Shown piece after piece: positions 1 through 56,176 of a stretch of 56,176 bases of DNA. Location of the stretch: positions 1 through 56,176 of the forward strand of contig DAIEQH010000001.1 of the NCBI GenBank assembly GCA_027347985.1, written 5' to 3'. How positions within the stretch are numbered: position 1 is the stretch's first letter; every line of letters starts with the position of its first letter. The position numbers were made by a program, and so were the translations under genes. This DNA comes from Candidatus Nomurabacteria bacterium (GTDB lineage: Bacteria; Patescibacteriota; Minisyncoccia; Phycocordibacterales; UBA9973). The notes beneath the pieces are model-generated. The model was given only the letters and a program-made list of their open reading frames with translations. It made no database searches and was not told where the DNA came from.

Positions 1-374
1 AATTGATCAAGTGGAAAATGACGATATACCCAGGCAACTTTCCCTTGTTTCCCTTCATTATCCATAACCTGCTTCATGGTGTCATGAAAACGCTTACAGA
101 ATGGACATTCGGTATCTGAATACTCCACAATCTTTACTGGAGCATTAGGGTTGCCTCTGATATGGTCGCTTGCTGATACAGGAATCATTTTTTCTAGATT
201 ACCCGTCTCTTGTTCTGCTACCTGAGGCTGTTGTTTTACGTTTACTTGAGCAGTGTTTGACTTGTTCCCACTTAAAAGCACAGCTCCCGCAACCAGTACC
301 CCAGCCAAAATTATGGCAGCAGGTACACTCATATTCGTTTTAGAAACTTTTGTTGTTTGTATATTTTCTTCCAT
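1..374 (-). CDS. DsbA/thioredoxin-fold thiol:disulfide oxidoreductase, N-terminal part (C-terminus runs off the window)
   Basis: Own translation from the ATG at 374 gives MEENIQTTKVSKTNMSVPAAIILAGVLVAGAVLL (TM anchor), then NPNAPVKIVEYSDTECPFCKRFH and WVYRHFPLDQ. The CPFC motif sits in a DsbA-like context. It is absent from the ORF track because there is no stop in the window. Confidence 0.7.
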   Translation of the reverse strand, partial: MEENIQTTKVSKTNMSVPAAIILAGVLVAGAVLLSGNKSNTAQVNVKQQPQVAEQETGNLEKMIPVSASDHIRGNPNAPVKIVEYSDTECPFCKRFHDTMKQVMDNEGKQGKVAWVYRHFPLDQ

Positions 375-441
375 GTTTTTATAAAATTAAATTAATAAAT
401 CCACATTGAAAAATCGATGTGGAAATTTGTTTTAATTTTAT

Positions 442-831
442 TTAGAAGATTTTAGGATTTAAAATTCCATTAGAAAAAGTTTCTTTGAGTGGGTTAAATA
501 TCCGGAAACTATTTATGATATTTTTTAAAAATAGAAAAGATGGTCTCTGCACTAAAAATCTATTATGGAAAACAAATCTACCTATTAGAATAAATGCTAG
601 TATAAATAAAAACACAGATACTATATTTTTTGTCGGCAACACGGTAAAAGCATTTTGCCATTCTTGAATATGTTCCATTGGATTCATTTGGCACATAGCC
701 TCTGAGTGAGCACTGAAAGGGCAATCAGCTTCAGATTTATTTGAAGTTAAGCCAAACTCAAGTTGAAAGAACCCAAAAATTAGGATCCATATGGTACATA
801 TTATTACTGTAAGTTTTATTGAATTTTTCAT
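442..831 (-). CDS. Small membrane protein with a Cys/Met/His-rich loop (unknown family)
   Basis: 129-aa ORF. Hydrophobic segments are at about aa 5-25 and 70-88. The loop reads CPFSAHSEAMCQMNPMEH. It lies immediately upstream of the DsbA-like gene on the same strand. Confidence 0.5.
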   Translation of the reverse strand: MKNSIKLTVIICTIWILIFGFFQLEFGLTSNKSEADCPFSAHSEAMCQMNPMEHIQEWQNAFTVLPTKNIVSVFLFILAFILIGRFVFHNRFLVQRPSFLFLKNIINSFRIFNPLKETFSNGILNPKIF

Positions 832-896
832 TTTGGGCTATAAAATATATACTAACTGACCAACTGATTATATCATTTTATGGCATCAAACGAAAA

Positions 897-920
897 CATA
901 GTAATTTTTGAATTACTATG
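897..920 (-). terminator. Hairpin downstream of the minus-strand tRNA-Ser
   Basis: Perfect 10-bp stem catagtaatt/aattactatg with loop tttg. In minus sense it is followed by ttttcgttt. Confidence 0.4.
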
Positions 921-943
921 TATCTCGTGCTACCTGTCAATCG

Positions 944-1028
944 CGGAGGCGGTGAGATTCGAACTCACGGTCCTGTAAGGGACGGCGGTTTAGTAAACCG
1001 CTGATTTAAGCCACTCATCCACGCCTCC
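944..1028 (-). tRNA. Type II (long variable arm) tRNA, Ser-like, with the anticodon loop read as UUACUAA (anticodon ACU)
   Basis: Manual cloverleaf: acceptor GGAGGCG/CGCCTCC, discriminator G, 3-bp D stem, anticodon stem GCGGT/ACCGC, variable arm gtcc..ggac, T arm GTGAG-TTCGAAT-CTCAC. No encoded CCA. Confidence 0.75.
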
Positions 1029-1097
1029 AAATTACCCAAGGATTATAACAGAAAAATGGAAAAAAGCTAAGAATATGCTAAAGTAATTAAGTTGTAT

Positions 1098-1186
1098 GGA
1101 GCCGTGTCAGAGTGGTCTAACGTACCTCTTTGCTAAAGAGGCAGGGGCTTCAAAACCCCTCGACGGTTCGAATCCGTCCGGCTCCG
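1098..1186 (+). tRNA. tRNA-Ser (anticodon GCU)
   Basis: Acceptor GGAGCCG/CGGCTCC, discriminator G, anticodon stem CCTCT/AGAGG with loop TTGCTAA, long variable arm CAGGGGCTTCAAAACCCCTC, T arm GACGG-TTCGAAT-CCGTC. Confidence 0.9.
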
Positions 1187-1189
1187 CAT

Positions 1190-3352
1190 ATGGAATTAAG
1201 TGATAGATTGGAAACAAAATTCCGCTTGGATGAAAGTCAAAAAAGGGCTTTGCGTAAACTCAATCTTTTTTCTGTTCATGATTTACTTTTTCACTTCCCT
1301 GTCAGATACAGCGATATGAGCGAAATAAAAAAAATATCTGAATTAGTTGCTGGCGAGACAGCGACAGTTTGTGGAAAAATTTCAAACCTAAAAACAAAAA
1401 AAGGGTTTAAATCAAAAATTCCGATGGGCGAAGCCCAAATAGAAGACTTGTCTGGAAAAATAAAAATCACATGGTTTCACCAAGCCTATCTAGCAAAGAT
1501 GATTCACGAAGGAGACAATGTGAAATTGACTGGGAAAGTGACAGCAAGTAAATACGGCACATATTTAGCCAACCCAGAATTCGAAAAGACACCTAATATG
1601 CCAATAGATTCGCATGACACTTTATTTACAAAAGAAGGTGCGGATAATGCTGGATATTCCTTCCCTATTTATCACGAAACAAAAGGCATTACTTCCAAGT
1701 GGTTTTATCATGCAATAGAGAAAATATTAAGAGATAAAACTTTAGATAAAGTGGAAGATTATATTCCAGAAGATATTCTAAAAAAATATAGCTTGCCGAC
1801 ATTGAAAACATCTTTAGTCTGGATTCACAAACCAAAAAATGCACGAGATGCAGAGTCAGCCAGAAAAAGATTCGCTTTCGAAGAAGTTTTTTGTATTCAA
1901 CTTGAGCGTCAGCATGACAAATTAGAATACAGAAAAAATAAATCATTTCAAATAAAAGTAAATGAAAAAGAAAAAGAAGAATTTATAAAACGCTTCCCTT
2001 TCACCCCAACTAATTCACAAAAAAAATCCATCCAAACTATTTTGGATGATATGGGCAGAACTTTCCCAATGTCTCGACTTTTAGAAGGAGATGTCGGCAG
2101 TGGCAAGACAGCTGTCGCCGCCACAGCCGCACACACGACAGTCAAACAAATTCCCAAAGGCCAAGGTTTTGGTAATTTGCAGGTCGCCTATATGGCACCA
2201 ACTGAGATATTGGCGGCTCAGCATTTCGAGTCTTTTATACAGTATTTTAAGCACCTACCAATCAACATAGGCCTTATTACAGGCTCTGGTTGTCGCAAAT
2301 TCCCCTCTAAGGTCAATCCAAGTGGATGGACGGACATTTCTCGCACTCAGCTTTTAAAATGGACAGCAGAAGGAATTATACCGATTCTGATAGGCACACA
2401 TGCCCTCATTCAAAAAACTGTTAAATTTAAAAATCTGGCACTAGTGGTGATAGACGAACAACATCGCTTCGGTACAGCTCAAAGAAGAAAACTCGTTCGC
2501 AAAGACAATATCGCTCCTCATTTACTTTCCATGACAGCGACACCTATTCCCCGCACTTTGGCTCTGACAATTTATGGAGACTTAGATTTATCTTTACTTG
2601 ATGAGATGCCAGCGGGCAGAAAACAAATAATCACAGAAATTATCACACCTCTAAAACGTGATGAAACTTATGAAAAAGTGAGAGTGGAATTAAAAAATGG
2701 TAGACAACTCTATGTCATCTGTCCTCGAATAGATGAACCCGATCCCGCTAAAGAAATGGCCGTACAAGCGAAGTCTGCGGTAGCGGAAGCGAAACGTTTA
2801 AAGAAAGAAGTATTTCCTGAATATGAAATAGGAGTGCTTCATTCAAAAATGAGTAAAGAGAAAAAAGAAAATGTGATGAAAGATTTTACCGATGGAAAAA
2901 TAAATATTTTATGTGCGACATCTGTGGTGGAGGTCGGAGTGAATGTTCCTAATGCTACAATCATAATCATTGAAGGAGCAGAAAGATTCGGCCTAGCGCA
3001 ACTTCATCAGCTTCGTGGACGCGTCATCAGAAGTAATTATCAAGCATATTGTTATGTTTTTGCTGATGCGAAAAGCGACAAAACTATTCAAAGGTTGAAG
3101 GCTTTAAAAACTGCCAAAAATGGTTTTGAATTGGCAGAATTGGATTTAACTTTAAGAGGTGCTGGAGAATTAGGAGGCACAAAACAATGGGGCATCTCAG
3201 ATTTAGGAATGGAAGCAATAAAAAATTTAAAAATGGTAGAAGCCGCCCGCACCGAAGCCATTCGCCTCATCGGAGAAGATTCTGAACTCTCAAAATATCC
3301 CCTCCTTAAACAAAAGGTTCACGAAAAAGCTGGAGAATTCCATTTTGAGTAA
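1190..3352 (+). CDS. recG: ATP-dependent DNA helicase RecG
   Basis: Motifs DVGSGKT, DEQHRFG and QLHQLRGRVIRS, plus an N-terminal wedge-like region. The start was moved to the ATG at 1190 (MELSDRLE) because the track start at 1130 lies inside the tRNA-Ser. Confidence 0.9.
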   Translation: MELSDRLETKFRLDESQKRALRKLNLFSVHDLLFHFPVRYSDMSEIKKISELVAGETATVCGKISNLKTKKGFKSKIPMGEAQIEDLSGKIKITWFHQAYLAKMIHEGDNVKLTGKVTASKYGTYLANPEFEKTPNMPIDSHDTLFTKEGADNAGYSFPIYHETKGITSKWFYHAIEKILRDKTLDKVEDYIPEDILKKYSLPTLKTSLVWIHKPKNARDAESARKRFAFEEVFCIQLERQHDKLEYRKNKSFQIKVNEKEKEEFIKRFPFTPTNSQKKSIQTILDDMGRTFPMSRLLEGDVGSGKTAVAATAAHTTVKQIPKGQGFGNLQVAYMAPTEILAAQHFESFIQYFKHLPINIGLITGSGCRKFPSKVNPSGWTDISRTQLLKWTAEGIIPILIGTHALIQKTVKFKNLALVVIDEQHRFGTAQRRKLVRKDNIAPHLLSMTATPIPRTLALTIYGDLDLSLLDEMPAGRKQIITEIITPLKRDETYEKVRVELKNGRQLYVICPRIDEPDPAKEMAVQAKSAVAEAKRLKKEVFPEYEIGVLHSKMSKEKKENVMKDFTDGKINILCATSVVEVGVNVPNATIIIIEGAERFGLAQLHQLRGRVIRSNYQAYCYVFADAKSDKTIQRLKALKTAKNGFELAELDLTLRGAGELGGTKQWGISDLGMEAIKNLKMVEAARTEAIRLIGEDSELSKYPLLKQKVHEKAGEFHFE

Positions 3353-3366
3353 GATTTATATTTTAC

Positions 3367-3714
3367 TTATAAATGCAAAATTACATTTTCAAAAAAATTT
3401 TCAATTTTACCAGGTGCGGTCATTTCTCCTGGAGAAAGAACATTACCGCTTGCTTCATCAAAAAATATTCTCCTAACTTCATCTAGAATAGATTTTTTAT
3501 CTTTTGACATTTTTAAAGCCTGTACAGCTAAAGTAACCATTTTGTCCATAGATTGGTCAACTTGAGTTTGAAGATGTTCAAGTTCGTCATCGTTTTTATT
3601 GTCGTGTCTTGTATATTTGGTGAATTCCCAACAAATGTTTTTGTATGCAGAAAATAATGTTTTAAATTCATTTTTGAAAGCTTCTTGATTAAATTGTGCT
3701 GGCAACTGCTCCAT
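3367..3714 (-). CDS. Hypothetical protein (115 aa)
   Basis: ORF only. No recognisable motif. Confidence 0.4.
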   Translation of the reverse strand: MEQLPAQFNQEAFKNEFKTLFSAYKNICWEFTKYTRHDNKNDDELEHLQTQVDQSMDKMVTLAVQALKMSKDKKSILDEVRRIFFDEASGNVLSPGEMTAPGKIENFFENVILHL

Positions 3715-3745
3715 ATTTAATATAGTAACATTTATTTATAATTTG

Positions 3746-3818
3746 TCCGCCCTCTAGGACTCGAACCTAGGACACGACGAGTATAAGTCGTCTGCTCTAC
3801 CAACTGAGCTAAGGGCGG
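3746..3818 (-). tRNA. tRNA-Ile with anticodon UAU (AUA decoder)
   Basis: CCGCCCT-TA-GCTC-AGTTGGTA-GAGC-A-GACGA-CTTATAC-TCGTC-GTGTC-CTAGG-TTCGAGT-CCTAG-AGGGCGG-A. The body resembles minor tRNA-Ile2, but position 34 is T rather than C. Confidence 0.85.
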
Positions 3819-3866
3819 ATATTAACAAATACACAATATCCTATTTCCCCATTAAAAACAACACCT

Positions 3867-4597
3867 TACGGAGGTTTACGGAGGTTAAACCTCCGTATCT
3901 TCTGCAAATTCAATACTATCTAGCCAACTATGTACAAATTCTCTAAAAGAAACTTCATTCTGAAAATAATCTGGGAAAACTGACTTATTTAAGATACTTC
4001 CTTCTACTCTATCAATGCCAGTAAAATCTAGATAACTAGAATAGGTATAAGTTGATAAAAATTCTTTCGCCTTTTCATTATTCTTAACTATTTTTTCTTT
4101 CCATTTTGTTTCAATAAGTTTTATTGGATTTAAGTGAATATAAGCATAGAGATATTTTAAATATTTATCTTCATCAACATGTCTAGCTTTAAAACTTCCC
4201 TGGAACAGAACACCCGATCTTTTATAGACCTTATTAAAATACATAGTATAAGCTGTCATTAGTTTTTGCATAAACAAACTTATACCTCCTTCAACTTTTT
4301 CCTTAAGTAGTAGATGAAAATGATTAGGCATTAAACAGTATGCACCAATATCTACTAAAGTATTTTCCCTCTTCAAATTAAACTTTTCTACGGAGGTTAA
4401 ACCTCCGTAATTTCTAATTTCTATGGAAGAAGAATTATTACAGATAAAAAGAAGGAAAAGAAAACGCTCGTAATCTCTTTTGTTTAAAAAGATTTTTCTT
4501 TTTTCTACTCCCCTATTATAAATATGATAATACTCCTCTGGGGCAAAAACATAATCTCGTGCCATACAAGTATTATACACGGAGGTTTAACCTCCGT
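3867..4597 (-). mobile_element. IS200/RAYT-like single-gene element bracketed by tacggaggt..acctccgta hairpins
   Basis: Hairpins at 3877-3897 (preceded by a half-repeat tacggaggtt at 3867-3876) and at 4579-4597 flank the Y1-transposase-like gene. The overall size of about 730 bp is IS200-like. Confidence 0.6.
3885..4565 (-). CDS. IS200-like / REP-associated tyrosine (Y1, HUH) transposase family protein
   Basis: Motifs YHIYNRGVEKRKIF, CLMPNHFHLLL (HUH) and YAYIHLNPIK. The likely start is MARDYVF at 4565. The stop codon lies inside the 3877-3897 hairpin. Confidence 0.75.
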   Translation of the reverse strand: MARDYVFAPEEYYHIYNRGVEKRKIFLNKRDYERFLFLLFICNNSSSIEIRNYGGLTSVEKFNLKRENTLVDIGAYCLMPNHFHLLLKEKVEGGISLFMQKLMTAYTMYFNKVYKRSGVLFQGSFKARHVDEDKYLKYLYAYIHLNPIKLIETKWKEKIVKNNEKAKEFLSTYTYSSYLDFTGIDRVEGSILNKSVFPDYFQNEVSFREFVHSWLDSIEFAEDTEV

Positions 4598-4603
4598 AAA
4601 GAC

Positions 4604-6547
4604 TTAACTTTTTATTTCCAATTTCGCCTCCCCCTCCACTTTCTTCGGCATTATTCCATTGGCGATTATTATTTTGTTGTATTCTTCTTGTTCCAACGTC
4701 TCAACTTCGATAAGTTTATTGGCTATAGCATCTAAAGCTTTTCTGTGTTCTGTCAAAACTTTTTCTGCTGATTTTATTCCATCATCTATAATTCTCTTTA
4801 CTTCAGAATCAACTTTCGTGGAAACTGTTTCCGAATATCCATCTTCCCTACTCTCTCCCCAACTTAATTTTCCTCCATCATTGCCTAATGTGACAGGTCC
4901 AATCAAGTCAGACATTCCCCAACGAGTGACCATCGCCCGAGCGAGATTGGTGGCCACTTGCAAATCGCTAGATGGACCAGTAGTAATATCACCGAAAATC
5001 ATTTTCTCAGCCACATAACCACCGAGAGACATTGCGATGTCATCTATAAATTCTTTTTTGGATTGAAGTCTTTTTTCTTCTAATGGCAATTTCAAAGTGT
5101 AACCCCCAGCATTACCTCGAGCAATGATGGAAACTTTGTGCACTGGGTCTGCATGTGGAAGAACAGAAGCGACGAGCGCATGCCCCGCTTCATGATATGC
5201 AGTAATTTTCTTTTCTTTAACAGAAAGTAAGTGACTTTTCCTCTCAGGGCCAAGCATTACTTTCTCGATAGCGCGGATTAAATCAAATTGAAAAACTTTT
5301 TTACGATTCTCACGAGCAGCCAAAATTGCCCCTTCATTCATTAAAGAATATAAGTCCGCACCAGAGAATCCGGGCGTTCTTTCGGCAATTAACTTCAAAT
5401 TTATATCTTCTGCTAATGGTTTCAATTGTGCGTGAATTTTTAAAATTTCTTCACGGTCTACACGGTCTGGCAAATCAAGTAAAACTTTTCTATCAAATCG
5501 TCCTGGACGGACAAGGGCTGGATCCAAGACATCAGGTCTGTTTGTAGCTGCCATGACAATCACTTTTTCATTTGGTTCAAAGCCGTCCATTTCAACTAGA
5601 ATCTGGTTTAAGGTTTGCTCTCTTTCATCATTTCCTCCTCCAAATCCCCCTCCACGGGTGCGCCCAATAGCATCTATTTCATCCATAAAAATAATGGCTG
5701 GAGCTGCTTTCTTGGCTACTTTGAAAAGATCTCGCACACGAGAAGCTCCGACACCGACAAACATTTCCACAAATTCAGAACCAGATAAATGGAAGAATGG
5801 CACGCCTGCTTCTCCGGCCACAGCTCTTGCAAGTAATGTCTTACCTGTCCCTGGAGCACCGGTTAGGATAACTCCCTTTGGGATTCTGGCACCAATATCT
5901 AAAAACTTCTTTGGATTTTTTAAAAAATCCACAATTTCTTTCAATTCTTCTTTCGCTTCTTTACATCCAGCAACATCTTTGAAGGTCACCTTATTATTTT
6001 TATCATTCGGATCAGTGATTCGGGCTTTTGATTGGCCGAAGGTAAAGGCTTGCATGCCGGCACCTTTCACTTGTCGTGATAAATACCAAATAAAAAACAA
6101 AATAAAAATGACTGGCAAAATAAAAGGCGCTAAATTTACCAGCCAGTATCCAAAACCACTTTCGTTTTTCACTTCTATATTTGTCAGAGCTAACTGTTCC
6201 GGCTTTACTCCATAGTTAAATAAAGTTTGAGAAAGAGATGATTCAGTTTCTTTTTTAGAAATTTTTGTTGTATCGTCTTTATAAGTAATGGTGAGTTTTT
6301 CTCCTTCTACTACGATGCCTTTGACATCTCCTGATTGCACACTTTTTGCTAAATCAGAAATAGAAACTTCTGGGGTAATAGTTGAAGTGCTAGAAATCAT
6401 CAAATAAAGAGCTGTAATGGTCATAAATATCAAAATAGAGCCTAAAATACTACCCGAAAATTTAGGGTTTTCTTTCCCTTTTTTGCCCTTATTTTTCTTA
6501 TTTCCTTGGTCTTTTTGGTTTAAAAAGTTAAAATCCATGATTTCCAA
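4604..6547 (-). CDS. ftsH: ATP-dependent zinc metalloprotease FtsH
   Basis: Two N-terminal TM segments, AAA+ [18 protein letters not shown], a DEIDA Walker B, and the Zn site HEAGHA. Confidence 0.95.
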
Positions 6548-6597
6548 TCATAGCATAGAAAACTAAAAAATTAAAATTCTAGAAATATATTTCGTTG

Positions 6598-6997
6598 TGG
6601 AGATGCGGGGAATCGAACCCCGGTGCAGAAGATTTTTGCAAAGAAATCTACATGTGTGTTTCACTTTTTGTTTTAGATTAAAAAATTCTTAAGCGAACGA
6701 AATATTTTTTAATCGATTCCCTTTTAATTTTTTAGGAAAGTCAGGACCCACTTTCCCCTATCCCGATAATATTATGCCTTGCTCTTATATATCGGAAGTC
6801 TATAAGAGAGACACGAGCTTACGCGGTTGCGGAAACTCGAGCAAAAGCAAAATCCTTCACACCGAAGTATGGAGAAATTTTTGCAAATGCCTTAGAAGTC
6901 AATTTTGCAATTAACATTTGAACGAATTTTTACGAGATTACGTCCGTTCTCGACATGCATCTTTACAATAGATCTACTGTCTATGCCTTGCATCCCC
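6598..6997 (-). ncRNA. ssrA: tmRNA (SsrA)
   Basis: The 5' GGGGATG pairs with the 3' CATCTCC-A, including a G3:U pair (Ala identity). The 3' T arm is CGGGG-TTCGATT-CCCCG. It sits 13 nt downstream of smpB. A candidate tag frame is at 6819-6908. Confidence 0.85.
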
Positions 6998-7010
6998 AAA
7001 TATTTTTTTA

Positions 7011-7457
7011 TCAACGTTCTTTATATTCTCTTCTAATCTCGCGATCAGTCTCACGTTTTTTTATAGTCTCACGTTTATCTAGTTTTCTCTTTCCTTTTGC
7101 TAAAGCTATTTCTATCTTTATTTTTCTGCCCTTATTATACACTGAAATCGGCACTATTGTCAAACTCTTATTCTTCTCACTCTCGGCTAGCTTATCTATT
7201 TCTTTTTTTGTGAGTAAAAGTTTCTTATTTCGTAATGGATCATAGTCTTTGGGTATATTATTCGCCTGATAAGGTTCCACATTAGCATTTATCAAAAATA
7301 CTTCCCCTCCCCGAACAACGACAAAGGCACCTTCTAGAGACATTTTTCCACTTCTTACAGATTTAACTTCCACACCTAAAAGCTCAATACCTGCCTCGTA
7401 TTTTTCCAAAATTTCATAATTAAAATATGCTTTTCTGTTTCCTCCATAATTGGCCAT
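7011..7457 (-). CDS. smpB: SsrA-binding protein SmpB
   Basis: KAYFNYEILEKYEAGIELLGVEVKSVR and PLRNKKLLLTKKEI, with a basic C-terminal tail. Confidence 0.93.
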   Translation of the reverse strand: MANYGGNRKAYFNYEILEKYEAGIELLGVEVKSVRSGKMSLEGAFVVVRGGEVFLINANVEPYQANNIPKDYDPLRNKKLLLTKKEIDKLAESEKNKSLTIVPISVYNKGRKIKIEIALAKGKRKLDKRETIKKRETDREIRREYKER

Positions 7458-7514
7458 ATATACATATTAGCACATGCTTATAGTCTTATAAAAATTATGT
7501 TAAGATAAATAAAT

Positions 7515-8912
7515 ATGGAACAAAGACCAAAATTATCCGTAACTGGATATCGGTGGACTTTTGAAGAAAAACAAGATGGACAAGTGGCATTTGAATATGT
7601 TCGCTCTTTTGCCAAAATGATTAAAGAAAAATCAGGTGGTAAACAAGAAATAAAATTCATTGTTGGCAGAGATGCCAGAAAATCTGGGAGTAAAATATTC
7701 CAGGCTGTAAAAGAAGAATTAAATAGAGAAAATATAAAAATAACCTACGTTGGAATTATTCCTATCCCCTCAGTAATGTTGCTTACCAGAAAATTAAATT
7801 TTGATGGAGGAATAATGATAACAGCTTCTCATAATCCTCCAGAATACAACGGCGTTAAGTTTATTTTACCTACTGGTAAATTAACTAATGAAGAAGAAAC
7901 AACCAGACTTATAGAAATAAGAAAAAATTTAAATGATGAAGAAAAAAAACCTATAGAGTTTACTGACGAAGAAGAAGAGAAAGTGGACAATAGCGAATTC
8001 CGAAAAATCCACATTGAAGAAATATTAAAAAATATAGATGTAGAACTTATTAGAAGTAAAAAATTCAAAGTGGCGCTAGATCCGATAAATAGTGGAGGCA
8101 GTATCATTACTCAAGAATTATTACGGGAACTTAATTGCCAAGTTTATGTTATAAATGAGAAACCTGACGGAAATTTTGCCCATATTCCAGAACCTTTGCC
8201 AAAAAATCTTGGGCAAATAGCTCAAGCGGTAAAAGAAAGTGGGTCAAACATTGGTTTCGCTCAAGATCCAGATGCAGACCGATTGGTTATAGTGAATGAA
8301 AAAGGCGAAGTAGTTTGGGAAGAACTTACTATCACTCTTGCTGTAAAAAGTATTTTGTCTAGAAAAGAATTTATTAACCAATCAAATAATGTTGTGACAA
8401 ACTTATCAACAACTCAAACATTGAGAGATGTTGTAGAGAGCTATGGTGGTAAACTGTATCGTACCAAAGTTGGTGAAGCAAATGTAATTCAAAAAATGGA
8501 AGAAGTAAATGCAATCATTGGAGGAGAAGGTAGTGGCGGAGTTATGTATCCTAAGGTTGGCTATTTTCGTGATAGTCTTTCTGGAATTGGTTTAATTTTG
8601 GAACTCTTAGCTAGAGAAAATGAAAAAATATCAGAGGTGATAAATAGCCTACCGAAATATTTCATGCTGAAAGATAAATGGTCTGCAGTCGGAGAAAATT
8701 TAAGTGAAATATATTCAAAATTAAAATCTCATTTTAAAGAAGCCACAATAGATGAGCAGGACGGGCTCCGTCTTGATTTTCCTAATAATTCTTGGATTCA
8801 TTTGAGGCCTTCTAATACCGAACCTATTATTAGGCTCTTTGGGGAAGCAAAAGACGAAAATTCCATAGAAGCTTTATTTAATGAAGCAAAGTTGACTTCT
8901 GGGCTAAAATAA
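7515..8912 (+). CDS. Alpha-D-phosphohexomutase (phosphoglucomutase/phosphomannomutase/GlmM-type)
   Basis: Active-site loop ITASHNPPEYNGVKF, metal loop FAQDPDADRL, and GGEGSGG. Confidence 0.85.
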   Translation: MEQRPKLSVTGYRWTFEEKQDGQVAFEYVRSFAKMIKEKSGGKQEIKFIVGRDARKSGSKIFQAVKEELNRENIKITYVGIIPIPSVMLLTRKLNFDGGIMITASHNPPEYNGVKFILPTGKLTNEEETTRLIEIRKNLNDEEKKPIEFTDEEEEKVDNSEFRKIHIEEILKNIDVELIRSKKFKVALDPINSGGSIITQELLRELNCQVYVINEKPDGNFAHIPEPLPKNLGQIAQAVKESGSNIGFAQDPDADRLVIVNEKGEVVWEELTITLAVKSILSRKEFINQSNNVVTNLSTTQTLRDVVESYGGKLYRTKVGEANVIQKMEEVNAIIGGEGSGGVMYPKVGYFRDSLSGIGLILELLARENEKISEVINSLPKYFMLKDKWSAVGENLSEIYSKLKSHFKEATIDEQDGLRLDFPNNSWIHLRPSNTEPIIRLFGEAKDENSIEALFNEAKLTSGLK

Positions 8913-8950
8913 GTTAAACTCTTCTTAGTTTTAAGTAGTAAAAACATCAA

Positions 8951-9454
8951 TTGCGAGAAAGAATAAACAACCAAATAAGAGTGCGTGAACTTCGTGTTAT
9001 AGATAGTGAAGGTCAAAATCTCGGTGTTTTAAGTATAAAAGAGGCATTAGAACTAGCCCAAAGTAAGGGTTTAGATCTGATTGAAATATCTCCAAATGCT
9101 ATTCCACCCATCGCTAAGATAATGGATTTTGGTAAATATCAATATGAAGTAAATAAAAAATTGAAGAAAGCAAAGGCTGGTTCTAAACCCACAGAAACGA
9201 AGTCTATTCAAATAAAAATAGGCACTGGAGACCACGACTTAGAACTGAAAGCGAAAACTGCTTCAAAATGGTTAAAGGAAGGACATAGAATCAAAGTTGA
9301 ACTTTTCCTTGCCGGACGTACAAAATATATGGATGAAAAATTCTTGAAAGAGAGATTGGATAGAGTGCTTCATTTAATTACAGAAGATTATAAAATATCT
9401 GATGCATATAAAAGAGGCCCAAAAGGTTTAATCACCACCATCGAGAAAAAATAA
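8951..9454 (+). CDS. infC: Translation initiation factor IF-3
   Basis: INNQIRVRELRVIDSEGQNLGV and the IF-3 C-domain. The only in-frame start after the upstream TAA (8939-8941) is the TTG at 8951. Confidence 0.9.
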   Translation: MRERINNQIRVRELRVIDSEGQNLGVLSIKEALELAQSKGLDLIEISPNAIPPIAKIMDFGKYQYEVNKKLKKAKAGSKPTETKSIQIKIGTGDHDLELKAKTASKWLKEGHRIKVELFLAGRTKYMDEKFLKERLDRVLHLITEDYKISDAYKRGPKGLITTIEKK

Positions 9455-9482
9455 TTTAAAAACTTATAAAAGATACAAATAT

Positions 9483-9677
9483 ATGAAGGGCATGAAAACA
9501 AACAAATCATATTCAAAAAGATTAAAACTTACCAAAAATGGAAAGGTCCTTTCTCGTAAACCAGGATTCAACCATTTTAATGCTAAACAATCTCGCACAA
9601 CTCAATTGTCTGGAAAGAAAGGTCAAAGTTTTCTTATAAAGAATAAGCCAAAGAGCCACTTATTACCATTTAGTTAA
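9483..9677 (+). CDS. rpmI: 50S ribosomal protein L35
   Basis: MKGMKTNKSYSKRLKLTKNGKV matches the L35 N-terminus. Position fits the infC-rpmI-rplT operon. Confidence 0.9.
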   Translation: MKGMKTNKSYSKRLKLTKNGKVLSRKPGFNHFNAKQSRTTQLSGKKGQSFLIKNKPKSHLLPFS

Positions 9678-9684
9678 ATTATTT

Positions 9685-10029
9685 ATGACAAGAGTAAAAA
9701 AAGGAGTACATGCATTAAAAAGAAGAAGAAGCGTTTTAAAACAAACGAAAGGTTTTAGACATGGACGAAGCACAAAAGAACGTCAGGCAAAAGAGGCATT
9801 GCTACATTCTGGTAACTATTCTTTCGCTCACAGAAAAGATAAAAAGTCACACAATAGAAAACTCTGGAATATCAAAATCAACGCCGGAGCTCGAGAACTC
9901 GGAATGTCTTATTCAAAATTAATCGGTGCGCTCAAAGCTAAAAATATATTACTTGATAGAAAAATCTTATCCGACCTCGCAGAAAACAATCCTACCGTCT
10001 TCGCTAGAGTTTTAGAAAATATAAAATAA
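9685..10029 (+). CDS. rplT: 50S ribosomal protein L20
   Basis: MTRVKKGVHALKRRRSVLKQTKGFRHGRS. Confidence 0.93.
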   Translation: MTRVKKGVHALKRRRSVLKQTKGFRHGRSTKERQAKEALLHSGNYSFAHRKDKKSHNRKLWNIKINAGARELGMSYSKLIGALKAKNILLDRKILSDLAENNPTVFARVLENIK

Positions 10030-10037
10030 ATCTCAAT

Positions 10038-10066
10038 AAAAAAATCCCCCAACGGGGGATTTTTTT
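10038..10066. terminator. Bidirectional rho-independent terminator between the convergent rplT and LOG-like genes
   Basis: aaaaaaatccccc-aac-gggggattttttt, with A and T runs on both sides. It overlaps the stop codon of the minus-strand gene. Confidence 0.8.
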
Positions 10067-10661
10067 ATTTATGTTCATCTATTTTAGATTTTTTGACGAG
10101 AACAATTATATCTGCCACTAATTTTTTTATATCTTTACCGTAAATGATTTTATCATTGGGACGATGACCTTTAGCCACTATATCTTTCAACTCTTCACTT
10201 GTTTGCCAAGGTCCTTCTAAAACACCCATTGGTTTACCATCTTCGAAAGCAACAGTAAATTCGTGAATCGTACCGATTCTTCCAGGACCAAATATCACAG
10301 CATCAGAAGAACGAGTGAGCAAAAGATCTCGCCCTGGATAACCAAAACCGGTATAAGTGATTAAATCCATATAATCTATAGGCAATTTATAAACTTCTAC
10401 ATGCTCTTTTTCAGAGGCTGCAGGAGAAAAACCAATAGAAATGCCTCCTTCTTCTTTAGCTCCCATGGCCACCCAAAATGGGAAACCCGTAGTCGCTCCA
10501 GTGACCAAGACAGCTCCCTGACGAGCTATTTCTCTCCCCAATTCTTTTGCTATGTCTAACGTACCTAAACCAAAAGGAGCGGTATCAGCCGATCCAGAAA
10601 CACATATTTTTATTTGATCATGTCCATGTTTATTGTAAGGACTTAATGAATTATCTTGCAT
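10065..10661 (-). CDS. LOG/SLOG-fold (TIGR00725-like) Rossmann protein
   Basis: ICVSGSA, VTGATTGFPFW and AVIFGPGRIGTIHEF, a pattern typical of the lysine-decarboxylase-like/LOG family. Confidence 0.65.
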   Translation of the reverse strand: MQDNSLSPYNKHGHDQIKICVSGSADTAPFGLGTLDIAKELGREIARQGAVLVTGATTGFPFWVAMGAKEEGGISIGFSPAASEKEHVEVYKLPIDYMDLITYTGFGYPGRDLLLTRSSDAVIFGPGRIGTIHEFTVAFEDGKPMGVLEGPWQTSEELKDIVAKGHRPNDKIIYGKDIKKLVADIIVLVKKSKIDEHK

Positions 10662-10693
10662 GCTTTCAATTATACTATACTTTCTTCATTTAT

Positions 10694-10809
10694 AAAAATA
10701 AAAGAAAAAACTTTTTAAGGGGTTTGGCGAGCGACGGCGAGCCAACTTCAGGACTTTTTTAAGCTTCAAAAAATCCGTACCGACAAAAAGTTTGTTTCTT
10801 TTGTTTTTA
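10694..10809. repeat. About 110-nt MITE-like intergenic element, copy A
   Basis: Near-identical by eye (a few mismatches) to the reverse complement of 39068-39177. It contains the direct repeat GGCGAGC-gac-GGCGAGC, an A/T hairpin around AAGCTT, and A/T-rich terminal inverted repeats. Confidence 0.8.
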
Positions 10810-10816
10810 TAAATAC

Positions 10817-12181
10817 TTACAAAGTAATTACAACACTATCCCCTTTTTCTGGAGCAGAAGCATCAATTCCTAAATTGTCTCGAAGCCTTTGAACTAAAAA
10901 CATAGCTGACTTCGGCTCACCCATGACTACAAAAACTTTTTTGACTTTATCTTGCATATCTTCCACAAAATGAAAAAGGCCGTCTCCATCTTTATGTCCT
11001 GAATATCCTAGAATTTTTTCAACATGTGCTCGTACATTCACTTCCTCTCCAGAAATTTTTACTTTTTTTACTCCTTCTTCTATCAAACGCCCTAATGTAC
11101 CGGTAGACTGATAACCTGTAAGCAATATCGTATTGTTAGGATCAGGTAAATAATGTTTCTCGTGATGAACTATGCGCCCACCTGAAGACATTCCCGACCC
11201 CGCAATGACTATTTTAGGGTTAGGAGCATCATTAATCAACCTAGACTCTTCTGATTTCAGAGTAGAATGTAATCCAGGAAAATCAAATAGATATTTCTCA
11301 TGAGACATCGCTTTTTGTGCTTCTTCATTAAAATAACTTCTAAACTGTTTAAAAACTTCGGTTAAACGAATGGCGAGAGGAGAATCAAAAAATATAGGCA
11401 TCACTGGTATACGATTGTTTCCAACCAATTCATTAAGTTCAAACAGAAGTTCTTGAGAACGTTCAAGAGAAAAGGTTGGGATGATGAGTGTCCCCTTTCT
11501 TTTATAGTTGTCTTCAATAACTTTTTCCAATAGGCTTCTCCTGTCATTTCTAGATTCATGATTTCTATCTCCATAAACTGACTCCATTATTAAATAATCC
11601 GCATCTGTTATTTTTTCAGTATTTGGTAATAAAGGAGACGGAGAGTTCCCTAAATCTCCAGTAAAAAGAACCTTTTTACCATTATAAATAAACTCAACCA
11701 TAGCTGACCCTAAAATATGCCCAGCATCTTTAAAAGATACTTCCAAATTTGGAGTTATTTGTATTTTTTCGTGATAATCAAAGGTCATCCATTGTGTAAA
11801 TGCTTTACTTATATTTTCTTCAGAATATACCTTCCCTAAATTAAATTGTTTATTCTTCGACAAAATACCAGCCGTGTCTTCCAACATTGGCAATGTGAGT
11901 GCACGAGTAGGTTTCGTAGAATAAATCACCCCCTTGAAACCTTCATCAATTAATTTTGGGATTTTGCCGATATGGTCTATGTGTGAGTGAGTAATAAAAA
12001 GAATATCTATTGTTTTTGGGTCATAAGAAAAAGGCATCCAATTCACATCGTCTGCTATTTCAAAACCTTGGGTGAGTCCACAGTCAATCAATATTTTTTT
12101 GTTATCAATCTCAAAAAGAAAATTTGCTCCTGTGACACTTCCTGCTCCTGCACAAAATGTTATTTTAGCGATACTTGGCAT
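10817..12181 (-). CDS. MBL-fold beta-CASP RNA-processing hydrolase (RNase J/CPSF-like)
   Basis: HSHIDHIG metal motif, the beta-CASP segment GTLIIPTFSLERSQELL, and a C-terminal YSGHKD. Confidence 0.8.
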   Translation of the reverse strand: MPSIAKITFCAGAGSVTGANFLFEIDNKKILIDCGLTQGFEIADDVNWMPFSYDPKTIDILFITHSHIDHIGKIPKLIDEGFKGVIYSTKPTRALTLPMLEDTAGILSKNKQFNLGKVYSEENISKAFTQWMTFDYHEKIQITPNLEVSFKDAGHILGSAMVEFIYNGKKVLFTGDLGNSPSPLLPNTEKITDADYLIMESVYGDRNHESRNDRRSLLEKVIEDNYKRKGTLIIPTFSLERSQELLFELNELVGNNRIPVMPIFFDSPLAIRLTEVFKQFRSYFNEEAQKAMSHEKYLFDFPGLHSTLKSEESRLINDAPNPKIVIAGSGMSSGGRIVHHEKHYLPDPNNTILLTGYQSTGTLGRLIEEGVKKVKISGEEVNVRAHVEKILGYSGHKDGDGLFHFVEDMQDKVKKVFVVMGEPKSAMFLVQRLRDNLGIDASAPEKGDSVVITL

Positions 12182-12211
12182 TTATCTATTGTACCTTGTA
12201 GTGAAACTTTT

Positions 12212-12625
12212 TCAAAGTTCCATTACGGGGCGTACCATATTTTCTGAAATAAGGACAATTCTTTTTGCAAAATAAAAAAAAGCAAACAAACCCCCAGATA
12301 AATCAAAACAAATATCTGAAAGAGTATCCAGTGTATTAAAAAGGTCCCCTGTAATAACTCGGTCAATTATAATTTCAAATATTTCCCAACTTAAACCTAC
12401 AAATAGTACGATCAAAAATACTTTCAAAACTGCCTTGAAAGAAAAATTTTTAGAAGGAAAAAAGTAAAGGGAGGCAAGCCCAAGCCAAAATCCTCCCAAG
12501 AAATGCATCGGCATATCAAAATACCAAATAGATGAGTACCAGTAAAATTTCATCGCCAAATAATTTAACAAAAAAATAAAAAAGATGAGAAAAATTAAAC
12601 GTATCAAAAATTTTTTCTTGTCCAT
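12212..12625 (-). CDS. Small polytopic membrane protein (unknown family)
   Basis: 137 aa with about four hydrophobic segments. No diagnostic motif. Confidence 0.45.
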   Translation of the reverse strand: MDKKKFLIRLIFLIFFIFLLNYLAMKFYWYSSIWYFDMPMHFLGGFWLGLASLYFFPSKNFSFKAVLKVFLIVLFVGLSWEIFEIIIDRVITGDLFNTLDTLSDICFDLSGGLFAFFYFAKRIVLISENMVRPVMEL

Positions 12626-12876
12626 AAGAATATTATATGCTTTTTAAAAGAAAAAATCCCTCAGACTGAGGCCAGAGAGGATTTTTCTTAGGATTATTTC
12701 CAATGTATTACCATAGCTTATAGCTAAGTGGGTACTAGACACATAAGGCCAAGGCCTTGCATGATCGAAGCTCCCATAAAATATTGTTCTAGGTAATAAT
12801 TGGAAATAACCCTATAATCAGTCTATGCCTTTTAAAAAAGTTAGCAACTAGACGAGGTTATTTTTTTGTTTTTGAA

Positions 12877-13461
12877 TTAATCTTCTTCTCCAAAGCGCTT
12901 ATATTTATAGATTTCTGCACTACCAAACCAATGTTTGATCTCGTGTTCTGCTTCTTCAGGTGTTTCTGAACAATGAACTATATTCATAACCGCTCTTTTT
13001 TCTTTATTAGCAAGCGCAGGAGAATCTATTGAAAAATCTCCGCGGATTGTTCCCATTTCTGCTTTGTAAGGCATTGTATCTCCTGCAATTTTTCGAACAA
13101 CATCTACAGCATGTACTCCTTGTACAATCATTTTAACTAGAGGAGCACTTAACATATAATCCACTAACCATTTTCTTATACTTGGACCAATTTTGGCAGG
13201 CTCTGTGGTCCCAAAGTCTGTCAATGCGTCAAAACCATACTTTTCATAAGTGTTCATGGTTTTTTGCCCAAGCCTAGTAATCCACTCTTCGTTCTTTGGA
13301 TAGTGATTGTCCATCTTATCAAAGGTGGGCTGAAACATCTCTAATGCTACGATCTTTAAATCGCGTTGTTCAAAACGTTTAATAATCTCTCCGATAAGGC
13401 CTTTTTTGACCCCATCTGGCTTTATCATTACATATGTCTGTTCTTCTTTTGGATGTTTCAT
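12877..13461 (-). CDS. ndk: Nucleoside-diphosphate kinase (long form with an internal insertion)
   Basis: YVMIKPDGVKKGLIGEIIKRFE, GTIRGDF, and the active-site His in NIVHCSE. At 194 aa it is longer than the usual 140-150 aa. Confidence 0.8.
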   Translation of the reverse strand: MKHPKEEQTYVMIKPDGVKKGLIGEIIKRFEQRDLKIVALEMFQPTFDKMDNHYPKNEEWITRLGQKTMNTYEKYGFDALTDFGTTEPAKIGPSIRKWLVDYMLSAPLVKMIVQGVHAVDVVRKIAGDTMPYKAEMGTIRGDFSIDSPALANKEKRAVMNIVHCSETPEEAEHEIKHWFGSAEIYKYKRFGEED

Positions 13462-13533
13462 AAAACTAATTAAAAAATAAAATTATAATAAATCTATCCT
13501 AGCAGATTTTTGCAAAAAATTCAAACCTATTTT

Positions 13534-16281
13534 TTATTGCATCGTAGAATACCTTGCCATGATTTCTTTCTCCACTTCTTCTCTATCGCGTCCGTATTTC
13601 ATATAAGAAAGTTGTTTTAGATTATCTACAATTTCCGGATTACCATTTTCCGGTGGCAAAGTTTTTATATTGAAAGGTTTCGTCGGCTGGCCGTGCACAA
13701 GCATACTCATATAGGCATTGTAATTATCAAGTTTGGTAATATCTTGGGCACTAAAGATTGGTTTAAATTTTGGCTCAAGAAAAGTCGCATCATCTGTCCC
13801 CACACGAAAGACAGCCATGGAGCCGACGTTACCAAAAACTGCATTTTTTATATTTTCTTCAAGTTGTGTGATATATTGGTGAGCAATGTTTAAAGATAAT
13901 CTGTATTTACGAGCTTCAGATAAAATAGAAGCAATAGAATCAGTCGTCACATTTTGAAATTCATCTATGTAAAGATAAAAATCATTCATCGGCTTACCAA
14001 ACATGTCTACTCTTGAGAGTGCAGCCATTTGAATCTTGCCGACAAGCACGAGACCAATCAAATTTGCATTGATATCTCCAAGTCGTCCTTTAGAAAGATT
14101 GACTAAAAGTATTTTCTTCTCATCCATTATTTTTCTAAAGTTGAAAACTGAGTTTTGTTGAAGTACGACTGGACGCATTATGTCATTTGAAATAAAATTA
14201 TCAAATTTAGAAGAAATATATGGCACAAAGTTCGCTAGCGATTGATCTCCCGTTGTCTGTTCGGCAGAAACCCAAAATTGTTTGATGATTGGGTTCTTGC
14301 ATTTAGCAATTTTCATATCTCGGAATTCTTTATCCGCTAAAACTCTGGTAATTTCAAGCAAGGTTGAGCCTGATTCCGGGTCTTCCATCACAAGAAAGGC
14401 ACTATTTCTAAAATATTGTTCGAACATTGCTCCGCCTCCGACTTTCATATCAAAAAGTTTATTAAATATGCCCATCATTTCATTAACTACGAAAGTCTTC
14501 TGTTCTGGATATTTTGGGTCATACTCTAGCATGTTAAGCCCCATCGGTCGCATAGTATAAGCTGGGTCAAAATAAATGACATCATCAATACGTTCTTTCG
14601 GAATACGAGAAAGAATAGTTTGAATATCTGTGCCGTGTGGGTCTATATAACAACAGCCATCGCCATTTTTTATATCTTGAGTAATCATATTGAGCATAAT
14701 ATTTGTTTTACCTGTACCCGTCTGACCTATAACATAGAAATGCCTCATTCTGTCTTCTCGTGACAAATGAACTATAGTGTCTTTGCCTCTGTAACTATTC
14801 ACCCCTAAAACAATTCCTTCTTGTCCCATTTCAAGAGGAGCCGGAGCGATGCCAGCTTTTGCTTCTTTCAATTGAGGTTGACTACCGATACCGACTGGGA
14901 AATGAAAAACAGAAGAGAGTTCTTTTAGATTCATCGGCAAAATTTTGTCACTAGAAAATGTACGATAAGAAAAATCATGAAAAAGTTTTCTTAAATCATT
15001 GCCTTTCAATTTTTCAAAAACAAAAGAGTTGCTAGCTGGCTCAGTAAATTGATTGAAGGATGATTCTATCTCTTTTAATATCCCCTCTGCCCTTTCACTC
15101 TCCTCTGCAGAAGTGATGATACGAATATTGGCTTTCATAATGGTGCTTTTCATTTTATTAGCTATTTTTTCTGCTGCTCCTTCGTCCACAGCACGCCTCC
15201 CGGGCATATGTTTGTTTTCACCTTCTTCTTTCTTCTTAGATCCACCTGTAAATGTATCTACCAACTCTCTCCTAAACTTATAAAAACCATCATCAGCATA
15301 TTTGATAGACATTCCTTTTTTGACATCATGCAAAATCGCACTGAATTGATTGATAAATTTCTCTCCAGCAGGCGCCACTACGAGTTGTATAGCTGCTCCT
15401 TCGCCTTGCGTCTTTAATTTTGAAAAAACATTCAAAATAATATTCATTGGGTCGTGATCTATCTGGTCATAAGTCTTTATCGGAAGTACAGAACGTTCCG
15501 TAAAGCTCGCATAAGCACCCGCCGAACCACCACGCTCATTAAAAATATTGTAATCATCTGACACTTCGTGGACTTTCGCATCATGATAAAAAGAAAGCAC
15601 TTGTTTTTCAAAAAGAGAAAGATGTTTGTTTGGTACCCCAGCAAACACGACAACTTGATCGGATGCATTACTGAGCGCCACTTCTAGAGTGAAATAATTT
15701 TCTTTTTCATTATTCTTTCCTTCAGAGATAGATTGCATGCCAGCATAAAATTGCTCCATCGCACCGATAAAATCCTTAAAACCTTTTTGCTTATCTGCTT
15801 CTTCTCTAGGAGGAGGAAGAGTAATTTCAAAAAGAGTCATGTTTAATGATTTATAAAGAGGAGTACCTGTTTTTATATCAAACAACTTTCCACCTTTTAA
15901 GTACTGAATGAGTATTCGATGAAAATCGTCATCTATATGTGGACTATTCATTTTTTCTACGACAGCCAGAGCGTTGCGTACTCCTTTAGTGATGACGATT
16001 CCTAAAAGTTCCTCCATTATATTGTCGTGTGATTCTGGTTTTAATGCGAGAACGATACTTTCTACTTCTTTATTTTTTATAACATTGTCTTTATGTATAA
16101 CTTCTTCAATCGGTTTTTCTTTGTAAGCATTGACAACTTCTTTAACTGCTTTTTCATTTGCATCTTCATGGCCTCTATCAATGAGTTCTTGTTCTTTTCT
16201 TGCAACATGTGCACGCAAATAGTTCAACTCTTCTTCTGGAGTTTTAAATTTTGGAGCTTCATTTAAAAATGCTTCCGCCAT
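13534..16281 (-). CDS. TraD/VirD4/TrwB-type coupling-protein-like NTPase fused to a large N-terminal module (ATPase 1)
   Basis: 915 aa. The C-terminal half has Walker A GQTGTGKT, YIDPHG, Walker B FYLYIDEFQN and EARKYRLSLNIAHQY. The N-terminal ~480 aa include a module homologous to ORF 52235-53530. No TM segment is apparent. Confidence 0.75.
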   Translation of the reverse strand: MAEAFLNEAPKFKTPEEELNYLRAHVARKEQELIDRGHEDANEKAVKEVVNAYKEKPIEEVIHKDNVIKNKEVESIVLALKPESHDNIMEELLGIVITKGVRNALAVVEKMNSPHIDDDFHRILIQYLKGGKLFDIKTGTPLYKSLNMTLFEITLPPPREEADKQKGFKDFIGAMEQFYAGMQSISEGKNNEKENYFTLEVALSNASDQVVVFAGVPNKHLSLFEKQVLSFYHDAKVHEVSDDYNIFNERGGSAGAYASFTERSVLPIKTYDQIDHDPMNIILNVFSKLKTQGEGAAIQLVVAPAGEKFINQFSAILHDVKKGMSIKYADDGFYKFRRELVDTFTGGSKKKEEGENKHMPGRRAVDEGAAEKIANKMKSTIMKANIRIITSAEESERAEGILKEIESSFNQFTEPASNSFVFEKLKGNDLRKLFHDFSYRTFSSDKILPMNLKELSSVFHFPVGIGSQPQLKEAKAGIAPAPLEMGQEGIVLGVNSYRGKDTIVHLSREDRMRHFYVIGQTGTGKTNIMLNMITQDIKNGDGCCYIDPHGTDIQTILSRIPKERIDDVIYFDPAYTMRPMGLNMLEYDPKYPEQKTFVVNEMMGIFNKLFDMKVGGGAMFEQYFRNSAFLVMEDPESGSTLLEITRVLADKEFRDMKIAKCKNPIIKQFWVSAEQTTGDQSLANFVPYISSKFDNFISNDIMRPVVLQQNSVFNFRKIMDEKKILLVNLSKGRLGDINANLIGLVLVGKIQMAALSRVDMFGKPMNDFYLYIDEFQNVTTDSIASILSEARKYRLSLNIAHQYITQLEENIKNAVFGNVGSMAVFRVGTDDATFLEPKFKPIFSAQDITKLDNYNAYMSMLVHGQPTKPFNIKTLPPENGNPEIVDNLKQLSYMKYGRDREEVEKEIMARYSTMQ

Positions 16282-16300
16282 GATTTAATTATATCACAAA

Positions 16301-16395
16301 TAGGCACTAGGCTTTAGGCACTAGGCGCTAGCTTTTTAAAAAGTAAATAAAAAAATAATTAGCTAGTTGCCTAAAGCCTAACGCCTAGAGCCTAG
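16301..16395. repeat. Inverted arrays of TAGGCNN heptamers (site 1)
   Basis: The left arm is taggcac-taggctt-taggcac-taggcgc-tagc. The right arm is ttgccta-aagccta-acgccta-gagccta-g. A 28-nt A/T spacer separates them. The right arm overlaps the last codons and stop of map. Confidence 0.85.
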
Positions 16396-17155
16396 TTAGT
16401 ATTTCTGGCTCACCGTCGGTAATTAAAATAGTATGTTCAAAATGTGCGCTTTTTTTGCCATCAGCAGTACGAAAAGTATATCCATCTTTATCCAAGACAA
16501 CATTTTTCGTCCCATTGTTGAGCATCGGTTCTATTGCTATGACCATACCTCTCACAAGCTTTGCCCCTGTGTTTGCTTTTCCGAAATTTGGTACGTAAGG
16601 GTCTTCATGAATAGCTTTTCCGACACCATGCCCAGAAAGAACTTCCACAATACCGTATCTGTGGGGTCGCACAAAATGCTCTATGGCAGAGCCGATATCC
16701 CCAATCCTATTTCCTCCCATAGCAGCGTTGATACCCACATCTAGGGCCTGTTCTGTCGTTCTAATGAGCTTTGCCGAGGCAGCACTTACTTCTCCGACGG
16801 GTACAGTGAGGGCCATGTCGGTAAAAAGGCCATTATGTTTGAGTCCTAAATCAATGGAAACAATATCCCCTTCTTTCAAAATTCTGTCGGCACTCGGTAT
16901 TCCATGAACCACTTCATTATTTACAGAAACACAAAGAGAAGCTGGATAAGCAAAATCTGCACCTTCTGGTTTGTAATTTAAAAAAGCTGGTTCGTCATCC
17001 ATATCTTTTATCAATTTAAAAGCATAACTATCTAAATCTTTTGTGGAAATGCCGGGCTTCACTATTTCTTTCACTTTGTACAAAACAGTAGCGAGCCTTT
17101 TCCCGCCTTCTCGTAATATTTCTATTTCTTTTGGTGTTTTAATTATTATTGCCAT
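16385..17155 (-). CDS. map: Type I methionine aminopeptidase
   Basis: VVHGIP, DIVSIDLG, GHGVG and the FEHT metal ligands. Confidence 0.93.
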   Translation of the reverse strand: MAIIIKTPKEIEILREGGKRLATVLYKVKEIVKPGISTKDLDSYAFKLIKDMDDEPAFLNYKPEGADFAYPASLCVSVNNEVVHGIPSADRILKEGDIVSIDLGLKHNGLFTDMALTVPVGEVSAASAKLIRTTEQALDVGINAAMGGNRIGDIGSAIEHFVRPHRYGIVEVLSGHGVGKAIHEDPYVPNFGKANTGAKLVRGMVIAIEPMLNNGTKNVVLDKDGYTFRTADGKKSAHFEHTILITDGEPEILTRL

Positions 17156-17232
17156 CCCGATACTAAAATTTTATTAATAATATTTATCTTTATGCCACGT
17201 ACTCAAAAATTTAGTACGGGACAGGTATATTT

Positions 17233-18936
17233 TTAGTAGACTTCCTGATTATAGCATCTCTCACAATAAATAATCTCCGGTCTATCTGGGGAATAAGAAG
17301 TCTCAAACTCATTAGCACATCCTTCCTTCATACAATGTCTATGCCAGAGTTTAAGAGGATTTCTTTGTTTAAGTCTATTATAGTGTCTACAGTTAGGACA
17401 TAAGTGTGGAATGGGTAGATTCATTCTTTTATAGAAGGATAGTTCATCTGGTATGATTTTGAAGGCTTCAGTACATTGTTCATTACATTTACCTTTATGT
17501 TCACATTCTATGACTTTATTGATGATAGAATCATCTACTTCTTTGATGTTATTAGGAATATCTTCATTTTTGATATCTATTTGATAGTTTCTTTCTTCTT
17601 TCTCTTTCCAACTATATCCTTCCTTTAGGGCTTCTTCCTTAGTTAAGGGGAAGTATTCTTGTGCTATGGTTTCATTGTAGGAAAAGGGACTTAATTCAGA
17701 TGGAAAGAACTCTCCATACTTATATATTCTTCCTTTTTTATCCACATAGGGCATATCGTTCATGTGCTCTATGATTTTGGGAACCAAAGCTTCGTATTCT
17801 TCTTTTGTATATTGTTTGTTTAGGATGCAGTATTGCTTGGAGCGGAGACCGATGCAGGCGAAGAGGTCGTGGGACCCCGAGCAAAAATCGGAATAAGTAA
17901 GTTCATTTGAATCTCCACATGTGTTAGAAAACTTCGTTTGATTCGTCTTCCAAAAACCGAGGTATTCATAACAAAGTTCCATAAATTCACAATAGTTTGC
18001 ATCATATACATCTTTCCCATCTATCATTCTAATACAATATTTTTGATCATCACATCTTTTCACATCAAAACATTCATGTACATTTTTTGACTGAATAATA
18101 TTATTTCCAGAAACATTTTTACATTGTAATTCTACAGCAAATTTATGTGGAATGGTTGCTTTAAGTTTCAAAAATTCCTTTTTTATTTTTTCAAGACCTT
18201 CTTTTGTATCTAGTAATAATTTATCTTTTTTATCTAAATATTCTTCTCTTGTATAAGTTTTATTAAAAATATTATATTTCTGTCCACGAAGCCCTACACA
18301 ACCTATACAATCTTGGCAGTTTTTACAATCAAAACAATAGACAAGATCAAGCGAATTTGAACATTCTTGAGAAAAAATAGAATGTGAAAGTTTTTCACAA
18401 TCAATACATTCATAACAATATTCAGATTCCCGAGCAAGATAAGTGTCTACACAATATTTTGATTCATATGGTGAACCATATAAACAATTTTCTACATCAA
18501 TAGAACCGAAGCACAGATAACATGCTTTACCGTCTGCAAAATAATTACAATAATCACAATTTTTTGCATTTGATATAATCAGTGCTGGTCTTGGTGTTTT
18601 ATCTAAAAGTTTTTTAAATTGGGAGAAAAAAGTTTTTTCAAAATCATAATTTATTCTGAAATCTATAGGATTCCATTTATCTCCCCACCAACAATCATGA
18701 CAATAAACTGGGAAAGATTTATCTTTTGAATACATTGAGATAATTTGTTTCTTGCATAATTCACATACACGATGGTATAGGGTCCTTTCATTTCTCGCTG
18801 AAAAACGTCTTTGCAATCTGCATTCCGGACAAAAAGTGGGCGGAGGAACTTTTATCTTTTCATAAAAAGAAAAGTCGTCTGTCTCTATTGTGAAGTCTTT
18901 CTTGCAATTCTGACAAGATTTTATTTCTTTTTGCAT
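17233..18936 (-). CDS. Cys-rich zinc-ribbon-capped protein, paralog 1
   Basis: 567 aa with 42 Cys counted. The N-terminus has CQNCKKDFTIE..FYEKIKVPPPTFCPECR plus CELC-x17-CHDC. There are two copies of the (CxxC)n..LRxKxY(C)IxNKxYTxEEY unit. The C-terminus has LCPNCR plus C-x4-C-x17-CERC. No signal peptide. Confidence 0.7.
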   Translation of the reverse strand: MQKEIKSCQNCKKDFTIETDDFSFYEKIKVPPPTFCPECRLQRRFSARNERTLYHRVCELCKKQIISMYSKDKSFPVYCHDCWWGDKWNPIDFRINYDFEKTFFSQFKKLLDKTPRPALIISNAKNCDYCNYFADGKACYLCFGSIDVENCLYGSPYESKYCVDTYLARESEYCYECIDCEKLSHSIFSQECSNSLDLVYCFDCKNCQDCIGCVGLRGQKYNIFNKTYTREEYLDKKDKLLLDTKEGLEKIKKEFLKLKATIPHKFAVELQCKNVSGNNIIQSKNVHECFDVKRCDDQKYCIRMIDGKDVYDANYCEFMELCYEYLGFWKTNQTKFSNTCGDSNELTYSDFCSGSHDLFACIGLRSKQYCILNKQYTKEEYEALVPKIIEHMNDMPYVDKKGRIYKYGEFFPSELSPFSYNETIAQEYFPLTKEEALKEGYSWKEKEERNYQIDIKNEDIPNNIKEVDDSIINKVIECEHKGKCNEQCTEAFKIIPDELSFYKRMNLPIPHLCPNCRHYNRLKQRNPLKLWHRHCMKEGCANEFETSYSPDRPEIIYCERCYNQEVY

Positions 18937-18960
18937 TTTATTAATTTAATCTAATTTTTT

Positions 18961-18995
18961 ACTAGAGCCTAGTGCCTAAAGCCTAATGCCTAGTC
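18961..18995. repeat. NNGCCTA heptamer array (site 2, single arm)
   Basis: agagcct-agtgcct-aaagcct-aatgcct-ag, abutting and overlapping the dnaJ stop codon. Confidence 0.8.
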
Positions 18996-19882
18996 TATAT
19001 CCCCTCTTTTTTTAGTTCTTCTAGGAGTTCGCGGGCTTTTTTGGAAAGTTTGTTGGGTACTTTTATTTTTACTTTTATATACAAATCTCCGGCTTTACCA
19101 TTTTTTATCGCTTCACCACCTCCCGTCATTCTAATCATTTCTCCATCGTGAATATTTACTGGCACATTTACAGGAATCTCTACTTGTTTACGCAAAACTC
19201 CTTTGCCTTTACAGACATCACATTTTTCTTTTGGTACTTCCCCAGAACCTAAACATTCTTCACAAATTTTGGTACTTGAAATATTTCCTAGAATCGTTCT
19301 TCTCACTTCGCGAATATGCCCTTGACCATTACAATATTTACAAGTTTCCATTTTAGTGCCAGGTTTTGCACCAGAACCATGACAAGTGTTACAACTAGAA
19401 GTTTTAGTAATTGAAATTGTTCTTTCCGTCCCTAAAATTGCTTCCGAAAAAGAAATTTGTATTTCTGTAGAAATGTCTCGTCCGCGTCTTTGTTCACGTC
19501 TGCCTCCACCCATTCCTCCAGTAAAAAAATCACTGAAGATATCGTTTAGATTTCCAAAGTCAAAATCTCCACCATTGCCTCCTTGAAAACCACTAAAATC
19601 CCATTGTCCGCCTCTGGAGGAAAAACCTCCAAAACCGCCTTGAGAAGCTCCGTAGCCACCAGCCCCCATATTTTCAAAATTAGAGCCGTATTGATCGTAT
19701 TTTGCACGTTTAGTGTCATCGGAAAGGACCTGATAAGCCTCGTTTATCTCTTTAAATTTGGCCTCATTACCCTCCTTTTTGTCGGGATGGTACTTCTGGG
19801 CCAATTTGTAAAAAGCCTTCTTAATTTCATCTTTAGAAGCGCCTTTTTCAACACCTAATGTTTTATAATAGTCTTTTTGCAT
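18995..19882 (-). CDS. dnaJ: Chaperone DnaJ, short form
   Basis: J domain [12 protein letters not shown], a G/F-rich linker, and four CxxCxGxG zinc-finger repeats. Only about 70 aa follow the zinc finger (295 aa total). Confidence 0.9.
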
Positions 19883-19895
19883 AAGGTTATTATAC

Positions 19896-19974
19896 AGGCT
19901 TTAGGCTTTAGGCGCTAGGCTCTAGCTTTTAATTAATCAAGCTAATGCCTAAGGCCTAGTTGCCTAGGGCCTAG
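19896..19974. repeat. Inverted arrays of TAGGCNN heptamers (site 3)
   Basis: The left arm is aggctt-taggctt-taggcgc-taggctc-tagc. A 14-nt A/T spacer follows. The right arm is gcta-atgccta-aggccta-gttgccta-gggccta-g. Confidence 0.85.
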
Positions 19975-19978
19975 TTAT

Positions 19979-21469
19979 TTATATCATAGGTTCTGCTTCC
20001 TGAGAAGCCACCTTTTTTGTTTCTGTTTCAGAAGTTTTTTCTTCTCCTTCACTTTTATTTTTCTTCCCTTTTCCTTCAATTATTGCTTTCTCTTCTGCAC
20101 TTCGGATAATCGTTGCCTCTTCTTCTTCAATAAGTTTTTGTGCGTCACCTTTGGAGATTGAATATTTCCTGCGAGATGCATCTAAAATTTCTTGACGATA
20201 TGAAGGATGAGTCGGAGGTAAAACTCTCAAAGATTCTGCAGAAAATGGATCGTAAGATTCTCCGTCAATAGTCATTTTGATATAAAATTCTGCCACAGCC
20301 AAGTTAATCATATCTTTCACACCGAACAGAGGCTCGAATTCTGGTTTTAATTTGACGGCATCTTCTCCACCGACTCTGAAACAAATGAGACTTCCTGTGT
20401 TTCCGAGCACTGCGTGTTGCACTTGTGGAATAAGCTGTCCGATGTACTGGTGCGCTATTGTCAGATTAAGAGCATATTTTCTAGCTTCTGACAAAATGTT
20501 TTCAAATGTTTGAGTGACAATGTTGTGGAACTCGTCTATGTACAAATAAAAGTCTCGACGTTCTGCTTCTGGAATACTTGCACGCTCCATTCCAGCTTGT
20601 TTTATTTTCGTCAAGAACATTGAACCGAAGAAACTTGAATTTTCTTCTCCAATGCGTCCTTTGGAAAGATTAATGAAAATGATTTTCCCTTCATTCATTA
20701 AGTCGCTGATATCTATTTTGTTTTGTTTCTGTCCGAAAATATTTCGGAGCAATGGGTCAGAGAGAAATTGTCCGAGTTTGTTGACTAGCGGAATGATAGC
20801 GTCCGTATCAAACTTCTCGGACCAATCCGCGAATTCAATAGCGAAGAATCTTTTAACCATGTCGTCAGTAATATACTCCACCACTTTCTGTCTGTAATTT
20901 CTGTCCGTCAACATTGAAATCATTCCGCGCATTGTGGCATGAGGATAATCAAGAAGTGCAAGGCAAGTGAAACGGAAAACGTGCTCTAAACGAGGAGTCC
21001 AGTTTGCTCCGAATTGTTTCTGCAAGACTTCGATTAAACCTTGAGTCAATTGAAACTTGAACATAGGATCGACATTCGCAAGCGGATTGAAGGAAGCTGG
21101 AAATTCAACATCTCCCGGGTCTATGACACAAATATCTTCTATGCGCTCTTTCGGAATATAATCAAGCATCGCGTCTATGACATCTCCGTGTGGGTCTATC
21201 AGACAAAGCCCGTGATTGTAAGTGACATCCTGACGGATAAGGAGCTCCAAGAGCTTCGTTTTACCAACGCCAGATTTTCCTACTATATATAGGTGTCTTC
21301 TACGGTCTATGCGTTTAATACCAAAGATAAATTTCTTCTCTTCTAGAGAAGCCACATAATTTGTGCGCCCAATAAAAGAAACCTCCTCAGGTTTAACTTT
21401 TCCAAATACTGGTAATTCTGGTGGAGGTGGTCCATATTTGATTATTTGCACTCGGTTCTGTCTTAACAT
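19979..21469 (-). CDS. TraD/VirD4-like coupling-protein-type NTPase, soluble (ATPase 2)
   Basis: 496 aa. Walker A GKSGVGKT, LIDPHGD, Walker B FYLYIDEFHN and EARKYALNLTIAHQY. The C-terminal tail is acidic/Lys-rich. No TM segment. Confidence 0.75.
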   Translation of the reverse strand: MLRQNRVQIIKYGPPPPELPVFGKVKPEEVSFIGRTNYVASLEEKKFIFGIKRIDRRRHLYIVGKSGVGKTKLLELLIRQDVTYNHGLCLIDPHGDVIDAMLDYIPKERIEDICVIDPGDVEFPASFNPLANVDPMFKFQLTQGLIEVLQKQFGANWTPRLEHVFRFTCLALLDYPHATMRGMISMLTDRNYRQKVVEYITDDMVKRFFAIEFADWSEKFDTDAIIPLVNKLGQFLSDPLLRNIFGQKQNKIDISDLMNEGKIIFINLSKGRIGEENSSFFGSMFLTKIKQAGMERASIPEAERRDFYLYIDEFHNIVTQTFENILSEARKYALNLTIAHQYIGQLIPQVQHAVLGNTGSLICFRVGGEDAVKLKPEFEPLFGVKDMINLAVAEFYIKMTIDGESYDPFSAESLRVLPPTHPSYRQEILDASRRKYSISKGDAQKLIEEEEATIIRSAEEKAIIEGKGKKNKSEGEEKTSETETKKVASQEAEPMI

Positions 21470-21505
21470 ATATATTTATTTTACTACAAAATTGGCTTAA
21501 ATTCC

Positions 21506-21546
21506 ACACCTCACCCCAGCCCCTCTCCTTAGTAAAGGCGAGGGGT
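21506..21546. repeat. GC-rich palindromic mini-element, intergenic copy
   Basis: cacctcaccccagcccctctccttagtaaaggcgagggg. It belongs to the same family as 30903-30935 and, in reverse orientation, 56061-56096. Confidence 0.7.
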
Positions 21547-21548
21547 TT

Positions 21549-23234
21549 TTAGTATACTTCTTTATTATAACAACTCTTGCAATATATAATTTCTGGGCGT
21601 TCCGGTGCATAGCTTGTCTCAAATTCATTCTGGCATCCTTCTTTCATGCAATGTCTATGCCAGAGCTTAAATGGATTTTCTAATTGCAAACGTTCCTTTC
21701 TTCGACAATAAAAACATTTTCTAGGTATTGGAATTAAGTATTTTTTATAAAAAAGAAATTCATTTTTTGTAATTTTATAATTTCGATTACAAAGATCACA
21801 GGCTAGTACTTCATCTAATATAGATTCTTTAACTTCTAAAATTGAATCTTCTATCTGTTCTTTTTTAAGAGTTTCTTTATTTATTGTTTTTTGTACATCA
21901 TCCCACCATTTGAAACCATTATTAATTGCTTCTTCTTTGGTTAATGGAAAATATTCCATAGCTATAGTCTCATTGTATCCAAAATGTGATAATTTAGCAG
22001 GAAAAAATTCTCCATATTCTCCTGTTTTTTTCATATGTTCAATCAGTTTGTTTCTTAATTTAAAATACTCGTTTTTTGAATATTGTTTGTTTAAAATACA
22101 ATATTCTCCATGTTTGATAGCAGAACAACCAAATAGGTTTTTTGATGAATGGCAATTTTCAACATAGCTTGATTCTTGGCTTTTTAACGAATAAATAGAA
22201 AATAAAACTTGAAAATCGTGATCTGATGTGAGACTTTCATAAGACTCTGAACTTTTTCCACCAGGAGTAAGATCATAACTATCTTTTATTTCATTACTTC
22301 GCCAAATAAATCGTGAATCTTCTATTGCGCGGGACCAAAAAACATCTTTGGAATTTTTACTGTTTATTAAACCCTGTCCAGAGCATTTTACGCAATTTAA
22401 TATGTCGGCAAATCTTCTAATCTGCTTTTTCATAAATTCTGTAAACTCTTTTTTTGCTTTTTCTGATCCTGAATATGTTTCAAGATGATAATCTGCTAAT
22501 ATTTTTTCATATTTCTCTTTTGTATATTGCTTGTTCAAAATACAATATTTCTTTTGGCGTAAGTTTGCGCACATGAAACAATTAGAACAACCCTTACAAT
22601 CATAACAGAAAGAACAATCGTTGAGGGCAGAAGAATAGTAGCAATTTCGGCAATTGTAACAATGTTCCAAAAAAATTCCTTCATAAATAATTTGTGAGTA
22701 ATGAAAAATACCAAGACTGTCTACGACATCACTTGTTTCTGGACCTCCTATACTATAGCCATACATACAATCTTTGATAAACCAAGACATGGAGACCATG
22801 TAACAATTTTTAGCAAAAGTTACATTTTCTGTATATTCACAGTTTAGACTACCGATACCATCATCATTAAATAATGAGGGTAAGGGTACTTTGTCTTGCA
22901 ATTTTCTAAATTGTTCAAAAAAAGGTCGAGAAAAATCTAAATCCTGAGCATAACTTTTTGGATCCCATTTATCACTCCACCAACATTTATTACAATATAC
23001 TGTAAGCGACTTATCTTTATGATAAAGAGAAATTATAAGTTTTCCACACAAATCACAATTTCTGTTATAAAAAGTTATATCGTTACGCCAAGCCATTCTC
23101 CTTTGCTGTCTACATTCCGGACAAAAAGTCGGAGGGGGAACTTTTATCTTTTCATAAAATCCAAAATCATCTGACTCGATAGTGAAGTCTTTCTTACAGT
23201 TCTGGCAATTTTTTGTTTCACTTTTATATTCCAT
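21549..23234 (-). CDS. Cys-rich zinc-ribbon-capped protein, paralog 2
   Basis: 561 aa. CQNCKKDFTIE..FYEKIKVPPPTFCPECR, CDLC-x17-CNKC, two YCILNKQY(T/S)K units, and C-terminal CMKEGC-x17-CKSC. Confidence 0.7.
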   Translation of the reverse strand: MEYKSETKNCQNCKKDFTIESDDFGFYEKIKVPPPTFCPECRQQRRMAWRNDITFYNRNCDLCGKLIISLYHKDKSLTVYCNKCWWSDKWDPKSYAQDLDFSRPFFEQFRKLQDKVPLPSLFNDDGIGSLNCEYTENVTFAKNCYMVSMSWFIKDCMYGYSIGGPETSDVVDSLGIFHYSQIIYEGIFLEHCYNCRNCYYSSALNDCSFCYDCKGCSNCFMCANLRQKKYCILNKQYTKEKYEKILADYHLETYSGSEKAKKEFTEFMKKQIRRFADILNCVKCSGQGLINSKNSKDVFWSRAIEDSRFIWRSNEIKDSYDLTPGGKSSESYESLTSDHDFQVLFSIYSLKSQESSYVENCHSSKNLFGCSAIKHGEYCILNKQYSKNEYFKLRNKLIEHMKKTGEYGEFFPAKLSHFGYNETIAMEYFPLTKEEAINNGFKWWDDVQKTINKETLKKEQIEDSILEVKESILDEVLACDLCNRNYKITKNEFLFYKKYLIPIPRKCFYCRRKERLQLENPFKLWHRHCMKEGCQNEFETSYAPERPEIIYCKSCYNKEVY

Positions 23235-23277
23235 AATTCTTCATACCTACATACTCCAGTTTGTAAGGATGTTATTT

Positions 23278-25029
23278 TTAGTATACCTCTTTGTTGTAAC
23301 ATTTCTCGCAATAAACTATTTCCGGTCTGTCGGGAGCATAGGCTGTCTCAAATTCATTCATACATTTTCCTGAATGCTCGTGATTCTTTTTTTCGCACAT
23401 ACAAGTCCTGTGCCAAAGCTTCATCGGATTTCTTTTTCTCAATCTTTCTTCGTGTCGACAGATAAAACAAAGCCGTGGTAAAGGCACTCCTAGTTGACGA
23501 TATAAACTCAATTCATCTTTTGTTATTTTATATGCACCCAAGCAACGATCTATACATTTCCCTTCATGTTCGCAACCAATGATTTCATTGGTAATTGATT
23601 CTGGAATATCTTCTAAGCTATCCATTATATCTTTAGCTTTCATTGTCGTGACATATTCACTTATTTTTCTGTCTCTCCATTTATATCCCCTTTTTATTGC
23701 TTCTTCTTTAGTTAAAGGAAAATAATCTTGGGCCACTGTTTCATTGTAAGTAAAAGTTGAAAATTCCGCAGGGAAAAACTCTCCATACTTATAGACAATT
23801 CCCCTCTTGTCAACATAAGGAACATCGTCCATCTGCTTTTTTATTTTAGGAATGAGAGCTTCATATTCTTCTTTAGTGTACTGTTTGTTTAAAATACAAT
23901 ATTTTTTACTTCGAAGTCCGATGCAACCAAATAAATTGTCACAACCATGGCAATTGAAAGCATATTCAATATTATTAGAACTATAAACCACACTAGTGAA
24001 AAGATTACGGAAATTTCCTATGCCAGTGTTAAATGCTTCATATATCATTTCGCCTTCCCCTATCCCCGGTCCTGAGTCATAAACATCTTTTGCATAAAGA
24101 GCAACCCAGTGTATATATTTCGAATCTTCAATTCGTGTTCCTGATGCATCAAAACAAAACTTACAATTTTTTACCCCATCTAGATTATCTCCTGTAGAAT
24201 TCACCATTTTAGAATAATTAGCAAAACGATGTATTGATTTAATATAAAGTTCATTAAATTTCTTTTTTAACTCCAAAATGGTTTTATAACTTTTTAAATT
24301 TATTTTTGCTAAGCGACTTAAATATTCATCTCTACTTAGTTGCTCATTCCACATACAATATGATTTATTGCGAAGATTTGTACAACCAAAACAATTTGTA
24401 CAACCATGACAATCGTACAAAAAACATGAATCTACACAACTTTTACAATTAAATGAATATCTAGTTCGATAACAATCAGTGCAAAACAAACAATCATAAC
24501 AAAGTTCACAACGATAACAAACATAAAGATCTCCGCAATCTGTCGTATACGAAATTCTATTAGAATAAAAAGTTCTATCTATTCTCCAAGAACCAGAACA
24601 CATATAACTGTCTTTACTTCCTTCAGCTACATTACAATAATCACTATTGGTGGCTTTTATATTTGAAAGACATTGAATAGGGCTACTATTTCTCAATTCC
24701 TCCCACTGTTTAAAAAATGGTTTAGAAAAATCATATTCTTTACCGAGGGAAATAGGGTCCCATTCATCTCCCCACCAATATTTAGAATCAACTACTTTTA
24801 ATTTTTCATTAGGATGAATAAAAGAAATCAACATTTCATCATGCCCTGGAGCATCACATTTTCTTCTAAAGAAAGACATTTCGTTTCTCCAACACAAACG
24901 GCGAACGGTCCGACATTCGGGACAGAAAGTCGGCGGAGGAACTTTTATTTTTTCATAGAATAAAAAATCTTCTATTTCTAGAGTGAAGTCTTTCTTGCAG
25001 TTCTGACAATTTTTGACTTCTTTTTTCAT
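23278..25029 (-). CDS. Cys-rich zinc-ribbon-capped protein, paralog 3
   Basis: 583 aa. Same N-terminal ribbon, but the second (x17) ribbon has lost its cysteines. Two LRxKxYC..N.Q units. C-terminal C-x17-CEKC. Confidence 0.7.
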   Translation of the reverse strand: MKKEVKNCQNCKKDFTLEIEDFLFYEKIKVPPPTFCPECRTVRRLCWRNEMSFFRRKCDAPGHDEMLISFIHPNEKLKVVDSKYWWGDEWDPISLGKEYDFSKPFFKQWEELRNSSPIQCLSNIKATNSDYCNVAEGSKDSYMCSGSWRIDRTFYSNRISYTTDCGDLYVCYRCELCYDCLFCTDCYRTRYSFNCKSCVDSCFLYDCHGCTNCFGCTNLRNKSYCMWNEQLSRDEYLSRLAKINLKSYKTILELKKKFNELYIKSIHRFANYSKMVNSTGDNLDGVKNCKFCFDASGTRIEDSKYIHWVALYAKDVYDSGPGIGEGEMIYEAFNTGIGNFRNLFTSVVYSSNNIEYAFNCHGCDNLFGCIGLRSKKYCILNKQYTKEEYEALIPKIKKQMDDVPYVDKRGIVYKYGEFFPAEFSTFTYNETVAQDYFPLTKEEAIKRGYKWRDRKISEYVTTMKAKDIMDSLEDIPESITNEIIGCEHEGKCIDRCLGAYKITKDELSLYRQLGVPLPRLCFICRHEERLRKRNPMKLWHRTCMCEKKNHEHSGKCMNEFETAYAPDRPEIVYCEKCYNKEVY

Positions 25030-25045
25030 AACCTTCTGCTAGTTA

Positions 25046-27130
25046 TTATTCCAAAATTTTTCTTAAAACATCTTCTGGAACTTCTTTAGAATTTATTTTA
25101 GGAGGTGTAGGTATAGCAATTTCCTCTTTCTTTTCTTCCACTTTTGGAACTTCTTCTGTTTTTATATTAGTAGATTGAATAAAATTCTTTAACTTATCCA
25201 TGTCTTCCTTACTTGCAGATCTATCTTTTAAGGTATTATTGGAAACCGGTTTATTATTCTTTAATTCATCTAGTGAAATGGAAGGTTCTGGTATTTTTTC
25301 AACTTTTTTTATTTCTGGTTCTATTTTTTTCTCTTCTTTTTTATTGTCTAAAATTTTATTTTCATTGAGTGTCTTATTTAAAATTTCTCTCAATGCTAGA
25401 TTTTCTTTTGGTTTTTCTTTAACAAAAACTTTCTTAATTGCTGAAAACATTTTTGGACGTGCTGAAGCTGTCGTAGATATGGTAGAAGTTTCTTTAGTTG
25501 GAATTTTTTTCTGATATTCTTGTGTTAAAGGTTTATCTACTCTTTCTGGATATCTTTCATCTTCCCCGTTTTTATCTTTTGATAAGAATTCAATACCCAA
25601 ATCAGACAATGGTTTATAAAATTTACTTTCATCTTGTTTAATCTGTTTAATAGAACCGGCAAGTGGCTTTAATTCCCCAGATTTTATTTTAGCAATACAA
25701 TCTTTACAATATACTGCCCTGCCTGCTTCTGGTTTGAAAGGCACCATTGTTTCTTTCTTACAGATAGAACATACAGCTGGAAACTTCTCTACTCCGCCTA
25801 TCGCATTGTCGTCACCGACAGACATACCACTCCAATCATTTATTTCTCTTTCTACCACTTCTCTTGGACGACAATAGAGCTCGCGGGAAGTTTTAATAAC
25901 TTCGTCTTCAACTTCTTTATTTCCAGATTTAACCATAGGTGGTAAGGTTTTTGCAGAAAATGGGCGTGAGGTTATGCCATCTATCATCAGCTTTAAATAA
26001 ATTTTGAAGTTTGGTAAATTCACAATATCTTGAGGCACAAATTCTGGTTCAAATTCTTTTTCTAAAAATTCTGCATCATCTGCACCCACTCGGAAAACTA
26101 TCATCGTACCAACGTTACCGAAAATGGAATCTCTGACGCTAGAATTTTTCTCCGATATGAGCTGAGCGGTATATTGATGAGCCACCGTCAGATTCAATCT
26201 ATATTTTCTAGCCTCAGACAAAATACTAGCGAAAGCATCCGTCACGAAATTTTGGAATTCGTCTACGTAAAGATAGAAATCTTTTCTTTCATCTTCTGGG
26301 ATACGTACACGTTCCATGGCAGCAAGCTGAATCTTAGTGATGATCATTCCTCCTAGAAGCGAAGAGTTATCCTCACCGATGCGTCCTTTAGAAACATTCA
26401 CCAAAAAAATTTTTCCTTCATTCATTATGTCAAAAATATTTATTGTGCTTTTTGATTGACCGACAATATTTCTGATGATGGATGTGGAAAGAAATTGCCC
26501 GACTTTATTTTGGATAGGAGCAATAGCTTCATTTCTAAATTTATCCTGCCAAGCTTCATACTCGTGAACCCAGAAAGCTTTTATAACAGGGTCTTTTAAA
26601 TTTGAAATTATTTTCTGACGGTAATCTTTGTCCACCAACATTCGGGGTATGCCTAAAAGCGTCGAACCCGGAGTATCAAGCAATGCCAAAATCGCATTAT
26701 TTAAAATATATTCCATACGAGCACTCCAAGCATTCGCCCAAATTTTTGTGAAGATGCCCATCAATCCTGAAGCGACTAGATGCTTGTATTTCGGGTCAAT
26801 AAGTTCCAAGACGTTAAAACCGATATGGTGTTCCGTGTCGGCTGGATTGAAATAAATAACATCTTTCATGCGATGTGGCGGAATAGCCGATAAAATAGCT
26901 TCAACATTTTCTCCATGCGGGTCAACCATACAAACACCGTCACCATTTTCAATGTTCTGGATAATCATGTTGAACATTAGGGCAGATTTACCGGTACCAG
27001 ACTTTCCGAGAATATAAACATGCTGGCGTCTATCTTTACGTTTAATGCCAAAAAGCACATTTTTGTCTCTATAAGTAGTGTAACCAATATAGGTGAGTTC
27101 TTTATTTTTAGGTATTTCCTTTAATTCCAT
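25046..27130 (-). CDS. TraD/VirD4-like coupling-protein-type NTPase with a C-terminal CxxC-x17-CxxC zinc ribbon and a Lys/Glu-rich tail (ATPase 3)
   Basis: 694 aa. GKSGTGKS, VDPHGE, FYLYVDEFQN and EARKYRLNLTVAHQY. The ribbon CSIC-KKETMVPFKPEAGRAVY-CKDC is at nt 25697-25771. Its stop is 16 nt from the start of paralog 3. Confidence 0.75.
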   Translation of the reverse strand: MELKEIPKNKELTYIGYTTYRDKNVLFGIKRKDRRQHVYILGKSGTGKSALMFNMIIQNIENGDGVCMVDPHGENVEAILSAIPPHRMKDVIYFNPADTEHHIGFNVLELIDPKYKHLVASGLMGIFTKIWANAWSARMEYILNNAILALLDTPGSTLLGIPRMLVDKDYRQKIISNLKDPVIKAFWVHEYEAWQDKFRNEAIAPIQNKVGQFLSTSIIRNIVGQSKSTINIFDIMNEGKIFLVNVSKGRIGEDNSSLLGGMIITKIQLAAMERVRIPEDERKDFYLYVDEFQNFVTDAFASILSEARKYRLNLTVAHQYTAQLISEKNSSVRDSIFGNVGTMIVFRVGADDAEFLEKEFEPEFVPQDIVNLPNFKIYLKLMIDGITSRPFSAKTLPPMVKSGNKEVEDEVIKTSRELYCRPREVVEREINDWSGMSVGDDNAIGGVEKFPAVCSICKKETMVPFKPEAGRAVYCKDCIAKIKSGELKPLAGSIKQIKQDESKFYKPLSDLGIEFLSKDKNGEDERYPERVDKPLTQEYQKKIPTKETSTISTTASARPKMFSAIKKVFVKEKPKENLALREILNKTLNENKILDNKKEEKKIEPEIKKVEKIPEPSISLDELKNNKPVSNNTLKDRSASKEDMDKLKNFIQSTNIKTEEVPKVEEKKEEIAIPTPPKINSKEVPEDVLRKILE

Positions 27131-27179
27131 TCTGTAGTGAATTATACCCCAAAATTAAATTTTTATCAAAACAAAAAAA

Positions 27180-27836
27180 CTAATTTATTGGGCTAGAAAA
27201 ACACTCAATAGAAAAATACCTTTTATTTTTCAAACACTGAAGTATAACTCCATTATTTTTATTTTCCTTGATTAGTGAATCTAGGTCGTCTTTTCTATAA
27301 TAATCTTTTTGAAGATCATTTGAGTACTTAAGGATTTCTTGTTTGATCTCTATTTCTTTATCTTGTATATCTTCATTTTTTGCATAAGAAAATAGAAAAA
27401 TTCCAGATATTATAAATAAAACTTCTAATAAAATAAAAAATGTTCTCGAGAGTCCTAATTTTTTATTAATTATAAAATCAAATATTGAAACTAAAAAACT
27501 CATAGAACTAAGTAAAATTAAAGTCAGCCCAGTAATAGCATGCCAATCTCTATATGACCTAAAAACTTGAAAATCGATGGAAACAAAAGTAAATAAAGCA
27601 ACAAATATTCCTAATGTTTCAATCACTGATAATTTACTACTTTCTATCTTTTTATCATATTCTAATATTTTTTCATCTATTTTGTCTATTCTACGATTAA
27701 AACCTTCTTCAAAGGACGCTATGTATTTTGTATATCCTTCAATGGTTAAATATTGATGCTGAACAGAAGTATCTTTGGGTACTTCAATTATCTTTGTTTC
27801 TGTCTCCTGAAAATTTTCTTTATTTTCTGATTCCAT
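27180..27836 (-). CDS. Three-TM membrane protein with soluble N- and C-terminal coiled regions (unknown)
   Basis: 218 aa. Hydrophobic segments are LSVIETLGIFVALFTFVSIDF, ITGLTLILLSSMSFLVSIFDFII and FFILLEVLFIISGIFLFSY. Confidence 0.5.
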   Translation of the reverse strand: MESENKENFQETETKIIEVPKDTSVQHQYLTIEGYTKYIASFEEGFNRRIDKIDEKILEYDKKIESSKLSVIETLGIFVALFTFVSIDFQVFRSYRDWHAITGLTLILLSSMSFLVSIFDFIINKKLGLSRTFFILLEVLFIISGIFLFSYAKNEDIQDKEIEIKQEILKYSNDLQKDYYRKDDLDSLIKENKNNGVILQCLKNKRYFSIECFSSPIN

Positions 27837-27841
27837 ATATT

Positions 27842-28474
27842 TTACAAAAGAATTTGTTCTGACTTAGAAATAGCATCTCTAATAAAATTAGTTAAAACCT
27901 TATCTTTAAAAGAATTTTTTGATAAATCTTCTAAAAGAGTATTAATATCTCTCATTATAATAACTCCTTTTTTTTGACTTCCATTTTTTTCATCTTTTAT
28001 AAACCCACTTTCATACATCTGAGAATTATTAACGTTAACTCCAGATAAGTTAATAACCTCATTAAAACGAATTACTATTTGTGTTGGATTGATAGTTGAA
28101 ATCACTTTTTTATCAAAAAGATTTTTTAATTCTTCAATGGTAATTTCTTTAAACGTAGTAGTAACAACACCTATTCTCCCAATTTCAACAGAGAGGCCTG
28201 ACAAAACATTAAGTATATTAGGGAAAAATTTTTCAAAGAAACTTGAATCAGTAGAGAAAAAATCAATTCTATTTATTGCAAGATTTATATCTACACTACT
28301 TGATTTAATAATTAACCTTGGAATTTCAGGCGGCATATTAGCAGGAATTCCTAATTGAGTTACTACACCATCTCCAAATTCTTTTTTTATTAAAAGTGAA
28401 GCTTTTTCAAGTTGATCAGAATAATTTGATTTAAAGAAGAGACTTATTTGCAATTTAATAAATTGTTTTGCCAT
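27842..28474 (-). CDS. Hypothetical protein (210 aa, soluble, no family recognised)
   Basis: ORF only. It is tightly packed, with a 1-nt gap to the upstream gene and a 5-nt gap to the downstream gene. Confidence 0.45.
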   Translation of the reverse strand: MAKQFIKLQISLFFKSNYSDQLEKASLLIKKEFGDGVVTQLGIPANMPPEIPRLIIKSSSVDINLAINRIDFFSTDSSFFEKFFPNILNVLSGLSVEIGRIGVVTTTFKEITIEELKNLFDKKVISTINPTQIVIRFNEVINLSGVNVNNSQMYESGFIKDEKNGSQKKGVIIMRDINTLLEDLSKNSFKDKVLTNFIRDAISKSEQILL

Positions 28475-28475
28475 G

Positions 28476-28757
28476 TTATTTATTATCTCCTGGTTCTTTT
28501 AAATCGGCCATTTGAATGGGACTTTGTATTTGTGGTGGAGTCATATCAATTTCTCCAAATTGTTTCTCGTAGTTTTGAACTTGTCCATTAATCCACATTG
28601 CTATACTTTTCATAACTTGTGGCGTAGTCGCAAAAGAATCAAGACTATTTCCAGAGGTTATGGCAAAAGTAAAAAATTCTTTTCCGTGAGCCCCAAAGGC
28701 ACCATCACAAAACTTTTTTGGTAATTGATTTATGTCTATTTTTGTTGGGTCAATCAT
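28476..28757 (-). CDS. DUF3467-like small protein
   Basis: The C-terminal part TTPQVMKSIAMWINGQVQNYEKQFGEI resembles the DUF3467 signature as I recall it (..P.hAK.l...L...i..YE..FG.I). The start was set at MIDPTK (28757) rather than the track start at 28796. Confidence 0.5.
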   Translation of the reverse strand: MIDPTKIDINQLPKKFCDGAFGAHGKEFFTFAITSGNSLDSFATTPQVMKSIAMWINGQVQNYEKQFGEIDMTPPQIQSPIQMADLKEPGDNK

Positions 28758-28804
28758 ATTTTTATTTTTTCTTATTACTAATAATAAAACTAACAATAAT
28801 TATA

Positions 28805-30712
28805 CTACACTTTAGGAGCTTCCCCTTCTCCTTTTTCGTTTTCCTTGTATTCTGCATCATGAACTTCGGGATTTTGTTCTTCCGGGGCTTGAGCTGGAGG
28901 AGTTTCAGCGCCAGCTTTATTCATTGCTTCACCGATTTTGGACATCTCATTTGAAAGTTCTTCTGTTGCTTTTTTAATAGCTTCAGAATCTGTTCCATCT
29001 TTTACACTTCTTAAAGCAGTTATTTTTGCATTTACATTATCTTTTACATCTGCAGGGATTTTTGCTTCATTATCTTTCAACGCCTTTTCGGCAGTGTAAA
29101 TAATCATCTCTGCAGTATTTTTTATGTCAACAATTTCTCTTTTCTTTTTATCTTCTTCAGCGTGAAGCTCTGCATCTTGTTGCATTTTTTTAATGTCTTC
29201 TTCCTTAAGTCCAGAACTTGCTTCAATTTTAATTGATTGAGCCTTACCTGAAGCTTTATCTTTTGCAGTCACATTCAATATTCCGTTTACATCAATATCA
29301 AATGTCACTTCTACTTGTGGCATACCACGTGGTGCTGGTGGAATTCCATCTAGAATAAAGCGCCCTAGAGATTTATTGTCAGTAGCCATTGGGCGTTCTC
29401 CTTGAACGATATGAATTTCTACAGAAGTCTGATTATCAGCAGCGGTTGAAAATACTTGAGATTTTGAAGCTGGAATAGTTGTGTTTCTATCAATTAATTT
29501 TGTAGCAACTCCCCCTAATGTTTCAATACCAAGAGAAAGTGGAATAACGTCAAGCAATAGTACATCTCGTACATCTCCTGCAAGCACACCTGCTTGTACG
29601 GCTGCACCGAGAGCTACGACTTCATCCGGATTTATAGACATATTAGGAGTTTTACCAAAAAGATTTTTTACAGCTTCTACTATTGCTGGCATTCTTGTTT
29701 GTCCTCCAACCATTATAATTTCATTTATTTCAGCCATCTTAAATGGTGAAGCATCAAGAGCTCTTTTCGTTATTTCAATTGATCTATCTATATATTCTTT
29801 CGCAATAGACTCAAGAGTGGCTCGAGACATTTTCATAAGCAAATGTTTTGGACCACTGGCGTCAGATGTAATAAATGGAATATTTATTTCTGCTTCTAGT
29901 GTTGTAGAAAGTTCATGCTTAGCTTTTTCAGCTGCTTCTTTTAATCTTTGATGTGCTAATGGGTCCTTCCTCACATCTACACCTGATTCTTTTTTATATT
30001 CTTCAGCAATCCAAGAAATTATTTTTCTATCAATATCTCCTCCACCCATGTGAGAGTCACCATCTGTGGACTTAACTTCTATCACATCATCTCCAATTTC
30101 AAGTACAGAAACATCAAAAGTTCCTCCACCGAAATCATAAACAACTATCTTTTCATTTTTCTTTTTATTAAAACCATATGCAAGGGCCGCAGCTGTCGGT
30201 TCATTTATGATTCTTTTTACATCAAGCCCTGCTATCTGTCCTGCATCCTTTGTTGCCTTTCTTTGAGCATCATTAAAATATGCAGGCACGGTGATGACAG
30301 CTTCGGTAATTTTTTCTCCAAGCTTTGCCTCCACATCCGTTTTTATTTTCTGTAAAATCATTGCAGAAATTTCTTCTGGACGATAAAATTTATCTGACAT
30401 TTTTACTTTTACTCCGCCATTGTCTCCTTGTTCAATTTTAAATGGAGCTGTTGCTTTATCTTTCTGTACTTCTGGATCATCAAATCTGTGACCCATATAT
30501 CTTTTTATTTCAGAAATTGTATTCTCAGGATTTGTGACAGCTTGTCTCTTTGCAAGAAGTCCGACGATACGGTCACCATTCTTTGCTGTCGCAACGACAG
30601 AAGGAGTGGTGCGATTACCCTCCACATTTTCAATAATTTTTGGCACGCCTCCTTCAATGAAAGCAACTGCCGAATTTGTTGTACCTAAATCTATACCTAT
30701 TATTTTTGACAT
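28805..30712 (-). CDS. dnaK: Chaperone DnaK (Hsp70)
   Basis: [19 protein letters not shown], and full-length Hsp70 architecture. Confidence 0.97.
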
Positions 30713-30811
30713 ATATTTTATAAGGTTATTTTATAATGTTTAATAATTTTACTAATATTTCGCGACCACTAAAAACTTGTATAAAAGTAGTATATATGAT
30801 AAGCTATATGA

Positions 30812-31363
30812 ATGTCAAGCAAAATAGAATATTCCAATAAAATACTCAAGATTTTGGCAGAAAAACCAGCTATTCCTGTAGATGAAATAAAGAAAAAAAT
30901 TACCACCCCAGACCCCCTCTTCCACAAGGAGGGGGCATATGCCTTAACTCGCTCAATAAAAAATTTGATTGAGTCTGGATGTATTGAAATGATTCAATCT
31001 GACAATAAGAGCTATTTGAAGTTAACCAAAAAAGGAAAAAATAAATTAAACTCCATCAAACTCGAGGGAGATCAAGCACTCGTGTCTAATACTTGGGACG
31101 GTTTGTGGAGAATAATTATTTTAGATATTCCAGAAAACAGAAAAAACGAACGAGAAAGTTTGCGTTATCTTTTAAAGAAAGCTGATTTCGTTTGTATCAA
31201 AAATACTGTTTGGATATCCCCTTTTCCTTACGAACATCTTTTTACAAATATTAAAAAAGATTTAGGTCTCGGTACCGAGCTCATGATTATCGTCACAGAC
31301 AAAATTGACGAAGAAACAAAAAAATATTTTTTAAATAATGTTTTTAAATCCTCCAGCTTGTAA
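30812..31363 (+). CDS. PaaX-family-like winged-helix regulator
   Basis: N-terminal wHTH-like region plus WDGLWRIIILDIPENRKNERESLRYLLKKADFVCIKNTVWISP (PaaX C-domain pattern). It is divergent from dnaK. The 3' end overlaps the convergent ABC gene by 33 nt. Confidence 0.6.
   Translation: MSSKIEYSNKILKILAEKPAIPVDEIKKKITTPDPLFHKEGAYALTRSIKNLIESGCIEMIQSDNKSYLKLTKKGKNKLNSIKLEGDQALVSNTWDGLWRIIILDIPENRKNERESLRYLLKKADFVCIKNTVWISPFPYEHLFTNIKKDLGLGTELMIIVTDKIDEETKKYFLNNVFKSSSL
30903..30935. repeat. GC-rich palindromic mini-element, in frame inside the PaaX-like ORF
   Basis: ccaccccagaccccctcttccacaaggaggggg, encoding TTPDPLFHKEG. Confidence 0.65.
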
Positions 31364-33112
31364 ATCCCAGAGTTTTTTGTAAACTCCATCTTTTTTATTT
31401 GCGAGCTCCTCATGGTTTCCATCTTCCATAATTTTCCCATTTTTTATAACGATGATTCTATCCATTTGCCTTATAGTAGAAAGTCTGTGTGCAATGACTA
31501 TTGTCGTCTTCCCTTTTATAAGTTTGACGAGAGCATCCTGAATCAATGCTTCAGAGTGAGAATCAAGAGAAGATGTCGCTTCATCTAAAATAAGTATTGG
31601 GGCATTTTTAAGAATCGCCCTAGCGATAGCCACACGCTGTCGTTCACCACCTGAAAGTTTTACTCCTCGCTCCCCTACATATGTCTCATATTTTTCTGGC
31701 AATTGGTCTATAAAGTCATCACAGTGAGCTAAGTGGGATGCTACTAATACTTCTTCGTCTGTAGCATCTCTTCTACCATAACGAATATTCTCCATTAAAG
31801 TACGATGAAAAAGTACAGGATCTTGTGGAACGAAAGCAATTTGTTCTCGAAGATTTTCTTGAGAAATTTTGCTGATATCTATTCCGTCAATCATGATTTT
31901 GCCATCAGTAAGATTAAATAACCTCATAAGCAAGCGTACAAAGGTCGTTTTGCCAGAACCAGAAGGACCAACGATAGCTATTTTCTGTCCTGCAGGTATA
32001 ATTAAAGAAAAATTATCTAATATTCTATTGTTATTGTTTTTATAAATATAAGTCACATTATTAAAAGCGACTTCCCCTTTTATATTTTTGGCAATTTCTG
32101 TCGGTTTATCAATAATTTCATATGGCATATCTAAAATAAGAGCCATCTCTTGAGCATCAGCAAAACTCTCATAAAATGCACGAGTAATTGAACCAAAACT
32201 CCAAAGATTTTCAATAAGACGAATTAAATAACTTTGCAACAATACAATAACAGGTAAAGAAATAAGTCCTAACTTCCAATCAGCGAGAGCAATCCAAAAA
32301 ACAATAAATTCAATGGAAAGAGAATAAAAAGATTCAATGGCATTTAAACCTTCCCATAGATACCAATTAAAGGTCGCTATCTTGTTTTGTTTTTCTGTTG
32401 TATATCTAACACGTTCATCTTCTTCCTTTTGACCAGTAAATAACTGAATTGAAGAATGATTACCTATAGAATCAGATAAAACTCCGGTGGTTTCACTATC
32501 ACTTTCCGCTGAAAGAATATCATATTTAAGTTTATATCTTATATAAATAAAAGCTGTTAATATAAATACAACACAAAATATTCCTAAAATATAAGAGTAT
32601 TTTGGAAGTAAAGTATAAATGGCAATAACTGTACCAACACCACGAACAAGAAGTGGTAAGCCATCAAAAATCATTCTATCAGCTAGTTTTTTAAAGGCTA
32701 TTGCATATTTATTTATTTTTCTCACTAATGATCCACCAAAATTATTTACAAAAAAAGAAAAGGAATGGCCTACCATATATGAAAATGCTTGTTGTCTAAG
32801 ACCTGTCATAACGCTCGATTCAAAATATGCGAGAGAAAATCCTGCAATTCTACGAATAGCCCAACGAAAAAGATTTAATACTAAAATAAAAATAATTATT
32901 GATTTTGCTACTCCCACAACTGTAAAATTGTTTGCGCTTAAAGCATTCCAAAGTTTCAAATATTGAAACGGAATATAAACATCAAGAATCGAAGCCACTA
33001 CCGTGGTAATAACAACAGTAAAAAACGACACTTTAAAATGTTTAATAACTTGCCAAAAATATTTAAGCACCAACATACGGTGCAAATTTGAATAATCTTT
33101 TTCTTTGTCCAT
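31331..33112 (-). CDS. ABC exporter, fused permease/ATPase (MsbA-type half transporter)
   Basis: Six-TM N-terminal domain, Walker A GPSGSGKTT, signature LSGGERQRVAIARA, and Walker B ILILDEATSSLD. Confidence 0.9.
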   Translation of the reverse strand: MDKEKDYSNLHRMLVLKYFWQVIKHFKVSFFTVVITTVVASILDVYIPFQYLKLWNALSANNFTVVGVAKSIIIFILVLNLFRWAIRRIAGFSLAYFESSVMTGLRQQAFSYMVGHSFSFFVNNFGGSLVRKINKYAIAFKKLADRMIFDGLPLLVRGVGTVIAIYTLLPKYSYILGIFCVVFILTAFIYIRYKLKYDILSAESDSETTGVLSDSIGNHSSIQLFTGQKEEDERVRYTTEKQNKIATFNWYLWEGLNAIESFYSLSIEFIVFWIALADWKLGLISLPVIVLLQSYLIRLIENLWSFGSITRAFYESFADAQEMALILDMPYEIIDKPTEIAKNIKGEVAFNNVTYIYKNNNNRILDNFSLIIPAGQKIAIVGPSGSGKTTFVRLLMRLFNLTDGKIMIDGIDISKISQENLREQIAFVPQDPVLFHRTLMENIRYGRRDATDEEVLVASHLAHCDDFIDQLPEKYETYVGERGVKLSGGERQRVAIARAILKNAPILILDEATSSLDSHSEALIQDALVKLIKGKTTIVIAHRLSTIRQMDRIIVIKNGKIMEDGNHEELANKKDGVYKKLWDLQAGGFKNII

Positions 33113-33178
33113 ATAAAACCAAAAAATAAGACATTTCTGCCTTGTTTTTACAATACCATATTTTTCTAAAATTACTAA

Positions 33179-34888
33179 TTAATAGATTTCTTTCTTATAA
33201 CACTCACTACAAAGCACTTTTTTAGGACCACCTTTTTCCTCTCGCAAATAAGTGGTGTTAATCTCTTTCTTACATAGAAAACATTCTCTTTTGTTTAAAA
33301 TCATAGGATTACGAAGCTTTAATCTTCTATTGTGTCGTTCTTCCGGATGAATCGAGGGTAACGGTAAATCAAATCTTCTATAAAAATTTAATTCTTGTTC
33401 TATAATTTTAAAAGGTTTACCGGTAATTTCACATTCGATAACTTCATTTAAAATAGAATCATTTACTTCAGAGATTGTCTTCGGTAAATCTTTACCTTTT
33501 ATTGTAACTTTATAAGAGCCAGGAATATATTCACGCCATAGGTATCCCTTCTCTTCTGCTGTTTTTTTATCTAAAGGAAAATAATCTTGAGCAACAGTTT
33601 CATTGTAAGCAAAAGGAGAAAGCTCGGAAGGAAAAAATTCACCATATTTATATACTCTACCTTTTTTGTCTACATATGGCATATCTAGCATATGCTGTTT
33701 TATTTTAGGAACCAGTTCTTCATATTTTTCTTTCGTATATTGTTTATTTAGAATACAGTATTTTTTCCCATTCATTTCTGTACAACCAAAACAATTCTGA
33801 CAATTATTCATCATAAAACTATAATAAATATCTTGAGAATACCAAATAATTGCACCCAAAAAACATTTACTATTTTCAACCCCAATACTTATACCTTCAT
33901 ATGTTAATTCTGAATTACCCCCAGAACCAGGACCGACATCATAAGCGTCACTACACCCCTGACTACCCCAATTTGCATATTTTACATTTTGAAATTCACC
34001 GTCTAAATCAAAAACATTATAACAATTGCGTGAGTTATATACATGGTCGCCGACAACATTTACAGTATTTACGAGTTTCACATCTCTATGAAATGCTTCT
34101 TCCCAAAGTTTTTTAAATTTGTTTCTAGCCTCTTCTATACCATCACGCGTGTTAAAAGCAAACTCATTTTTCTTCTTTAAATATTCCTCTTTTGTATATT
34201 GAATATTTTCAATGCAGTAAGTTTTATTTCTAAGATTAGTACATAAAATACAGTTAGAACAATTTCGGCAATCATATAAAAAATAAGAATCTAGGCAAGA
34301 TTCACTTTCTAGTGAAAAAAATAATCTACTGGAGTCTCGGCAATATACATTTTCATATCCGAACTCCAAATCATAACAAATATAAGAATCCTGAATAAAT
34401 TTACATCTAGATGCTCTATTGCAATATACGGAATCTTCACAATTCCAAGCTGCAGTAACTAAATAGCAGTTTTTCATTTCAACTGTTACATTACAAAATC
34501 TAGAATTTACCGACTTTGAATCAGATAAGGCAAGATGTGGCACTTCTTCCATAAGTTCAGCAAATTGTTTTAAAAATGGTTTAGAAAAATCATATTCTCT
34601 TCCATAAGAAGATGAATCCCATTTATCACTCCACCACATTTCTTTATCATAAGTTTTTACTCTAGCATCAGGATGAAAAACTGAGATAATTAAATCTTTT
34701 TTTCTCTCTTCTGCGTCTTGTCTACGAAACAACGAATGTTCATTTCGCCAAACGAGACGACGAGTTAGCCGACACTCTGGACACCAAGTAGGTGGAGGAA
34801 CTTTTATCTTTTCATAAAAATTAAAATCTTCCAACTCTATGGTAAAGTCTTTTTTGCAGTTCTGGCATTGTTTGATTTCTGATTTCAT
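33179..34888 (-). CDS. Cys-rich zinc-ribbon-capped protein, paralog 4
   Basis: 569 aa. CQNCKKDFTIE..FYEKIKVPPPTWCPECR. The x17 ribbon is degenerate. Two YCI.N.QYTKE.Y units. C-terminal CFLC-x20-CSEC. Confidence 0.7.
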   Translation of the reverse strand: MKSEIKQCQNCKKDFTIELEDFNFYEKIKVPPPTWCPECRLTRRLVWRNEHSLFRRQDAEERKKDLIISVFHPDARVKTYDKEMWWSDKWDSSSYGREYDFSKPFLKQFAELMEEVPHLALSDSKSVNSRFCNVTVEMKNCYLVTAAWNCEDSVYCNRASRCKFIQDSYICYDLEFGYENVYCRDSSRLFFSLESESCLDSYFLYDCRNCSNCILCTNLRNKTYCIENIQYTKEEYLKKKNEFAFNTRDGIEEARNKFKKLWEEAFHRDVKLVNTVNVVGDHVYNSRNCYNVFDLDGEFQNVKYANWGSQGCSDAYDVGPGSGGNSELTYEGISIGVENSKCFLGAIIWYSQDIYYSFMMNNCQNCFGCTEMNGKKYCILNKQYTKEKYEELVPKIKQHMLDMPYVDKKGRVYKYGEFFPSELSPFAYNETVAQDYFPLDKKTAEEKGYLWREYIPGSYKVTIKGKDLPKTISEVNDSILNEVIECEITGKPFKIIEQELNFYRRFDLPLPSIHPEERHNRRLKLRNPMILNKRECFLCKKEINTTYLREEKGGPKKVLCSECYKKEIY

Positions 34889-35001
34889 TTTATTTAAAAT
34901 TCCTCAACCAAAAAATTTTAACTCTAAATTTAATTGTCTGCCAAGCCATAGGCATGACATATCTGATATATTTTATTTTTGTTTTTATTCTTTCCATTTT
35001 A

Positions 35002-36780
35002 TTATATAAATTCTGCTTGATAACATTTCTCACAATATACTATCTCTTTTCTTTCAGGACTTATGGCTGTTTCAAATTCATTTTGACAAGGACTATTTCC
35101 GTGTATATGTTTTATGGTATTTTTATATACACCATCTTTTGATTCTACACCACTACACATACATTTTCTATGCCAAAGTTTTGGTGGATTTTTCTTTTTA
35201 ATTCGTTCACCATAACGACAATTTGGACATAAGTGAGGTAAAGCTATATTCGCCGAACGAAGAAACTGTAATTCATCAGGTAAAATGCGAAACACTTCAG
35301 TACATTCTTGTTTGCAATCTTCGTCTTTATGTTCACAAGAAATAACTTCATTTAATATAGAATCGTCTACTTCTTTTATATGATTTGGTAAATTTTCTGC
35401 TTTTATTGTTATTTGATAATTTTTTTCTTTCTTATCATACCATTTAAATCCTTTTTCCAATGCTTCCTCTTTACTTAATGGAAAATATTTATGTGCCCAA
35501 GTTTCATTATAGGCCCATAGAGAAAATTCACTTGGAAAATATTCACCATATTTGTATATTCTTCCTTTACTATCTATATAGGGCATTTCATTCATATGTT
35601 TAATAATTTTTGGTATTAGTTCTTCGTATTCAACTTTCCCGTATTGTTTATTTAAAATACAATATTTTTTATTTTTTAACTTTGTACAACCAAAACAATA
35701 AGAACAATTGTACATTTTTTCTGTATATGTTAAATCTCTAGAATCATAAGGAGCTCTACCAAAAAAACATCTTTGAGAGTGGAGGCCTCCAGAATTCTCA
35801 TAATAGAGTTCGGAACTACCGCCACCCAAAATAACATCATAACTATCTTTCAACAAAAGGCCACTAAGAAAAACATATTTACAATTTTCTATACCAAGAA
35901 GCGTAGAAAAACAAGTCTGACAATTTTTCGTTTGTTTTATATCATCCCCAGTAACATTTTTAGAGTTTATAATAATGGCAAAGCGTCTTGGAGTTTTGTC
36001 ATAGAGTTCTAAGAATTTTTTTTGTGCCTCCTGAATAGTCTTATAACTTCCTAAATCCCATTTCATCATTTCTTTCTCATACTCTTCTTTTGTGTATTGT
36101 TTATTAAAAATACAATATTTTTGATTTCTCAAATTAACACAACCAAAACAATTTGTGCATCCTATACAATTAAAAAGGAAAGAAGAATCGAGACATTCAT
36201 TTGAAAAATAGGTAAATTTCGTATTAAAAACTCCATTTGAATATATAGTTTCGTAAGTATGATCAGCATTTACAATTACATCGGAATCTAATAAATCTCT
36301 AGAAAATATTGGATTACCACAATAATAACAATTTATGCTTTGAAAAGATCCGAAAGTAAGCCTACAATTTTTACTACGTATAGTGGTATCACAATAATCG
36401 CAATCAGTACAATTTCTATTATCCGTAGCTTGGTAAGGTACTTCGTTTTGTAAATTCAAAAATTGTTCAAAAAATGGTTTTGAAAAATCATAGTCTCGTC
36501 CATAATCCAATTGATTCCAACTGTCTCCCCACCAGCAACTGTTACAATAGACAATATAAGAAGTATCAGGACGATATAAACTTACAATTTCTTTACCACA
36601 CTTATCACAACTATCTTTATATAAAAATCTATCTCCAATAAAAGTAAGTCGACGAATAAGTCTGCATTCCGGACACCAGGTCGGCGGAGGAACCTTAATT
36701 TTCTCATAGAAATTAAAGTCTTCGGGCTCAATCGTGAAGTCTTGTTTACAGTTTTGGCATTGTCGTGTTTCGTTTTTCAT
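35002..36780 (-). CDS. Cys-rich zinc-ribbon-capped protein, paralog 5
   Basis: 592 aa. CQNCKQDFTIE..PPPTWCPECR, CDKC-x17-CNSC, two YCI(F/L)NKQY units, and C-terminal C-x17-CEKC. Confidence 0.7.
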   Translation of the reverse strand: MKNETRQCQNCKQDFTIEPEDFNFYEKIKVPPPTWCPECRLIRRLTFIGDRFLYKDSCDKCGKEIVSLYRPDTSYIVYCNSCWWGDSWNQLDYGRDYDFSKPFFEQFLNLQNEVPYQATDNRNCTDCDYCDTTIRSKNCRLTFGSFQSINCYYCGNPIFSRDLLDSDVIVNADHTYETIYSNGVFNTKFTYFSNECLDSSFLFNCIGCTNCFGCVNLRNQKYCIFNKQYTKEEYEKEMMKWDLGSYKTIQEAQKKFLELYDKTPRRFAIIINSKNVTGDDIKQTKNCQTCFSTLLGIENCKYVFLSGLLLKDSYDVILGGGSSELYYENSGGLHSQRCFFGRAPYDSRDLTYTEKMYNCSYCFGCTKLKNKKYCILNKQYGKVEYEELIPKIIKHMNEMPYIDSKGRIYKYGEYFPSEFSLWAYNETWAHKYFPLSKEEALEKGFKWYDKKEKNYQITIKAENLPNHIKEVDDSILNEVISCEHKDEDCKQECTEVFRILPDELQFLRSANIALPHLCPNCRYGERIKKKNPPKLWHRKCMCSGVESKDGVYKNTIKHIHGNSPCQNEFETAISPERKEIVYCEKCYQAEFI

Positions 36781-36821
36781 GTTCTAATGCTTATTTTTGT
36801 CAAAGCCGAGCTTTGACATTT

Positions 36822-38492
36822 TTAGTTGATATTTTGCTTATAACACTCTTCACAAGCTATTTTTTGATATCCCCACTCTGGTAAATAATACGCTTCTATC
36901 TCCTTTTTACAATAAATACATTTATATGCATATGCTTGCAATACTGTTAAATCTTTCAAACTATTTTTTATTCTGACATCAAAATGCAACCTTGGGAGTG
37001 GAATATTATTTTCTTTATAAAAAATAAGTTCATTTTTTGCAATGTTAAAACGCCAGCCAGTTTCTGGGCAAATAAGCGCTTGAGTGATTATTGTATCCGA
37101 TACGTCTTTGATATCATCTGGCAATTCACTCGTTTGCATACCTTCTAAATTTTCTTCAACAATATCTTCCCAATAACCACCGAGTTTTAAGATATCTTCT
37201 TTTCTTGTCCTTGGGAAATAAGTAAAGCTGGTAGAAAAATTAAAAGGCCCAGCACTCATAGAATAAGGCAAAAACTTACCATATTCTCCTCTTTTTCTCA
37301 TGTCTTCAATAATCTTTGTCTTGAGCTTGTCGAAAGATTCTTTGGTGTATTGCTTATTTAAAATACAATATTTTTTCTTTTTTAAACCAACACAACCGAA
37401 ACAATATTCACACTCAATACATAAATCTATATATTCAGAATATCTTGAAGAAGACCAAACCGAATACTTAAGAGAAAAAGCATTTACACAGGCAGCACAA
37501 TTGCCAGATAATTCCATATACCAACAACCATTCGTATCAATGTTAGATTTTTCTTTTATTCCTCTAATACAATTAAAACAATCCTCACTTTCATTTATAG
37601 TATAACAACTATGACAATTCTTACAGTCTAACAAATAATCTCCAGTCGAATCATATATTCTAAAATTAAAGTTTGGTCTATGTATTACTTCTTTTTTTAC
37701 AATCTCTTCAAAGTGCTTCTTGTGATTTTGTATAGATTCATAAGAACCAAGCTTAAACGATTTTAATTTTTCTAAATACTCTTCCCTTTCATACTGAACA
37801 TTCTCTATACAATAGGATTTACCCCTTAAATTCCAACACATAAAACAATTCTGGCAGTTACGACAATCATAAAGAAAATATGAATCTACGCAATCTCGAG
37901 AGTGTTTGGAGTAAAATAGTTTGTAAGAATGATGACAGTCGCCAATTTCATAACATTTTTCTGAAGTAAAGCTGATAACTGCTTCGATAGAATTTTTAAC
38001 TTTCAAATCTCTATAACAATAATATAGGTCTTCACATTCTTCCATTGAGCGTGCTAAATAACAATTTTTAGAATTCCAGACATCATCACACCATTCGCAA
38101 TTTGTATTCTTTATACCATTCTGGTGCGGATGGGGGACTTTTTCTTGAAGCTCTTGAAGTTGTTCAAAAAACGACTTATTTTCATCATAATCTTGACCAT
38201 AATCCATCGCATCCCATTTATCGCTATACCATTCCGTGGAAGTATAAATCGGATAGCGATTTTTCTCTGGCAAAACTGTGATTAAACTTTCTCCCGAAAG
38301 GTCTGATTTACCTTTTCGAAATTTTCCAAACATCCAGAAAGATAAATGTATTTTTACACGACAAAAGAAACATATTACAGGTAATTCTATACCGACTTTT
38401 TCATACAAAGAAAGTTCCCCCTCTGTTATTTCAAAGGAATTATTACAGTGCTCACAAGTTTTACTTTGCTGTTTCATTGTACTCAAAAACAT
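36822..38492 (-). CDS. Cys-rich zinc-ribbon-capped protein, paralog 6 (most divergent)
   Basis: 556 aa. CEHCNNSFEITEGELSLYEK..CFFCR, two YCI(E/L)N.QY units, and C-terminal CIYC-x18-CEEC. An alternative start is M6 at 38477. With either start, the 5' end overlaps the grpE 3' end. Confidence 0.65.
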   Translation of the reverse strand: MFLSTMKQQSKTCEHCNNSFEITEGELSLYEKVGIELPVICFFCRVKIHLSFWMFGKFRKGKSDLSGESLITVLPEKNRYPIYTSTEWYSDKWDAMDYGQDYDENKSFFEQLQELQEKVPHPHQNGIKNTNCEWCDDVWNSKNCYLARSMEECEDLYYCYRDLKVKNSIEAVISFTSEKCYEIGDCHHSYKLFYSKHSRDCVDSYFLYDCRNCQNCFMCWNLRGKSYCIENVQYEREEYLEKLKSFKLGSYESIQNHKKHFEEIVKKEVIHRPNFNFRIYDSTGDYLLDCKNCHSCYTINESEDCFNCIRGIKEKSNIDTNGCWYMELSGNCAACVNAFSLKYSVWSSSRYSEYIDLCIECEYCFGCVGLKKKKYCILNKQYTKESFDKLKTKIIEDMRKRGEYGKFLPYSMSAGPFNFSTSFTYFPRTRKEDILKLGGYWEDIVEENLEGMQTSELPDDIKDVSDTIITQALICPETGWRFNIAKNELIFYKENNIPLPRLHFDVRIKNSLKDLTVLQAYAYKCIYCKKEIEAYYLPEWGYQKIACEECYKQNIN

Positions 38493-39042
38493 TCACTCGG
38501 GCGGCACGGATGACTCTATCGCCCAACTTATAGCCTTTTTGAATAACTTCAGATACTTTATGATTATCTTCTTTTTTGTCAGTTTGCGTCATGTCTATGG
38601 ATTGATGAATGTTCGGATCAAAAACTTCCCCCACCTCCCCTATTTCCTTTACTCCATATTCTTCAAAAATCGTATTGAGTTGAGCATAGATATACTCTAC
38701 ACCCTTGCGCCAATTTTCATCTACCTTTTCCCAAGATTCTTTATTGGCAAAAGCCATATTGAAACTATCAAGTACAGTTAAAAATCTAGTGAGAATACGC
38801 TCACGCATAACTTCTGAAAAATTAGTCCTTCTATCATCCTCTTGTTTTTTATAATTAGCGAAATCTGCTCGCTCTTTTTGCCAACCCGTCAAATATTCTT
38901 CCTTTTCCATTTTGCATGCCTTCAAATCGGCTCTTAATTTTTTGAGAGTCTTTTTAAAGTCTTCTTCACCATCCTCATTAAATTCAAATTCTAAAACTTC
39001 TGACTCAGGCTCAGATTCTTTTTTTACTTCATCATCTTGCAT
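38461..39042 (-). CDS. grpE: Nucleotide exchange factor GrpE
   Basis: Coiled N-terminal region, then FDPNIHQSI and VIQKGYKLGDRVIRAARVNV. Confidence 0.9.
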   Translation of the reverse strand: MQDDEVKKESEPESEVLEFEFNEDGEEDFKKTLKKLRADLKACKMEKEEYLTGWQKERADFANYKKQEDDRRTNFSEVMRERILTRFLTVLDSFNMAFANKESWEKVDENWRKGVEYIYAQLNTIFEEYGVKEIGEVGEVFDPNIHQSIDMTQTDKKEDNHKVSEVIQKGYKLGDRVIRAARVNVFEYNETAK

Positions 39043-39067
39043 AGTTTTATATTAACATAAAACAAAT

Positions 39068-39177
39068 AAAAACCAAGAACAAAATTTTTGTCGGTACGGA
39101 TTTTTTGAAGCTTAAAAAATCCTGAAATTGGCTCGCCGTCGCTCGCCAAACCCCTTAAAAACTTTTTCTTGGTTTTT
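39068..39177. repeat. About 110-nt MITE-like intergenic element, copy B (inverted relative to copy A)
   Basis: Terminal inverted repeats aaaaaccaagaa / ttcttggttttt. The core contains gctcgcc-gtc-gctcgcc and the hairpin ggatttttt-gaagctt-aaaaaatcc. Confidence 0.8.
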
Positions 39178-39183
39178 ATTTTT

Positions 39184-39627
39184 CTAACGTTTAGACCATT
39201 GTGGAGCTTTGCGGGCTTTCTTTAGACCAAATTTTCTGCGTTCTTTAGCTCTAGGATCGCGTTTAAGGTACCCTAATGTCTTCATCTTATGTCGTAGTTC
39301 AAGATCAAAAGAAACTAAAGCTCGAGCAAGTCCATGGCGAACAGCCTCAGCTTGAGAATGAACTCCACCACCAGAAACTTTCGCTTCTATTTTCCATTTA
39401 TAGTCTGTCTTTTCTCCACTACCAAGGCCCTTTATTATTGGGTCAGAAACTAAACGACGTTCTTCTTCAGTTTGGAAATATTCTTTCGCTTCTTTTCCGT
39501 TTACAACAAAACTCGTTTTAGCTGCTTGCCAAATACGAACTCTGGCTGTGGAAGTTTTTCTTCTACCTATTGCTTCAATGTATTCCTCTTTTGACTTCTC
39601 TTTTGTTGTTTTCTTTTCTTTATCCAT
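39184..39627 (-). CDS. rpsI: 30S ribosomal protein S9
   Basis: GRRKTSTARV and the C-terminal RKFGLKKARKAPQWSKR. Confidence 0.95.
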   Translation of the reverse strand: MDKEKKTTKEKSKEEYIEAIGRRKTSTARVRIWQAAKTSFVVNGKEAKEYFQTEEERRLVSDPIIKGLGSGEKTDYKWKIEAKVSGGGVHSQAEAVRHGLARALVSFDLELRHKMKTLGYLKRDPRAKERRKFGLKKARKAPQWSKR

Positions 39628-39638
39628 AATTATTAAAA

Positions 39639-40010
39639 TTAATCTACAACTACTAAGTTCTTCATCATTTCTCTTCTTAATTTATTTCCTGGAAGCATGT
39701 GATAAACAGCGAGTTTAACTAATTCTTTCATTCCTTTTTTCTCGGCTGTCTCTGTGCCCTTCAAAATACGAAGGCCGCCTCTGTATCCAGAATATCTAGT
39801 ATGAAAAATCTCATCTAATTTTTTAGTAGTGATTTTAATTTTCGAAGCATTCGTCACTCTTACTTTAAAACCAGAATAAACATTCCTTTCAAATGAAGGA
39901 CTATTTTTACCCATTAAAGAAACAGCCACTTCGCTTGCGACCCTACCTAGAGTTCTACCGCTTGCATCTATTATTTTTTGTTCAGTATTTTTCATATTAT
40001 TTTTATACAA
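39639..40010 (-). CDS. rplM: 50S ribosomal protein L13
   Basis: IDASGRTLGRVASEVAVSLMGK. An alternative start is M6 at 39995. Confidence 0.9.
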   Translation of the reverse strand: MYKNNMKNTEQKIIDASGRTLGRVASEVAVSLMGKNSPSFERNVYSGFKVRVTNASKIKITTKKLDEIFHTRYSGYRGGLRILKGTETAEKKGMKELVKLAVYHMLPGNKLRREMMKNLVVVD

Positions 40011-40356
40011 ATTCTATTAAAGCCATCGGCGCACCATCTGCCTTTCTAACTCCTAATTTCAAAACTCTAGTGTAGCCACCTTTCTTATCGGCATATTTCG
40101 GAGCGATAACTTCAAAAAGTTTCTTAACTTCTCGACTGCGGTTTGAAAGCTTTGCGATGACGACTCTACGTGTGGCCATATCACCTTTCTTTGCTTTAGT
40201 CACAAGCTTTTCTATAAAAGGACGCAATTCTTTGGCTTTTGGTTCTGTGGTCTTTATCTTTCCACGTACAATCAAATTTAAAGCTAAAGAACTTAACAAT
40301 TCCTTTCTTTGATTTTTATCTCTTCCGAATTTTCTTTTTGTGTTATGGTGTCGCAT
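40003..40356 (-). CDS. rplQ: 50S ribosomal protein L17
   Basis: MRHHNTKRKFGRDKNQRKELL. Confidence 0.93.
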   Translation of the reverse strand: MRHHNTKRKFGRDKNQRKELLSSLALNLIVRGKIKTTEPKAKELRPFIEKLVTKAKKGDMATRRVVIAKLSNRSREVKKLFEVIAPKYADKKGGYTRVLKLGVRKADGAPMALIEFV

Positions 40357-40383
40357 ACAATTTTAGTGGCGTTAAGCTCGTAG

Positions 40384-41376
40384 TTATTCTTTTAAATTAA
40401 GACCAAATTTACTAAGTACTTTTTTGATTTCAGTAATTCCTTTTTCTCCAATACCTTCAACATCAAGCAAATCTTCTCTCTTCTTTCTAGCAAGTCCTCC
40501 TAATGTCCTGATATTGGCAGCGGTAAGAGCATTTAGAGTTCTAGTCGAAAGATCAAGACTATCAGTACGAGTCTTCAAAACGTCAGTGAAGTCTTCAGCT
40601 TTCTTATTTTCTTCTTCGTTTTCTGATGAAGAAATTGCTTTTGCATTGTGAGCTGATTTTTTCTCTTCTTTAATTTCTTCTTCTGGTTCTTTAAAGTCAA
40701 TGATGGACTTTAATTGATATATCATTATTTCAATAGATTTAAGAAAAGCTTCGCGAGGAGTCAAAGTGCCATCTGTTTCAATTGAGATTCTCAAACGATT
40801 ATAGTTGGTATTGTCGCCAACACGCATATTTTCAACTTCATAAGCTACACGACGGATAGGAGTGAAAATACCATCAACTGCAATCATGCCGATATCTACT
40901 TTGTCTTTCTGCAAAACTTCTTTCGGAATAAAACCTAATCCTTTCTCAACTTTCATTTCAATATTTAAATTTATTTTACCTGTGACTTCAACAAGATGTA
41001 ATTCAGGATTTAAAATTTCTACTTGCCCACCAGTCTTTACATCTCTCGCTATCACTTCTTTTGGACCTTTTACTGAAAGTGTCACAGTTTGTGGTTCATC
41101 AGAAATCATTTTGAAACGAATCTTTTTCAAATTTAAAATCAAAACAATTACATCTTCTTTGATACCATCCATCGTCTGAAATTCATGAGAAATGCCATCT
41201 ATTTTGATAGACGTGATACTAGCACCTGGCAAAGAAGAAAGAATGATTCTTCTCAAACTGTTGCCTAGAGTGTGACCGTATCCAGGATACAAGCCATCTA
41301 TTTCAAATACTCCTTTATTTTCTTCTTCTAAAACAATACGAGGTTTAGAAGGCATAATTATTTTATATTCAGGCAT
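40384..41376 (-). CDS. rpoA: DNA-directed RNA polymerase alpha subunit
   Basis: GHTLGNSLRRILLSS-like N-terminal domain and the C-terminal LSTRTLNALTAANIRTLGGL HhH domain. Confidence 0.95.
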   Translation of the reverse strand: MPEYKIIMPSKPRIVLEEENKGVFEIDGLYPGYGHTLGNSLRRIILSSLPGASITSIKIDGISHEFQTMDGIKEDVIVLILNLKKIRFKMISDEPQTVTLSVKGPKEVIARDVKTGGQVEILNPELHLVEVTGKINLNIEMKVEKGLGFIPKEVLQKDKVDIGMIAVDGIFTPIRRVAYEVENMRVGDNTNYNRLRISIETDGTLTPREAFLKSIEIMIYQLKSIIDFKEPEEEIKEEKKSAHNAKAISSSENEEENKKAEDFTDVLKTRTDSLDLSTRTLNALTAANIRTLGGLARKKREDLLDVEGIGEKGITEIKKVLSKFGLNLKE

Positions 41377-41439
41377 AATTTTTAAAAAGTTATTTGATAA
41401 TACTTGCTCCGCCTAAGCAGAGAATAAATAATAAACAAA

Positions 41440-42045
41440 CTATCGACTATAAAATTCGAGAACAGCATTCAAATCAAGAAAAGTCTCAATATTCTTTGGT
41501 TTTGCTAAAATCTTTCCTTCCATCTTGGCAGCATCAAAAGAGAGCCAAGCAGGTGCATTATATTCTTTAAGTCTTTCAATTAAATTATCAAAAATTTTCT
41601 TTATTTTAGATCCTTCACGGATTTTAACAATATCTCCAACTTTCACTTCATAAGAAGGAACAGTCACTTTGTGATTATTTACAATAAAATGTCCGTGAGA
41701 AACCATTTGTCTTGCAGCTCTTCTGGAAGGAGCAAGCCCCATTCGGTAAACTACGTTATCTAAACGAGATTCTAATTCTTCATAAAATTTTTCTGCCGTA
41801 CCAGCACCTTTGATATGAGAAGCTTTCTCTACATAATTTGAAAGCTGACGTTCTGTAATACCATAAGAAAAACGAACTTTCTGTTTTTCAATAAGTTGTG
41901 CCCCATACTCTGAAAGTGCTTTTGGACGACGTGCTCCTGGGCCTGCAAATTTACCAGAAGAAGCACTAAATTTTGGGGTTTGACATTTGTCATATACTCC
42001 AGCTCCTAACCTTCTTCCTATTTTAAATTTTGGTTTACTTATCAT
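41440..42045 (-). CDS. rpsD: 30S ribosomal protein S4
   Basis: RLDNVVYRMGLAPSRRAARQMVSHGHF (S4 domain). Confidence 0.93.
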   Translation of the reverse strand: MISKPKFKIGRRLGAGVYDKCQTPKFSASSGKFAGPGARRPKALSEYGAQLIEKQKVRFSYGITERQLSNYVEKASHIKGAGTAEKFYEELESRLDNVVYRMGLAPSRRAARQMVSHGHFIVNNHKVTVPSYEVKVGDIVKIREGSKIKKIFDNLIERLKEYNAPAWLSFDAAKMEGKILAKPKNIETFLDLNAVLEFYSR

Positions 42046-42066
42046 ATATATTATTAAAAAATTAAA

Positions 42067-42516
42067 TTATACTCTTCTTGGTTTTTTAGCTTTTGGCCCA
42101 TTGTGTGGCACTGGAGTGGCATCTTTTATGGCAGTAATTTCTATACCATGAGCCATGAAAGCTCTAATGACTGGCTCACGCCCTGATCCGACACCTCGTA
42201 CTACTACATCAGATTCCTTTACTCCAAGAGCAGCTGCTTTGTCTCCAATCAAATCTCCTACTTTAGAAGCAGCGAATGGAGTTCCCTTTTTTGCTCCTCT
42301 AAAACCTAAACTTCCTGCGCTTGACCAAAATAGTGTATTACCTAACTTATCTCCAAAAAGAACTTTGGTATTATTAAAGGTCGCATCAATAAATAAAATA
42401 CCAGAAGTAATTTTTTTCTTTGGTGTTTTTGTCGTTACTTTTACTTCTCCTTCTTTTGGAGTAGTTTCTGCGTTGGATTCTTCCACTGGTTTAGTTGTAA
42501 GCTTTGTTTTTCCCAT
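42067..42516 (-). CDS. rpsK: 30S ribosomal protein S11
   Basis: The core GILFIDATFNNT..GFRGAKKGTPFAA..VRGVGSGRE, with an N-terminal Lys/Thr-rich extension. Confidence 0.93.
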   Translation of the reverse strand: MGKTKLTTKPVEESNAETTPKEGEVKVTTKTPKKKITSGILFIDATFNNTKVLFGDKLGNTLFWSSAGSLGFRGAKKGTPFAASKVGDLIGDKAAALGVKESDVVVRGVGSGREPVIRAFMAHGIEITAIKDATPVPHNGPKAKKPRRV

Positions 42517-42539
42517 GTGTTTAAATATTTATAAATTAA

Positions 42540-42920
42540 TTATGTTTTACTTTCTTTTCTCTTACCTGATGCCATTGTACGTCTGACATTACCTCTGACT
42601 GTCCTAGAATTTGTCTTTGTACGTTGACCTCTAACTGGCAATCTCTTCATGTGTCTGACACCTCTATATGTCTTGATATCTTTCAATCTTTTGATGTTTG
42701 CAGAAATTTCTCTTTTCAAATTTCCTTCAATTTTCATTCCTTCAATAATGGCACGAATTTTATTCTCTTCTGCTTCTGTTAAATCTTTTGCTTTTTTACC
42801 GACATCAATACTGACTTGTTTCAAAATCTTTCTAGCAGTTGAAACACCAATACCATAAAGGCAGGTCAATCCAATTTCGAGTCTTTTTTCGTCTGGTACT
42901 GTTATTCCTAGTATTCTCAT
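42540..42920 (-). CDS. rpsM: 30S ribosomal protein S13
   Basis: MRILGITVPDEKRLEIGLTCLYGIG. Confidence 0.95.
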   Translation of the reverse strand: MRILGITVPDEKRLEIGLTCLYGIGVSTARKILKQVSIDVGKKAKDLTEAEENKIRAIIEGMKIEGNLKREISANIKRLKDIKTYRGVRHMKRLPVRGQRTKTNSRTVRGNVRRTMASGKRKESKT

Positions 42921-42922
42921 AA

Positions 42923-43033
42923 TTATTGTTTTTGCTTATGCTTAGGATTAGAACAAATCACGCGCAAATGCCTTTGGCGCTTGACCATTTTACAATTGTC
43001 GCATATTTTTTTGACTGTTGATCTAATTCGCAT
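42923..43033 (-). CDS. rpmJ: 50S ribosomal protein L36
   Basis: Own translation (too short for the ORF track): [36 protein letters not shown]. Confidence 0.9.
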
Positions 43034-43158
43034 AAAATAAAGTAAACTTTTTAAAACAAGACAAAAACAAGGGGAAAACCCTTATTTTTTAATGTCTAAA
43101 ACTTTTCATAAACTATATTTACTATGATACACCATTCTTAAAAAAATTACAAGTCTAA

Positions 43159-43404
43159 TTATAGCCTTTTGATTATTCTTCCTTTTCCTCCATAGGGATC
43201 CAAAACGACCTCTACCGAATCCCCAATTAAAACTTTAATTCTATGCATACGCATTTTACCTCCAAGATACGCTAAAATTTCTTTTCTTCCATCTATACTG
43301 CCTTCCCCTTTGTCTTCTATTTCAACTCTAAACAAGGTGGAGGGTAATGATTCAGTAATAACTCCCCTTGCCGTTAAAATTTTTTCGTTTTTTGAATCAC
43401 TCAT
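43159..43404 (-). CDS. infA: Translation initiation factor IF-1
   Basis: S1-like fold GVITESLPSTLFRVEIE..GKMRMHRIKVLIGDSVEV, with a roughly 9-aa insertion (DKGEGSIDGR) relative to E. coli IF-1. Confidence 0.88.
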   Translation of the reverse strand: MSDSKNEKILTARGVITESLPSTLFRVEIEDKGEGSIDGRKEILAYLGGKMRMHRIKVLIGDSVEVVLDPYGGKGRIIKRL

Positions 43405-43476
43405 TAAGATAAGTAATAATACTAAATTAATAACAATAGGTCAATATAATATGTTAATATCCTTATGTGTAAAATT

Positions 43477-43509
43477 AAAAGACTTCGTGATTATTTTACG
43501 AAGTCTTTT
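43477..43509 (-). terminator. Rho-independent terminator after the 87-aa ORF
   Basis: 12-bp stem aaaagacttcgt / acgaagtctttt with loop gattatttt. A T-run follows in minus sense. Confidence 0.6.
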
Positions 43510-43521
43510 ACTATTTTATGG

Positions 43522-43785
43522 TCAATTTAATGCTTCTATAAATTTTCCTAATTCTTGAAACGTGGCAGCAGTGCGACATGCTTTTGGTGTTTGTTCAACT
43601 AATTCAATAGCACGTTCTTGAGAAACACCTTCCTCTAGCACTCGCTGTTTTTCCTTAATTTCTTGAGACCATTCAGCAAAATCTTTTTGAAAATCCTCCT
43701 TAGTCGGCCAGGATATCCTAGTAACAACACCCTCATAACCACCCGCTTTTGCGGTATAAACAAATACTACATTGTACATAGACAC
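43522..43785 (-). CDS. Hypothetical protein (87 aa)
   Basis: ORF only, followed by a terminator hairpin. Confidence 0.45.
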   Translation of the reverse strand: MSMYNVVFVYTAKAGGYEGVVTRISWPTKEDFQKDFAEWSQEIKEKQRVLEEGVSQERAIELVEQTPKACRTAATFQELGKFIEALN

Positions 43786-43883
43786 CTCTCTCTCTTATTT
43801 AATTTAATTAATTAAATTGTTGGTTGTGCAAATTTTTACTTAGAATACTCTCTCTCTTTACATGTCAAGCTTTATGTGTTTGT

Positions 43884-44592
43884 ACACAAATACATAGGAA
43901 TTTCCTATGTATTTGTGTTATACTAAAGTATATGGCTCTAAGAAAACAAGATTTTGAAATAGATGAGTATTATCATTTATACAATCGTGGCACAGAAAAA
44001 AGAATAATTTTTTTAGATGAACAAGATTATAAACATTTTCTGTTTTTAATGTATATTTGTAATACACAAAAAAGTATTGTTTTAAGAGAAATTGATGAAC
44101 TTTTTGATCGAGGAGAAGCTATCATTGAAATAGGAGCATACTGTTTAATGCCAAATCACTTTCATATTCTCGTGCGTGAAAAAATAGAAAATGGTATTTC
44201 AACATATATGCGTAAATTATTAACTGCTTATTCAATGTACTTCAATAAAAAATACAAGAGATCTGGTAAATTATATGAGGGTGTATTCAAGTCAATTCAC
44301 ATAGATAAAGATAATTACTTAAAATATATTTACTCATATATACATTTAAATCCTGCAAAACTAATAGATAAAAATTGGAAAGAAAAGAAGAAAAAAAATG
44401 TTAATAAACTGTTTAATTATGTTTTTTCTTATCTGTATTCTAGTTTAAGAGAGTATAAAGATAAAAAATATAAAATTATAAATCCATCAAAATTCCCTAA
44501 TTATTTTGAGAACCCCAGTGATCATAAAAATAAATTATTAGAATGGCTTAGTTTTAACAACTTAGAGAATACATAGGAAACTCCTGTGTATT
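43884..44592 (+). mobile_element. IS200/RAYT-like single-gene element bracketed by aatacatagga..tcctatgtatt hairpins
   Basis: A perfect 17+1+17 palindrome is at 43884-43918, upstream of the gene. A related hairpin at 44568-44592 overlaps the stop codon. The 709-bp span is IS200-sized. Confidence 0.6.
43932..44576 (+). CDS. IS200-like / REP-associated tyrosine (Y1, HUH) transposase family protein
   Basis: YHLYNRGTEKRIIF, CLMPNHFHILV and YSYIHLNPAK. It is a paralog of 3885-4565. The start was set at MALRKQ (43932) rather than the track start at 43824. Confidence 0.75.
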   Translation: MALRKQDFEIDEYYHLYNRGTEKRIIFLDEQDYKHFLFLMYICNTQKSIVLREIDELFDRGEAIIEIGAYCLMPNHFHILVREKIENGISTYMRKLLTAYSMYFNKKYKRSGKLYEGVFKSIHIDKDNYLKYIYSYIHLNPAKLIDKNWKEKKKKNVNKLFNYVFSYLYSSLREYKDKKYKIINPSKFPNYFENPSDHKNKLLEWLSFNNLENT

Positions 44593-44612
44593 GGCTTTTT
44601 CCCGCCAAAATT

Positions 44613-45929
44613 TTATTTTGGATAATTTACAATAACATCTATAGTTTTACTTACATCCGGGAAAGTCGTTTTCCAAAAAGGACGGATAACTAAAACAGCA
44701 GTGTCTATGCTAGGATACCCCGTCAAAATCTGATTGAAATCACTTTTTTTCTTCCCTAGCAAATCAGCAACAAATTTCTCTTCATCTATTTTCCAAATAA
44801 TTTTTGGAGTACCTGTGAGGTTGAAATTAATATCTTTTACATCAGCAAAAGAAACATTTTCTTTATCCGCCAAAGAAAAGGTCAAATCACGAATATTTGG
44901 AATATAGACATCACTATCATCATATTTATCAATGATATCTTGCGCAATCTTTTTTGTTAATTTTTGTTCGTTGAGAAGAAAACCATAAAGGGTGCCCTTA
45001 ATATCAACTGTCACCATATTGTTATCGCTCGGAACAAAACTGACATCCTTATCGTCAATATTTAAGAAAATTGCATCTTTATATAAAATAAATCCATCTG
45101 GAATTTGATCTGTCACCTTTTTTAAGAGTTTAGCTTGTAAAGTAGCTTTTAGTTCACTTACCGTGCCTGCTTTATCAAGAGAAGAAACAACCGGCATTTT
45201 CCCTTTTAACCCTCCAGTGATTTCCCCTTTTGAACGAGCAAAGATTTTGGAATATTTTGAAGTGTTTTTCAAGCTTACAATTTTAAAATCTAAAGGTGCA
45301 CTATTGTATTCTGCTCCGGCTTCTGCCGCATAGATACCGACTTCAACATTTCCTGGTTTACCAGCTTTCGTCATTCCTGGAACAGTCACTTTTTTGCTAG
45401 TTTTATAAATTTTTCCATTGGAGCCTTCAAGTTTTGTGTCAGAAGCAAATACTTGAGGAGAAGTGCTAAAAGAATTGTAAATCAAAACTGTACCAGTCGC
45501 TTTCAAAGTGATATCCTTCATCTCTCCACCTTGTATCGTTTTATTTTCTTCTCCAGAAATAACTACTAAGTCAAAAGAAAGACCAGACGTACCGTCTTTT
45601 GAAGCAGACAAATTGTCGTTTAAGGGGATATCTTTTACTTTCGGAGTTAATGTAATTTTAGCCCCAGAAAATAAATATGAGAGGGCAAAAAGAAGAAAAA
45701 TAATTGAAATTAGAGCAACTAGATAAATCCTGTATTTTGGTTTTCTGTTGGTTGATTTAGAAATTCTTCCTCCTCCTATGTTGGCATAGCTTTCAGTATT
45801 GCGAACATATTTCCCCACATCTGCATTGGCTGTATTGCGGGCAGGTCTTATGCTTTCAACTTTTTTCTCTACAATTTTTTCTCTTGTAGGAACCTTTTTT
45901 ACCATGTCTTGTAATAGATTTCTTGCCAT
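44613..45929 (-). CDS. Membrane-anchored hypothetical protein (single TM after a ~65-aa cytoplasmic head, large extracytoplasmic domain)
   Basis: TM segment IYLVALISIIFLLFALSYLF. There is a 9-nt gap to the upstream PilM/FtsA-like gene. Confidence 0.5.
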   Translation of the reverse strand: MARNLLQDMVKKVPTREKIVEKKVESIRPARNTANADVGKYVRNTESYANIGGGRISKSTNRKPKYRIYLVALISIIFLLFALSYLFSGAKITLTPKVKDIPLNDNLSASKDGTSGLSFDLVVISGEENKTIQGGEMKDITLKATGTVLIYNSFSTSPQVFASDTKLEGSNGKIYKTSKKVTVPGMTKAGKPGNVEVGIYAAEAGAEYNSAPLDFKIVSLKNTSKYSKIFARSKGEITGGLKGKMPVVSSLDKAGTVSELKATLQAKLLKKVTDQIPDGFILYKDAIFLNIDDKDVSFVPSDNNMVTVDIKGTLYGFLLNEQKLTKKIAQDIIDKYDDSDVYIPNIRDLTFSLADKENVSFADVKDINFNLTGTPKIIWKIDEEKFVADLLGKKKSDFNQILTGYPSIDTAVLVIRPFWKTTFPDVSKTIDVIVNYPK

Positions 45930-45938
45930 AGTTATATT

Positions 45939-47114
45939 CTACCAGATAAAACGATTAATATAAATGGATTCAATTATTAAAAATGGATCACGAGCAACTT
46001 CATCTTGAAAAGCTGCAGTGCCATGAAGGTTTTCTTTATTCAAAAAGATAATTTTAAATTCCGATTCAGTGAAAGTATATTGGCTAAATTGTTCAGTTCT
46101 GATAATTTCTCCAAAGAAATCTGCTAATTCCTGATCTACTGTTATAAAAATAGTTGAAGGGACAGAAATATTATCAGAAAGCTTAACCAAAGATTCTTGG
46201 AATCCCTTGAGCCATTCCGCTTTTAATTTACTTATAATAGGTTCCAGTTTTTCTTCAACAGACTTTTCTGCATGTCCATCTTTGTAAAGAGAAATAAATG
46301 ATTTCGCTTCACTTAAAGAGCAGCCTAAAGTTTCTGCTACTTTGCGTATCATAAAATTGCGCCCTAAGGGAAAAGAAATGGAGCTACTCAATATGTCTTT
46401 TCTTATCATGGATATATCCGTCACTTCCCCAGCGATATCAACTAAAAGAAAATTATCCTGCTTTACAAACATGTCTCGAGCTACAGCAAAAGATGCCATT
46501 GCAAAAGAAGAAAACTTTATTTCTTTTAAATGAAAATGTCTGAATACTGTTTCTTCTATCTTCTTCAAAATTTGATCTCCACTCATTGAGATAAAGACAA
46601 CCATTTCGAGCATTTTGGCTTTTTTATTGATAGGGTCAGCTACCATATAACCATTCAAGGAGGTTTTCATATTCCTAAGCTCGATTGACCTTACTTTACT
46701 ATTAACATCCAAAGATTTAACACCATGTTCTTCTTCAAAAAGAACTATCTCTTTCTCTATCAAATCATCTGCGAGTTTAGTGGTAAAAATAAAAGGCGCA
46801 TTTTTTTCAAGTTTTATTATTCTAGTTGCTGAGGCATAAAAAGGAGAAGAAAGTACGCAAAAAACTTTCGCTGGTTTGCCAATATTTGCTGAATATATTT
46901 TACTTGCTACAGCATCTAATGCTTTTAAAGTTAGAGACAAAAACTTTTCCGTATCTAATTTTTCTTCAAAAATTATAGGCTCACGAAAAACCCCAATTAT
47001 TCTAGGAATTCCTCCTTTTTTGATTTCAAAAAGAGCTCCTCCTACAGAAGAAGATCCAATATCAAAAACTAACGCCAACTCTCCACTACCTTTTTGTCTA
47101 GAAAAGATTCCCAT
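45939..47114 (-). CDS. Actin-fold ATPase of the PilM/FtsA type
   Basis: Phosphate-1-like LVFDIGSSSVGGALF and phosphate-2-like LLVDIAGEVTDISMI. Confidence 0.6.
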   Translation of the reverse strand: MGIFSRQKGSGELALVFDIGSSSVGGALFEIKKGGIPRIIGVFREPIIFEEKLDTEKFLSLTLKALDAVASKIYSANIGKPAKVFCVLSSPFYASATRIIKLEKNAPFIFTTKLADDLIEKEIVLFEEEHGVKSLDVNSKVRSIELRNMKTSLNGYMVADPINKKAKMLEMVVFISMSGDQILKKIEETVFRHFHLKEIKFSSFAMASFAVARDMFVKQDNFLLVDIAGEVTDISMIRKDILSSSISFPLGRNFMIRKVAETLGCSLSEAKSFISLYKDGHAEKSVEEKLEPIISKLKAEWLKGFQESLVKLSDNISVPSTIFITVDQELADFFGEIIRTEQFSQYTFTESEFKIIFLNKENLHGTAAFQDEVARDPFLIIESIYINRFIW

Positions 47115-47140
47115 ATATGACTAAGTATATCATAAATAAA

Positions 47141-48883
47141 CTATTCCAGTATAGCTTTTATGCGTCTAATGCCTGCTGAAACAGCTTCTTCTTTCAGTAT
47201 TTTAAAGTGCCCTAGTTCTCCAGTATTTTTCACATGTGGCCCTCCACAGAATTCTTTTGAAATCGGGTTGCCATTTTTGTCTTCTATAAAATAGACAGAG
47301 ACTATCTCAGGATATTTTGCTCCGAATTCCATTTCTGCACCTATTTTTTCTGCCTCTGCAAGAGGCATTTCCCGACGAACGACACCTAGCTTCTCTTTTA
47401 TTTTTTCATTCACAAAATCTTCTACTTTCCTTTTTTCTTCGTCTGTCAATTTATGATCACAAATAAAATCCATGCGTAAACGCTCTTCTGTAATGTTACT
47501 TCCCTTCTGTTTTATCTTTTTATCAACAATATTTTGTAGTCCAGCCAAAAGTAAATGATGAGCTGTATGAAGCCTAATCGTTTTTTCATTATGATTTGCG
47601 AGCCCTCCCTTAAACATCCCAGCCGAAGCAGTCTGTGAAAGCTTCTGATGCTCTGCCATTTTCTTATTGAAATCTTCTAAATCTATATTTTTTCCTTTCT
47701 CTTTTGCGAGTTCGAGGGTAAGTTCAACTGGAAAGCCATAAGTGGTAGCTAAAATAAATGGATTAATCCCTTTTTCAAATTCTTTCAGACCATCAGTGAG
47801 TGTTTGACTGAATTTGTGTTCTTCCCAACGAATAGTTTCCTGTATTTTAAGAAATGAAACTTCGGGATATTCTTTTTTATAAAAATCAGAATAGTATGCT
47901 GCTATCTTTTCCGAAAGCATATCTTTTGGCAATTGTAATTTTTTTCCTTTCATTACTGCACGACGAATTAACCTTCTTAAAACATACCCTTGGTCTTTAT
48001 TGGAAGGCAAAACGCCATCAGAAATTAAAAAAACTGCACTTCTGATATGATCTGCGATAATTCTTGCGTGTCTTTCGTCATAATTTTTTGAACTATTCTT
48101 AATCATTTCCATTACCGGTAAAAATATATCAGTATCATAAATACTTTGCTTACCTTGGACAACTGTCGTTATTCTTTCTAGCCCTGCACCAGTATCAACA
48201 TTTTTTTCTGGAAGTTCTCCAACAACTTTTCCATCTTCTTGTCTAAAAACCATAAAAACATCATTCCAAATTTCTACAACTTTCTGTTCTTCTTCTGCTT
48301 TTTCAAACTGTTCCTGATTTATATCACCAAGCGTTCCAGTCAAATCATAAAACATCTCTGTTGAAGGTCCAGCGGGAGAATTTAATCCAGCACTCCACCA
48401 ATTAGACTTAGAACTTTTAAAATAAATACGATGTTCTGGTATACCTAAAGATTTCCAAATTTCTACTGATTCTGTATCACGTGGGATATTGTCACTTCCA
48501 CCGAAAACAGTTATATAAAGACGATTTATATCAAGGCCAAGACCTTCTTTTTTGTCAGTTAAAAATGCATAACTCCATTTTATTGCATCTTCTTTAAAAT
48601 AATCTCCTAGAGACCAATTACCCATCATTTCAAAAAAAGTTAAATGCGTATTGTCTCCAACATCGTCTAGGTCAATCGTACGAATACATTTCTGAACATT
48701 CACAAGTCTTTTACCACTCGGATGTTTCTCTCCCAAAAGATATGGCATAAGAGGTTGCATACCAGCAATATTAAAAAGCACCGAAGGGTCATTTTCAGGA
48801 ACCAATGAAGAAGAAGGGATTATTTTGTGTCCGCGAGCTTCAAAAAACTTTAAAAATCTTGATCTAATTTCATTTGACTCCAT
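47141..48883 (-). CDS. alaS: Alanine--tRNA ligase, short form (580 aa)
   Basis: IRSRFLKFFEARGHKIIPSSSLVP, FNIAGMQP, and the editing-domain motifs HTAHHLL and CGGPHV. The length leaves no room for a C-Ala domain. Confidence 0.9.
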   Translation of the reverse strand: MESNEIRSRFLKFFEARGHKIIPSSSLVPENDPSVLFNIAGMQPLMPYLLGEKHPSGKRLVNVQKCIRTIDLDDVGDNTHLTFFEMMGNWSLGDYFKEDAIKWSYAFLTDKKEGLGLDINRLYITVFGGSDNIPRDTESVEIWKSLGIPEHRIYFKSSKSNWWSAGLNSPAGPSTEMFYDLTGTLGDINQEQFEKAEEEQKVVEIWNDVFMVFRQEDGKVVGELPEKNVDTGAGLERITTVVQGKQSIYDTDIFLPVMEMIKNSSKNYDERHARIIADHIRSAVFLISDGVLPSNKDQGYVLRRLIRRAVMKGKKLQLPKDMLSEKIAAYYSDFYKKEYPEVSFLKIQETIRWEEHKFSQTLTDGLKEFEKGINPFILATTYGFPVELTLELAKEKGKNIDLEDFNKKMAEHQKLSQTASAGMFKGGLANHNEKTIRLHTAHHLLLAGLQNIVDKKIKQKGSNITEERLRMDFICDHKLTDEEKRKVEDFVNEKIKEKLGVVRREMPLAEAEKIGAEMEFGAKYPEIVSVYFIEDKNGNPISKEFCGGPHVKNTGELGHFKILKEEAVSAGIRRIKAILE

Positions 48884-48970
48884 CCCGTTAGAAATTTATG
48901 CTTAATTATTAATATTTAACTATCATATCCCATTTTCAATATTTACGTTATTTCTAACGGGACTCCATAA

Positions 48971-49447
48971 TTATTTTATTTCTTCCTTCTCTAAATTACC
49001 ATCAGAAATTTTTCTTATCGGTTTTTCTACTATACTCATTACAATAAAAATCATAAGAACTAAAACTGTAGCTATAATTGCTAAACTAAAAAGTCCAAAA
49101 CCGACTGCCATGCCTATACCTGCGGTGACCCAAAGTCCACCGGCTGTGGTAAGACCCATAAGCCGAGAATCTCGGAACATTATCATTCCAGCGCCAAGAA
49201 AACCGATACCGACGACTATATTTGAAGCAATTATTCCCGGATTAAAACCATTTACTCCTGCATATTTTATCGACAAAAATTCAGAAATTATTATGAAAAG
49301 AGTTGCTCCCATAGCAACAAGAGCATGGGTCTTCATACCTGCTTCTTTGTGCACTAGAAGGCGCTCTGCTCCAATAAACATACCCAATAAAACTGCTACT
49401 ACTAATTTTAAAATCACCTCACCATTTTGTGTAAAAAATTGTTCCAT
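48971..49447 (-). CDS. MgtC/SapB-family membrane protein
   Basis: LGMFIGAERLLVHKEAGMKTHALVAMGATLF. The start was set at MEQFF (49447) to avoid overlap with mnmA. Confidence 0.75.
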   Translation of the reverse strand: MEQFFTQNGEVILKLVVAVLLGMFIGAERLLVHKEAGMKTHALVAMGATLFIIISEFLSIKYAGVNGFNPGIIASNIVVGIGFLGAGMIMFRDSRLMGLTTAGGLWVTAGIGMAVGFGLFSLAIIATVLVLMIFIVMSIVEKPIRKISDGNLEKEEIK

Positions 49448-49496
49448 ACAATAATTATATCCCGAAGTAGAGTTTTTAGCAAAACTCACTACGGAA

Positions 49497-50654
49497 CTAC
49501 GAAACAACACCTCCGCCTAAACAAATATCTTTATCATAAACAACACAGGACTGGCCAGAAGCAACTAAAATAGGCTTTTGGAAGATTATTTCGGCTTTTG
49601 TTTTATTAATTACTTTTATTCTACAAGGTAAAAATTCACCATGATAACGAATTTGGGCTGTGTAGTTTTTACCAGCTTTTGGAATCTCGGAAATCCAATT
49701 TGTATTCTCTAATGAAAGGCAAAAATTTTTGAATTCTTTAAAACCCAGCTTTTGAAGATTTTTGTCTTGAGATACATATAAAATATTTTTCTTTACATCT
49801 TTTGCAACTATATAATACGCTCCGTCATTAGGACTTTTTTTGGTAATTGTAAAACCATGTCTCTCCCCTAACGTATGAAAAACAGCTCCGTCATGAAAAC
49901 CTATTTCCTCTCCTTTTTCATTCAAAACTTTTCCTTTTTTTTCTTTAATATAATGCTTCAAAAAATCTTTTAAATCTACAGCACCTAAGAAACAAATTCC
50001 TTGGCTATCCTTTTTTTCTGCGACAGGTAATTTGAATTTTTTAGCAAGTTTGCGAACTTCCGTTTTTTTCAAATGACCTATTGGAAACAAAATTTTACTT
50101 AATTGCTCTTGCTTCAAAGTCCAAAGAAAATAACTTTGGTCTTTTGAAGGGTCAATGCTTTTGAGTAAACAAAAATTTTTAAAAACTGATGAATCCCCAA
50201 AACCGGGCTTTAAAAATTCCCCAAAGCCCAGTTTTTTAGATTCACCTAAGCCCAGTTTTTGAAAATTTTTATTCTGTGCATAATGTCCTGTCGCCACATA
50301 GTCTGCACCCATGGCAATTGCTTTTTTAAGAAAAGCACCAAATTTCACTTCTTTATTGCACATAACATCAGGATTTGGAGTTCTCCCTATTTTGTATTCA
50401 GCAATCATATAATCTGCCACTTCTTTTTTATAAACATCCGCTAAGTCAAAAGTGAGGAATGGAATGTCTAAATGAGCTGCAACACGCATAGCGTCTAGTC
50501 GCTCTTCTTCTTCATTGCATTCTAAGAAATCCGGATGCCAAGTACGTATAAAAACCCCAACGACTTCGTAGCCAGTCTTTTTGAGCAATGCTGCACTGAC
50601 AGCGCTATCTACTCCCCCTGATATTCCAACAAAAACTGTTTCCTTTTTAATCAT
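49497..50654 (-). CDS. mnmA: tRNA 2-thiouridine(34) synthase MnmA, carrying in-frame repeat insertions
   Basis: PP-loop VGISGGVDSAVSA, ATGHYA, and KDQSYFLW. Confidence 0.9.
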   Translation of the reverse strand: MIKKETVFVGISGGVDSAVSAALLKKTGYEVVGVFIRTWHPDFLECNEEEERLDAMRVAAHLDIPFLTFDLADVYKKEVADYMIAEYKIGRTPNPDVMCNKEVKFGAFLKKAIAMGADYVATGHYAQNKNFQKLGLGESKKLGFGEFLKPGFGDSSVFKNFCLLKSIDPSKDQSYFLWTLKQEQLSKILFPIGHLKKTEVRKLAKKFKLPVAEKKDSQGICFLGAVDLKDFLKHYIKEKKGKVLNEKGEEIGFHDGAVFHTLGERHGFTITKKSPNDGAYYIVAKDVKKNILYVSQDKNLQKLGFKEFKNFCLSLENTNWISEIPKAGKNYTAQIRYHGEFLPCRIKVINKTKAEIIFQKPILVASGQSCVVYDKDICLGGGVVS

Positions 50655-50667
50655 AAAATTAGAATTA

Positions 50668-50740
50668 GCTTATAAAGCACGTACGGAGCGCGACGGCGCG
50701 AGTCTTCAGAAATTTTTCACCAGAAAAATATTCGGGTGCT
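50668..50740. repeat. Diverged relative of the MITE-like element (copy C)
   Basis: ggagcgc-gac-ggcgcga followed by cttcag and the A/T hairpin gaaattttt-cacc-agaaaaat. The order of parts matches copy A. Confidence 0.5.
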
Positions 50741-50759
50741 TTAGAAGGTAATTCTGATT

Positions 50760-51287
50760 TTATAGTTTCATCAGCTTTTTGTAAAGCTCGTAGGTTGCGT
50801 AGGCGTCTGACAGCGCACTATGAGGATGTTCATTTTTTATATCAAAAAGCTTACACATTTCGCGCAAAGAAAAATGTTCAAAACTCCTTGTCTTATTAAA
50901 TTTCGCCCAAGCTATGGAGATGGTATCTAACTTGTGATAATGCATAGCGTTTTTGATTTTTAATTTCGCAAAGTTGTATTCCAAAAAGAGAGAATCGAAA
51001 GAAACATTTTGCCCCACCATGATGCAATCTTTTACTTTCTCAGAAAGAATTTTCATTGCTTCTTCTAGAGAAGAAGCTTCTTTCCAATCTTCTTTATTGT
51101 AATGAGTGATTTTGAGGGAAATAGGCTCGGCATTTTTTATCTTTTTTGGTTTTATTTTTAATTCAAATTTTTCAATTACTTTCAATTTCGGTGTCGTGAT
51201 AACAGCCCCAATCTGAATAATCTCATGCTTTAATACATTGAGTCCTGTCGTTTCTATATCGATAAAAGCTAAATTATGTTTTCTCAT
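50760..51287 (-). CDS. DEDDh 3'-5' exonuclease (DnaQ/epsilon-like)
   Basis: AFIDIETTGLN (ExoI), VGQNVSFD (ExoII) and HSALSDAYAT (ExoIII). Confidence 0.8.
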   Translation of the reverse strand: MRKHNLAFIDIETTGLNVLKHEIIQIGAVITTPKLKVIEKFELKIKPKKIKNAEPISLKITHYNKEDWKEASSLEEAMKILSEKVKDCIMVGQNVSFDSLFLEYNFAKLKIKNAMHYHKLDTISIAWAKFNKTRSFEHFSLREMCKLFDIKNEHPHSALSDAYATYELYKKLMKL

Positions 51288-52228
51288 TTTAAGTATTTCG
51301 CTTTATTTAATTTATGCTCTGCGAAAGTTGTAGCATAGTGAATATTACCATCTTTGTCGTGTAGATAATAAAGATATTCTGAAAATCTCGGATGTATTGC
51401 TGCTTCTATGGCTTTCAACCCTGGATTACAAATAGGCTCTTTGGGCAACCCTTTCGTCTTATAAGTATCAAGATCTGTATCCACCTGTAAAGGCATACCT
51501 ATTTTAATCCTCTTCCATAAAATACCCGAAATAAAAGCGCGATCTATATCACCCTTTGATTCACCTTCAATTAAAGAAGCCATAATTATTATTTCTTTTT
51601 CCGTCTTGCCCGAAGAGAGAATTTGAGATTTCAAAGGCGTTATTTTTTTCTCAAAATTATCACTCATGGATTTGATGACATTTTCTTCGTTGTCTGTCGT
51701 TAGAAAAAAATAGGTATCGGGGAAAAGATATCCTTCCATATTTTTCACTTCTGACAAAAACTTATCTTGATTGAAATTTGGCAGTTTAGAAGCAACAGTT
51801 TTTGAAATGTCAGAGATATCAAATCCTTCAGGAATGGTTATTTTGACTGGAGCTAAATTTTTCTCGCCTTTAGAAATACGCCTAGCAATTTCAAAAACAG
51901 ACATTTTGTTTTCAAAAAAATAATCTCCTGCTGTTATATGTTTTTCACCTCCAAAAATAATCACAGAGGTTTCAAAAACAGCTCTAGAACGAATAATATT
52001 TTCTGTCTCTAAATCTTTAGAGATAGACCTCAGACTTGCTCCCTCTTTTATATTAACTATCACCCCTGCTGGAAAACTGGAAGGTGCACTAAAAACAAAA
52101 AAATAAACAAACAAAAAAAATATAATTATGCTGACAACATAAAAAATATTTTTTGAAGGCAATTTAGACATCGGATGTGGAAATCCGACTTGTCCAAGTT
52201 CATTGTTTGATGAAGGTAAGTTTTCCAT
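51284..52228 (-). CDS. mltG: Endolytic murein transglycosylase MltG (YceG-like)
   Basis: N-terminal TM segment, GYLFPDTYFF, and ASLIEGES (catalytic Glu region). Confidence 0.8.
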   Translation of the reverse strand: MENLPSSNNELGQVGFPHPMSKLPSKNIFYVVSIIIFFLFVYFFVFSAPSSFPAGVIVNIKEGASLRSISKDLETENIIRSRAVFETSVIIFGGEKHITAGDYFFENKMSVFEIARRISKGEKNLAPVKITIPEGFDISDISKTVASKLPNFNQDKFLSEVKNMEGYLFPDTYFFLTTDNEENVIKSMSDNFEKKITPLKSQILSSGKTEKEIIIMASLIEGESKGDIDRAFISGILWKRIKIGMPLQVDTDLDTYKTKGLPKEPICNPGLKAIEAAIHPRFSEYLYYLHDKDGNIHYATTFAEHKLNKAKYLK

Positions 52229-52234
52229 AGTAAG

Positions 52235-53530
52235 TTATACCGGCAAATTGGTAGGAGGAGAAGCTTCTTTGGATTCAATACGTTCCAAGGTAGGAACCTT
52301 TAATATTTGACCAGGGAAATGCCAAAGAGTAGCCAACTCTTCAGAGTTTAAAATACTTATATGATGATGAAAAAAGTTTGGAAAAATAAGAGGAGAAAGT
52401 GGCCAAGGCAAATGTATTTTATGTCTCATCGGTGGATGAAAAAATTCTCGCTCCCTATATTCTTCGAGCATTCTGTTTGCTAAGCGAGTAATTTTTTTAC
52501 TTGAGAGTGGAAAAAAGGAAGCTATAAAATTTGGACTAAAAGCATCTGCCTGAGTTGAATTTATACGCCAAAGTTCATTCACAAAAGGCATAGCATATTG
52601 TCGAAAAATTAGACGAATGTTTCTTCTATTACTCATATTAAATAATTCTCTTTTTGCAACATAACAAACTCTGATACCAGTCTCAAAACCAACTTTCAAC
52701 ATTTTTCTTCCAGCACCTTCCATCATAGGCCTTAAGAAATCAGGAGAACGAACTTCTTTTGAAAATGTCCCGTCTGGTCTTTCACGAAAACCTGTAAACT
52801 CTTCTAGAGCTTTTAAAATTACTTTTCTACCTTCTTCTATCCAATCATGATGTCCAAACCAAGTTCCTTTAGTGTGATACTTTCTTTGGCAAGGAGTGAC
52901 AACGATCTGCATCCACATCTGCTCTCCTTTTCCTATTGAACCAAAAAGTTCTATTACCGGAGAGATAGGATCAACTTTTTGTTCTTCTTTCGGATCTTTG
53001 TCTAAACCAAAATCAATATAAGTTTTTATTGGATATACATCGGCTCTTTTTAATCTAAATTCACAACCCCATAAATTGTATTCACTATCTCCTGTGATTT
53101 TATCAACAGCTAATGTATAATCTTCCACTTCTTTTACTTGAGCTTGTGGAAATTGTGCATACATCTGAGTTTCAAGTAAACCTTTTACACGAGAAGGTGC
53201 ACGTACATAAAAATGCACTTGCCCATCAATAGAAGCTATTTCTAACGAAAACCAAAACCACACGGCACCTTGCCAATATGTTTCTAATCCGCTTTTTTCA
53301 CTCCAGTGATATAGGGCATTAGTGATAAAAAGCTCCATTGCTTTTGGAGATCTCAAAACATCTCGCGGAGGGACTATTTCCAACAAAACCCATTCAATAC
53401 CCGAAATAAAATTTGCCTGTACATAGTGAAGCCAAAATTTGTAAGCAGTAATAGCAAGAATAATAAATCCTGCAATAGGCAAAATACTTAGAAATATTCT
53501 ATAAATCCAAAAGATGATTAAATCTATCAT
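52235..53530 (-). CDS. Membrane-anchored protein homologous to the N-terminal module of ATPase 1
   Basis: 431 aa with N-terminal TM helices. LLEIVPPRD, KAMELF, FSLEIASIDGQVHFYVRAPS, AQVKEVEDYT, YPIKTY and EELATLWHFPG parallel LFEITLPPPRE, GAMEQF, FTLEVALSNASDQVVVFAGVPN, AKVHEVSDDY, LPIKTY and ELSSVFHFPVG in 13534-16281. Confidence 0.6.
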   Translation of the reverse strand: MIDLIIFWIYRIFLSILPIAGFIILAITAYKFWLHYVQANFISGIEWVLLEIVPPRDVLRSPKAMELFITNALYHWSEKSGLETYWQGAVWFWFSLEIASIDGQVHFYVRAPSRVKGLLETQMYAQFPQAQVKEVEDYTLAVDKITGDSEYNLWGCEFRLKRADVYPIKTYIDFGLDKDPKEEQKVDPISPVIELFGSIGKGEQMWMQIVVTPCQRKYHTKGTWFGHHDWIEEGRKVILKALEEFTGFRERPDGTFSKEVRSPDFLRPMMEGAGRKMLKVGFETGIRVCYVAKRELFNMSNRRNIRLIFRQYAMPFVNELWRINSTQADAFSPNFIASFFPLSSKKITRLANRMLEEYREREFFHPPMRHKIHLPWPLSPLIFPNFFHHHISILNSEELATLWHFPGQILKVPTLERIESKEASPPTNLPV

Positions 53531-53570
53531 TCCTTATATTTTAGTATAAAAAAGAAAATAAAGAAAGAAA

Positions 53571-53591
53571 AATCCCCCTACAAGGGGGATT
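53571..53591 (-). terminator. Rho-independent terminator after the sigma-like gene
   Basis: aatccccc-tacaa-gggggatt. In minus sense it is followed by tttttctttcttt. Confidence 0.7.
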
Positions 53592-53622
53592 CAATTTCCG
53601 GAAACCTGGTTTACGGGAACTT

Positions 53623-54651
53623 TTACGCTAGAGTATAAAGGCCGTTTTTGTTTTTCTTGAAGAATTTAGGATTGACAAGATTAACTAAAATAGTATTTTT
53701 CTTGAAATATCTTTCTTTCATTACTTTTTCTACCACATCGTCTTTAGAAAGCGGACCTTCCCTTTTCAAGATATCTCGAATGACTTCTCGTGCGATACCC
53801 GTTTTATATCCCCATTCAGCAAGAGCATAAAGACCTCGGCCAACTAAAACAAAGCGAGTATCTTTGATGAGTTCGTTGTGACAAGTAGCATAGTGAGTTT
53901 TTCTACCGAAAGTTTTAGAGATAGCATCAGCAACTTCTTTAAAATGCATAGGAGAGCCATGACGCCTCATAACAAGAAAAGCATAATCTTTCACTCCACG
54001 AGTGCGAACGTTTGGAGAGCCAGATCTACCCCATTCGCCTAATGGATTTTTAGAAATAGTTTTAGAGATAGAAAGCCATCTTTTAGCAATTTCTTCATTT
54101 CTGTACTGATCTGAAACATCTTTCATTTGATCAAAAAACTTTTTAATCATTTCTGCTTCCAATATAAGATCTTGATCATTTAAACTTGCATAAAGCTTCT
54201 TTAGAGAGTCATGAACTTTTTCTGCCATTGCATCATCTACACTCCAACGAGTTTTAAAATGATCATCCTCTCTATGTTTTTTGAAAAAATCTCCTAGTTC
54301 CAAATAAAAATGTATGTGATTTTGAGTATTTTTATCTTTTGAAATATGTGCTAAAAGATCATGCTCTGCAACAATAGACCCTAAAGAATGTATCAACTCT
54401 TTAAGTTCTTCAAAAATAGCTTGCTCTTCTTTGTAAGCAGGAGATTTCTTGATCAAAGCGAGTGCTGCGTCTTCAATCTGACGGACACGCTCTCTCGTGA
54501 TATTGTATTTTTTACCTATTTCTTCAAGAGTCTTTCTTTCTGCATCAGCTGTCAAGCCAAAACGATTCATGATGACATCGCGAGTACGATCCTGAAGGTG
54601 TGAAGTTATTTTTTTAGTGACTTGTTTTGGTTTGAAAGTTATTGTTGCCAT
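53623..54651 (-). CDS. Sigma-70 region-4-like HTH protein with a C-terminal HARE-HTH-like domain
   Basis: LEEIGKKYNITRERVRQIEDAAL (region 4.2-type HTH). The C-terminal HFKEVADAIS..ELIKDTRFVLVGRGLYALAEWG resembles the HARE-HTH of the RNAP delta N-domain. Confidence 0.6.
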   Translation of the reverse strand: MATITFKPKQVTKKITSHLQDRTRDVIMNRFGLTADAERKTLEEIGKKYNITRERVRQIEDAALALIKKSPAYKEEQAIFEELKELIHSLGSIVAEHDLLAHISKDKNTQNHIHFYLELGDFFKKHREDDHFKTRWSVDDAMAEKVHDSLKKLYASLNDQDLILEAEMIKKFFDQMKDVSDQYRNEEIAKRWLSISKTISKNPLGEWGRSGSPNVRTRGVKDYAFLVMRRHGSPMHFKEVADAISKTFGRKTHYATCHNELIKDTRFVLVGRGLYALAEWGYKTGIAREVIRDILKREGPLSKDDVVEKVMKERYFKKNTILVNLVNPKFFKKNKNGLYTLA

Positions 54652-54765
54652 AATTTTTATAAATAATTTTTTATTAATTAAATTGCATGCCTATATAATA
54701 CACCTATGTTAACTTAATGTCAACTGTTTCGACACTCTGTATCAAAAATTTTAGAGACCCAGTGT

Positions 54766-56176
54766 CTATTTTTTTCTTAACGCTCTCGCACGATCAATTT
54801 CAGTTAAATATTTCTTACGAATTCGAACTGATTTTGGGGTTATTTCCAAGTATTCATCTCCATTCATAACCTCAAGACCCCGCTCAATACTCAATATAAA
54901 TGGTGGATTTAGGTATATGGCCTCGTCTGTACCTGAAGCTCTCATATTGGTAAGCTGTTTACCTTTTGTGGGATTTACAGACATATCATCGCCTTTTAAG
55001 ACGTTACCAATAACCATTCCTTCATATATTTCTGTCCCATGCCCAATATACATAATACCACGTTCTTGTAAATTTGCAAGGGAGAAAGCCACAGCCTTAC
55101 CAGAAACCATGGAAATCATAGATCCATATTCACGCTTTTTTATTTCACCTGCGTACTCTTTAAAACCGATAACCCTTGAAGACATTATTCCTTCCCCTTT
55201 CGTATCTATTATAAATTCTCCACGATAACCCAAAAGTCCACGAGTTGGTATATCAAAAATAATTCTAGCAATACCATGTTTCTCTACCATGTCTTTCATC
55301 AACCCTCTGCGTTTGTTTATTTTTTCTATAACCGTACCAGAAGATTCCATCGGCACATCTATCACTAACTCTTCATACGGTTCTGTCTTTACTCCATCAT
55401 GTTCTTTGATGATGACTTCTGGTTGAGAGACTTGCATTTCAAATCCTTCACGGCGCATGTTTTCCAAAAGTATCGCAATGTGTAATTCTCCTCTTCCATA
55501 AATTTTGAAAAATGATGGACCCATCTTGTCGCCCTGGTCCGGAGAAAAATCAACTTTAAGTCCAACATTTATTTCAAGTTCTTTTTCTAATCTTTCTTTA
55601 ATCTGTCGAGAAGTGACAAATTTGCCCTCGCGTCCGGCAAATGGAGAATCGTTTACTAAAAAATTAAGAGACAGAGTCGGCTCATCAATCGCAATATGTG
55701 GGAGTTGCTCTACGCTTTCATCTTCACAAATAGTCTCTCCAATATAAATGTCTGGAATTCCAGATAAAAGCACAATGTCACCAGAAGTCGCTTCCGCTAC
55801 TTCTTTTCTATTTATTCCTTCAAAGCCAAAGAGCTTGGTTATCTTCCCTATTCTAGTACTTCCCTGTTCTCCTTTTATAAAAACCTGACTTCCTCCAACC
55901 ATTTTGCCAGAATAAATTCGTGCGACAGCCATACGTCCTAAAAAGTTGTCATAACCCAAGTTGAAAACTTGAGCAGACATTTTTTTATCTGCATTTAAAG
56001 AAGCAGGTTGTACATGTTCTAATATTACATCCAAAAGTGGAGAAAGACCCCCTCCTTTTTCCTCCCCCTTAGCAAGGGGGAGGTTGGGTAGGGGTAATGT
56101 TTTAAAGGCTACCCCTTCACGTCCAATAGCATAGACAGTTTCAAAATTTGCCTGTTCGTCATGTGCACCTAATTCA
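54766..56176 (-). CDS. typA: Translational GTPase TypA/BipA (N-terminus runs off the window)
   Basis: The track ORF begins at an internal TTG. Own translation continues upstream to the window edge: [59 protein letters not shown]. Domains II-V and the C-terminal domain are typical of BipA. Confidence 0.88.
56061..56096. repeat. GC-rich palindromic mini-element, in frame inside typA
   Basis: cctccccctt-agc-aagggggagg followed by ttgggtaggggt. It is the reverse orientation of the 21506-21546 copy and encodes ..[13 protein letters not shown].. Confidence 0.65.

Follow-up and report, generated by a model that had tools for sequence, protein, structure and literature searches.

A Patescibacterial REPtron-like unit with an in-frame copy of its hairpin inside its own Y1/HUH transposase-like gene

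Introduction

REPtrons, that is, TnpA-REP (RAYT) genes flanked by their cognate REP hairpins, are an established class of bacterial genetic elements (Nunvar 2010, PMC2817692; Ton-Hoang 2012, PMC3333891; Corneloup 2021, PMC8266576), and REPs that lie within genes and are translated in frame are known as well (Di Nocera 2013, PMC3733652). The described systems close to the case presented here include the subclass 2.4 TnpA-REP genes of Cyanobacteria and Bacteroidetes, for which Quentin 2018 (PMC6006769) reports in-frame REPs inside the tnpA-REP gene itself. It has long been asked how REP hairpins spread and how the match to their RAYT enzyme is maintained. In our literature search, no paper linking CPR/Patescibacteria with REP/RAYT systems was found.

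Here, we describe a Y1/HUH transposase-like gene together with its hairpins from a Candidatus Nomurabacteria genome. The gene is located in a stretch of 56,176 nucleotides, which is referred to as the window in the following. The source assembly comprises 646 kb in 133 contigs with a G+C content of 34.7% and is 87% complete.

Results and discussion

Architecture of the unit in the window

The following features, all on the minus strand, were delimited:

3862 to 4603, minus strand: whole hairpin-gene-hairpin unit (about 740 bp), located between the ftsH stop codon and tRNA-Ile(TAT), both ends being known to within about 5 nt
3885 to 4565, minus strand: Y1/HUH tyrosine transposase-like gene of 226 amino acids plus stop, with the ATG at 4565 and the stop codon at 3885-3887
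3877 to 3897, minus strand: downstream hairpin, a perfect 9-3-9 palindrome TACGGAGGT-TAA-ACCTCCGTA that includes the stop codon 3885-3887
4389 to 4409, minus strand: internal hairpin, a perfect 9-3-9 palindrome identical in sequence to the copy at 3877-3897
4578 to 4598, minus strand: upstream hairpin, CACGGAGGT-TTA-ACCTCCGTA, with the complementary loop (TAA as sense-strand loop)
3866 to 3875, minus strand: duplicated hairpin arm TTACGGAGGT (plus-strand letters), forming a 10-nt tandem repeat with 3876-3885

A scan of the window for TACGGAGGT-N3-ACCTCCGTA returned these three hairpin copies and no further copy there, while the chance expectation is 0, with a match in none of 100 dinucleotide-preserving shuffles. 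The first-pass annotation of this DNA, which had placed hairpins on both sides of the gene and inside it, is thereby confirmed for all three copies. It had also read the internal copy in frame as NYGGLTSVEKF, and the translation agrees: the codons TAC GGA GGT TTA ACC TCC GTA encode YGGLTSV, residues 53-59 of the protein, the loop TTA being one codon. Two of its distances have to be adjusted. The upstream hairpin, which lies 5 nt past the ftsH stop codon and has 8 perfect pairs at 4579-4597 and a C/A mismatch as the ninth pair, is separated from the ATG by 12-13 nt instead of 14 nt, and the extra half-site next to the downstream hairpin does exist but is located at 3866-3875, one base off from the 3867-3876 given before.

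Folding of each window hairpin as single-stranded DNA yielded energies of -8.2 to -11.4 kcal/mol (z -4.0 to -5.2). The arm duplicate at 3866-3875 permits an alternative 12-bp stem, and together with this extra arm the downstream hairpin gives a 12-bp stem with a T-rich tail behind it, similar to a terminator. Duplicated arms beside hairpins may be a footprint of the copying mechanism discussed below.

The extra DNA at about 3862-4603 takes in both outer hairpins and the extra arm. In the closest relative (G006, in which the C-terminal 200 amino acids of FtsH are 97% identical) the distance from tRNA-Ile to the ftsH stop codon is about 47 nt and no Y1 gene is present, and in most other members of the genus this spacer is shorter than 100 nt. 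Because most of the genus, G006 included, has an empty tRNA-Ile/ftsH site, the unit of about 740 bp is, judged by this comparison, an insertion. A comparison of related strains for presence or absence of the unit, then estimated at about 730 bp, had been proposed in the first-pass annotation, and G006 provides the absent state. In another genome, G007, near-identical copies of a unit lie inside a complex local repeat, where the identity begins at the upstream hairpin and extends past the downstream hairpin, so that these copies are of little help in defining the transposon ends. Arm duplications adjacent to hairpins are also seen at L049, L052, L020 and L061, in G007 and in rsmH of the source genome.

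The encoded protein

The window protein matches Pfam family PF01797 (Y1_Tnp) with 38.2 bits (cut-off 23, E 1.8e-9), and its score with the NCBIfam RAYT equivalog NF047646 is 42.4 bits, which is below the cut-off of 80. The HUH motif is H82-F-H84, and the catalytic tyrosine is Y142 in YIHLNP (residues 142-147); NHFH, LFQG (FQ), YIHLNP and YSS can be recognized as sequence motifs. All columns that are invariant in an alignment of 70 family members (H14, G19, H82, H84, N111, G118, Y142, N146 and S177) are kept in the window protein.

A sequence search of solved structures with the single window protein gave no match, and a search with the family profile gave only a weak match to 4ER8 (E 0.069). 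An AlphaFold model was calculated from the family alignment (pLDDT 94) and compared with solved structures using Foldseek. The top match was 4ER8_A, the E. coli TnpA-REP bound to a REP hairpin (E 3.8e-6), followed by the TnpA proteins of ISDra2 and IS608. In this model, Y142 is placed on helix 133-150, and the hairpin-encoded residues 53-59 sit between the first helix (29-41) and the HUH strand pair (71-89). The gene is intact and looks catalytically competent, because its product matches Y1_Tnp, keeps the invariant residues and has its structural match in 4ER8. Thus, the earlier assignment to the Y1/HUH transposases of the IS200/RAYT superfamily is upheld by the HUH motif, the tyrosine, the invariant residues and the top structure 4ER8. 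As signs of a dead or domesticated element, the first-pass annotation had named a lack of other hairpin copies and of polymorphism together with a loss of catalytic residues; the residues are kept, and an extra copy of the hairpin is found in folD.

A predicted promoter around the upstream hairpin

One further feature of the unit overlaps the upstream hairpin:

4572 to 4600, minus strand: promoter-like site with the -35 box TTTACG (4600-4595), a 17-nt spacer and the -10 box TATAAT (4577-4572), 6 nt from the ATG

This predicted promoter, the best one in the region, agrees with the consensus at 10 of 12 positions, and the upstream hairpin fills its spacer. The mRNA of the window gene is predicted to be leaderless and to start at the ATG. 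In 23 of 38 family loci, the ATG is preceded by a -10-like hexamer whose end is 6-8 nt away, this being the most frequent distance, and only 6 of 73 loci have a Shine-Dalgarno-like 4-mer; the mRNAs of the family are therefore probably leaderless. The 3' arm of the upstream hairpin (TTGACA, TTGCAA, TTGGAA) can be read as a -35 box at 16-18 nt from a good -10 box in 39% of cases, as compared to 2% in the background. Downstream hairpins are without a good -10 box at promoter spacing. The possibility that the internal hairpin holds a promoter, in sense or antisense orientation, was rejected, good -10 boxes at 16-18 nt being present in 5% and 0% of internal hairpins, respectively. According to these predictions, the promoter copy of the hairpin is tied to expression and the internal copy is not a promoter.

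Layout of the hairpins across the gene family

For a wider comparison, 73 homologous loci from species-representative genomes, all of them Patescibacteria MAGs, were collected, and perfect as well as near-perfect hairpins were scored. An upstream hairpin ending no more than about 90 nt before the start codon is present in 56 of the 73 loci. Among these 56 loci, the stem is repeated at the stop codon or behind it in 40, and 26 contain a locus-specific hairpin inside the open reading frame at nt 156-206. A second internal copy at about nt 460-510 was found in three loci, and in only 7 loci does a copy occur in the outer flank of about 3 kb. Of the 26 internal copies with a 3-nt loop, 22 have a loop that coincides exactly with a single codon. 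When the loop regions were examined for a 9-3-9 register of 8 or more pairs, 24 of 70 contained one, as compared to 1 of 70 equal-sized control regions after HUH.

The stems vary between loci and agree within a locus. The internal copy is closest to the upstream copy of its own locus in 19 of 24 loci, the remaining five representing one clade with a common hairpin, and the mean identity between the internal copy and the upstream copy is 20 of 24 nt within a locus versus 10.3 of 24 nt across loci. The family consensus of the hairpin is ttSCAAGGT-N3-ACCTTGSaa. Neither a conserved guide tetranucleotide nor a conserved cleavage motif flanks the family hairpins, and only A/T extensions of the stem are seen there. 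With respect to loop orientation, the upstream and downstream copies are inverted in 20 loci and the same in 16, with 6 other cases; a fixed relative orientation of the REPIN-like or IS200-like kind was not found. The three-place layout of the hairpins is common to much of the family and is therefore not a one-off accident.

Paralogs in the source genome

The source genome contains eight diverged paralogs of the window gene (34-53% identity), each with its own flanking hairpin. The closest of them is about 51-53% identical, and near-identical copies are absent there. A search of 40 genomes (24 congeneric ones and 16 from the same order), which contain 0-12 family members each, yielded no gene with more than 57% identity to the window gene. 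A paralogous unit is also present in the window:

43884 to 44592, plus strand: paralog of the unit with 51% identity and hairpins of its own, namely a palindrome with a 16-bp stem upstream and, on the stop codon, an imperfect hairpin

The gene of this unit (43932-44576) is without an internal hairpin. It had been described before as shorter at the corresponding position, and the alignment puts the difference in the loop region at exactly 7 residues relative to the window gene. Another paralog (C79:31367-32068) repeats the three-place pattern with a different hairpin, ACTTGGGAGC-CGA-GCTCCCAAGT, which occupies nt 171-193 in frame and is also located upstream and just 3' of the stop codon. The window hairpin itself is represented in the 87%-complete source assembly by 4 full copies and one half-site, the fourth full copy being on contig C52. 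In view of this very low copy number, activity of the enzyme may be rare.

Age of the internal hairpin site

The length of the segment containing the internal hairpin was expressed as d, the distance in residues between the YHxYNRG and NHxH motifs, which ranges from 59 to 82 among full-length members. The mean of d is 73.8 for members with and 64.1 for members without an internal hairpin, and in a clade with d=60, largely Saccharibacteria-labelled, no member contains the hairpin. Within the d=68 subgroup, to which the window gene belongs, three loci (L009, L011 and L013) and the paralog C100 keep a segment of the same length without a palindrome, and two further loci have their own, different hairpins at the codons of the window gene (L007 with TATCAAGGC... 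and L018 with CCGAGGT...). The peptide encoded by the hairpin varies across this group. Since the same segment length occurs without a hairpin and different hairpins occupy the same codons, the site is older than the hairpin that it presently contains.

In a tree built without the loop columns, the internal hairpin is present in three major clades, and well-supported branches force at least 7 changes in its presence. The internal copy is decayed or absent in many lineages with no visible consequence, which argues against an essential role. The paralogs C46b and C122a and the locus L026 are shorter by exactly 7 residues (21 nt) at the position of the internal hairpin. Because the clade formed by them adjoins the long-form paralog C100, this difference would be better explained by a precise loss. 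In the clade characterized by 'GTGCAAAGT', third codon positions are invariant at 3 of 6 sites versus 37 of 119 overall, with six sequences being too few for this comparison.

Hairpins in folD, rsmH and other genes

The fourth copy of the 21-mer, identical to that of the window, resides in folD (contig C52), where it is in frame and again encodes YGGLTSV; the search for further genomic copies of the hairpin that the first-pass annotation had suggested thus yields one. The segment of folD containing the 21-mer is of the same length as in about 20 orthologues from the genus, a relative having FYNGDMSLGFPAAL where the source genome has FYGGLTSVCPPAAL. Due to this constant length, it follows that the 21-mer replaces native codons and that none were added. 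In other species, the same codons of folD are occupied by other hairpins. In G042, a different perfect hairpin, TATCAAGGA-GAG-TCCTTGATA, is found, and the folD of G003 contains a version of it with a G-T pair. In G008, the hairpin is CGGAGG-CAATT-CCTCCG and is identical to the hairpin downstream of a Y1 gene of that genome (L174). For the hairpin family of the G042 folD, no resident Y1 gene was found in the assembled G042 contigs. In the source genome, the hairpin of the C79 paralog also occurs in rsmH, with 1.5 copies in a length-variable linker, and in an ftsQ-like gene.

The hairpins appear to have been copied in trans and to have overwritten earlier hairpins in place. We regard the findings at folD, including the match of the G008 hairpin to that of a G008 Y1 gene, as the strongest evidence for this. 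The same process, acting on the Y1 gene, would hold its internal copy in step with the flanking copies.

Proposed explanation and alternatives

We favour, with moderate confidence, the interpretation that the locus is a REPtron-like unit, composed of a class-2 RAYT-like Y1/HUH gene and its cognate 21-nt hairpin, in which the internal copy is old and hairpins have been pasted over it, probably by the enzyme. In this gene family, the hairpins have three standard places, the first in or beside the -35/spacer region of the gene's own, probably leaderless promoter, the next in frame in the length-variable segment that separates the first helix from the HUH strands, and the last on or just after the stop codon as a possible terminator. 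The internal copy would be an old inherited feature of the family rather than a recent self-insertion, and it would match the flanks through copy-and-paste over older hairpins at the same site. As the most likely agent, the encoded enzyme would cut the hairpin feet on single-stranded DNA and swap 21-nt cassettes; the unit of 21 nt is a multiple of three, so that the reading frame survives the exchange. The sequences directly show how the unit is built, that this layout is conserved, that internal and flanking copies co-vary, that the unit as a whole was inserted and that codons of folD were replaced at constant length. We infer that the enzyme performs the copying and that it exerts feedback on its own expression by binding to the promoter copy and perhaps also to the internal one. 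A more far-reaching version can be put forward only tentatively: Y1 cassette exchange on single-stranded DNA might repeatedly bring fixed sites in essential genes (folD, rsmH, leuS in relatives) and in the enzyme's own gene to the hairpin type current at the time, over seven codons at constant length, with the promoter and internal copies serving to sense or throttle the enzyme.

The first-pass annotation had taken the internal copy as the possible mark of a single self-targeted insertion. A one-off, recent event in which the hairpin landed in frame in the window lineage and was left as a neutral scar would agree with the perfect hairpin, as expected of a young copy, and with the relatives that are shorter by exactly 7 residues or 21 nt (C46b, C122a and L026). 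We nevertheless regard it as very unlikely, as the position and the codon phase are shared by 26 of 56 related loci whose stems are locus-specific, hairpin-free relatives have segments of the same length, and the short clade is nested beside the long-form C100, so that a loss fits better. Indeed, the alignment shows the segment to be ancestral, which is the outcome that the annotation itself had named as speaking against an insertion. The conserved position of the internal copy could also be ascribed to selection for an autoregulatory operator, where the enzyme would bind at the promoter hairpin and, about 190 bp further downstream, at the internal one and would repress its own transcription by looping or as a roadblock. 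By analogy to IS608 TnpA, the enzyme would be a dimer with two hairpin sites, and operators located within coding sequence are known from lac O2 and gal OI. Furthermore, the upstream hairpin is embedded in the window promoter and supplies the -35 box in many relatives, and the variable peptide of the d=68 group implies that any constraint is on the DNA rather than on the protein. However, the frequent loss or decay of the internal copy (at least 7 forced changes, and the whole d=60 clade lacking it), the variable orientation of the hairpins, their occurrence in folD and rsmH without such a role, and the binding of HUH enzymes to folded single strands rather than to duplex operators make such a function unlikely.

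A role of the internal hairpin at the level of the mRNA, in stability, as a translational pause or as a nuclease site, would leave its likeness to the flanking copies incidental. The internal hairpin is transcribed, REPs are known as stabilisers and terminators of mRNAs (PMC3733652), and the G-T wobble in the G003 folD would be in line with pairing in RNA. Yet the predicted transcript starts at the ATG and leaves the upstream copy outside of the mRNA, the two loop orientations give different RNAs, no T-run follows the internal hairpin on the sense strand, and the exact 21-nt identity with copies in other genes speaks for copying of DNA; we therefore consider an RNA element scarcely probable. 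The position of the hairpin at a domain boundary and the many diverged paralogs per genome (8 here and up to 12 in the genus) would also suit a recombination site at which the N- and C-terminal modules of paralogous Y1 genes are shuffled. This is extremely improbable, since the identities of the N- and C-terminal parts are correlated (r 0.76), no convincing chimera was seen in 2415 pairs and the sole outlier (L024) is located at the end of a contig. Given the lack of a chimera signal in these pairs, domain shuffling was rejected.

If the REPtron-like unit with an old internal copy that is overwritten in place is the correct reading, the family bears on the question of how hairpins spread and stay matched to their enzyme. 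It supplies dozens of natural pairs of enzyme and hairpin with at least 3 copies each at defined places, one of them translated, and folD offers a site in a housekeeping gene where different hairpins occupy the same seven codons across species. These pairs and the folD site make copy-and-replace directly testable with small oligonucleotides and simple reporters. A mobile repeat can thus dictate part of the sequence of an essential protein in genomes with almost no intergenic space. For annotators, perfect palindromes within such open reading frames should be taken as real.

Comparison with known systems

With REPtrons, the window unit shares a Y1/HUH enzyme with the Y---NP motif and a gene-specific bracketing hairpin with further genomic copies, and the structure of its protein best matches 4ER8; likewise, there are several diverged genes per genome, each with its own hairpin. 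In contrast to REPtrons, the hairpins of the window family are short, perfect 21-nt palindromes without the 5' GT[AG]G foot, and 4 copies are present in the source genome as compared to tens to hundreds. Classical RAYTs are single-copy and vertically inherited, whereas the window unit is an insertion relative to sister genomes. Unlike RAYT/TnpA-REP proteins, the window protein has 226 amino acids with a C-terminal tail and remains below the NCBIfam RAYT cut-off.

The IS200 elements (IS200/IS605, subclass 1.1) resemble the window unit in their compact size of about 0.7 kb, with only a Y1 gene between hairpins and a hairpin near the gene start, and in being present or absent between related genomes, as seen from the empty tRNA-Ile/ftsH site in G006 and most of the genus. 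However, IS200 proteins have Y---Q and about 150 amino acids, and near-identical copies occur in the genome, whereas the window protein has Y---NP and 226 amino acids and none of the copies is near-identical. The end hairpins of the window unit also differ from those of IS200 in being perfect palindromes of variable relative orientation. As with the in-frame palindromic elements in genes of reduced genomes, such as the RPEs of Rickettsia, and with intragenic REPs (PMC3733652), palindromes are translated in frame in housekeeping genes, here in folD, rsmH and an ftsQ-like gene. In contrast to these, the units are only 21 nt long, the folD codons are replaced at constant length, and the site holds species-specific hairpins.

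Within the published classification, YIHLNP of the window protein agrees with Y---NP, the tyrosine motif listed for class 2 in Table 1 of PMC6006769. The published table of motifs further gives NH[YF]H, FQ, Y[IV]HLNP, an SS tail and about 238 amino acids for subclass 2.1/TIRYT, and by this comparison of motifs the window gene carries the same signature (PMC6006769). The window lineage thus resembles subclass 2.1 in sequence. Members of this subclass are reported to be without REP hairpins or to have GGGGWSAS terminal inverted repeats, whereas genes of the present family are flanked by hairpins and contain internal ones (PMC6006769, PMC3733652); the GGGGWSAS motif is absent from the flanks of the window unit.

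A cognate hairpin in frame inside its own gene had been called unusual in the first-pass annotation. This is correct only with a qualification, because the REPs within tnpA-REP genes of subclass 2.4 provide a published precedent (PMC6006769). There, too, a cognate REP is located within its own gene, the frame is kept and the region concerned is peripheral and variable. According to the same paper, subclass 2.4 has long canonical or 'double foot' REPs with GT[AG]G, the motifs NH[IFV]H, WQ and YIxNNP, and an insert between HuH and Y. The window gene, when compared with this description (PMC6006769), has NHFH, FQ and YIHLNP, and its insert at residues 53-59 precedes the HuH at 82-84, which sets it apart from subclass 2.4. 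In the window family, position, codon phase and tracking of the flanks are broadly conserved, points on which the sections of PMC6006769 consulted for subclass 2.4 are silent.

Overall, the window element is, as far as can be judged from its sequence, a Patescibacterial variant of the REPtron whose internal hairpin is a conserved feature of the family and no one-off scar, and in-place overwriting, presumably driven by the enzyme, is the best-supported mechanism for keeping its hairpins alike.

Hairpin copies in genes of the source genome and its relatives

The hairpins of the Y1 genes were located at the following sites in the source genome (G000) and, for a further hairpin, in the related genome G042:

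G000:C52:2184-2204, exact copy of the 21-nt hairpin of the window, within folD (ORF about C52:1809-2633)
G000:C79:31367-32068, second Y1 paralog, with its own hairpin ACTTGGGAGC-CGA-GCTCCCAAGT
G000:C41:8515-8555, 1.5 copies of the C79-paralog hairpin, in frame, in rsmH
G000:C59:749-769, copy of the C79-paralog hairpin, in frame, in an ftsQ-like gene
G042:C23:2805-2825 (locus L157), hairpin TATCAAGGA-TAC-TCCTTGATA, in frame, read LSRILLDT

In folD of G000 the window hairpin is read in frame as YGGLTSV, and the length of the gene is unchanged compared to its orthologues in the genus. At the same codons, folD of G042 and of the related genome G008 carries different perfect hairpins, TATCAAGGA-GAG-TCCTTGATA and CGGAGG-CAATT-CCTCCG, respectively. 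The 1006-aa ORF of G042 that holds the TATCAAGGA-TAC-TCCTTGATA hairpin looks like a leucyl-tRNA synthetase. No Y1 gene bearing the TATCAAGGA/TCCTTGATA hairpin was found among the assembled G042 contigs. The C79 paralog has its own hairpin at three places, upstream, inside the ORF (nt 171-193, in frame, read QLGSRAPKS) and directly past the stop codon.

Surroundings of the Y1 unit and a second hairpin family in the window

The following features were recorded in the window, the RNA genes with ARAGORN:

943-1187, two tRNA-Ser genes
3745-3818, tRNA-Ile(TAT)
6597-6997, tmRNA
36797-36819, intergenic hairpin tGTCAAAGC-CGA-GCTTTGACa

The neighbours of the Y1 unit are tRNA-Ile on one side and ftsH on the other. 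The intergenic hairpin separates two minus-strand genes (35002-36780 and 36822-38492) and belongs to the hairpin family that accompanies another Y1 paralog (C122:19038-19652). Half-sites of this family are present on at least seven contigs.

A possibly duplicated unit and duplicated arms

Two copies of a Y1 family member lie in one locus of the related genome G007:

L120 (G007:C3:95800-100800), 1005-1917 and 3267-4177

They are 100% identical over the whole gene, sit in a local cluster of further repeats, among them one of 312 nt that is 100% identical, and are each followed downstream by repeated hairpin arms (gctagtct, four times). This locus may represent a recently active or duplicated unit.

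At another Y1 locus, L049, the internal hairpin (ORF nt 174-206) has a 3' arm that is duplicated in frame, ACTTTGCAC ACTTTACAC, adding three codons. An arm of its upstream hairpin is duplicated too, resembling the extra half-site at window 3866-3875.

Predicted leaderless expression

Judging from window 4565-4600 and the homologous loci L005-L077, the mRNAs of the Y1 gene family are apparently leaderless. In these sequences 6-8 nt separate the end of the -10 box from the ATG, a Shine-Dalgarno sequence is almost always absent, and the TTGACA-like -35 box is often the 3' arm of the Y1 gene's own hairpin.

Follow-up and report, generated by a model that had tools for sequence, protein, structure and literature searches.

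Soluble coupling-protein-like ATPases and tandem cysteine-rich proteins separate grpE, dnaK and dnaJ in a clade of ultra-small Patescibacteria

In one clade of ultra-small Patescibacteria, grpE, dnaK and dnaJ are separated by a recurring set of genes, and this split arrangement is not accretion in a single genome. The set combines soluble T4CP-like ATPases with tandem genes for large Cys-rich proteins (CYS) and resembles a dedicated machine for the ATP-driven handling of proteins. The initial annotation knew of no described system with this composition; no published description of such a gene set was found in the literature, which notes only VirD4-like homologues in the CPR. The window analysed was a stretch of 56,176 nt from Candidatus Nomurabacteria bacterium (GCA_027347985.1, contig DAIEQH010000001.1, positions 1 to 56,176, forward strand), of which positions 13,534 to 39,042 were followed up, with gene calls based on ORFs and Pfam matches.

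Organization of the region

The gene order and coordinates of the initial annotation were reproduced by ORF calls and Pfam matches (Table 1). The order on the minus strand is rpsI-grpE-[Cys6, 5, 4-ABC exporter]-(PaaX-like, + strand)-dnaK, followed by [three orphans-ATP3-Cys3, 2-ATP2]-dnaJ-Cys1-map-ATP1-ndk. The three chaperone genes are bona fide and retain the order and single strand of the canonical hrcA-grpE-dnaK-dnaJ operon, but are 7.75 kb (grpE to dnaK) and 8.9 kb (dnaK to dnaJ) apart, matching the separations first given (~7.7 and ~8.9 kb). Intergenic gaps range from 1 to 113 nt, the majority being below 80 nt as had been claimed, and the overlap reported between grpE and Cys6 is real and amounts to 32 nt, shrinking to 17 nt with Met6 as the Cys6 start, the position aligned with the other CYS paralogues. 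The minus strand from ~54 kb to 12 kb is nearly all one co-directional run of housekeeping genes, and IS200-like ORFs occur elsewhere in the window.

Table 1. Features of the window discussed in the text
Feature	Position	Strand	Evidence or remarks
ndk (NDK)	12877-13461	-	Pfam
ATP1	13534..16281	-	DUF8128 domain (aa ~150-425) fused to T4CP-like ATPase (aa ~495-913)
map	16385-17155	-	Pfam
CYS paralogue 1 (Cys1), 567 aa, 42 Cys	17233..18936	-	Structure-modelled member
dnaJ	18995..19882	-	J domain (DnaJ) 2e-25, DnaJ_CXXCXGXG 7e-16, DnaJ_C 6e-13
ATP2, short soluble T4CP-like ATPase without ribbon	19979..21469	-	Pfam
CYS paralogue 2 (Cys2), 561 aa	21549..23234	-	Paralogue alignment
CYS paralogue 3 (Cys3), 583 aa	23278..25029	-	Paralogue alignment
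ATP3, soluble T4CP-like ATPase	25046..27130	-	TrwB_AAD_bind 9e-11, T4SS-DNA_transf 9e-9
Promoter-like site before ATP3	27169-27141		
Three ORFs (106 aa; 210 aa; 218 aa with 3 TM)	27180..28796	-	Variable slot, not core
dnaK	28805..30712	-	Pfam HSP70 E 3e-244
Near-palindromic operator of dnaK	30751-30780	-	Adjoins promoter; joint element 30751..30818
dnaK promoter, TTGACA-N18-TATACT	30818-30789	-	Best promoter-like site of the region
PaaX-like wHTH regulator	30812..31363	+	PaaX_M E 1.4e-18; divergent from dnaK
MsbA-like ABC half-transporter, exporter type	31331..33112	-	Pfam ABC_membrane + ABC_tran
CYS paralogue 4 (Cys4), 569 aa	33179..34888	-	Paralogue alignment; zinc ribbons 2 and 3 degenerate
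CYS paralogue 5 (Cys5), 592 aa	35002..36780	-	Paralogue alignment
CYS paralogue 6 (Cys6), 556 aa	36822..38492	-	Paralogue alignment; likely true start Met6 at 38477
grpE	38461..39042	-	Pfam GrpE E 9e-38; after rpsI
rpsI (S9)	39184-39627	-	Pfam
F4, N-terminal TM helix and cytoplasmic DUF8128 domain	52235..53530	-	PF26449 on homologues
F10sig, sigma-70 region 4 and HARE-HTH protein	53623..54651	-	Pfam

The PaaX-like gene is, as first described, the sole gene on the opposite strand, and the divergent PaaX-dnaK pair was found in 15 loci. The joint promoter/operator element of dnaK is kept in most aligned PaaX-dnaK intergenic regions and occurs once in the window, with 0 occurrences expected by chance. 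With the PaaX-like gene on the opposite strand and with a conserved promoter and a palindromic operator of its own, dnaK begins a separate unit. The region therefore comprises at least two transcription units, and its transcription as a single unit, which the initial annotation had considered probable, is unlikely. The likely repressor of the dnaK unit is the PaaX-like protein. Unlike the canonical heat-shock operon, the region has neither hrcA nor CIRCE; at the dnaK promoter their place is taken by the divergently oriented PaaX-like gene and by another palindrome.

Recurrence of the split layout

All 17 sampled loci with a DnaK at least 80 % identical (range 80–94 %) had the split layout, with an ATP3-type gene after dnaK, an ATP2-type gene immediately before dnaJ and 0 to 5 CYS copies per block. 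ATP-dnaJ adjacency was observed 12 times compared with 2.9 expected, a value reached in none of 2000 within-locus shuffles. Orthologues were 73–86 % identical for grpE, 65–78 % for ATP3 (after dnaK) and 83–92 % for ATP2, which in 12 loci preceded dnaJ with no gene in between. The recurrence of one layout in 17 independent loci and the excess of ATP-dnaJ adjacency bear out the view that this is not random accretion, and both families lay inside the dnaK operon in every close relative sampled. Contiguous genes in relatives had been named as evidence against that view; none of the 17 sampled loci at or above 80 % DnaK identity showed them, whereas dnaK-dnaJ or grpE-dnaK were contiguous in relatives at or below 79 %.

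An origin of the two blocks as leftovers of a mobile conjugative or defence island, with a coupling protein and its cargo, is highly improbable. The ATPases do match TraD/VirD4 models and, weakly, PADLOC mad8/HerA, and the IS200-like ORFs would also fit, but no relaxase, integrase, VirB4, VirB6, repeats or compositional break was found at the block borders, and the ATP2 orthologues conserved across genomes hold fixed positions. CYS was absent from 2.9 million viral contigs except for one marginal fragment. The fixed positions, the missing mobility genes and this absence already largely refute such an origin.

Occasional companions of the arrays

Several genes of the two blocks, initially counted as components of the system, were not conserved or recurred only occasionally. 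The ABC exporter, whose best NCBIfam match was MsbA (under the cut-off), recurred in only ~10 of 79 CYS-seeded loci and is an occasional companion of CYS arrays. The three orphan ORFs had no significant family matches and were not conserved; the 106-aa ORF alone recurred, in two loci (L085 and L086), and its label 'DUF3467-like' fell below the Pfam cut-off (23 bits vs 25). In other loci the slot between dnaK and ATP3 held unrelated small ORFs or was empty. A CutA1 'divalent ion tolerance' gene directly followed the ATP2-type gene in arrays of several lineages.

Coupling-protein-like ATPases and their F4 partner

Each of the three ATPases matched TrwB_AAD_bind, TraG-D_C and DUF87 above Pfam cut-offs, which agrees with their first description as coupling-protein-like, and their best PDB sequence match was TrwB. 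Walker A, Walker B and AHQ residues were invariant across the ATPases, and 135 of 144, including ATP3, lacked TM segments. ATP3 also matched zf_Tbcl_2 (6e-12) and TIGR04272 (3e-13) and carries a C-terminal CxxC-x17-CxxC ribbon (aa 448–484) and a K/E-rich tail. The window ATPases thus resemble VirD4/TrwB/TraD in their TrwB_AAD_bind, T4SS-DNA_transf and TraG-D_C matches and intact Walker motifs, but differ in having no N-terminal TM anchor, no relaxase or T4SS channel genes (virB4, virB6) nearby, scores far under every NCBIfam equivalog cut-off (e.g. 47 bits vs 366) and, in ATP3, the ribbon; they also sit in Hsp70, sec and r-protein operons and are conserved like DnaK.

ATP1 matched F4 (HMM 2.7e-21; BLASTP 6e-9), and its homologues (81–87 % identical) carry PF26449 with PF12696/PF10412. 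Orthologues of ATP1 stand in a secY-adk-map-ATP1-ndk string with no CYS or dnaJ nearby; ATP1, originally placed among the inserted genes, is a member of the secY-adk-map-ndk backbone and lies outside the inserted blocks. F4 is the ancestral partner of ATP3-type ATPases: it was directly upstream of an ATPase in 36 of 94 cases (11 expected; 0/2000 shuffles), and the two are apart in this genome. F10sig is a conserved upstream neighbour of F4 (25 adjacencies observed vs 6.2 expected), and a secD-secF-(F10sig)-F4-ATP string occurred in at least 24 loci. Heterogeneous genes (F10sig, mnmA, yceG and rsmE) were found within the same strings.

The top Foldseek matches of the F4 AF2 model (pLDDT 79.5) were all TrwK/VirB4 (E 3.5e-4, probability 1.0; TM-scores low, 0.34–0.37). 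Like the VirB3-VirB4 module of T4SS (e.g. R388 TrwM-TrwK), F4 joins a TM anchor to a VirB4-NTD-like domain, and ATP1 has the VirB4 order of NTD then ATPase. The likeness to VirB4 is limited by those TM-scores, by the match of the window ATPase domains to VirD4/TraD models (VirB4_CagE was matched by ATP2 alone, at 22 bits vs a 643-bit cut-off) and by NTD and ATPase being mostly separate genes.

The CYS family

The six Cys-rich ORFs, noted initially as a repeated family, are true paralogues (33–49 % identity, 74 invariant alignment columns). The family comprises 5,217 clusters at 50 % identity, is restricted to Patescibacteria, unannotated and free of enzyme-family matches. Its members, of ~570 residues, contain ~6 % Cys compared with a background of 0.6 % (median 35 per protein; 218 in the six window copies) and share a uniform architecture, in which two Cys-rich solenoid-like modules are combined with two pairs of zinc ribbons at the termini. 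The CxxC...CxxC ribbons and a CxxCxxCxxC cap are invariant and suggest binding of zinc or another metal, whilst many Cys positions of the solenoid modules are exchanged with Ser, Asp or Asn among paralogues. The fold of the Cys1 AF2 model (pLDDT 81, pTM 0.81) had no match in PDB or BFVD. The pI is ~6.4 overall and mildly basic (8.1–9.0) in the terminal ribbon regions.

Many paralogue lineages showed turnover, and close genomes retained different paralogues. Orthologues were 66–81 % identical and hence conserved like DnaJ and GrpE: C6-type genes (74–79 %) directly followed grpE in L074, L083 and L052, and C3-type genes (69–75 %) directly followed ATP3 in L075, L083, L009 and L003; C2-type genes (71–72 %) preceded ATP2 in L031 and L029, and orthologues of Cys5 (67–69 %) and Cys4 (81 %) were found in L074 and L079 and in L075, respectively. 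The largest array held 12 copies (L016).

The CYS proteins could be intracellular reservoirs of zinc, iron or thiols, loosely metallothionein-like, in organisms unable to make amino acids; their loading, unloading or recycling would fall to Hsp70 and the ATPases. The 10-fold excess of Cys, the invariant ribbons and cap and the neighbouring CutA1 genes are in keeping with such a buffer. We consider it very unlikely, however, as the exchangeable solenoid Cys are unlike metal ligands, the large, well-ordered and conserved non-Cys surfaces are not storage-like and the need for a coupling-type ATPase is left unexplained.

Linkage of CYS to the ATPases

An ATPase lay within two genes of 24 of the 60 complete CYS clusters (40 %), compared with a naive expectation of ~1.5 %, and of none of the other 60 %. 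CYS arrays with an ATP2-type gene on one side and an ATP3-type gene on the other were found in at least five contexts unrelated to dnaK, this sandwich being rebuilt in various genomic contexts and candidate orders. ATP2-type paralogues were confined to CYS-bearing loci, with the exception of L080. Among 1,979 neighbourhood ORFs, the HMM of the ATP3 ribbon matched ATPases and CYS proteins only. The linkage claimed for the two families in the initial annotation therefore extends beyond this genome, as does their recurrent presence within the dnaK operon; a unit defined by Hsp70 is not supported, since ATP-CYS arrays occur away from dnaK and ATPase-seeded loci are mostly F4(DUF8128)-ATP without CYS (44/80 vs 13/80). 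As most of these loci have F4 and lack CYS, the motor has a CYS-independent role.

Small genomes of this kind tend to keep their gene order, so that synteny overstates functional linkage. CYS and the ATPases might have unrelated housekeeping roles, having simply gathered in highly expressed co-directional super-operons (r-protein, sec, Hsp70) and become fixed there, in a clade whose gene order changes very little. The long co-directional run, the heterogeneous genes of the strings and the limitation of the split layout to DnaK of at least 80 % identity, a pattern that one ancestral event could explain, would be expected, and ATP-CYS adjacency inside CYS-dense loci was not significant (33 vs 29 under label shuffle). 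We nevertheless regard this as rather unlikely, given a ribbon limited to the two families, the repeatedly rebuilt sandwich, the DUF8128-ATPase fusion and the near-confinement of ATP2-type genes to loci with CYS.

Nor is it likely, though it deserves consideration, that CYS proteins, rather than being cargo, persist in the cytoplasm as stable zinc-ribbon adaptors or regulators, giving the ATPases specificity for other protein or nucleic-acid substrates, with many paralogues for different specificities, much as adaptors do for AAA+ unfoldases or in the Dot/Icm coupling complex. Strong purifying selection on CYS orthologues, the absence of a signal peptide or TM segment from all 257 CYS proteins, the CxxC ribbons common to CYS and the cytoplasmic ATP3 tail, the basic ribbon regions and the differential retention of paralogues point this way. 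Against it, no genes for possible third-party substrates lie in linkage, arrays of up to 12 copies are large for adaptors, the overall pI is not suggestive of nucleic-acid binding and the ancestral F4-ATP pair operates without CYS.

A proposed T4SS-derived motor with CYS clients

The explanation that we favour, tentatively and at somewhat less than even confidence, is a T4SS-type motor, exapted to handle CYS proteins as its clients (probably its cargo) and co-expressed with Hsp70. By analogy with T4CPs, ATP3-type and ATP2-type proteins, soluble members of the VirD4/TrwB/TraD branch, would form hexameric rings. The ancestral ATP3-type protein would have been partnered by membrane-anchored F4, whose cytoplasmic domain is, in the model, similar to the N-terminal domain of VirB4, and in ATP1 an F4-type DUF8128 domain is fused to the ATPase. 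In part of the Paceibacteria the motor would have gained a second paralogue (ATP2-type) and the 570-aa CYS proteins, a family evolving by birth and death and most likely its dedicated clients. These would most likely be recognized through their ribbon pairs, one type of which is a domain on the ATP3 tail, and then be threaded or translocated at the expense of ATP, the probable direction being to or through the membrane. The secD-secF-(F10sig)-F4-ATP strings, the position of ATP1 after secY-adk-map and the ABC exporter inside some arrays hint at a function in export or at the membrane.

Secretion ATPases beside tandem substrate or adaptor genes are known from T7SS EssC/EccC with Esx/LXG arrays and from the Dot/Icm coupling complex. 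The analogy would lie in an FtsK/HerA-superfamily ATPase adjoining arrays of non-enzymatic paralogues, which carry no Sec signal and are recognized by terminal signals. CYS, in contrast, is not homologous to any known substrate, none of the membrane components of those systems is present here, and export of CYS is only proposed. The conservation of CYS, in which no hypervariable region was found, the missing signal peptides, the CxxC ribbons typical of cytoplasmic proteins and the odd Cys count in half of the proteins are not typical of secreted host-interaction proteins and speak against the cargo reading.

In the CPR, 5,713 VirD4-like homologues were reported from 2,918 genomes (~2 per genome), only 148 of them close to virB4, and their exaptation 'cannot be ruled out' (Quinonero-Coronel et al., bioRxiv 10.1101/2025.01.22.634366). 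The window ATPases are almost certainly such orphan homologues. That work gave them without partners or context, whereas here they are tied to DUF8128/F4, CYS arrays, dnaK and dnaJ, and secDF and secY strings. The T4SS described for the CPR lies near dnaA, dnaN and rnpA, a different locus. Under the favoured reading the region contains a chromosomally fixed, lineage-specific module based on T4SS-derived motors. In the clade of this window the module would have been inserted between grpE, dnaK and dnaJ, so that a PaaX-repressed chaperone triad would be made together with hard-to-fold clients of ~35 Cys, which it may keep in a handling-competent state.

The split Hsp70 operon and its surroundings

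The gene order of the initial annotation, in which grpE, dnaK and dnaJ are split by blocks of other genes, was confirmed by an ORF listing and Pfam scans. The blocks comprise Cys1 to Cys6, paralogs of a family of Cys-rich zinc-ribbon proteins of about 570 aa (CYS), and ATPases resembling type IV coupling proteins (T4CPs). The Hsp70 genes were separated by 7.75 kb (grpE to dnaK) and 8.9 kb (dnaK to dnaJ) and most intergenic gaps in the region were <80 nt, both as annotated; there was no break in GC content or skew at the block borders. Profile matches identified GrpE (130 bits), HSP70 (812 bits) and a DnaJ with J domain, CXXCXGXG and C-terminal domain.

Features of the window discussed in the text
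Feature	Position	Strand	Remark
F4	52235-53530	-	adjoins F10sig
438- and 391-aa ORFs	44613-47114	-	families f29 and f30
IS200-like Y1 transposase ORF	43824-44576	+	between the f30 gene and rpsM
Hairpin, 15-bp stem	43476-43510		adjoins the preceding ORF
rpsM-rpsK-rpsD-rpoA-rplQ-rplM-rpsI		-	upstream of grpE
grpE	38461-39042	-	
Cys6, Cys5, Cys4		-	after grpE, in that order
MsbA-like ABC exporter	31331-33112	-	after Cys4
PaaX-like gene	30812-31363	+	
Promoter site	30818-30789		PaaX/dnaK divergent gap (30713-30818)
Operator	30751-30780		same gap
dnaK	28805-30712	-	
Three small ORFs	27180-28796	-	between dnaK and ATP3
Promoter-like site	27169-27141		before ATP3
ATP3	25046-27130	-	
Cys3, Cys2		-	between ATP3 and ATP2
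ATP2	19979-21469	-	
dnaJ	18995-19882	-	
Cys1, then map		-	between dnaJ and ATP1
ATP1	13534-16281	-	
ndk	12877-13461	-	after ATP1
IS200-like Y1 transposase ORF	3885-4580	-	

The three small ORFs between dnaK and ATP3 had been counted among the parts of the system, one of them as 'DUF3467-like', a label backed only by a sub-threshold match; as they were not conserved across loci, they were dropped. Different, unrelated small ORFs occupied this slot in each genome (the window and the surveyed loci L048, L049, L060, L062, L085 and L086), which makes it a variable insertion spot; its sole recurring ORF, of 106 aa, was found in L085 and L086. A special subtype of ABC exporter (peptidase-containing, CydDC or ATM-like) was rejected, the match being generically MsbA-like. 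The ndk ORF encodes 194 aa, with the best NDK stretch at aa 99-184 only and a second stretch also matching, which points to an N-terminal extension or to a wrongly placed start. The 438- and 391-aa ORFs, adjacent to each other, had no Pfam match, occupied the usual place of secY, adk and map, and were kept upstream of rpsM in at least five other loci. Two IS200-like ORFs were present in the window.

The backbone grpE-CYSn-(ABC)-PaaX(-)-dnaK-(small ORFs)-ATP3-CYSn-ATP2-dnaJ-CYS was seen repeatedly. When the loci were ranked by DnaK identity, the split layout was found in all 17 loci with a DnaK 80-94 % identical to that of the window, with 0-5 CYS genes per block. Variants included dnaK-ATP-ATP-dnaJ without CYS (L080) and grpE-PaaX-dnaK (L086). 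Further away, dnaK-dnaJ was contiguous in RAAC4_OD1_1 (DnaK 79 %), and grpE-dnaK in two of three loci with a DnaK of 64-66 %, the third (L071) having dnaK followed by the F10sig-F4-ATP string described below. ATP2 was directly upstream of dnaJ in 12 cases compared with 2.9 expected (0/2000 shuffles). Ortholog identity between the window and the clade was 81-94 % for DnaK, 83-92 % for ATP2, 65-78 % for ATP3, 73-86 % for GrpE, 60-74 % for DnaJ and, where present, 66-81 % for CYS. One clade has the module fixed within its Hsp70 operon.

Transcription units and regulation of dnaK

Consensus promoter and terminator matches were at chance level overall in scans, and only promoter sites backed by conservation were used. 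The best site, TTGACA-N18-TATACT, is a promoter of sigma-70 type. It was conserved in most PaaX-dnaK loci, as was the near-palindromic operator that follows it, ACAAGT(A/T)TTTAGTG..CACTAAA(T/A)ACTTGT, which occurs once in the window and whose symmetry is perfect in L050 and L031. Promoter and palindrome were seen in L011, L031, L040, L048-L050, L060, L062, L074, L085, L086 and L105, and were not shown by L075 or by L083 (a partial extract). No match to the HrcA family was found among the ORFs scanned across the window, and the palindrome at dnaK differs from the CIRCE inverted repeat of HrcA/CIRCE operons. The conserved promoter and operator indicate that a separate regulated unit begins at dnaK, with the PaaX-like protein as its probable repressor; this protein may be the heat-shock repressor of the clade. 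The grpE-CYS-ABC block is part of the ribosomal protein run upstream, and ATP3 is preceded by a second strong promoter-like site. Co-transcription of the whole region as a single unit is unlikely. No convincing intrinsic terminators were found between same-strand genes. A candidate non-HrcA heat-shock repressor with its operator is a side result of this comparison.

The ATPases and their relation to coupling proteins

All three ATPases of the window matched T4CP-type Pfam domains above cut-off. ATP3 scored 41.7 bits with TrwB_AAD_bind (cut-off 20.5), 35.2 with T4SS-DNA_transf (20.1) and 28.7 with TraG-D_C (22), whilst ATP2 and ATP1 gave a similar pattern with weaker scores; TrwB (1e9r) was matched with E 1.3e-6 and the Walker motifs were intact. 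On sequence, the ATPases are thus placed in the VirD4/TrwB/TraD branch of the FtsK-HerA superfamily. The P-loop NBD plus all-alpha domain of T4CPs was recovered by profile matches, whereas the N-terminal TM anchor and the T4SS/relaxase context were both wanting. In hydropathy scans ATP1, ATP2 and ATP3 lacked TM segments, as did 135 of 144 family members; neither the window nor 159 loci contained a VirB4, a VirB6 or a relaxase; and NCBIfam TraD/VirD4 models reached only 43-50 bits against cut-offs of 250-650. The VirB4/CagE/TrbE sequence profiles were not matched either (VirB4_CagE: nothing for ATP1 and ATP3, 22 bits for ATP2 against a 643-bit cut-off); VirB4 has an N-terminal domain followed by the ATPase, the order in ATP1 being DUF8128 and then ATPase. 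The ATPases would be expected to work like the T4CP family, yet are not ordinary members, since TM anchor, T4SS/relaxase context and VirB4 profiles all failed. VirD4-like homologs number about two per CPR genome and are hardly ever close to virB4; exaptation has been raised as a possibility (bioRxiv 10.1101/2025.01.22.634366); bona fide CPR T4SS, with VirB4, are located near dnaA and dnaN (CPR T4SS literature).

Two clear ortholog types were distinguished: the ATP3-type, of about 600-780 aa with a C-terminal CxxC-x17-CxxC ribbon (TIGR04272/PF23477), and the ATP2-type, of about 490 aa without it. A mobile or defence element is a most improbable explanation of the module: PADLOC gave no matches for CYS and just generic P-loop similarity of the ATPases to mad8/HerA, and a phage or mobile origin was rejected on one marginal match in viral contigs and no compositional break.

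A DUF8128 partner and the Sec context

A reverse survey seeded on the ATPase yielded 80 metagenome loci, of which the closest relatives repeated the dnaK layout. The dominant pattern was F10sig-F4-ATP, where F10sig combines sigma-70 region 4 with HARE-HTH and F4, about 450 aa long, has a TM helix at its N-terminus and DUF8128 (PF26449). It usually lacked CYS, which was found in 13 of the 80 loci. F4 was present in 44/80 loci; in 36 of 94 cases, compared with 11 expected, it immediately preceded the ATPase. PF26449 matches were precomputed on F4 and ATP1 homologs; F4 and ATP1 of the window are tied to DUF8128 via homologs of at least 81-94 % identity and an F4 HMM. The best structural matches of the F4 model (pLDDT 79.5) were all to TrwK/VirB4 of plasmid R388 (E 3.5e-4 to 1e-2, probability 0.9-1.0), but with low TM-scores (0.34-0.37).

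The N-terminal half of ATP1 was homologous to F4 (BLASTP 6e-9, F4 HMM 2.7e-21), and ATP1 homologs of about 920 aa, 81-87 % identical over more than 120 clusters, carried both PF26449 and TraG-D_C/TrwB annotation. ATP1 thus joins DUF8128 and the ATPase in a Rosetta-stone fusion. The fusion also occurs in L160 (10001-12760) and L161 (10001-12775). ATP1 orthologs lie in the string spc operon-secY-adk-(AA kinase)-map-ATP1-ndk-DUF2238-beta-CASP-LDcluster4, with neither CYS nor dnaJ nearby. The ATP1-Cys1-dnaJ adjacency in the window is consequently a local junction, and ATP1, which had been assigned to the dnaJ/CYS system, looks like a core housekeeping gene of unassigned function.

In loci lacking CYS, 33 of 39 F4-adjacent ATPases carried the ribbon, and the ATP2-type was almost confined to CYS-bearing loci; ATP3-type and F4 are therefore the older core, and ATP2-type and CYS a later addition. 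More distant Patescibacteria showed the string secD-secF-(F10sig)-F4-ATP in at least 24 loci. The F4-ATPase pair was directly downstream of secD-secF, usually with F10sig between, in L037, L051, L053, L091 and L109-L158 (e.g. L141, 4592-11782).

The CYS family

The six CYS ORFs of the window are paralogs that share 33-49 % identity and 74 invariant columns. They had no matches in Pfam, NCBIfam or PADLOC, and in a sequence comparison with the PDB only the last 40 residues were matched, weakly and in LIM-like fashion. An AF2 model was confident overall (pLDDT 81, pTM 0.81), and Foldseek against PDB and BFVD returned small zinc ribbons and nothing more. In a profile search the matches listed included over 7,900 clusters (90 % identity); all names among them read 'hypothetical protein', and the source was in nearly every case a Paceibacteria, Nomurabacteria or Patescibacteria bin. 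Among 1.84 billion representatives, E ≤ 1e-3 was reached by 5,217 CYS clusters and E ≤ 1e-30 by 2,251, the best 150 sharing one uniform architecture of 444-612 aa without fusions.

Profile-profile comparison revealed a symmetric domain plan. Ribbons A and B form the N-terminus. Two Cys-rich modules homologous to each other (E 1.7e-27) come next, both closing with a CxxCxxCxxC...YCILNKQYTKEEY cap and a helix; an alpha/beta region then leads to ribbons A' and B', which form the C-terminus (A~A' 2.9e-15, B~B' 1.7e-6). The median was 35 Cys per protein (6.0 % compared with a background of 0.6 %), the count was odd in half of the proteins, and the pI was about 6.4. Such a Cys content might suggest a metal or thiol buffer, which we consider very doubtful. 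No TM segment or signal-like N-terminus was found in CYS members, and no hypervariable region, which was sought as an arms-race sign.

Only 18 of 251 CYS genes in the loci had a window ortholog at ≥65 % identity, and positional orthology was partial (C6-type after grpE, C3-type after ATP3, C2-type before ATP2), which points to a family made up of numerous old paralog lineages that evolve under purifying selection and are differentially retained. CYS arrays alone occupy 20 kb in some genomes; the Patescibacteria genomes that carry them are presumably smaller than 1 Mb. The largest array seen, 12 genes head to tail, fills the entire 21.8-kb locus L016 (1-21773) of a single-cell-derived Patescibacteria genome.

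Association of ATPases with CYS proteins

The ATP3 ribbon (aa 448-482) matched TIGR04272 with 49 bits (cut-off 36) and PF23477 zf_Tbcl_2 with 45.5 bits (cut-off 27). Among the ORFs of all loci, matches to an HMM of ATP3 ribbons were confined to ATP and CYS proteins, with 63 matches in CYS (i-E about 1e-3 per protein), and ribbon B of CYS (aa 54-82) has the same Cys spacing. As ribbon B was matched only by this ATP3-built HMM and at that level, its membership of the ribbon family is weaker than that of ATP3. The common ribbon is a direct domain-level link between the two families. Cytoplasmic adaptors of the ATPases could share a domain with them and would lack export signals; this reading of CYS is unlikely given the extent of the CYS arrays.

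In a survey seeded on CYS (79 loci from species-representative genomes, 10 kb each side), the commonest neighbour family was the ATPase (32 loci), followed by DnaK (17), DnaJ (15), PaaX-like (10), ABC (10) and GrpE (7). The ATPase-CYS linkage proposed from the window also held outside Hsp70 operons, in stand-alone arrays such as ATP2-CYSx7-ATP3 (L063 and L078). An ATPase lay within two genes of the CYS cluster in 24 of the 60 clusters with both flanks visible (12/21 arrays, 12/39 singletons), the naive expectation being about 1.5 % if about three ATPase genes per about 800 genes are assumed, a copy number that fits the published figure of about two VirD4-like homologs per CPR genome. A within-locus label shuffle gave no significant excess of ATP-CYS adjacency (33 vs 29) because the loci are CYS-dense, and the link is based on how often ATPases flank CYS clusters, on the recurrence of the arrangement in different contexts and on the domain in common. 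Frozen synteny with no functional tie would be compatible with the shuffle, and is quite unlikely in view of that recurrence. A gene for CutA1 (divalent-ion tolerance) was directly downstream of the ATP2-type within CYS arrays of several lineages (L014, L027, L039, L044, L093, L095 and L107; e.g. L027, 13285-13593) and absent from the blocks of the window.

Interpretation and significance

The DUF8128 anchor and the soluble coupling-type ATPases constitute a T4SS-derived motor family, which is in lineage-specific partnership with the CYS family, and all parts of the module are embedded in highly expressed housekeeping strings. Our tentative preference, held at somewhat less than even confidence, is that CYS proteins are dedicated clients of the ATPases, probably cargo, with Hsp70 acting as co-expressed holder or folder. 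A bolder extension, unlikely as a whole, is a hitherto unrecognised, T4SS-derived, channel-independent protein-export route of Paceibacteria, in which the DUF8128 membrane anchor and soluble ATPases, genomically tied to secDF and secY, would be the motor. Cys-rich solenoid proteins without signals, kept ready by Hsp70, would be carried by it to the cell surface, where expanding CYS arrays would mediate host-cell attachment or manipulation.

Beyond the CPR T4SS papers, nothing relevant was found in the literature on the CYS family, TIGR04272, PF26449/DUF8128 or CPR zinc-ribbon and cysteine-rich proteins; there appears to be no earlier description of the CYS family, the ATP-CYS arrays, the DUF8128-ATPase link or the Hsp70 embedding. 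Patescibacteria account for a large share of bacterial diversity, and their biology is mostly inferred from absences. The present analysis adds a positive feature, two protein families as conserved as DnaK and wired into Hsp70, ribosomal and Sec operons. Thousands of 'orphan' CPR VirD4-like ATPases gain concrete partners in DUF8128/F4, the CYS family and Hsp70, and an uncharacterised protein family of 5,000 clusters gains a testable role. Export of the clients would make this a new secretion route with relevance to episymbiosis; without export, it would be a new kind of housekeeping machine composed of ATPases and zinc proteins.

Follow-up and report, generated by a model that had tools for sequence, protein, structure and literature searches.

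Cysteine-rich proteins of an unnamed family encoded among chaperone and VirD4-like ATPase genes in a Patescibacterial genome

Six paralogues of a large unnamed family

The window, that is, the whole stretch of 56,176 nucleotides analysed from Candidatus Nomurabacteria bacterium, contains six co-directional open reading frames (ORFs) on the minus strand encoding cysteine-rich paralogues of an unnamed protein family, here labelled family F. Paralogue 1 (17233..18936; 567 amino acids, 42 Cys) lies directly downstream of dnaJ, paralogue 2 (21549..23234; 561 amino acids, 34 Cys) directly upstream of the gene for ATPase A4, and paralogue 3 (23278..25029; 583 amino acids, 40 Cys) directly downstream of that for ATPase A6. 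Paralogue 4 (33179..34888; 569 amino acids, 29 Cys) is without the second N-terminal and first C-terminal cysteine sites, paralogue 5 (35002..36780; 592 amino acids, 38 Cys) has a weak PF23477/TIGR04272 match at residues 53-83, and paralogue 6 (36822..38492; 556 amino acids, 35 Cys), the most divergent copy, overlaps the end of grpE with its start. When aligned end to end with paralogue 1, paralogues 2 to 6 were 47, 46, 45, 49 and 33% identical, respectively, and a domain-HMM scan of the window revealed neither a seventh copy nor a fragment. The ORF list and alignment bore out the positions and the size range of 556-592 residues given in a preliminary description of this DNA, a recount agreed with its 42 cysteines for paralogue 1, and, in keeping with its claim that signal peptides and transmembrane segments are absent, no transmembrane-like helix was found in F.

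The first ~130 nt of five paralogues had also been described as conserved at the DNA level. This similarity is present, but mean DNA identity at the 5' ends was 84% at codon positions 1 and 2 and only 52% at position 3, hence it is a by-product of protein conservation rather than a DNA-level element. Synonymous-site divergence beside conserved protein sequence indicates that the F genes are under selection, and all six ORFs are real genes that arose by ancient duplication within one large family.

A search that reached saturation returned more than 7,975 relatives. Representatives at 50% identity numbered 5,217 at E<=1e-3 and 2,251 at E<=1e-30. The sampled members originated almost exclusively from the ultra-small Patescibacteria, were carried in arrays of 1 to 12 gene copies, and were annotated as ‘hypothetical’ in every source giving a name. 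None of the matches from Pfam, NCBIfam, PDB or Foldseek spanned an F protein, a sub-threshold treble-clef finger of the CxxC-x17-CxxC type being the only detection. Family F is a very large unnamed family, for which the gene context constitutes the new result.

Modular architecture of the family F proteins

The module order A-B-B'-mid-A' was recovered in 207 ORFs from 85 loci and the window, with other combinations representing truncations or frameshifts; this five-module architecture, comprising a cap, a predicted solenoid, a second solenoid copy, an acidic mid domain and a second cap, is fixed. In paralogue 1, module A (residues 1-95; 18652..18936, minus strand, as are all modules) is a basic N-terminal cap (pI 8.8; pLDDT >90) of two zinc-knuckle units, with the cysteines C8-x2-C11...C36-x2-C39 followed by C58-x2-C61-x17-C79-x2-C82. 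Module B (residues 96-240; 18217..18651; pI 5.05) is the first predicted beta-solenoid, of approximately eight coils of a 12-residue repeat, and is closed by LRxKxY.I.NK.YT.EEY plus a helix, whilst module B' (residues 241-385; 17782..18216; pI 5.95) ends in YCILNKQYTKEEY. The mid module (residues 386-470; 17527..17781) reads GEFFP..S.F.YNET.A..YFPL.KEEA..GY.W, is acidic (pI 4.7) and confidently modelled (pLDDT ~90-96), and had no match in a PDB profile search. Module A' (residues 471-567; 17236..17526; pI 8.1), the C-terminal cap, contains the cysteines C484/C488...C513-x2-C516, then C535-x4-C540-x17-C558-x2-C561, together with an invariant C478. The WW.DKWDP, YCILNKQYTKEEY and GEFFP..YNET..YFPL motifs singled out earlier were all present.

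Both internal repeats noted in the preliminary description were recovered by profile-profile comparison with hhalign, built on a 76-sequence alignment. The claim of an internally duplicated core was upheld by the match of core copy 1 (residues 103-237) to core copy 2 (251-385) with a probability of 99.9% (E 3.5e-34), and that of matching caps by the match of the N-terminal (9-83) to the C-terminal cap (486-562) with a probability of 99.3% (E 3.3e-20).

Among 197 full-length members, the four cap sites were complete to differing degrees: N1 in 193, C2 in 188, C1 in 170 and N2 in 107, with this second N-terminal site missing in 46%. The alignment agreed with the earlier observation that paralogues 1, 2 and 5 have an exact CxxC-x17-CxxC as their second N-terminal ribbon, which paralogues 3, 4 and 6 have lost. 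Two other ribbon consensuses held in part. Paralogue 6 departs strongly from the N-terminal one, and the last C-terminal ribbon, said to start C-x2-C, does so in paralogues 4 and 6, but starts with C-x4-C in paralogues 1 and 2 and with a longer spacing in 3 and 5. The CxxC-x17-CxxC cap unit gave a weak, sub-threshold match to the treble-clef family PF23477/TIGR04272, and small Methanosarcina (M. mazei) proteins with this domain have been demonstrated by ICP-MS to bind zinc (PMC12704099). These features support caps that are zinc-finger-like, and, judging from the alignment, the conserved cysteines of F are the Cys4 sets of the caps. Cys, aromatic residues, Pro, Gly and Asn make up most of the positions conserved at >=90%, and the cysteine number, which ranges from 24 to 51 per protein, is even in only 53% of members, which argues that F is neither an enzyme nor a disulfide protein.

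The core, previously described as closely spaced CxxC runs, is rather a strict arrangement of hexad units paired into a 12-residue repeat, in which every third position is taken by Cys or Ser; the cysteines keep an exact register, falling on positions 3 and 6 in each hexad, and the period-3 autocorrelation was 0.4-0.6 across 90 domain copies. Most core columns were only 26-76% Cys in the 197 members and otherwise held Ser, Val, Leu or Thr. The exceptions, at 84-96% Cys, lie where each of the two core copies ends and comprise C361, C370 and the C204-x2-C207-x2-C210-x2-C213 coil, which is 84-94% Cys per position, has all four cysteines in 123 of the 197 members, and may represent a genuine additional metal site. 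Since the core cysteines recur at every third residue and swap freely with Ser, Val or Leu, the core is predicted to be a beta-solenoid and not a string of metal sites. Of the earlier proposal of a cytoplasmic metal-binding (Zn or Fe-S) protein, the part concerning the caps is supported, as only there do the cysteines behave like conserved Cys4 ligands, whilst metal sites throughout the core are not supported, most of the cysteine columns there being open to replacement.

Structure prediction is consistent with a solenoid fold. Short beta-strands were arranged in stacks in both AlphaFold models, with a pLDDT of 84.8 and a pTM of 0.85 for the full-length AF2 model and a pLDDT of 85.5 for the B domain modelled alone, though the B region inside the full-length model reached only 61-66. 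The top-ranked Foldseek neighbours were almost all beta-helices, none of them significant (best E 0.11, TM <= 0.26), and the preliminary description's statement that the core belongs to no named family held in searches of Pfam, NCBIfam, PADLOC, PDB sequence profiles and Foldseek.

Conserved gene neighbourhood

The most informative feature, absent from the preliminary description, is a conserved gene neighbourhood, in which co-directional genes recur in the order grpE, F(n), dnaK, ATPase A6, F(n), ATPase A4, dnaJ, F. The complete cassette is interleaved with the grpE-dnaK-dnaJ operon of many genomes in this fixed order, with the paralogues keeping their positions; gene junctions are tight or overlapping, and orthologues at matching positions are 67-81% identical across genomes. 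In the window, all on the minus strand, grpE (38461..39042; Pfam GrpE, 9e-38) is the first gene of the extended cluster, dnaK (28805..30712; Pfam HSP70, 3e-244) lies between the two groups of F genes, and dnaJ (18995..19882) encodes a short form of 295 amino acids with Pfam DnaJ, DnaJ_CXXCXGXG and DnaJ_C domains.

On either side of the F arrays lie the genes of two soluble VirD4/TraG-like ATPases, A4 and A6, neither protein containing a transmembrane segment. A6 (25046..27130, minus strand) is a P-loop ATPase resembling VirD4/TraG/HerA that carries a CxxC-x17-CxxC finger at its C terminus together with a tail rich in K and E; it matched TrwB_AAD_bind, DUF87, TraG-D_C and zf_Tbcl_2 (45.5 bits, cut-off 27) in Pfam as well as TIGR04272 (49 bits). 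The finger, of the same type as the F caps, is kept in all relatives at 69-94% identity, and A6 adjoins F genes in many loci. A4 (19979..21469, minus strand) is, from its Pfam matches, a minimal ATPase of the same VirD4/TraG/HerA-like kind, directly upstream of dnaJ. A third VirD4/TraD-like ATPase (13534..16281, minus strand; 915 amino acids) has an N-terminal extension of ~480 residues without any match; this long form was not encountered in the other loci, and its membership of the module is uncertain. Of the 5,713 VirD4-like homologues reported in 2,918 genomes of Patescibacteria, only 148 are near virB4, and the authors suggested possible recruitment to another function (PMC12102498).

The individual junctions recur in other loci. 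The grpE-F junction is kept in five (L045, L057, L059, L079, L080), and positional orthologues of paralogue 6 directly after grpE in L057 and L079 are 77-79% identical. The order dnaK-A6-F was seen in eight (L011, L014, L036, L053, L054, L065, L067, L080) and, with a gap, in L076, with orthologues of paralogue 3 after A6 in L008, L080 and L014 at 69-75% identity. The order A4-dnaJ-F occurs in seven (L008, L013, L014, L034, L036, L065, L080) and, with a wider gap before F, in L067, the A4-dnaJ pair also being present in L006, L026, L046 and L084; paralogue 2 has positional orthologues of 70-72% identity before A4 in L034 and L036, and paralogue 1 has orthologues of 70-80% identity in other Patescibacteria. 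An MsbA/HlyB-type ABC exporter gene (31331..33112, minus strand) lies between paralogue 4 and dnaK, and the orthologue of paralogue 4 in L080 (81% identity) likewise precedes the ABC gene. L079 and L080 were the only loci with a true orthologue of the exporter beside F genes, more distant full-length exporters being present in L046 and L053; the exporter is loosely associated with the cluster and probably not a core part of it.

An ATPase gene was found within 10 kb of F in 33 of 81 independent loci, and this proximity rose with F copy number, from 4 of 30 single-copy loci to 16 of 22 loci with at least four copies. In 16 loci the ATPases occurred without chaperone genes, for instance as A4-F(4-7)-A6 in L052, L062, L068 and L083. 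Neither ATPase nor chaperone genes were within reach in 40 of the 81 loci, many of them short contigs or single-copy genes whose surroundings are housekeeping genes of unrelated kinds (L003, for instance). The genes are set between ribosomal-protein, chaperone and other housekeeping genes; promoter-like sites were at background frequency only and no CIRCE element was found, giving no evidence of a promoter or heat-shock operator.

Possible functions and comparison with known systems

We tentatively prefer, at somewhat less than even likelihood, the reading that F proteins serve as scaffolds or adaptors in the cytoplasm, have no enzymatic activity, and are handled by repurposed soluble VirD4-like ATPases, often with Hsp70. 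Each F protein would be a rigid rod in which two narrow beta-solenoids are stacked and a Cys/Ser ladder lines the inside, and binding would be the task of the Zn(Cys)4 fingers, basic in charge, at both rod ends. The paralogues may be non-redundant, either as subunits of a mixed assembly or as adaptors for different partners. A4 and A6 would be ring ATPases, homologues of type IV coupling proteins that lost the membrane anchor and took a new role, in which they may load, assemble or remodel F proteins or F-bound partners, with DnaK, DnaJ and GrpE assisting. It is by operon membership alone that F would be tied to these ATPases or to DnaK.

Alternatively, F might bind nucleic acid and so bridge or mimic DNA, with basic caps holding DNA or RNA, the acidic rod acting as a spacer or duplex mimic, and the FtsK/HerA/VirD4-type ATPases working as DNA translocases on that substrate. 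The opposed charges of caps and rod are consistent with this, as are an Arg-rich helix behind each second Cys pair of the caps (R40, R517 and R521 conserved at 93-100%), weak matches of the ATPases to DNA-translocating families (TraD, CedD, HerA), and the presence among the Foldseek neighbours of AlbG, whose pentapeptide-repeat class mimics DNA. We nonetheless consider it rather unlikely, as the searches gave no above-threshold match to a DNA- or RNA-binding domain, treble-clef and LIM-like fingers are often protein binders, and the chaperone-operon link would be left unexplained. Also unlikely, and a little more so, are cytoplasmic multi-metal proteins in which the whole core binds Zn or Fe-S, or which serve as a thiol redox buffer or redox-switched holdase for DnaK. 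Hsp33 is a Zn-Cys redox switch that passes clients to DnaK/DnaJ/GrpE, and the abundance of cysteine, the complete CxxCxxCxxC coil of many members and the embedding in the dnaK operon would suit such a role; however, true ligands would not tolerate the swaps seen in most core columns, the second N-terminal site is dispensable in nearly half of the family, and F has neither a ferredoxin-type motif nor a Pfam Fe-S match.

A low probability is assigned to F proteins being exported effectors or surface proteins, recognised by the coupling-protein-like ATPases or the ABC exporter, held unfolded by DnaK and folded outside by disulfides in the manner of insect antifreeze beta-helices. Whilst VirD4-like ATPases adjoin many-paralogue arrays, an exporter lies within the cluster of a few genomes, and the 12-residue repeat with small residues every third position resembles the beetle antifreeze TCTxSxxCxxAx, the ATPases are without a membrane anchor, no VirB4, VirB6 or VirB8 gene was found in the window, and the exporter is linked in only 4-5 loci. 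Moreover, cysteine parity is unbiased, Cys4 fingers are typical of intracellular proteins, and the cross-genome identity of orthologues is not effector-like. Similarly improbable is the absence of any functional link, with F proteins being simply abundant and difficult to fold, or having expanded neutrally, and lying beside the chaperone and ATPase genes through historical accident: half of the loci are without both partners and single-copy genes sit in unrelated neighbourhoods, but order, tight junctions and positional orthology are kept at only 67-81% orthologue identity, ATPase adjacency climbs with copy number, and the finger type is common to A6 and F. An anti-phage defence system or mobile-element cargo is largely refuted, for although the ATPases weakly match the PADLOC mad8 and HerA models, F has no PADLOC match, tblastn against 50,697 phage and 72,556 plasmid records returned none, and the genes lie among housekeeping genes with orthologues that are conserved and syntenic rather than patchy.

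Among known systems, the closest to the neighbouring ATPases are the VirD4/TraG/TrwB type IV coupling proteins, which share the P-loop domains TrwB_AAD_bind, T4SS-DNA_transf and TraG-D_C; the window ATPases differ in being without the N-terminal membrane anchor and nearby T4SS channel genes, and score far below the equivalog cut-offs. The F core resembles the beetle antifreeze (thermal hysteresis) protein (PDB 1ezg) in its 12-residue repeat with small Cys, Ser or Val at every third position, and this was its only PDB sequence-profile match, at a non-significant E of 0.59; the beetle protein, however, is secreted, held by disulfide bonds and equipped with a Thr ice-binding face, whereas F is without signal peptide, Cys parity and TxT ladder. 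Hexapeptide-repeat (left-handed) and pentapeptide-repeat beta-helices (LpxA, gamma-carbonic anhydrase, PglD; AlbG, Qnr) dominate the Foldseek lists, all at E >0.1 and TM <= 0.26, and share with F the hexad periodicity and, as predicted, stacked short strands, but F shows neither of their canonical motifs ([LIV]-G-x4, A(D/N)LxX), gives no Pfam Hexapep or Pentapeptide match, and has no acyltransferase or carbonic anhydrase residues. ZPR1 combines zinc finger and beta-helix modules in tandem and is a chaperone working with Hsp70; it and Hsp33 are functional analogies only, F matching neither in Pfam, PDB profiles or Foldseek. For the caps, the LIM-domain proteins CRP1/CRP2 offer tandem Cys-rich zinc knuckles, and a LIM (CRP1) profile marginally matched the last C-terminal unit (positions 526-563, ~38 residues; E 1e-3), a likeness in finger type and not in the whole protein, LIM proteins being a eukaryotic family. 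The PF23477 (zf_Tbcl_2)/TIGR04272 finger is a 35-residue module, equivalent to ~6% of an F protein, for which the window paralogues score below the family cut-off and whose site is lost in about half of family F, yet its exact spacing recurs in the second N-terminal cap unit of paralogues 1, 2 and 5, and a clear copy is present in ATPase A6.

Cysteine-rich paralogues of the window and their relatives

The window is an ordinary chromosomal stretch with a GC content of approximately 30-38% (mean ~34%), encoding recG, ftsH, smpB and tmRNA, infC, rplT, a ribosomal-protein/rpoA block, alaS and mnmA, among others. Ten kb of its 56 kb are occupied by genes of a large unnamed cysteine-rich protein family, denoted here as F, with members numbered by rising coordinate: F1 (17233-18936, 567 aa), F2 (21549-23234, 561 aa), F3 (23278-25029, 583 aa), F4 (33179-34888, 569 aa), F5 (35002-36780, 592 aa) and F6 (36822-38492, 556 aa). 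These six ORFs, every one on the minus strand, have exactly the coordinates assigned in the preliminary description, which had also counted correctly the 42 cysteines of F1. F2 to F6 align with F1 over the full length at 47, 46, 45, 49 and 33% identity, respectively, and a domain-HMM scan of all window ORFs retrieved no seventh copy or fragment.

Several other features of the window were recorded. Two ORFs with IS200-like Y1 transposase domains (3885-4580, minus; 43824-44576, plus), in opposite orientation and ~39 kb apart, bracket the entire housekeeping and F-gene region. A tRNA-Ser gene (1098-1187, plus) extends over the TTG start that had been called mechanically for recG (ORF 1130-3352, plus), hence the true recG start must be further downstream; a second, divergent tRNA-Ser gene is located at 943-1028. 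A tRNA-Ile with anticodon TAT (UAU) is encoded at 3745-3818 (minus), an uncommon bacterial means of decoding AUA codons. The tmRNA gene directly adjoins smpB (6597-6997 and 7011-7457, both minus), and its predicted tag peptide, AKLTSKAFAKISPYFGVKDFAFARVSATA, is unusually long. Four ORFs of 137-438 aa had no Pfam family match (44613-45929, 45939-47114, 52235-53530 and 12212-12625, all minus).

Relatives of F proved abundant. A word-indexed search retrieved at least 7,975 significant relatives (7,975 of 8,000 scored candidates), and when 1.84 billion 50%-identity representatives were searched exhaustively with an HMM, 5,217 proteins reached E<=1e-3 and 2,251 reached E<=1e-30; nearly all of the 150 best HMM matches listed were 540-600 aa in length and matched end to end. 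The sequences are public, carry the name 'hypothetical protein' wherever a source gives one, and originate, where the source is named, from Paceibacterota, Nomurabacteria, Staskawiczbacteria, Liptonbacteria and related groups. When each GTDB species was scanned through a single genome, at least 578 loci were confirmed, the best 80 of which were almost all from Patescibacteria genome bins, with three labelled Burkholderiales (L008), Bdellovibrionales (L076) and Bacteroidales (L039). The first of these displays the full Patescibacteria-type synteny A6-F-F-A4-dnaJ-F-F (A4 and A6 being VirD4-like ATPases) and the second part of it, and the two labels were on this basis taken as binning errors; the third is a 1.8-kb contig in which no context is visible, and its label is probably also erroneous. 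No tblastn match was obtained in phage and plasmid collections (50,697 and 72,556 records, respectively). Comprising thousands of sequence clusters with a rigid five-module architecture, F is among the largest uncharacterised gene families of the Patescibacteria (candidate phyla radiation), organisms that contribute much of the diversity of bacteria and whose very small genomes hold much conserved gene content without assigned function.

Average-linkage clustering of 197 members gave no clean orthologous groups, hence best-hit and positional analyses were used instead. Orthologues of the window paralogues in other genomes were 67-81% identical, whereas the best paralogue within the window reached merely 33-47%. 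Positional orthologues were also evident, with F6 located after grpE as in L057 and L079, F3 after A6 as in L008, L080 and L014, F2 before A4 as in L034 and L036, and F4 before the ABC gene as in L080. Judged from these sequence comparisons, the duplications are old and every copy has been kept by selection. The similarity over the first ~130 nt of the genes, previously described as conservation at the DNA level, is real, but identity was 84% at codon positions 1 and 2 against 52% at position 3, which rules out a DNA-level element at the 5' ends; the similarity instead reflects old duplication and selective retention of the copies. Related loci harboured between one and 12 copies (the maximum in L021), whilst the JBAYFP01 bin encoded at least 14 over L010, L034 and L079.

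Predicted zinc caps and a predicted solenoid core

The modular plan of F was inferred from an alignment of 76 sequences (the six window paralogues and 70 database relatives), the sub-alignments of which were compared profile against profile. The N-terminal cap (residues 9-83) matched the C-terminal cap (486-562) with a probability of 99.3% (E 3.3e-20), and the first copy of the core (103-237) matched the second (251-385) with a probability of 99.9% (E 3.5e-34). The resulting order, of a double zinc-knuckle cap (A), two copies of the predicted solenoid (B and B'), an acidic domain (mid) and a second cap (A'), was exact in 207 ORFs from the window and 85 related loci; no alternative domain architecture was found in 1.3 Mb of related loci, where other combinations were contig-end truncations or frameshifts.

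Each cap carries two Cys4 sites, termed N1 and N2 or C1 and C2. In F1 these are C8-x2-C11...C36-x2-C39 followed by C58-x2-C61-x17-C79-x2-C82 at the N-terminus, and C484/C488...C513-x2-C516 followed by C535-x4-C540-x17-C558-x2-C561 at the C-terminus. The C-x2-C-x17-C-x2-C spacing at aa 58-82 is present in paralogues 1, 2 and 5 and absent from 3, 4 and 6. The first cysteine pair of the last C-terminal unit, earlier given as C..C throughout, takes this form in paralogues 4 and 6 only, being C-x4-C in paralogues 1 and 2 and longer still in 3 and 5. Cysteine conservation, scored over 197 full-length members from related loci, was nearly invariant at the outermost sites, with N1 complete in 193 and C2 in 188 members; C1 was complete in 170 and N2 (CxxC-x17-CxxC) in merely 107, whilst C478 was conserved in all. 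Residues conserved in at least 90% of these members were mostly Cys, aromatic, Pro, Gly and Asn, and no catalytic-looking set stood out among them. The caps are basic (pI 8.8 and 8.1), and the solenoids and mid domain acidic (pI 5.05, 5.95 and 4.7). For the metal of the caps, zinc is favoured over Fe-S by analogy, since small CxxC-x17-CxxC-domain proteins of Methanosarcina mazei bind zinc according to ICP-MS (PMC12704099).

Within the core, most cysteine columns were only 26-76% Cys across the 197 members, with replacement by Ser, Val, Leu, Thr or Ile. The last coil of B stood apart, as C204, C207, C210 and C213 were each 84-94% conserved and all four present in 123 of the 197, replacements in this CxxCxxCxxC coil being Leu, Val, Met or Ser; the end of B' was also conserved (C361 96%, C370 87%). 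When 90 copies of B and B' were aligned, a gap-free six-residue (hexad) register became apparent over ~16 hexads, with Cys or Ser at positions 3 and 6, and a 12-residue super-repeat close to x-[DN]-C-Y-x-[CS]-[FY]-x-V-x-x-S. The autocorrelation of Cys(+Ser) frequency peaked at all multiples of 3 (0.4-0.6). Members contain 24-51 cysteines, and the count is even in merely 53%, which argues against a fully disulfide-bonded protein; the idea of a disulfide-rich secreted one was rejected on the same counts.

A full-length AlphaFold2 model had a pLDDT of 84.8 and a pTM of 0.85, with the caps and mid domain above 90 and B at only 61-66; B modelled alone, with 42 aligned copies of B and B' as input, reached 85.5 and showed short strands stacked between an initial and a closing helix. 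Foldseek returned no match at E <=0.001 for the full-length model against PDB and BFVD or for the B model against PDB, the best PDB values being E 0.54 (full-length) and 0.11 (B) with TM <=0.26. Its top-ranked, non-significant neighbours were almost all beta-helices or solenoids, including gamma-carbonic anhydrase, LpxA/LpxD, PglD, the SV2A pentapeptide domain, RP2/CAP, AlbG, pectate-lyase-like proteins and phage tailspikes, and the sole PDB sequence-profile match of the core was the beetle antifreeze protein 1ezg (E 0.59, not significant). From the repeat and the models we infer a narrow beta-solenoid for each of B and B', with an interior ladder of Cys, Ser and Val; such a ladder would account for the exchangeability of the core cysteines. 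If this prediction is true, F would represent a new kind of beta-solenoid, with an intracellular Cys/Ser ladder, 12-residue coils and zinc-finger caps.

Gene neighbourhood and a proposed role

Following a ribosomal-protein block that ends in rpsI, the order of genes on the minus strand is grpE - F6 - F5 - F4 - ABC exporter - dnaK - three small ORFs - A6 - F3 - F2 - A4 - dnaJ - F1 - map - A9, in which A4 (19979-21469), A6 (25046-27130) and A9 (13534-16281) encode VirD4/TraG/TrwB/HerA-like P-loop ATPases. The end of grpE and the start of F6 overlap by 32 nt (38461-38492), and grpE-F junctions were equally tight in L045, L057, L079 and L080, suggesting translational coupling. A6 carries a clear CxxC-x17-CxxC finger (45.5 bits against a Pfam cut-off of 27; 49.2 bits with TIGR04272), which was kept in all of its relatives (69-94% identical), whose annotations go no further than 'CxxC-x17-CxxC domain-containing' or 'type IV secretion system DNA-binding domain-containing'.

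Further genes in and around the cluster were also recorded. The sole plus-strand gene of the cluster (30812-31363), between dnaK and the ABC exporter, encodes a weakly matching PaaX-like winged-helix protein that might act as a regulator locally; immediately upstream of dnaK (30818-30789) is a strong sigma-70-like site (11/12 matches). The three small ORFs between dnaK and A6 (27180-28796, minus; 106, 210 and 218 aa, the last with three TM-like segments) had no family match above curated thresholds and no counterpart in L001-L084, whilst the 210- and 218-aa genes occupy the same position upstream of A6 in L085 and L086, two closely related metagenome contigs. A9 (915 aa), a third VirD4/TraD-like ATPase, has a ~480-aa N-terminal extension without family match or TM segment, a long form not seen among the other loci. 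DnaJ (18995-19882, minus) is short at 295 aa, with a J domain, a zinc-finger domain and a partial C-terminal domain. Elsewhere in the window, sigma-70 region 4 and a HARE-HTH domain are joined in one protein (53623-54651, minus), an architecture that recurs in L001 (1110-2138), where it precedes the A6 gene by ~4 kb and the F array by ~6 kb. The ABC exporter is not counted among the core components, its true orthologues adjoining F in only two other loci.

Six-frame ORFs of the 85 related loci were screened with HMMs and phmmer, and the co-directional window order was found to recur wholly or partly, with tight or overlapping junctions. One or more F genes follow grpE in L045, L057, L059, L079 and L080; dnaK-A6-F occurs in L011, L014, L036, L053, L054, L065, L067 and L080 (and with a gap in L076); and A4-dnaJ-F occurs in L008, L013, L014, L034, L036, L065 and L080 (with a wider gap before F in L067), A4-dnaJ being found additionally in L006, L026, L046 and L084. 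Chaperone genes were absent from arrays of the form A4-F(4-7)-A6 (L052, L062, L068, L083), A6-F(8) (L001) and A4-F(8) (L049). Among 81 independent loci, an ATPase gene was present within 10 kb of F in 33 and a chaperone gene in 25; both were present in 17, an ATPase alone in 16 and a chaperone alone in eight. ATPase adjacency climbed with F copy number, from 4/30 single-copy loci through 13/29 with two or three copies to 16/22 with at least four. No CIRCE heat-shock operator was found, and promoter-like sites occurred at background frequency (terminator-like sites close to it), hence co-regulation with the heat-shock genes is unsupported.

We tentatively favour, at somewhat less than an even chance, a reading in which F proteins are cytoplasmic, non-enzymatic rods, handled by A4 and A6 and often with Hsp70 help. 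The basic, predicted zinc-finger caps would bind partners, and the acidic solenoids and mid domain would form a rigid spacer or platform; the paralogues would act as non-redundant subunits or adaptors, which the soluble ring ATPases A4 and A6 would load, assemble or remodel, often aided by DnaK, DnaJ and GrpE. A broader proposal, which we consider doubtful, is that the F arrays work with the Hsp70 system and the two VirD4-like ATPases lacking a membrane anchor as a hitherto unrecognised, Patescibacteria-specific cytoplasmic machine, in which coupling-protein (T4CP) ATPases, drawn away from their role in secretion, assemble or remodel hetero-oligomeric beta-solenoid rods that are zinc-capped and made of anciently diverged paralogues. 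The possibility that Patescibacteria VirD4-like ATPases took on another function has been raised previously (PMC12102498), and the F cassette provides a concrete context for those orphan ATPases. If true, the machine would explain most of the approximately two orphan T4CP homologues per Patescibacteria genome, and would supply a role for F, itself among the phylum's largest uncharacterised families.

Basic caps joined to acidic solenoids, next to VirD4-like proteins, would also accord with nucleic-acid bridging or mimicry by F and with ATPases acting as DNA translocases, a reading we regard as unlikely set beside the recurrent chaperone genes. A metal protein, as proposed earlier, or a redox protein would accord with the high cysteine counts and the CxxCxxCxxC coil of B, but the variable core cysteines and the absence of a ferredoxin-type motif speak against it, and it seems distinctly unlikely. 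Coupling-protein homologues beside F might suggest exported cargo, but the cluster differs from a type IV coupling-protein system in that its three ATPases have no TM segment, and no VirB-type Pfam match was found among the scanned window ORFs of at least 100 aa; export is improbable. Equally improbable is the absence of any functional link between F and its neighbours, which the single-copy loci would allow and the rise in ATPase adjacency with copy number would not predict. A defence system, to which the weak mad8/HerA matches of the ATPases in PADLOC might point, is scarcely credible, as PADLOC had no match for F (paralogues 1 and 6) and F had none among phages or plasmids. The recurrent position of F, flanked by two soluble VirD4-like ATPases and within the grpE-dnaK-dnaJ operon, offers a concrete, testable handle on function, both for F and for the thousands of orphan coupling-protein homologues lately described in Patescibacteria.

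Comparison with known families

The central core had been placed in no named domain family, and this held in Pfam, NCBIfam, PDB profile and Foldseek checks, none of which gave a significant match. Searches of Pfam and NCBIfam with the six paralogues yielded nothing above threshold, and those with the 76 aligned sequences nothing usable beyond sub-threshold finger matches and a Med15 KIX match on the helix after YT.EEY, which was spurious. The consistent weak signal was the treble-clef finger PF23477 (zf_Tbcl_2)/TIGR04272, for which F5 scored 15.3 bits against 27 in Pfam and 13.4 against 36 in NCBIfam; nine of the 76 sequences matched it (best E 2.3e-6). The last finger had a marginal LIM-domain match (E 1e-3) in a full-length PDB sequence-profile search; the mid domain, searched by itself, matched nothing, and BFVD gave small zinc-ribbon matches only.

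Amongst characterised folds, the hexapeptide-repeat left-handed beta-helix has the six-residue periodicity of the F core in common, yet its small residues are spaced i, i+4 rather than i, i+3 as in F, and F had neither a Pfam Hexapep match nor a significant structural match (E 0.54, TM <=0.16, full-length). Tenebrio-type antifreeze beta-helices (TCTxSxxCxxAx) resemble the core in their 12-residue repeat with a small residue at every third position, and in these proteins such residues face inward; F, however, shows no significant similarity to them (E 0.59), nor a hydrophobic N-terminus or a bias towards even cysteine counts (53%). F also differs from ferredoxin-type Fe-S proteins, having no CxxCxxCxxxCP-type motif or corresponding Pfam match, and from DnaJ-type co-chaperones, as no F had a DnaJ or DnaJ_CXXCXGXG match at E <=1, the genuine dnaJ being a separate gene. 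No prior account of the family was found in the literature on cysteine-rich, zinc-ribbon or beta-helix proteins of Patescibacteria/CPR. The F family, its mid domain, the predicted intracellular solenoid of 12-residue coils with a Cys/Ser ladder and the conserved cassette with anchor-less coupling-protein ATPases inside a dnaK operon are undescribed in the libraries and literature searched, whilst treble-clef zinc fingers and the beta-solenoid are familiar kinds of module; the F family is real, and stands well outside known families.

Follow-up and report, generated by a model that had tools for sequence, protein, structure and literature searches.

Split relatives of conjugation coupling proteins are conserved chromosomal genes in Patescibacteria

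The three ATPases encoded in a Nomurabacteria-like Patescibacteria contig (the window, 56,176 nt; Table 1) are true relatives of the coupling proteins of conjugation (T4CPs), and they are split coupling proteins, not anchorless orphans. They are also slowly evolving chromosomal core genes of these ultra-small bacteria. The split-protein reading follows from a membrane-anchored partner, NDOM, encoded in the same window, from the fusion of this domain to the ATPase core in ATPase 1, and from the occurrence of NDOM together with an ATPase in relatives on Gram-positive plasmids. The existence of such ATPases away from secretion genes is already published, and the proposal of a sequence-only reading of this DNA, that a translocase or motor was repurposed for a non-conjugative role, is plausible and was earlier in print, in a survey that raised exaptation of patescibacterial T4CP homologues (Quiñonero-Coronel et al., 2025; PMC12102498). 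No earlier description seems to exist of NDOM as a partner, of the zinc-finger tail or of the level of conservation.

Table 1. Features of the window, with positions on the 56,176-nt stretch
Feature	Position	Strand	Description
ATPase 1	13534-16281	-	915 aa; fused paralogue
Cys-rich paralog 1	17233-18936	-	567 aa, 42 Cys; between dnaJ and map
ATPase 2	19979-21469	-	496 aa; paralogue
Cys-rich paralog 2	21549-23234	-	561 aa, 34 Cys; 79 nt (21470-21548) upstream of ATPase 2
Cys-rich paralog 3	23278-25029	-	583 aa, 40 Cys; 16 nt (25030-25045) downstream of ATPase 3
ATPase 3	25046-27130	-	694 aa; Pfam T4CP families
Zinc finger in ATPase 3 C-terminal tail	25685-25789	-	PF23477, TIGR04272
Three tandem Cys-rich paralogs	33179-34888, 35002-36780, 36822-38492	-	between ABC transporter gene and grpE
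NDOM	52235-53530	-	431 aa, stand-alone, TM-anchored; homology to ATPase 1 N-domain
Sigma-70 region 4 + HARE-HTH protein	53623-54651	-	Pfam

Family assignment of the ATPases

The sequence-only reading had placed the three genes correctly, and the motifs that it quoted are invariant or nearly so in an alignment of the three proteins, the cores of which are 33-47% identical in pairs. The Walker A motifs read GQTGTGKT, GKSGVGKT and GKSGTGKS; (I/V)DPHG, DFYLY(I/V)DEF and SEARKY.L.L..AHQY are common to all, and the leader motif is IG.T.Y...FGIKR.DRR.H.YI.GKSG. The assignment to the T4CPs is likewise borne out by TrwB_AAD_bind, T4SS-DNA_transf and TraG-D_C, which score above the Pfam gathering thresholds (41.7, 35.2 and 28.7 bits, respectively, for ATPase 3). 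All three ATPases reach T4CP-family thresholds, with ATPase 2 scoring 27.5 bits for T4SS-DNA_transf, 26.1 for TrwB_AAD_bind and 27.2 for DUF87; every NCBIfam equivalog cut-off lies far above the scores obtained. The top sequence match in the PDB is TrwB, and hhalign aligns the ATPase core with the pSK41 T4CP TrsK over 314 columns but with the VirB4 homologue TrsE over only 109. Moreover, the AF2 model of ATPase 2 (pLDDT 80.5) has an all-alpha insertion (aa 135-260) between Walker A and Walker B, and in fold it is matched best by TrwB (E 1e-9, TMt ~0.6), DotL and Cagβ, with VirB4 only at rank 40.

The three proteins differ outside this core. ATPase 3 consists of the T4CP-like core (aa 1-440), a zinc finger (aa 448-482) and a long Lys/Glu-rich tail. 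The finger is a CxxC-x17-CxxC treble-clef (PF23477, E 5.9e-12; TIGR04272, 49.2 bits against a cut-off of 36) that 58 of 80 orthologues also carry in their tails, and the same domain binds zinc in small proteins of Methanosarcina (PMC12704099). ATPase 2 has no zinc finger and carries a C-terminal EAEPMI peptide with nearly invariant residues. ATPase 1 comprises a soluble extension (aa 1-143), an NDOM domain (aa 144-485; 248.9 bits with the NDOM HMM) and the T4CP-like core (aa 486-914; 756 bits with the ATPase HMM).

A membrane-anchored partner

The ATPases had been described as lacking TM anchors, and a Kyte-Doolittle scan (19-residue window, threshold 1.6) indeed detects no TM-like segment in their chains (maxima 1.54, 0.96 and 1.12). 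The system itself is not anchorless, however, as the window also encodes the TM-anchored NDOM, which had been overlooked. NDOM consists of an N-terminal TM helix (~aa 1-43; aa 1-34 in the Kyte-Doolittle scan) and a VirB4-N-terminal-like alpha/beta domain, shares homology with the ATPase 1 N-terminal domain (BLASTP E 6e-9), and has homologues bearing the precomputed Pfam accession PF26449. The AF2 model of NDOM (pLDDT 81.4) has a VirB4-N-terminal-like fold, its 12 best PDB matches all being TrwK/VirB4, at low TM-scores of 0.32-0.37.

In other genomes NDOM is a conserved operon partner of these ATPases: in many Patescibacteria lineages it lies on the same strand upstream of the ATPase (~50 of 80 loci), with a gap of at most ~50 nt or an overlap in ~40 of the 80, and 40 of the 50 NDOMs have an N-terminal TM segment. 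At one locus (L044) TM segment, NDOM and ATPase are fused in one chain. Further, the N-terminal linker of ATPase 2 (PPPPELPV) matches the C terminus of NDOM (PPTNLPV). This adjacency, the TM segments, the linker and the fusions in L044 and ATPase 1 together argue for a split architecture.

Conservation and gene neighbourhood

ATPase 3 has an orthologue in all 80 of the related Patescibacteria loci fetched, its core being 59-91% identical to the central ATPase of these loci. Compared within the same genomes, this core evolves at about the rate of DnaK, while AlaRS and MnmA evolve faster; it is thus not mobile-element cargo. The orthologue loci share a fixed housekeeping order, secDF-sigma-like-NDOM-ATPase-mnmA-alaS. 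The conserved neighbour directly upstream of NDOM across Patescibacteria is the Sigma-70/HARE-HTH gene (in the window, Sigma70_r4 E 6e-14 and HARE-HTH E 1.2e-10), with an orthologue in 41 of the 80 loci in the order secD-secF-Sigma-70/HARE-HTH-NDOM-ATPase. The 80 metagenome orthologues of ATPase 1 are 69-78% identical to it across the N-terminal 485 aa, and most of their loci keep the order map-ATPase 1-ndk. Orthologues of ATPase 2 occur at 24 loci, only in a Paceibacteria-like subset.

No relaxase, VirB4 or pilus gene was found within ±10 kb of the 80 orthologous loci. As had been claimed, no other T4SS gene is found in the window, where a phmmer screen of all ORFs with plasmid VirB4, relaxase-like and PrgI queries matched the ATPases only. 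The window has no integrase, relaxase or MPF gene and no GC anomaly; it carries two IS200-like transposase genes, and its other ORFs are housekeeping-like.

The pairing of ATPases with Cys-rich genes is real in the window, with the intergenic distances as first described and map (16385-17155) separating ATPase 1 from Cys-rich paralog 1, but it is facultative elsewhere and is not conserved beside ATPase 1. The window order is grpE, three Cys-rich genes, ABC transporter and PaaX-like genes, dnaK, three small genes, ATPase 3, two Cys-rich genes, ATPase 2, dnaJ and a further Cys-rich gene. In sister genomes (L003, L005, L008, L011 and L012) ATPases 3 and 2 adjoin with no Cys-rich gene between them, and a Cys-rich gene occurs in the fetched 6-kb flanks of only ~7 of the 80 loci with an ATPase 1 orthologue. 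Several Paceibacteria lineages (L027, L031, L034, L037 and L039) have Cys-rich genes clustered with the ATPases. The tandem paralogs are 33-49% identical to Cys-rich paralog 1; paralog 3 shows sub-threshold treble-clef zinc-finger matches at both ends, and paralog 2 has 8,000 or more homologues, none of which is named and very few of which carry a Pfam domain.

Proposed mechanism and alternatives

We rate at slightly better than even the reading that the three ATPases are chromosomally fixed, vertically inherited descendants of a monoderm-type T4CP, docked by NDOM and feeding a T4SS-like apparatus. The ancestral protein would have joined a TM anchor, the VirB4-N-terminal-like NDOM and a VirD4/TrwB-like ATPase with the all-alpha insertion, and in most Patescibacteria it is split into two adjacent genes, TM-NDOM and then the ATPase. 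In the Nomurabacteria-like lineage, the ATPase 3 gene would have moved off into the dnaK/dnaJ neighbourhood, with NDOM staying in place, and have duplicated once, giving rise to ATPase 2. ATPase 1 would be an older paralogue that retains the NDOM fusion and has the soluble extension in place of the TM helix. The soluble ATPases may form ATP-driven rings that NDOM docks at the membrane, and could pass a macromolecular substrate, DNA or protein, to a chromosomal T4SS-like apparatus encoded elsewhere in most Patescibacteria. Candidate modules for binding substrates or adaptors are the ATPase 3 tail with its zinc finger, the conserved peptide at the C terminus of ATPase 2 and the Cys-rich zinc-ribbon neighbours.

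A conjugative ancestry is suggested by the resemblance of the NDOM fold to VirB4/TrwK and by plasmid relatives. The NDOM HMM matches N-terminal parts of plasmid T4CP-like proteins of Shouchella (E 3e-23) and B. subtilis (E 1e-19), whose genes sit among conjugation genes, followed in Shouchella by a relaxase-like gene. Further, an Embleya plasmid cluster encodes PrgI, a VirB4-like ATPase, a T4CP (TM, NDOM-like domain and ATPase), a relaxase-like protein and NlpC/P60, although this NDOM match is weak (hhalign probability 49%). The cores of the B. subtilis and Embleya proteins are only 25-32% identical to ATPase 3. In favour of this ancestry, too, the patescibacterial T4SS derives from the monoderm MPF-FATA class, and T4CP homologues are present in 2,918 of the 3,035 genomes surveyed (PMC12102498).

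Several observations speak against coupling to a T4SS, among them the low NDOM-VirB4 TM-scores, the weak Embleya match, the fixed housekeeping neighbours, the 80 loci devoid of nearby VirB4, relaxase or other T4SS genes, and a DnaK-like rate that is unusual for a receptor of secretion substrates. Moreover, more Patescibacteria genomes have T4CP homologues (2,918) than have a virB4 homologue (2,417 of 3,035), and only 148 of the 5,713 T4CP homologues counted lie near virB4; in Ca. S. epibionticum, epibiotic growth requires the T4SS genes but not the t4cp homologue (PMC12102498, citing PMC10633639).

The DnaK-like rate, the housekeeping synteny, the lack of T4SS genes nearby, the survey counts and the dispensable t4cp, together with the presence of ATPase 3 in 80 of 80 lineages sampled and the retention of its zinc finger, a putative nucleic-acid-binding module, would fit a less likely alternative in which NDOM and ATPase constitute a stand-alone, T4SS-independent membrane-docked motor of a core process, such as taking up DNA from the host or the environment as a nucleotide source or FtsK-like chromosome handling at division. 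However, the nearest relatives outside Patescibacteria are coupling-protein-like genes in plasmid conjugation clusters, NDOM resembles a domain of a T4SS subunit, and the dispensability in S. epibionticum, if that gene is the orthologue, also speaks against an essential role.

It is improbable that the ATPases act with DnaK, DnaJ and GrpE to unfold, metallate or export the Cys-rich zinc proteins. This would explain the interleaving of ATPase and Cys-rich genes with the dnaK operon in the window, and the Paceibacteria clusters agree with it; yet in most Patescibacteria the ATPase adjoins NDOM, secDF and mnmA, not dnaK, the Cys-rich genes are missing between ATPases 3 and 2 in sister genomes and rare near ATPase 1, and we know of no chaperone system with a T4CP-type ATPase. 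An integrated conjugative element, remnant or active, with its remainder elsewhere or decayed, is very unlikely despite the plasmid homologues and the two transposase genes, given the shared housekeeping synteny across distant lineages, the DnaK-like conservation, the absence of a GC anomaly and the lack of integrase, relaxase and MPF genes in the window. Equally disfavoured is a HerA/mad8-like anti-phage defence ATPase, to which weak PADLOC matches (mad8, E 3e-16 to 2e-11; HerA) and HerA defence complexes among the fold matches point, as T4CP structures match better than HerA, partner effector genes (Sir2, DUF4297, other mad genes) were not found, and universal presence, synteny and slow evolution set the genes apart from defence islands.

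Comparison with known systems

The T4CP homologues surveyed in Patescibacteria are very probably the same genes as the window ATPases, being VirD4-type matches, about two per genome, seldom near virB4 and with relaxases rare; the searched text of that survey does not mention a membrane partner, fused paralogue or zinc-finger tail, nor orthogroups, conservation level or Cys-rich neighbours (PMC12102498). The VirD4/TrwB/TraD coupling proteins, with TrwB of R388 as paradigm, share the FtsK/HerA-superfamily P-loop core and the all-alpha insertion between Walker A and Walker B. Unlike them, the window ATPases have no TM domain in their chains and no linked relaxase or MPF gene, have an extra NDOM of ~350 aa, fused or separate, between anchor and motor, and are encoded by vertically inherited chromosomal genes with a conservation close to that of DnaK.

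A class of coupling proteins is already recognised in which the TM domain is missing and a separate protein serves as membrane anchor (TraJ/TraI of pIP501; PMC7431656), and the soluble VirD4-like ATPases of TraJ+TraI and of TrsK+TrsJ (pSK41) resemble those of the window. Attachment of TraJ and TrsK is thought to be due to a separate membrane protein encoded just upstream (PMC7431656, PMC13037476). NDOM, in contrast, is a 430-aa VirB4-N-terminal-like protein and not a small membrane protein, its profile shows no similarity to TrsJ or TrsD of pSK41, and in the window 25 kb separate its gene from the closest ATPase gene.

The plasmids of Shouchella clausii (NZ_CP012476), B. subtilis (CP120602) and Embleya (NZ_CP108778) encode NDOM and a T4CP-like ATPase in one chain, which in Shouchella and B. 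subtilis lacks a TM segment, as in ATPase 1. These versions differ from those of the window in being plasmid-borne, with VirB4-, PrgI- or Tcp-type conjugation genes nearby and, in Shouchella and Embleya, adjoining replication-relaxation (relaxase-like) genes. To our knowledge, none of these NDOM-containing proteins has been characterised experimentally. Finally, NDOM resembles VirB4 (TrwK) in predicted fold, and the NDOM/ATPase pair recalls the division into N-domain and ATPase seen in TrsD+TrsE, although the window ATPases are nearer to the T4CPs than to VirB4 in both sequence and fold.

Coupling protein-like ATPases and their genomic setting

The three paralogous ATPases A1, A2 and A3 belong to the TrwB/TraD/VirD4 family of type IV coupling proteins (T4CPs), an assignment made by the sequence-only reading and borne out by Pfam profiles, a PDB sequence match and the predicted fold. 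Their open reading frames lie exactly where that reading had put them, the motifs it had quoted are all conserved, with Walker A and Walker B intact in each, and the cores share 33-47% identity pairwise over ~430 aligned residues. Each ATPase scores above the Pfam gathering threshold for TrwB_AAD_bind, T4SS-DNA_transf or TraG-D_C; every NCBIfam T4CP equivalog stays far below its cut-off, the TraD and CD1115-type VirD4 models matching only sub-threshold. The sole match among PDB sequences is TrwB. In the AlphaFold2 model of A2 (pLDDT 80.5, pTM 0.81), the stretch from Walker A (residues 64-71) to Walker B (306-313) contains an all-helical insertion at 135-260, placed as the all-alpha domain is in TrwB. 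With the same model, a Foldseek search of the PDB ranked TrwB first (E 1e-9, TMt 0.58-0.62), then DotL of the Legionella coupling complex and Cagβ, with HerA after these.

Other groups of motor ATPases were also considered. The marginal DUF87 matches (22-37 bits, Pfam) and the ranking of HerA structures under T4CPs speak against the HerA helicase/defence ATPases, and membership of the FtsK/SpoIIIE translocases found no support, with zero Pfam matches to the FtsK_SpoIIIE motor. Nor is the core a VirB4-type C-terminal ATPase domain: VirB4 (4ag6) comes 40th in the Foldseek ranking of the A2 model, behind T4CPs and HerA, and hhalign aligns the ATPase profile over 314 columns with TrsK, the T4CP of pSK41, and over only 109 with the VirB4 homologue TrsE. 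Matches of the A2 model to EssC/EccC have E 0.1 or worse (Foldseek).

The window is AT-rich throughout (GC ~34%), lacks a compositional island and carries nearly all its genes on the minus strand. Proteins closely homologous to its products bear the annotations Candidatus Nomurabacteria, Paceibacterota or Parcubacteria, which places the contig in the Patescibacteria (CPR). Its housekeeping genes include recG, ftsH, smpB, infC, rplT, ndk, map, dnaJ, dnaK, grpE, rpoA, alaS, mnmA, mltG, typA and those of ribosomal proteins. The genes grpE, dnaK and dnaJ are scattered across 20 kb. Two of the ATPase genes stand between them, along with Cys-rich genes, three small genes and the genes for an ABC transporter and a PaaX-like regulator. 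Two paralogous IS200-like transposase genes (Pfam Y1_Tnp) stand ~39 kb apart. Bacterial AlaRS usually comprises ~870 aa; the product of the window gene is far below this at only 580 aa, suggesting that its C-terminal region has been lost, and orthologues at other loci are ~600 aa long. A scan of 12.5-31.5 kb found promoter-like sites at chance frequency and no minus-strand terminator-like sites in the gaps between these genes; a sigma-70-like match 11 nt upstream of the A3 start is of a kind that occurs regionally at chance frequency.

Features of the window under discussion, with positions, strand and, where reported, length or remark
Feature	Position	Strand	Length or remark
A1	13534-16281	minus	915 aa
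A2	19979-21469	minus	496 aa
A2 tail	19979-20100	minus	acidic/Lys-rich, ending in EAEPMI
A3	25046-27130	minus	694 aa
A3 tail after zinc finger	25049-25684	minus	~210 aa, Lys/Glu/Pro-rich
Sigma-70-like site	27141-27169	minus	TTGATA-17-TATAAT, 11/12
NDOM	52235-53530	minus	431 aa
Cys-rich gene	17233-18936	minus	
Cys-rich gene	21549-23234	minus	
Cys-rich gene	23278-25029	minus	
Cys-rich gene	33179-34888	minus	
Cys-rich gene	35002-36780	minus	
Cys-rich gene	36822-38492	minus	
dnaJ	18995-19882		
dnaK	28805-30712		
grpE	38461-39042		
Three small genes	27180-28796		one encodes a multi-TM protein
Y1 transposase gene	3885-4580	minus	
Y1 transposase gene	43824-44576	plus	
AlaRS gene	47141-48883	minus	580 aa
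Sigma-70 region 4 + HARE-HTH gene	53623-54651	minus	

A putative membrane-anchored partner protein

A scan for TM segments found zero TM-like segments in A1, A2 or A3, in agreement with the earlier claim that they lack a TM anchor. The candidate anchor lies elsewhere. In a canonical T4CP the TM domain is N-terminal in the same chain, whereas here the TM helix belongs to a separate protein, NDOM, whose strongly hydrophobic N-terminus models as a single long helix (residues 2-43). The same domain is fused into A1, of which residues ~144-485 are homologous to NDOM (BLASTP E 6e-9). In the AlphaFold2 model of NDOM (pLDDT 81.4, pTM 0.81), the top 12 PDB fold matches are all TrwK/VirB4 of the R388 T4SS, with probability 0.85-1.0 and low TM-scores of 0.29-0.37. 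Because these scores are low, NDOM is described here as VirB4-N-terminal-like on the strength of its model, which falls short of proving homology to VirB4. A profile search against PDB sequences returned nothing at E up to 10, and the Pfam library gave no consistent match, leaving the fold comparison as the one informative search. Homologues of NDOM bear the precomputed Pfam accession PF26449; neither this accession nor a matching DUF name occurs in the literature searched. The family comprises ~2,725 clusters at 50% identity among 1.84 billion representative proteins, and in the best 150 of these nearly all members are stand-alone proteins of ~400-500 aa, some being shorter and apparently truncated. 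Two known proteins of pSK41 were rejected as equivalents by hhalign: the VirB4-N-terminal-like TrsD, reported to be abundant in Patescibacteria, with no similarity, and the pIP501 TraI-type anchor TrsJ, with a probability of 0.2%.

How NDOM and the ATPases are related became apparent from synteny. Scanning GTDB species genomes with the ATPase core confirmed 598 loci, of which the best 80 were kept; these span the Nomura-, Jorgensen-, Lipton-, Wolfe-, Doudna-, Staskawicz-, Giovannoni-, Morani-, Uhr-, Kerfeld- and Portnoy-bacteria, among others. Among these best 80 of 598, ~50 have a separate NDOM gene on the same strand, upstream of that for the ATPase, and at ~40 the two are at most ~50 nt apart or overlap by a few bases. 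At a strict threshold, 40 of the 50 NDOMs have an N-terminal TM segment. One locus (L044) also encodes TM segment, NDOM and ATPase as a single chain. Moreover, the start of A2 (...KYGPPPPELPV) echoes the C-terminus of NDOM (...KEASPPTNLPV), a likeness that, to judge from sequence, may mark a fission point.

The order that recurs elsewhere is secD-secF, a sigma70-region-4/HARE-HTH protein, NDOM and ATPase, often followed by mnmA and alaS; the sigma-70 region 4 + HARE-HTH gene is directly upstream of NDOM in 41 of the 80 loci (within L022-L079). In the window, the order is sigma-like gene, NDOM, mltG, exonuclease, mnmA, mgtC and alaS, and NDOM and A3 lie apart. The ATPase gene has therefore moved out of the ancestral position next to NDOM in this lineage. 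The sequence-only reading had also reported no relaxase, VirB4 or mating-pair gene, which holds for the window and for ±10 kb around the 80 loci: phmmer with plasmid queries, within the limited sensitivity of single-sequence searches, found no VirB4-, relaxase- or PrgI-like ORF in either. Its picture of ATPases without an anchor is overstated, given the candidate anchor NDOM.

Orthogroups, conservation and C-terminal tails

A3 is the orthologue of the NDOM-adjacent ATPase at all of the best 80 of the 598 loci (59-91% identity). Orthologues of A2 are confined to a Paceibacteria-like subset of 24 loci, and A1 is a separate, NDOM-fused paralogue. Across the N-terminal 485 aa, 80 metagenomic orthologues of A1 retain 69-78% identity, and most of their loci are ordered map, A1, ndk, membrane protein, β-CASP and SLOG.

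Within genomes, the identity of the A3 core to its window orthologue exceeds that of DnaK by a median of 3 points (n=14), of GrpE and AlaRS by 12 points each (n=12 and n=13), of MnmA by 21 (n=19) and of DnaJ by 23 (n=12), differences that are large even with some bias from picking the loci by A3 similarity. Identity of NDOM across the same genomes is merely 23-32%. Slow evolution of the A3 core and its fixed synteny with housekeeping genes together rule out cargo of a mobile element and point to a strongly constrained core function. An integrated element, at best a weak explanation, was likewise rejected because of the synteny, the conservation and the uniform GC content. Several of the metagenome-assembled genomes, those at L003, L009, L046, L058 and L060 among them, are titled 'uncultured Candidatus Saccharibacteria', 'Gammaproteobacteria' or 'Bdellovibrionales', and one protein is labelled Burkholderiales; these labels look misclassified, given the Patescibacteria-type synteny and high identity to Paceibacteria proteins.

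Further, the C-terminal tail of 58 of the 80 A3 orthologues keeps a CxxC-x17-CxxC treble-clef zinc finger, a domain that binds zinc in small proteins of Methanosarcina (PMC12704099). The A2 orthologues are without it and end in a nearly invariant common peptide, EAEPMI, which could serve for docking.

The Cys-rich family

Six paralogous Cys-rich proteins of 556-592 aa, with 29-42 cysteines each, are encoded in the window, and the distances of 16 nt and 79 nt quoted for those next to A3 and A2 were reproduced. Each has an N-terminal CxxC...CPxC zinc ribbon, the module C..C..C..C...YCI.N.QYT.EEY twice, and C-terminal zinc fingers. Public data contain at least 8,000 homologues of the family; none is named, and hardly any carries a Pfam domain. 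For the window proteins no Pfam domain exceeds threshold, the ends showing weak, sub-threshold similarity to LIM-like and treble-clef zinc fingers, and the end fingers vaguely resemble that of the A3 tail.

Clustering of Cys-rich and ATPase genes recurs in several Paceibacteria lineages: several copies lie upstream of A3 at locus L027, and NDOM, Cys-rich and ATPase genes form a single cluster at L031, L034, L037 and L039. In the sister genomes L003, L005, L008, L011 and L012, A3 adjoins A2 with no Cys-rich gene between them, and among the 80 loci those outside Paceibacteria have no Cys-rich gene nearby. For A1, only ~7 of 80 loci carry one in their flanks. The association noted in the sequence-only reading is therefore real but lineage-specific for A2 and A3, and incidental for A1.

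Relatives on plasmids

A tblastn search of 72,556 plasmids with the A3 core gave 596 records, all below 60% identity, the best-covered including Sulfitobacter, Priestia, Embleya, Streptomyces, Bradyrhizobium, haloarchaeal, Sulfolobus and Bacillus subtilis plasmids. On the Embleya linear plasmid the genes run PrgI, XF1762, ATP-binding protein, T4CP, replication-relaxation protein and NlpC/P60. The T4CP (812 aa) has three parts: a TM helix at residues 34-56, an NDOM-like region at 76-395 and the ATPase at 412-784. Its resemblance to NDOM is weak, with hhalign aligning 310 collinear columns at E 1.8e-4 and a probability of 49%; the two share the motifs DP..LL, GE..Q...P and EELA.L.H.P...PP..(I/L)P. 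'DUF87' proteins of Shouchella clausii (883 aa) and of a B. subtilis plasmid (913 aa) match the NDOM HMM at E 3e-23 and E 1e-19, followed in each by an ATPase core and, as in A1, lacking a TM segment. A replication-relaxation gene follows the Shouchella gene on a plasmid that also has conjugal-transfer and VirB4-like genes, and conjugal-transfer and TcpD/TcpE genes lie near the B. subtilis gene. From these contexts, NDOM plus ATPase is an architecture of coupling-protein-like genes in monoderm conjugation clusters, which agrees with the placement of patescibacterial VirB4 within the monoderm MPF-FATA class (PMC12102498). Equating the protein of the 65-kb B. subtilis plasmid with the pLS20 T4CP was considered and dropped, because the latter is described as ~786 aa with two TM helices (PMC8557374).

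The closest match to A3 outside Patescibacteria is encoded on a Sulfitobacter plasmid (L081; NZ_CP081110, 99994-101181; 38.8% identity, E 6e-93). It is a 395-aa stand-alone core without NDOM or TM segment, and its place between recombinase and transposase genes, on an alphaproteobacterial plasmid that is non-mobilizable, makes it look like a horizontally moving orphan copy.

Proposed function and alternatives

A1-A3 are best read as split coupling proteins; what the analysis shows is their homology, predicted fold, architecture and synteny. On balance, we lean towards A1-A3 delivering a macromolecular substrate to a patescibacterial T4SS-like apparatus via NDOM. The soluble ATPases would form rings, NDOM would dock them at the membrane, and the docked rings would pass the substrate to the apparatus, with the ATPase tails and the Cys-rich proteins perhaps serving as modules for cargo or as adaptors. 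We infer the docking and the rings, as well as the coupling to a T4SS and the substrate.

The main rival, which we consider less likely, is a housekeeping translocase that works independently of any T4SS. It draws on the extreme conservation, a spread wider than that of VirB4, the housekeeping synteny and the reported dispensability of a t4cp homologue where the T4SS is essential. Slightly less likely again is that NDOM and the A3 orthologue constitute a core motor at the membrane of Patescibacteria in general, one that arose by exaptation of a coupling protein from conjugation and acts independently of conjugation and possibly of the T4SS. Such a motor, evolving as slowly as Hsp70, would for example pull host-derived DNA or other macromolecules into these auxotrophic episymbionts; the conserved zinc-finger tail would be its cargo-binding module, and the expanded Cys-rich zinc-ribbon family of Paceibacteria would supply lineage-specific adaptors or cargo. 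A chaperone-linked system is a weak candidate, and a defence system, also weak, was rejected since PADLOC gave only weak mad8 and HerA matches and no partner genes.

Much of bacterial diversity belongs to the Patescibacteria, which rely on hosts to supply nucleotides, lipids and amino acids. The phylum-wide 'orphan' T4CP homologues can now be read as a two-part machine, a membrane-anchored VirB4-N-terminal-like protein and a soluble motor. This pair, with a motor core that nearly equals DnaK in conservation and a conserved zinc-finger tail on the motor, offers concrete targets for genetics, co-folding and imaging, and the family PF26449 (~2,700 clusters at 50% identity) is tied to coupling-protein-like genes of Gram-positive plasmids. 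Were the action T4SS-independent, it would clearly exemplify how a motor of conjugation became a housekeeping translocase.

Comparison with known coupling systems

VirD4-type T4CP homologues have been counted at 5,713, in 2,918 of 3,035 Patescibacteria genomes (Quiñonero-Coronel et al., 2025; PMC12102498). Only 148 of them lie near virB4; VirB4 occurs in 2,417 genomes and relaxase homologues number only 109, and the authors state that exaptation of t4cp 'cannot be ruled out' (PMC12102498). In Ca. S. epibionticum, the one species tested, the T4SS is essential, and in its cluster the authors could recognise neither a coupling protein nor a relaxase (Wang et al., 2023; PMC10633639). With these findings and those of PMC7431656 and PMC13037476, the headline of the sequence-only reading, coupling-protein ATPases without other conjugation genes, is an instance of a published pattern. 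No mention was found in the texts of these papers of the NDOM partner, the split and fused architectures, the three orthogroups, the conserved zinc-finger tail, the DnaK-level conservation, the secDF/sigma-like synteny or the Cys-rich association.

Coupling proteins that lack a TM domain and have a separately encoded anchor have been recognised as a class (PMC7431656, PMC13037476). In pIP501 TraJ/TraI, a soluble VirD4-like ATPase is paired with an adjacent membrane protein, and the NDOM-ATPase loci would, by their gene content and order, fall into this class. NDOM itself, compared with TrsJ of pSK41, shows no detectable relation to the TraI/TrsJ type of anchor.
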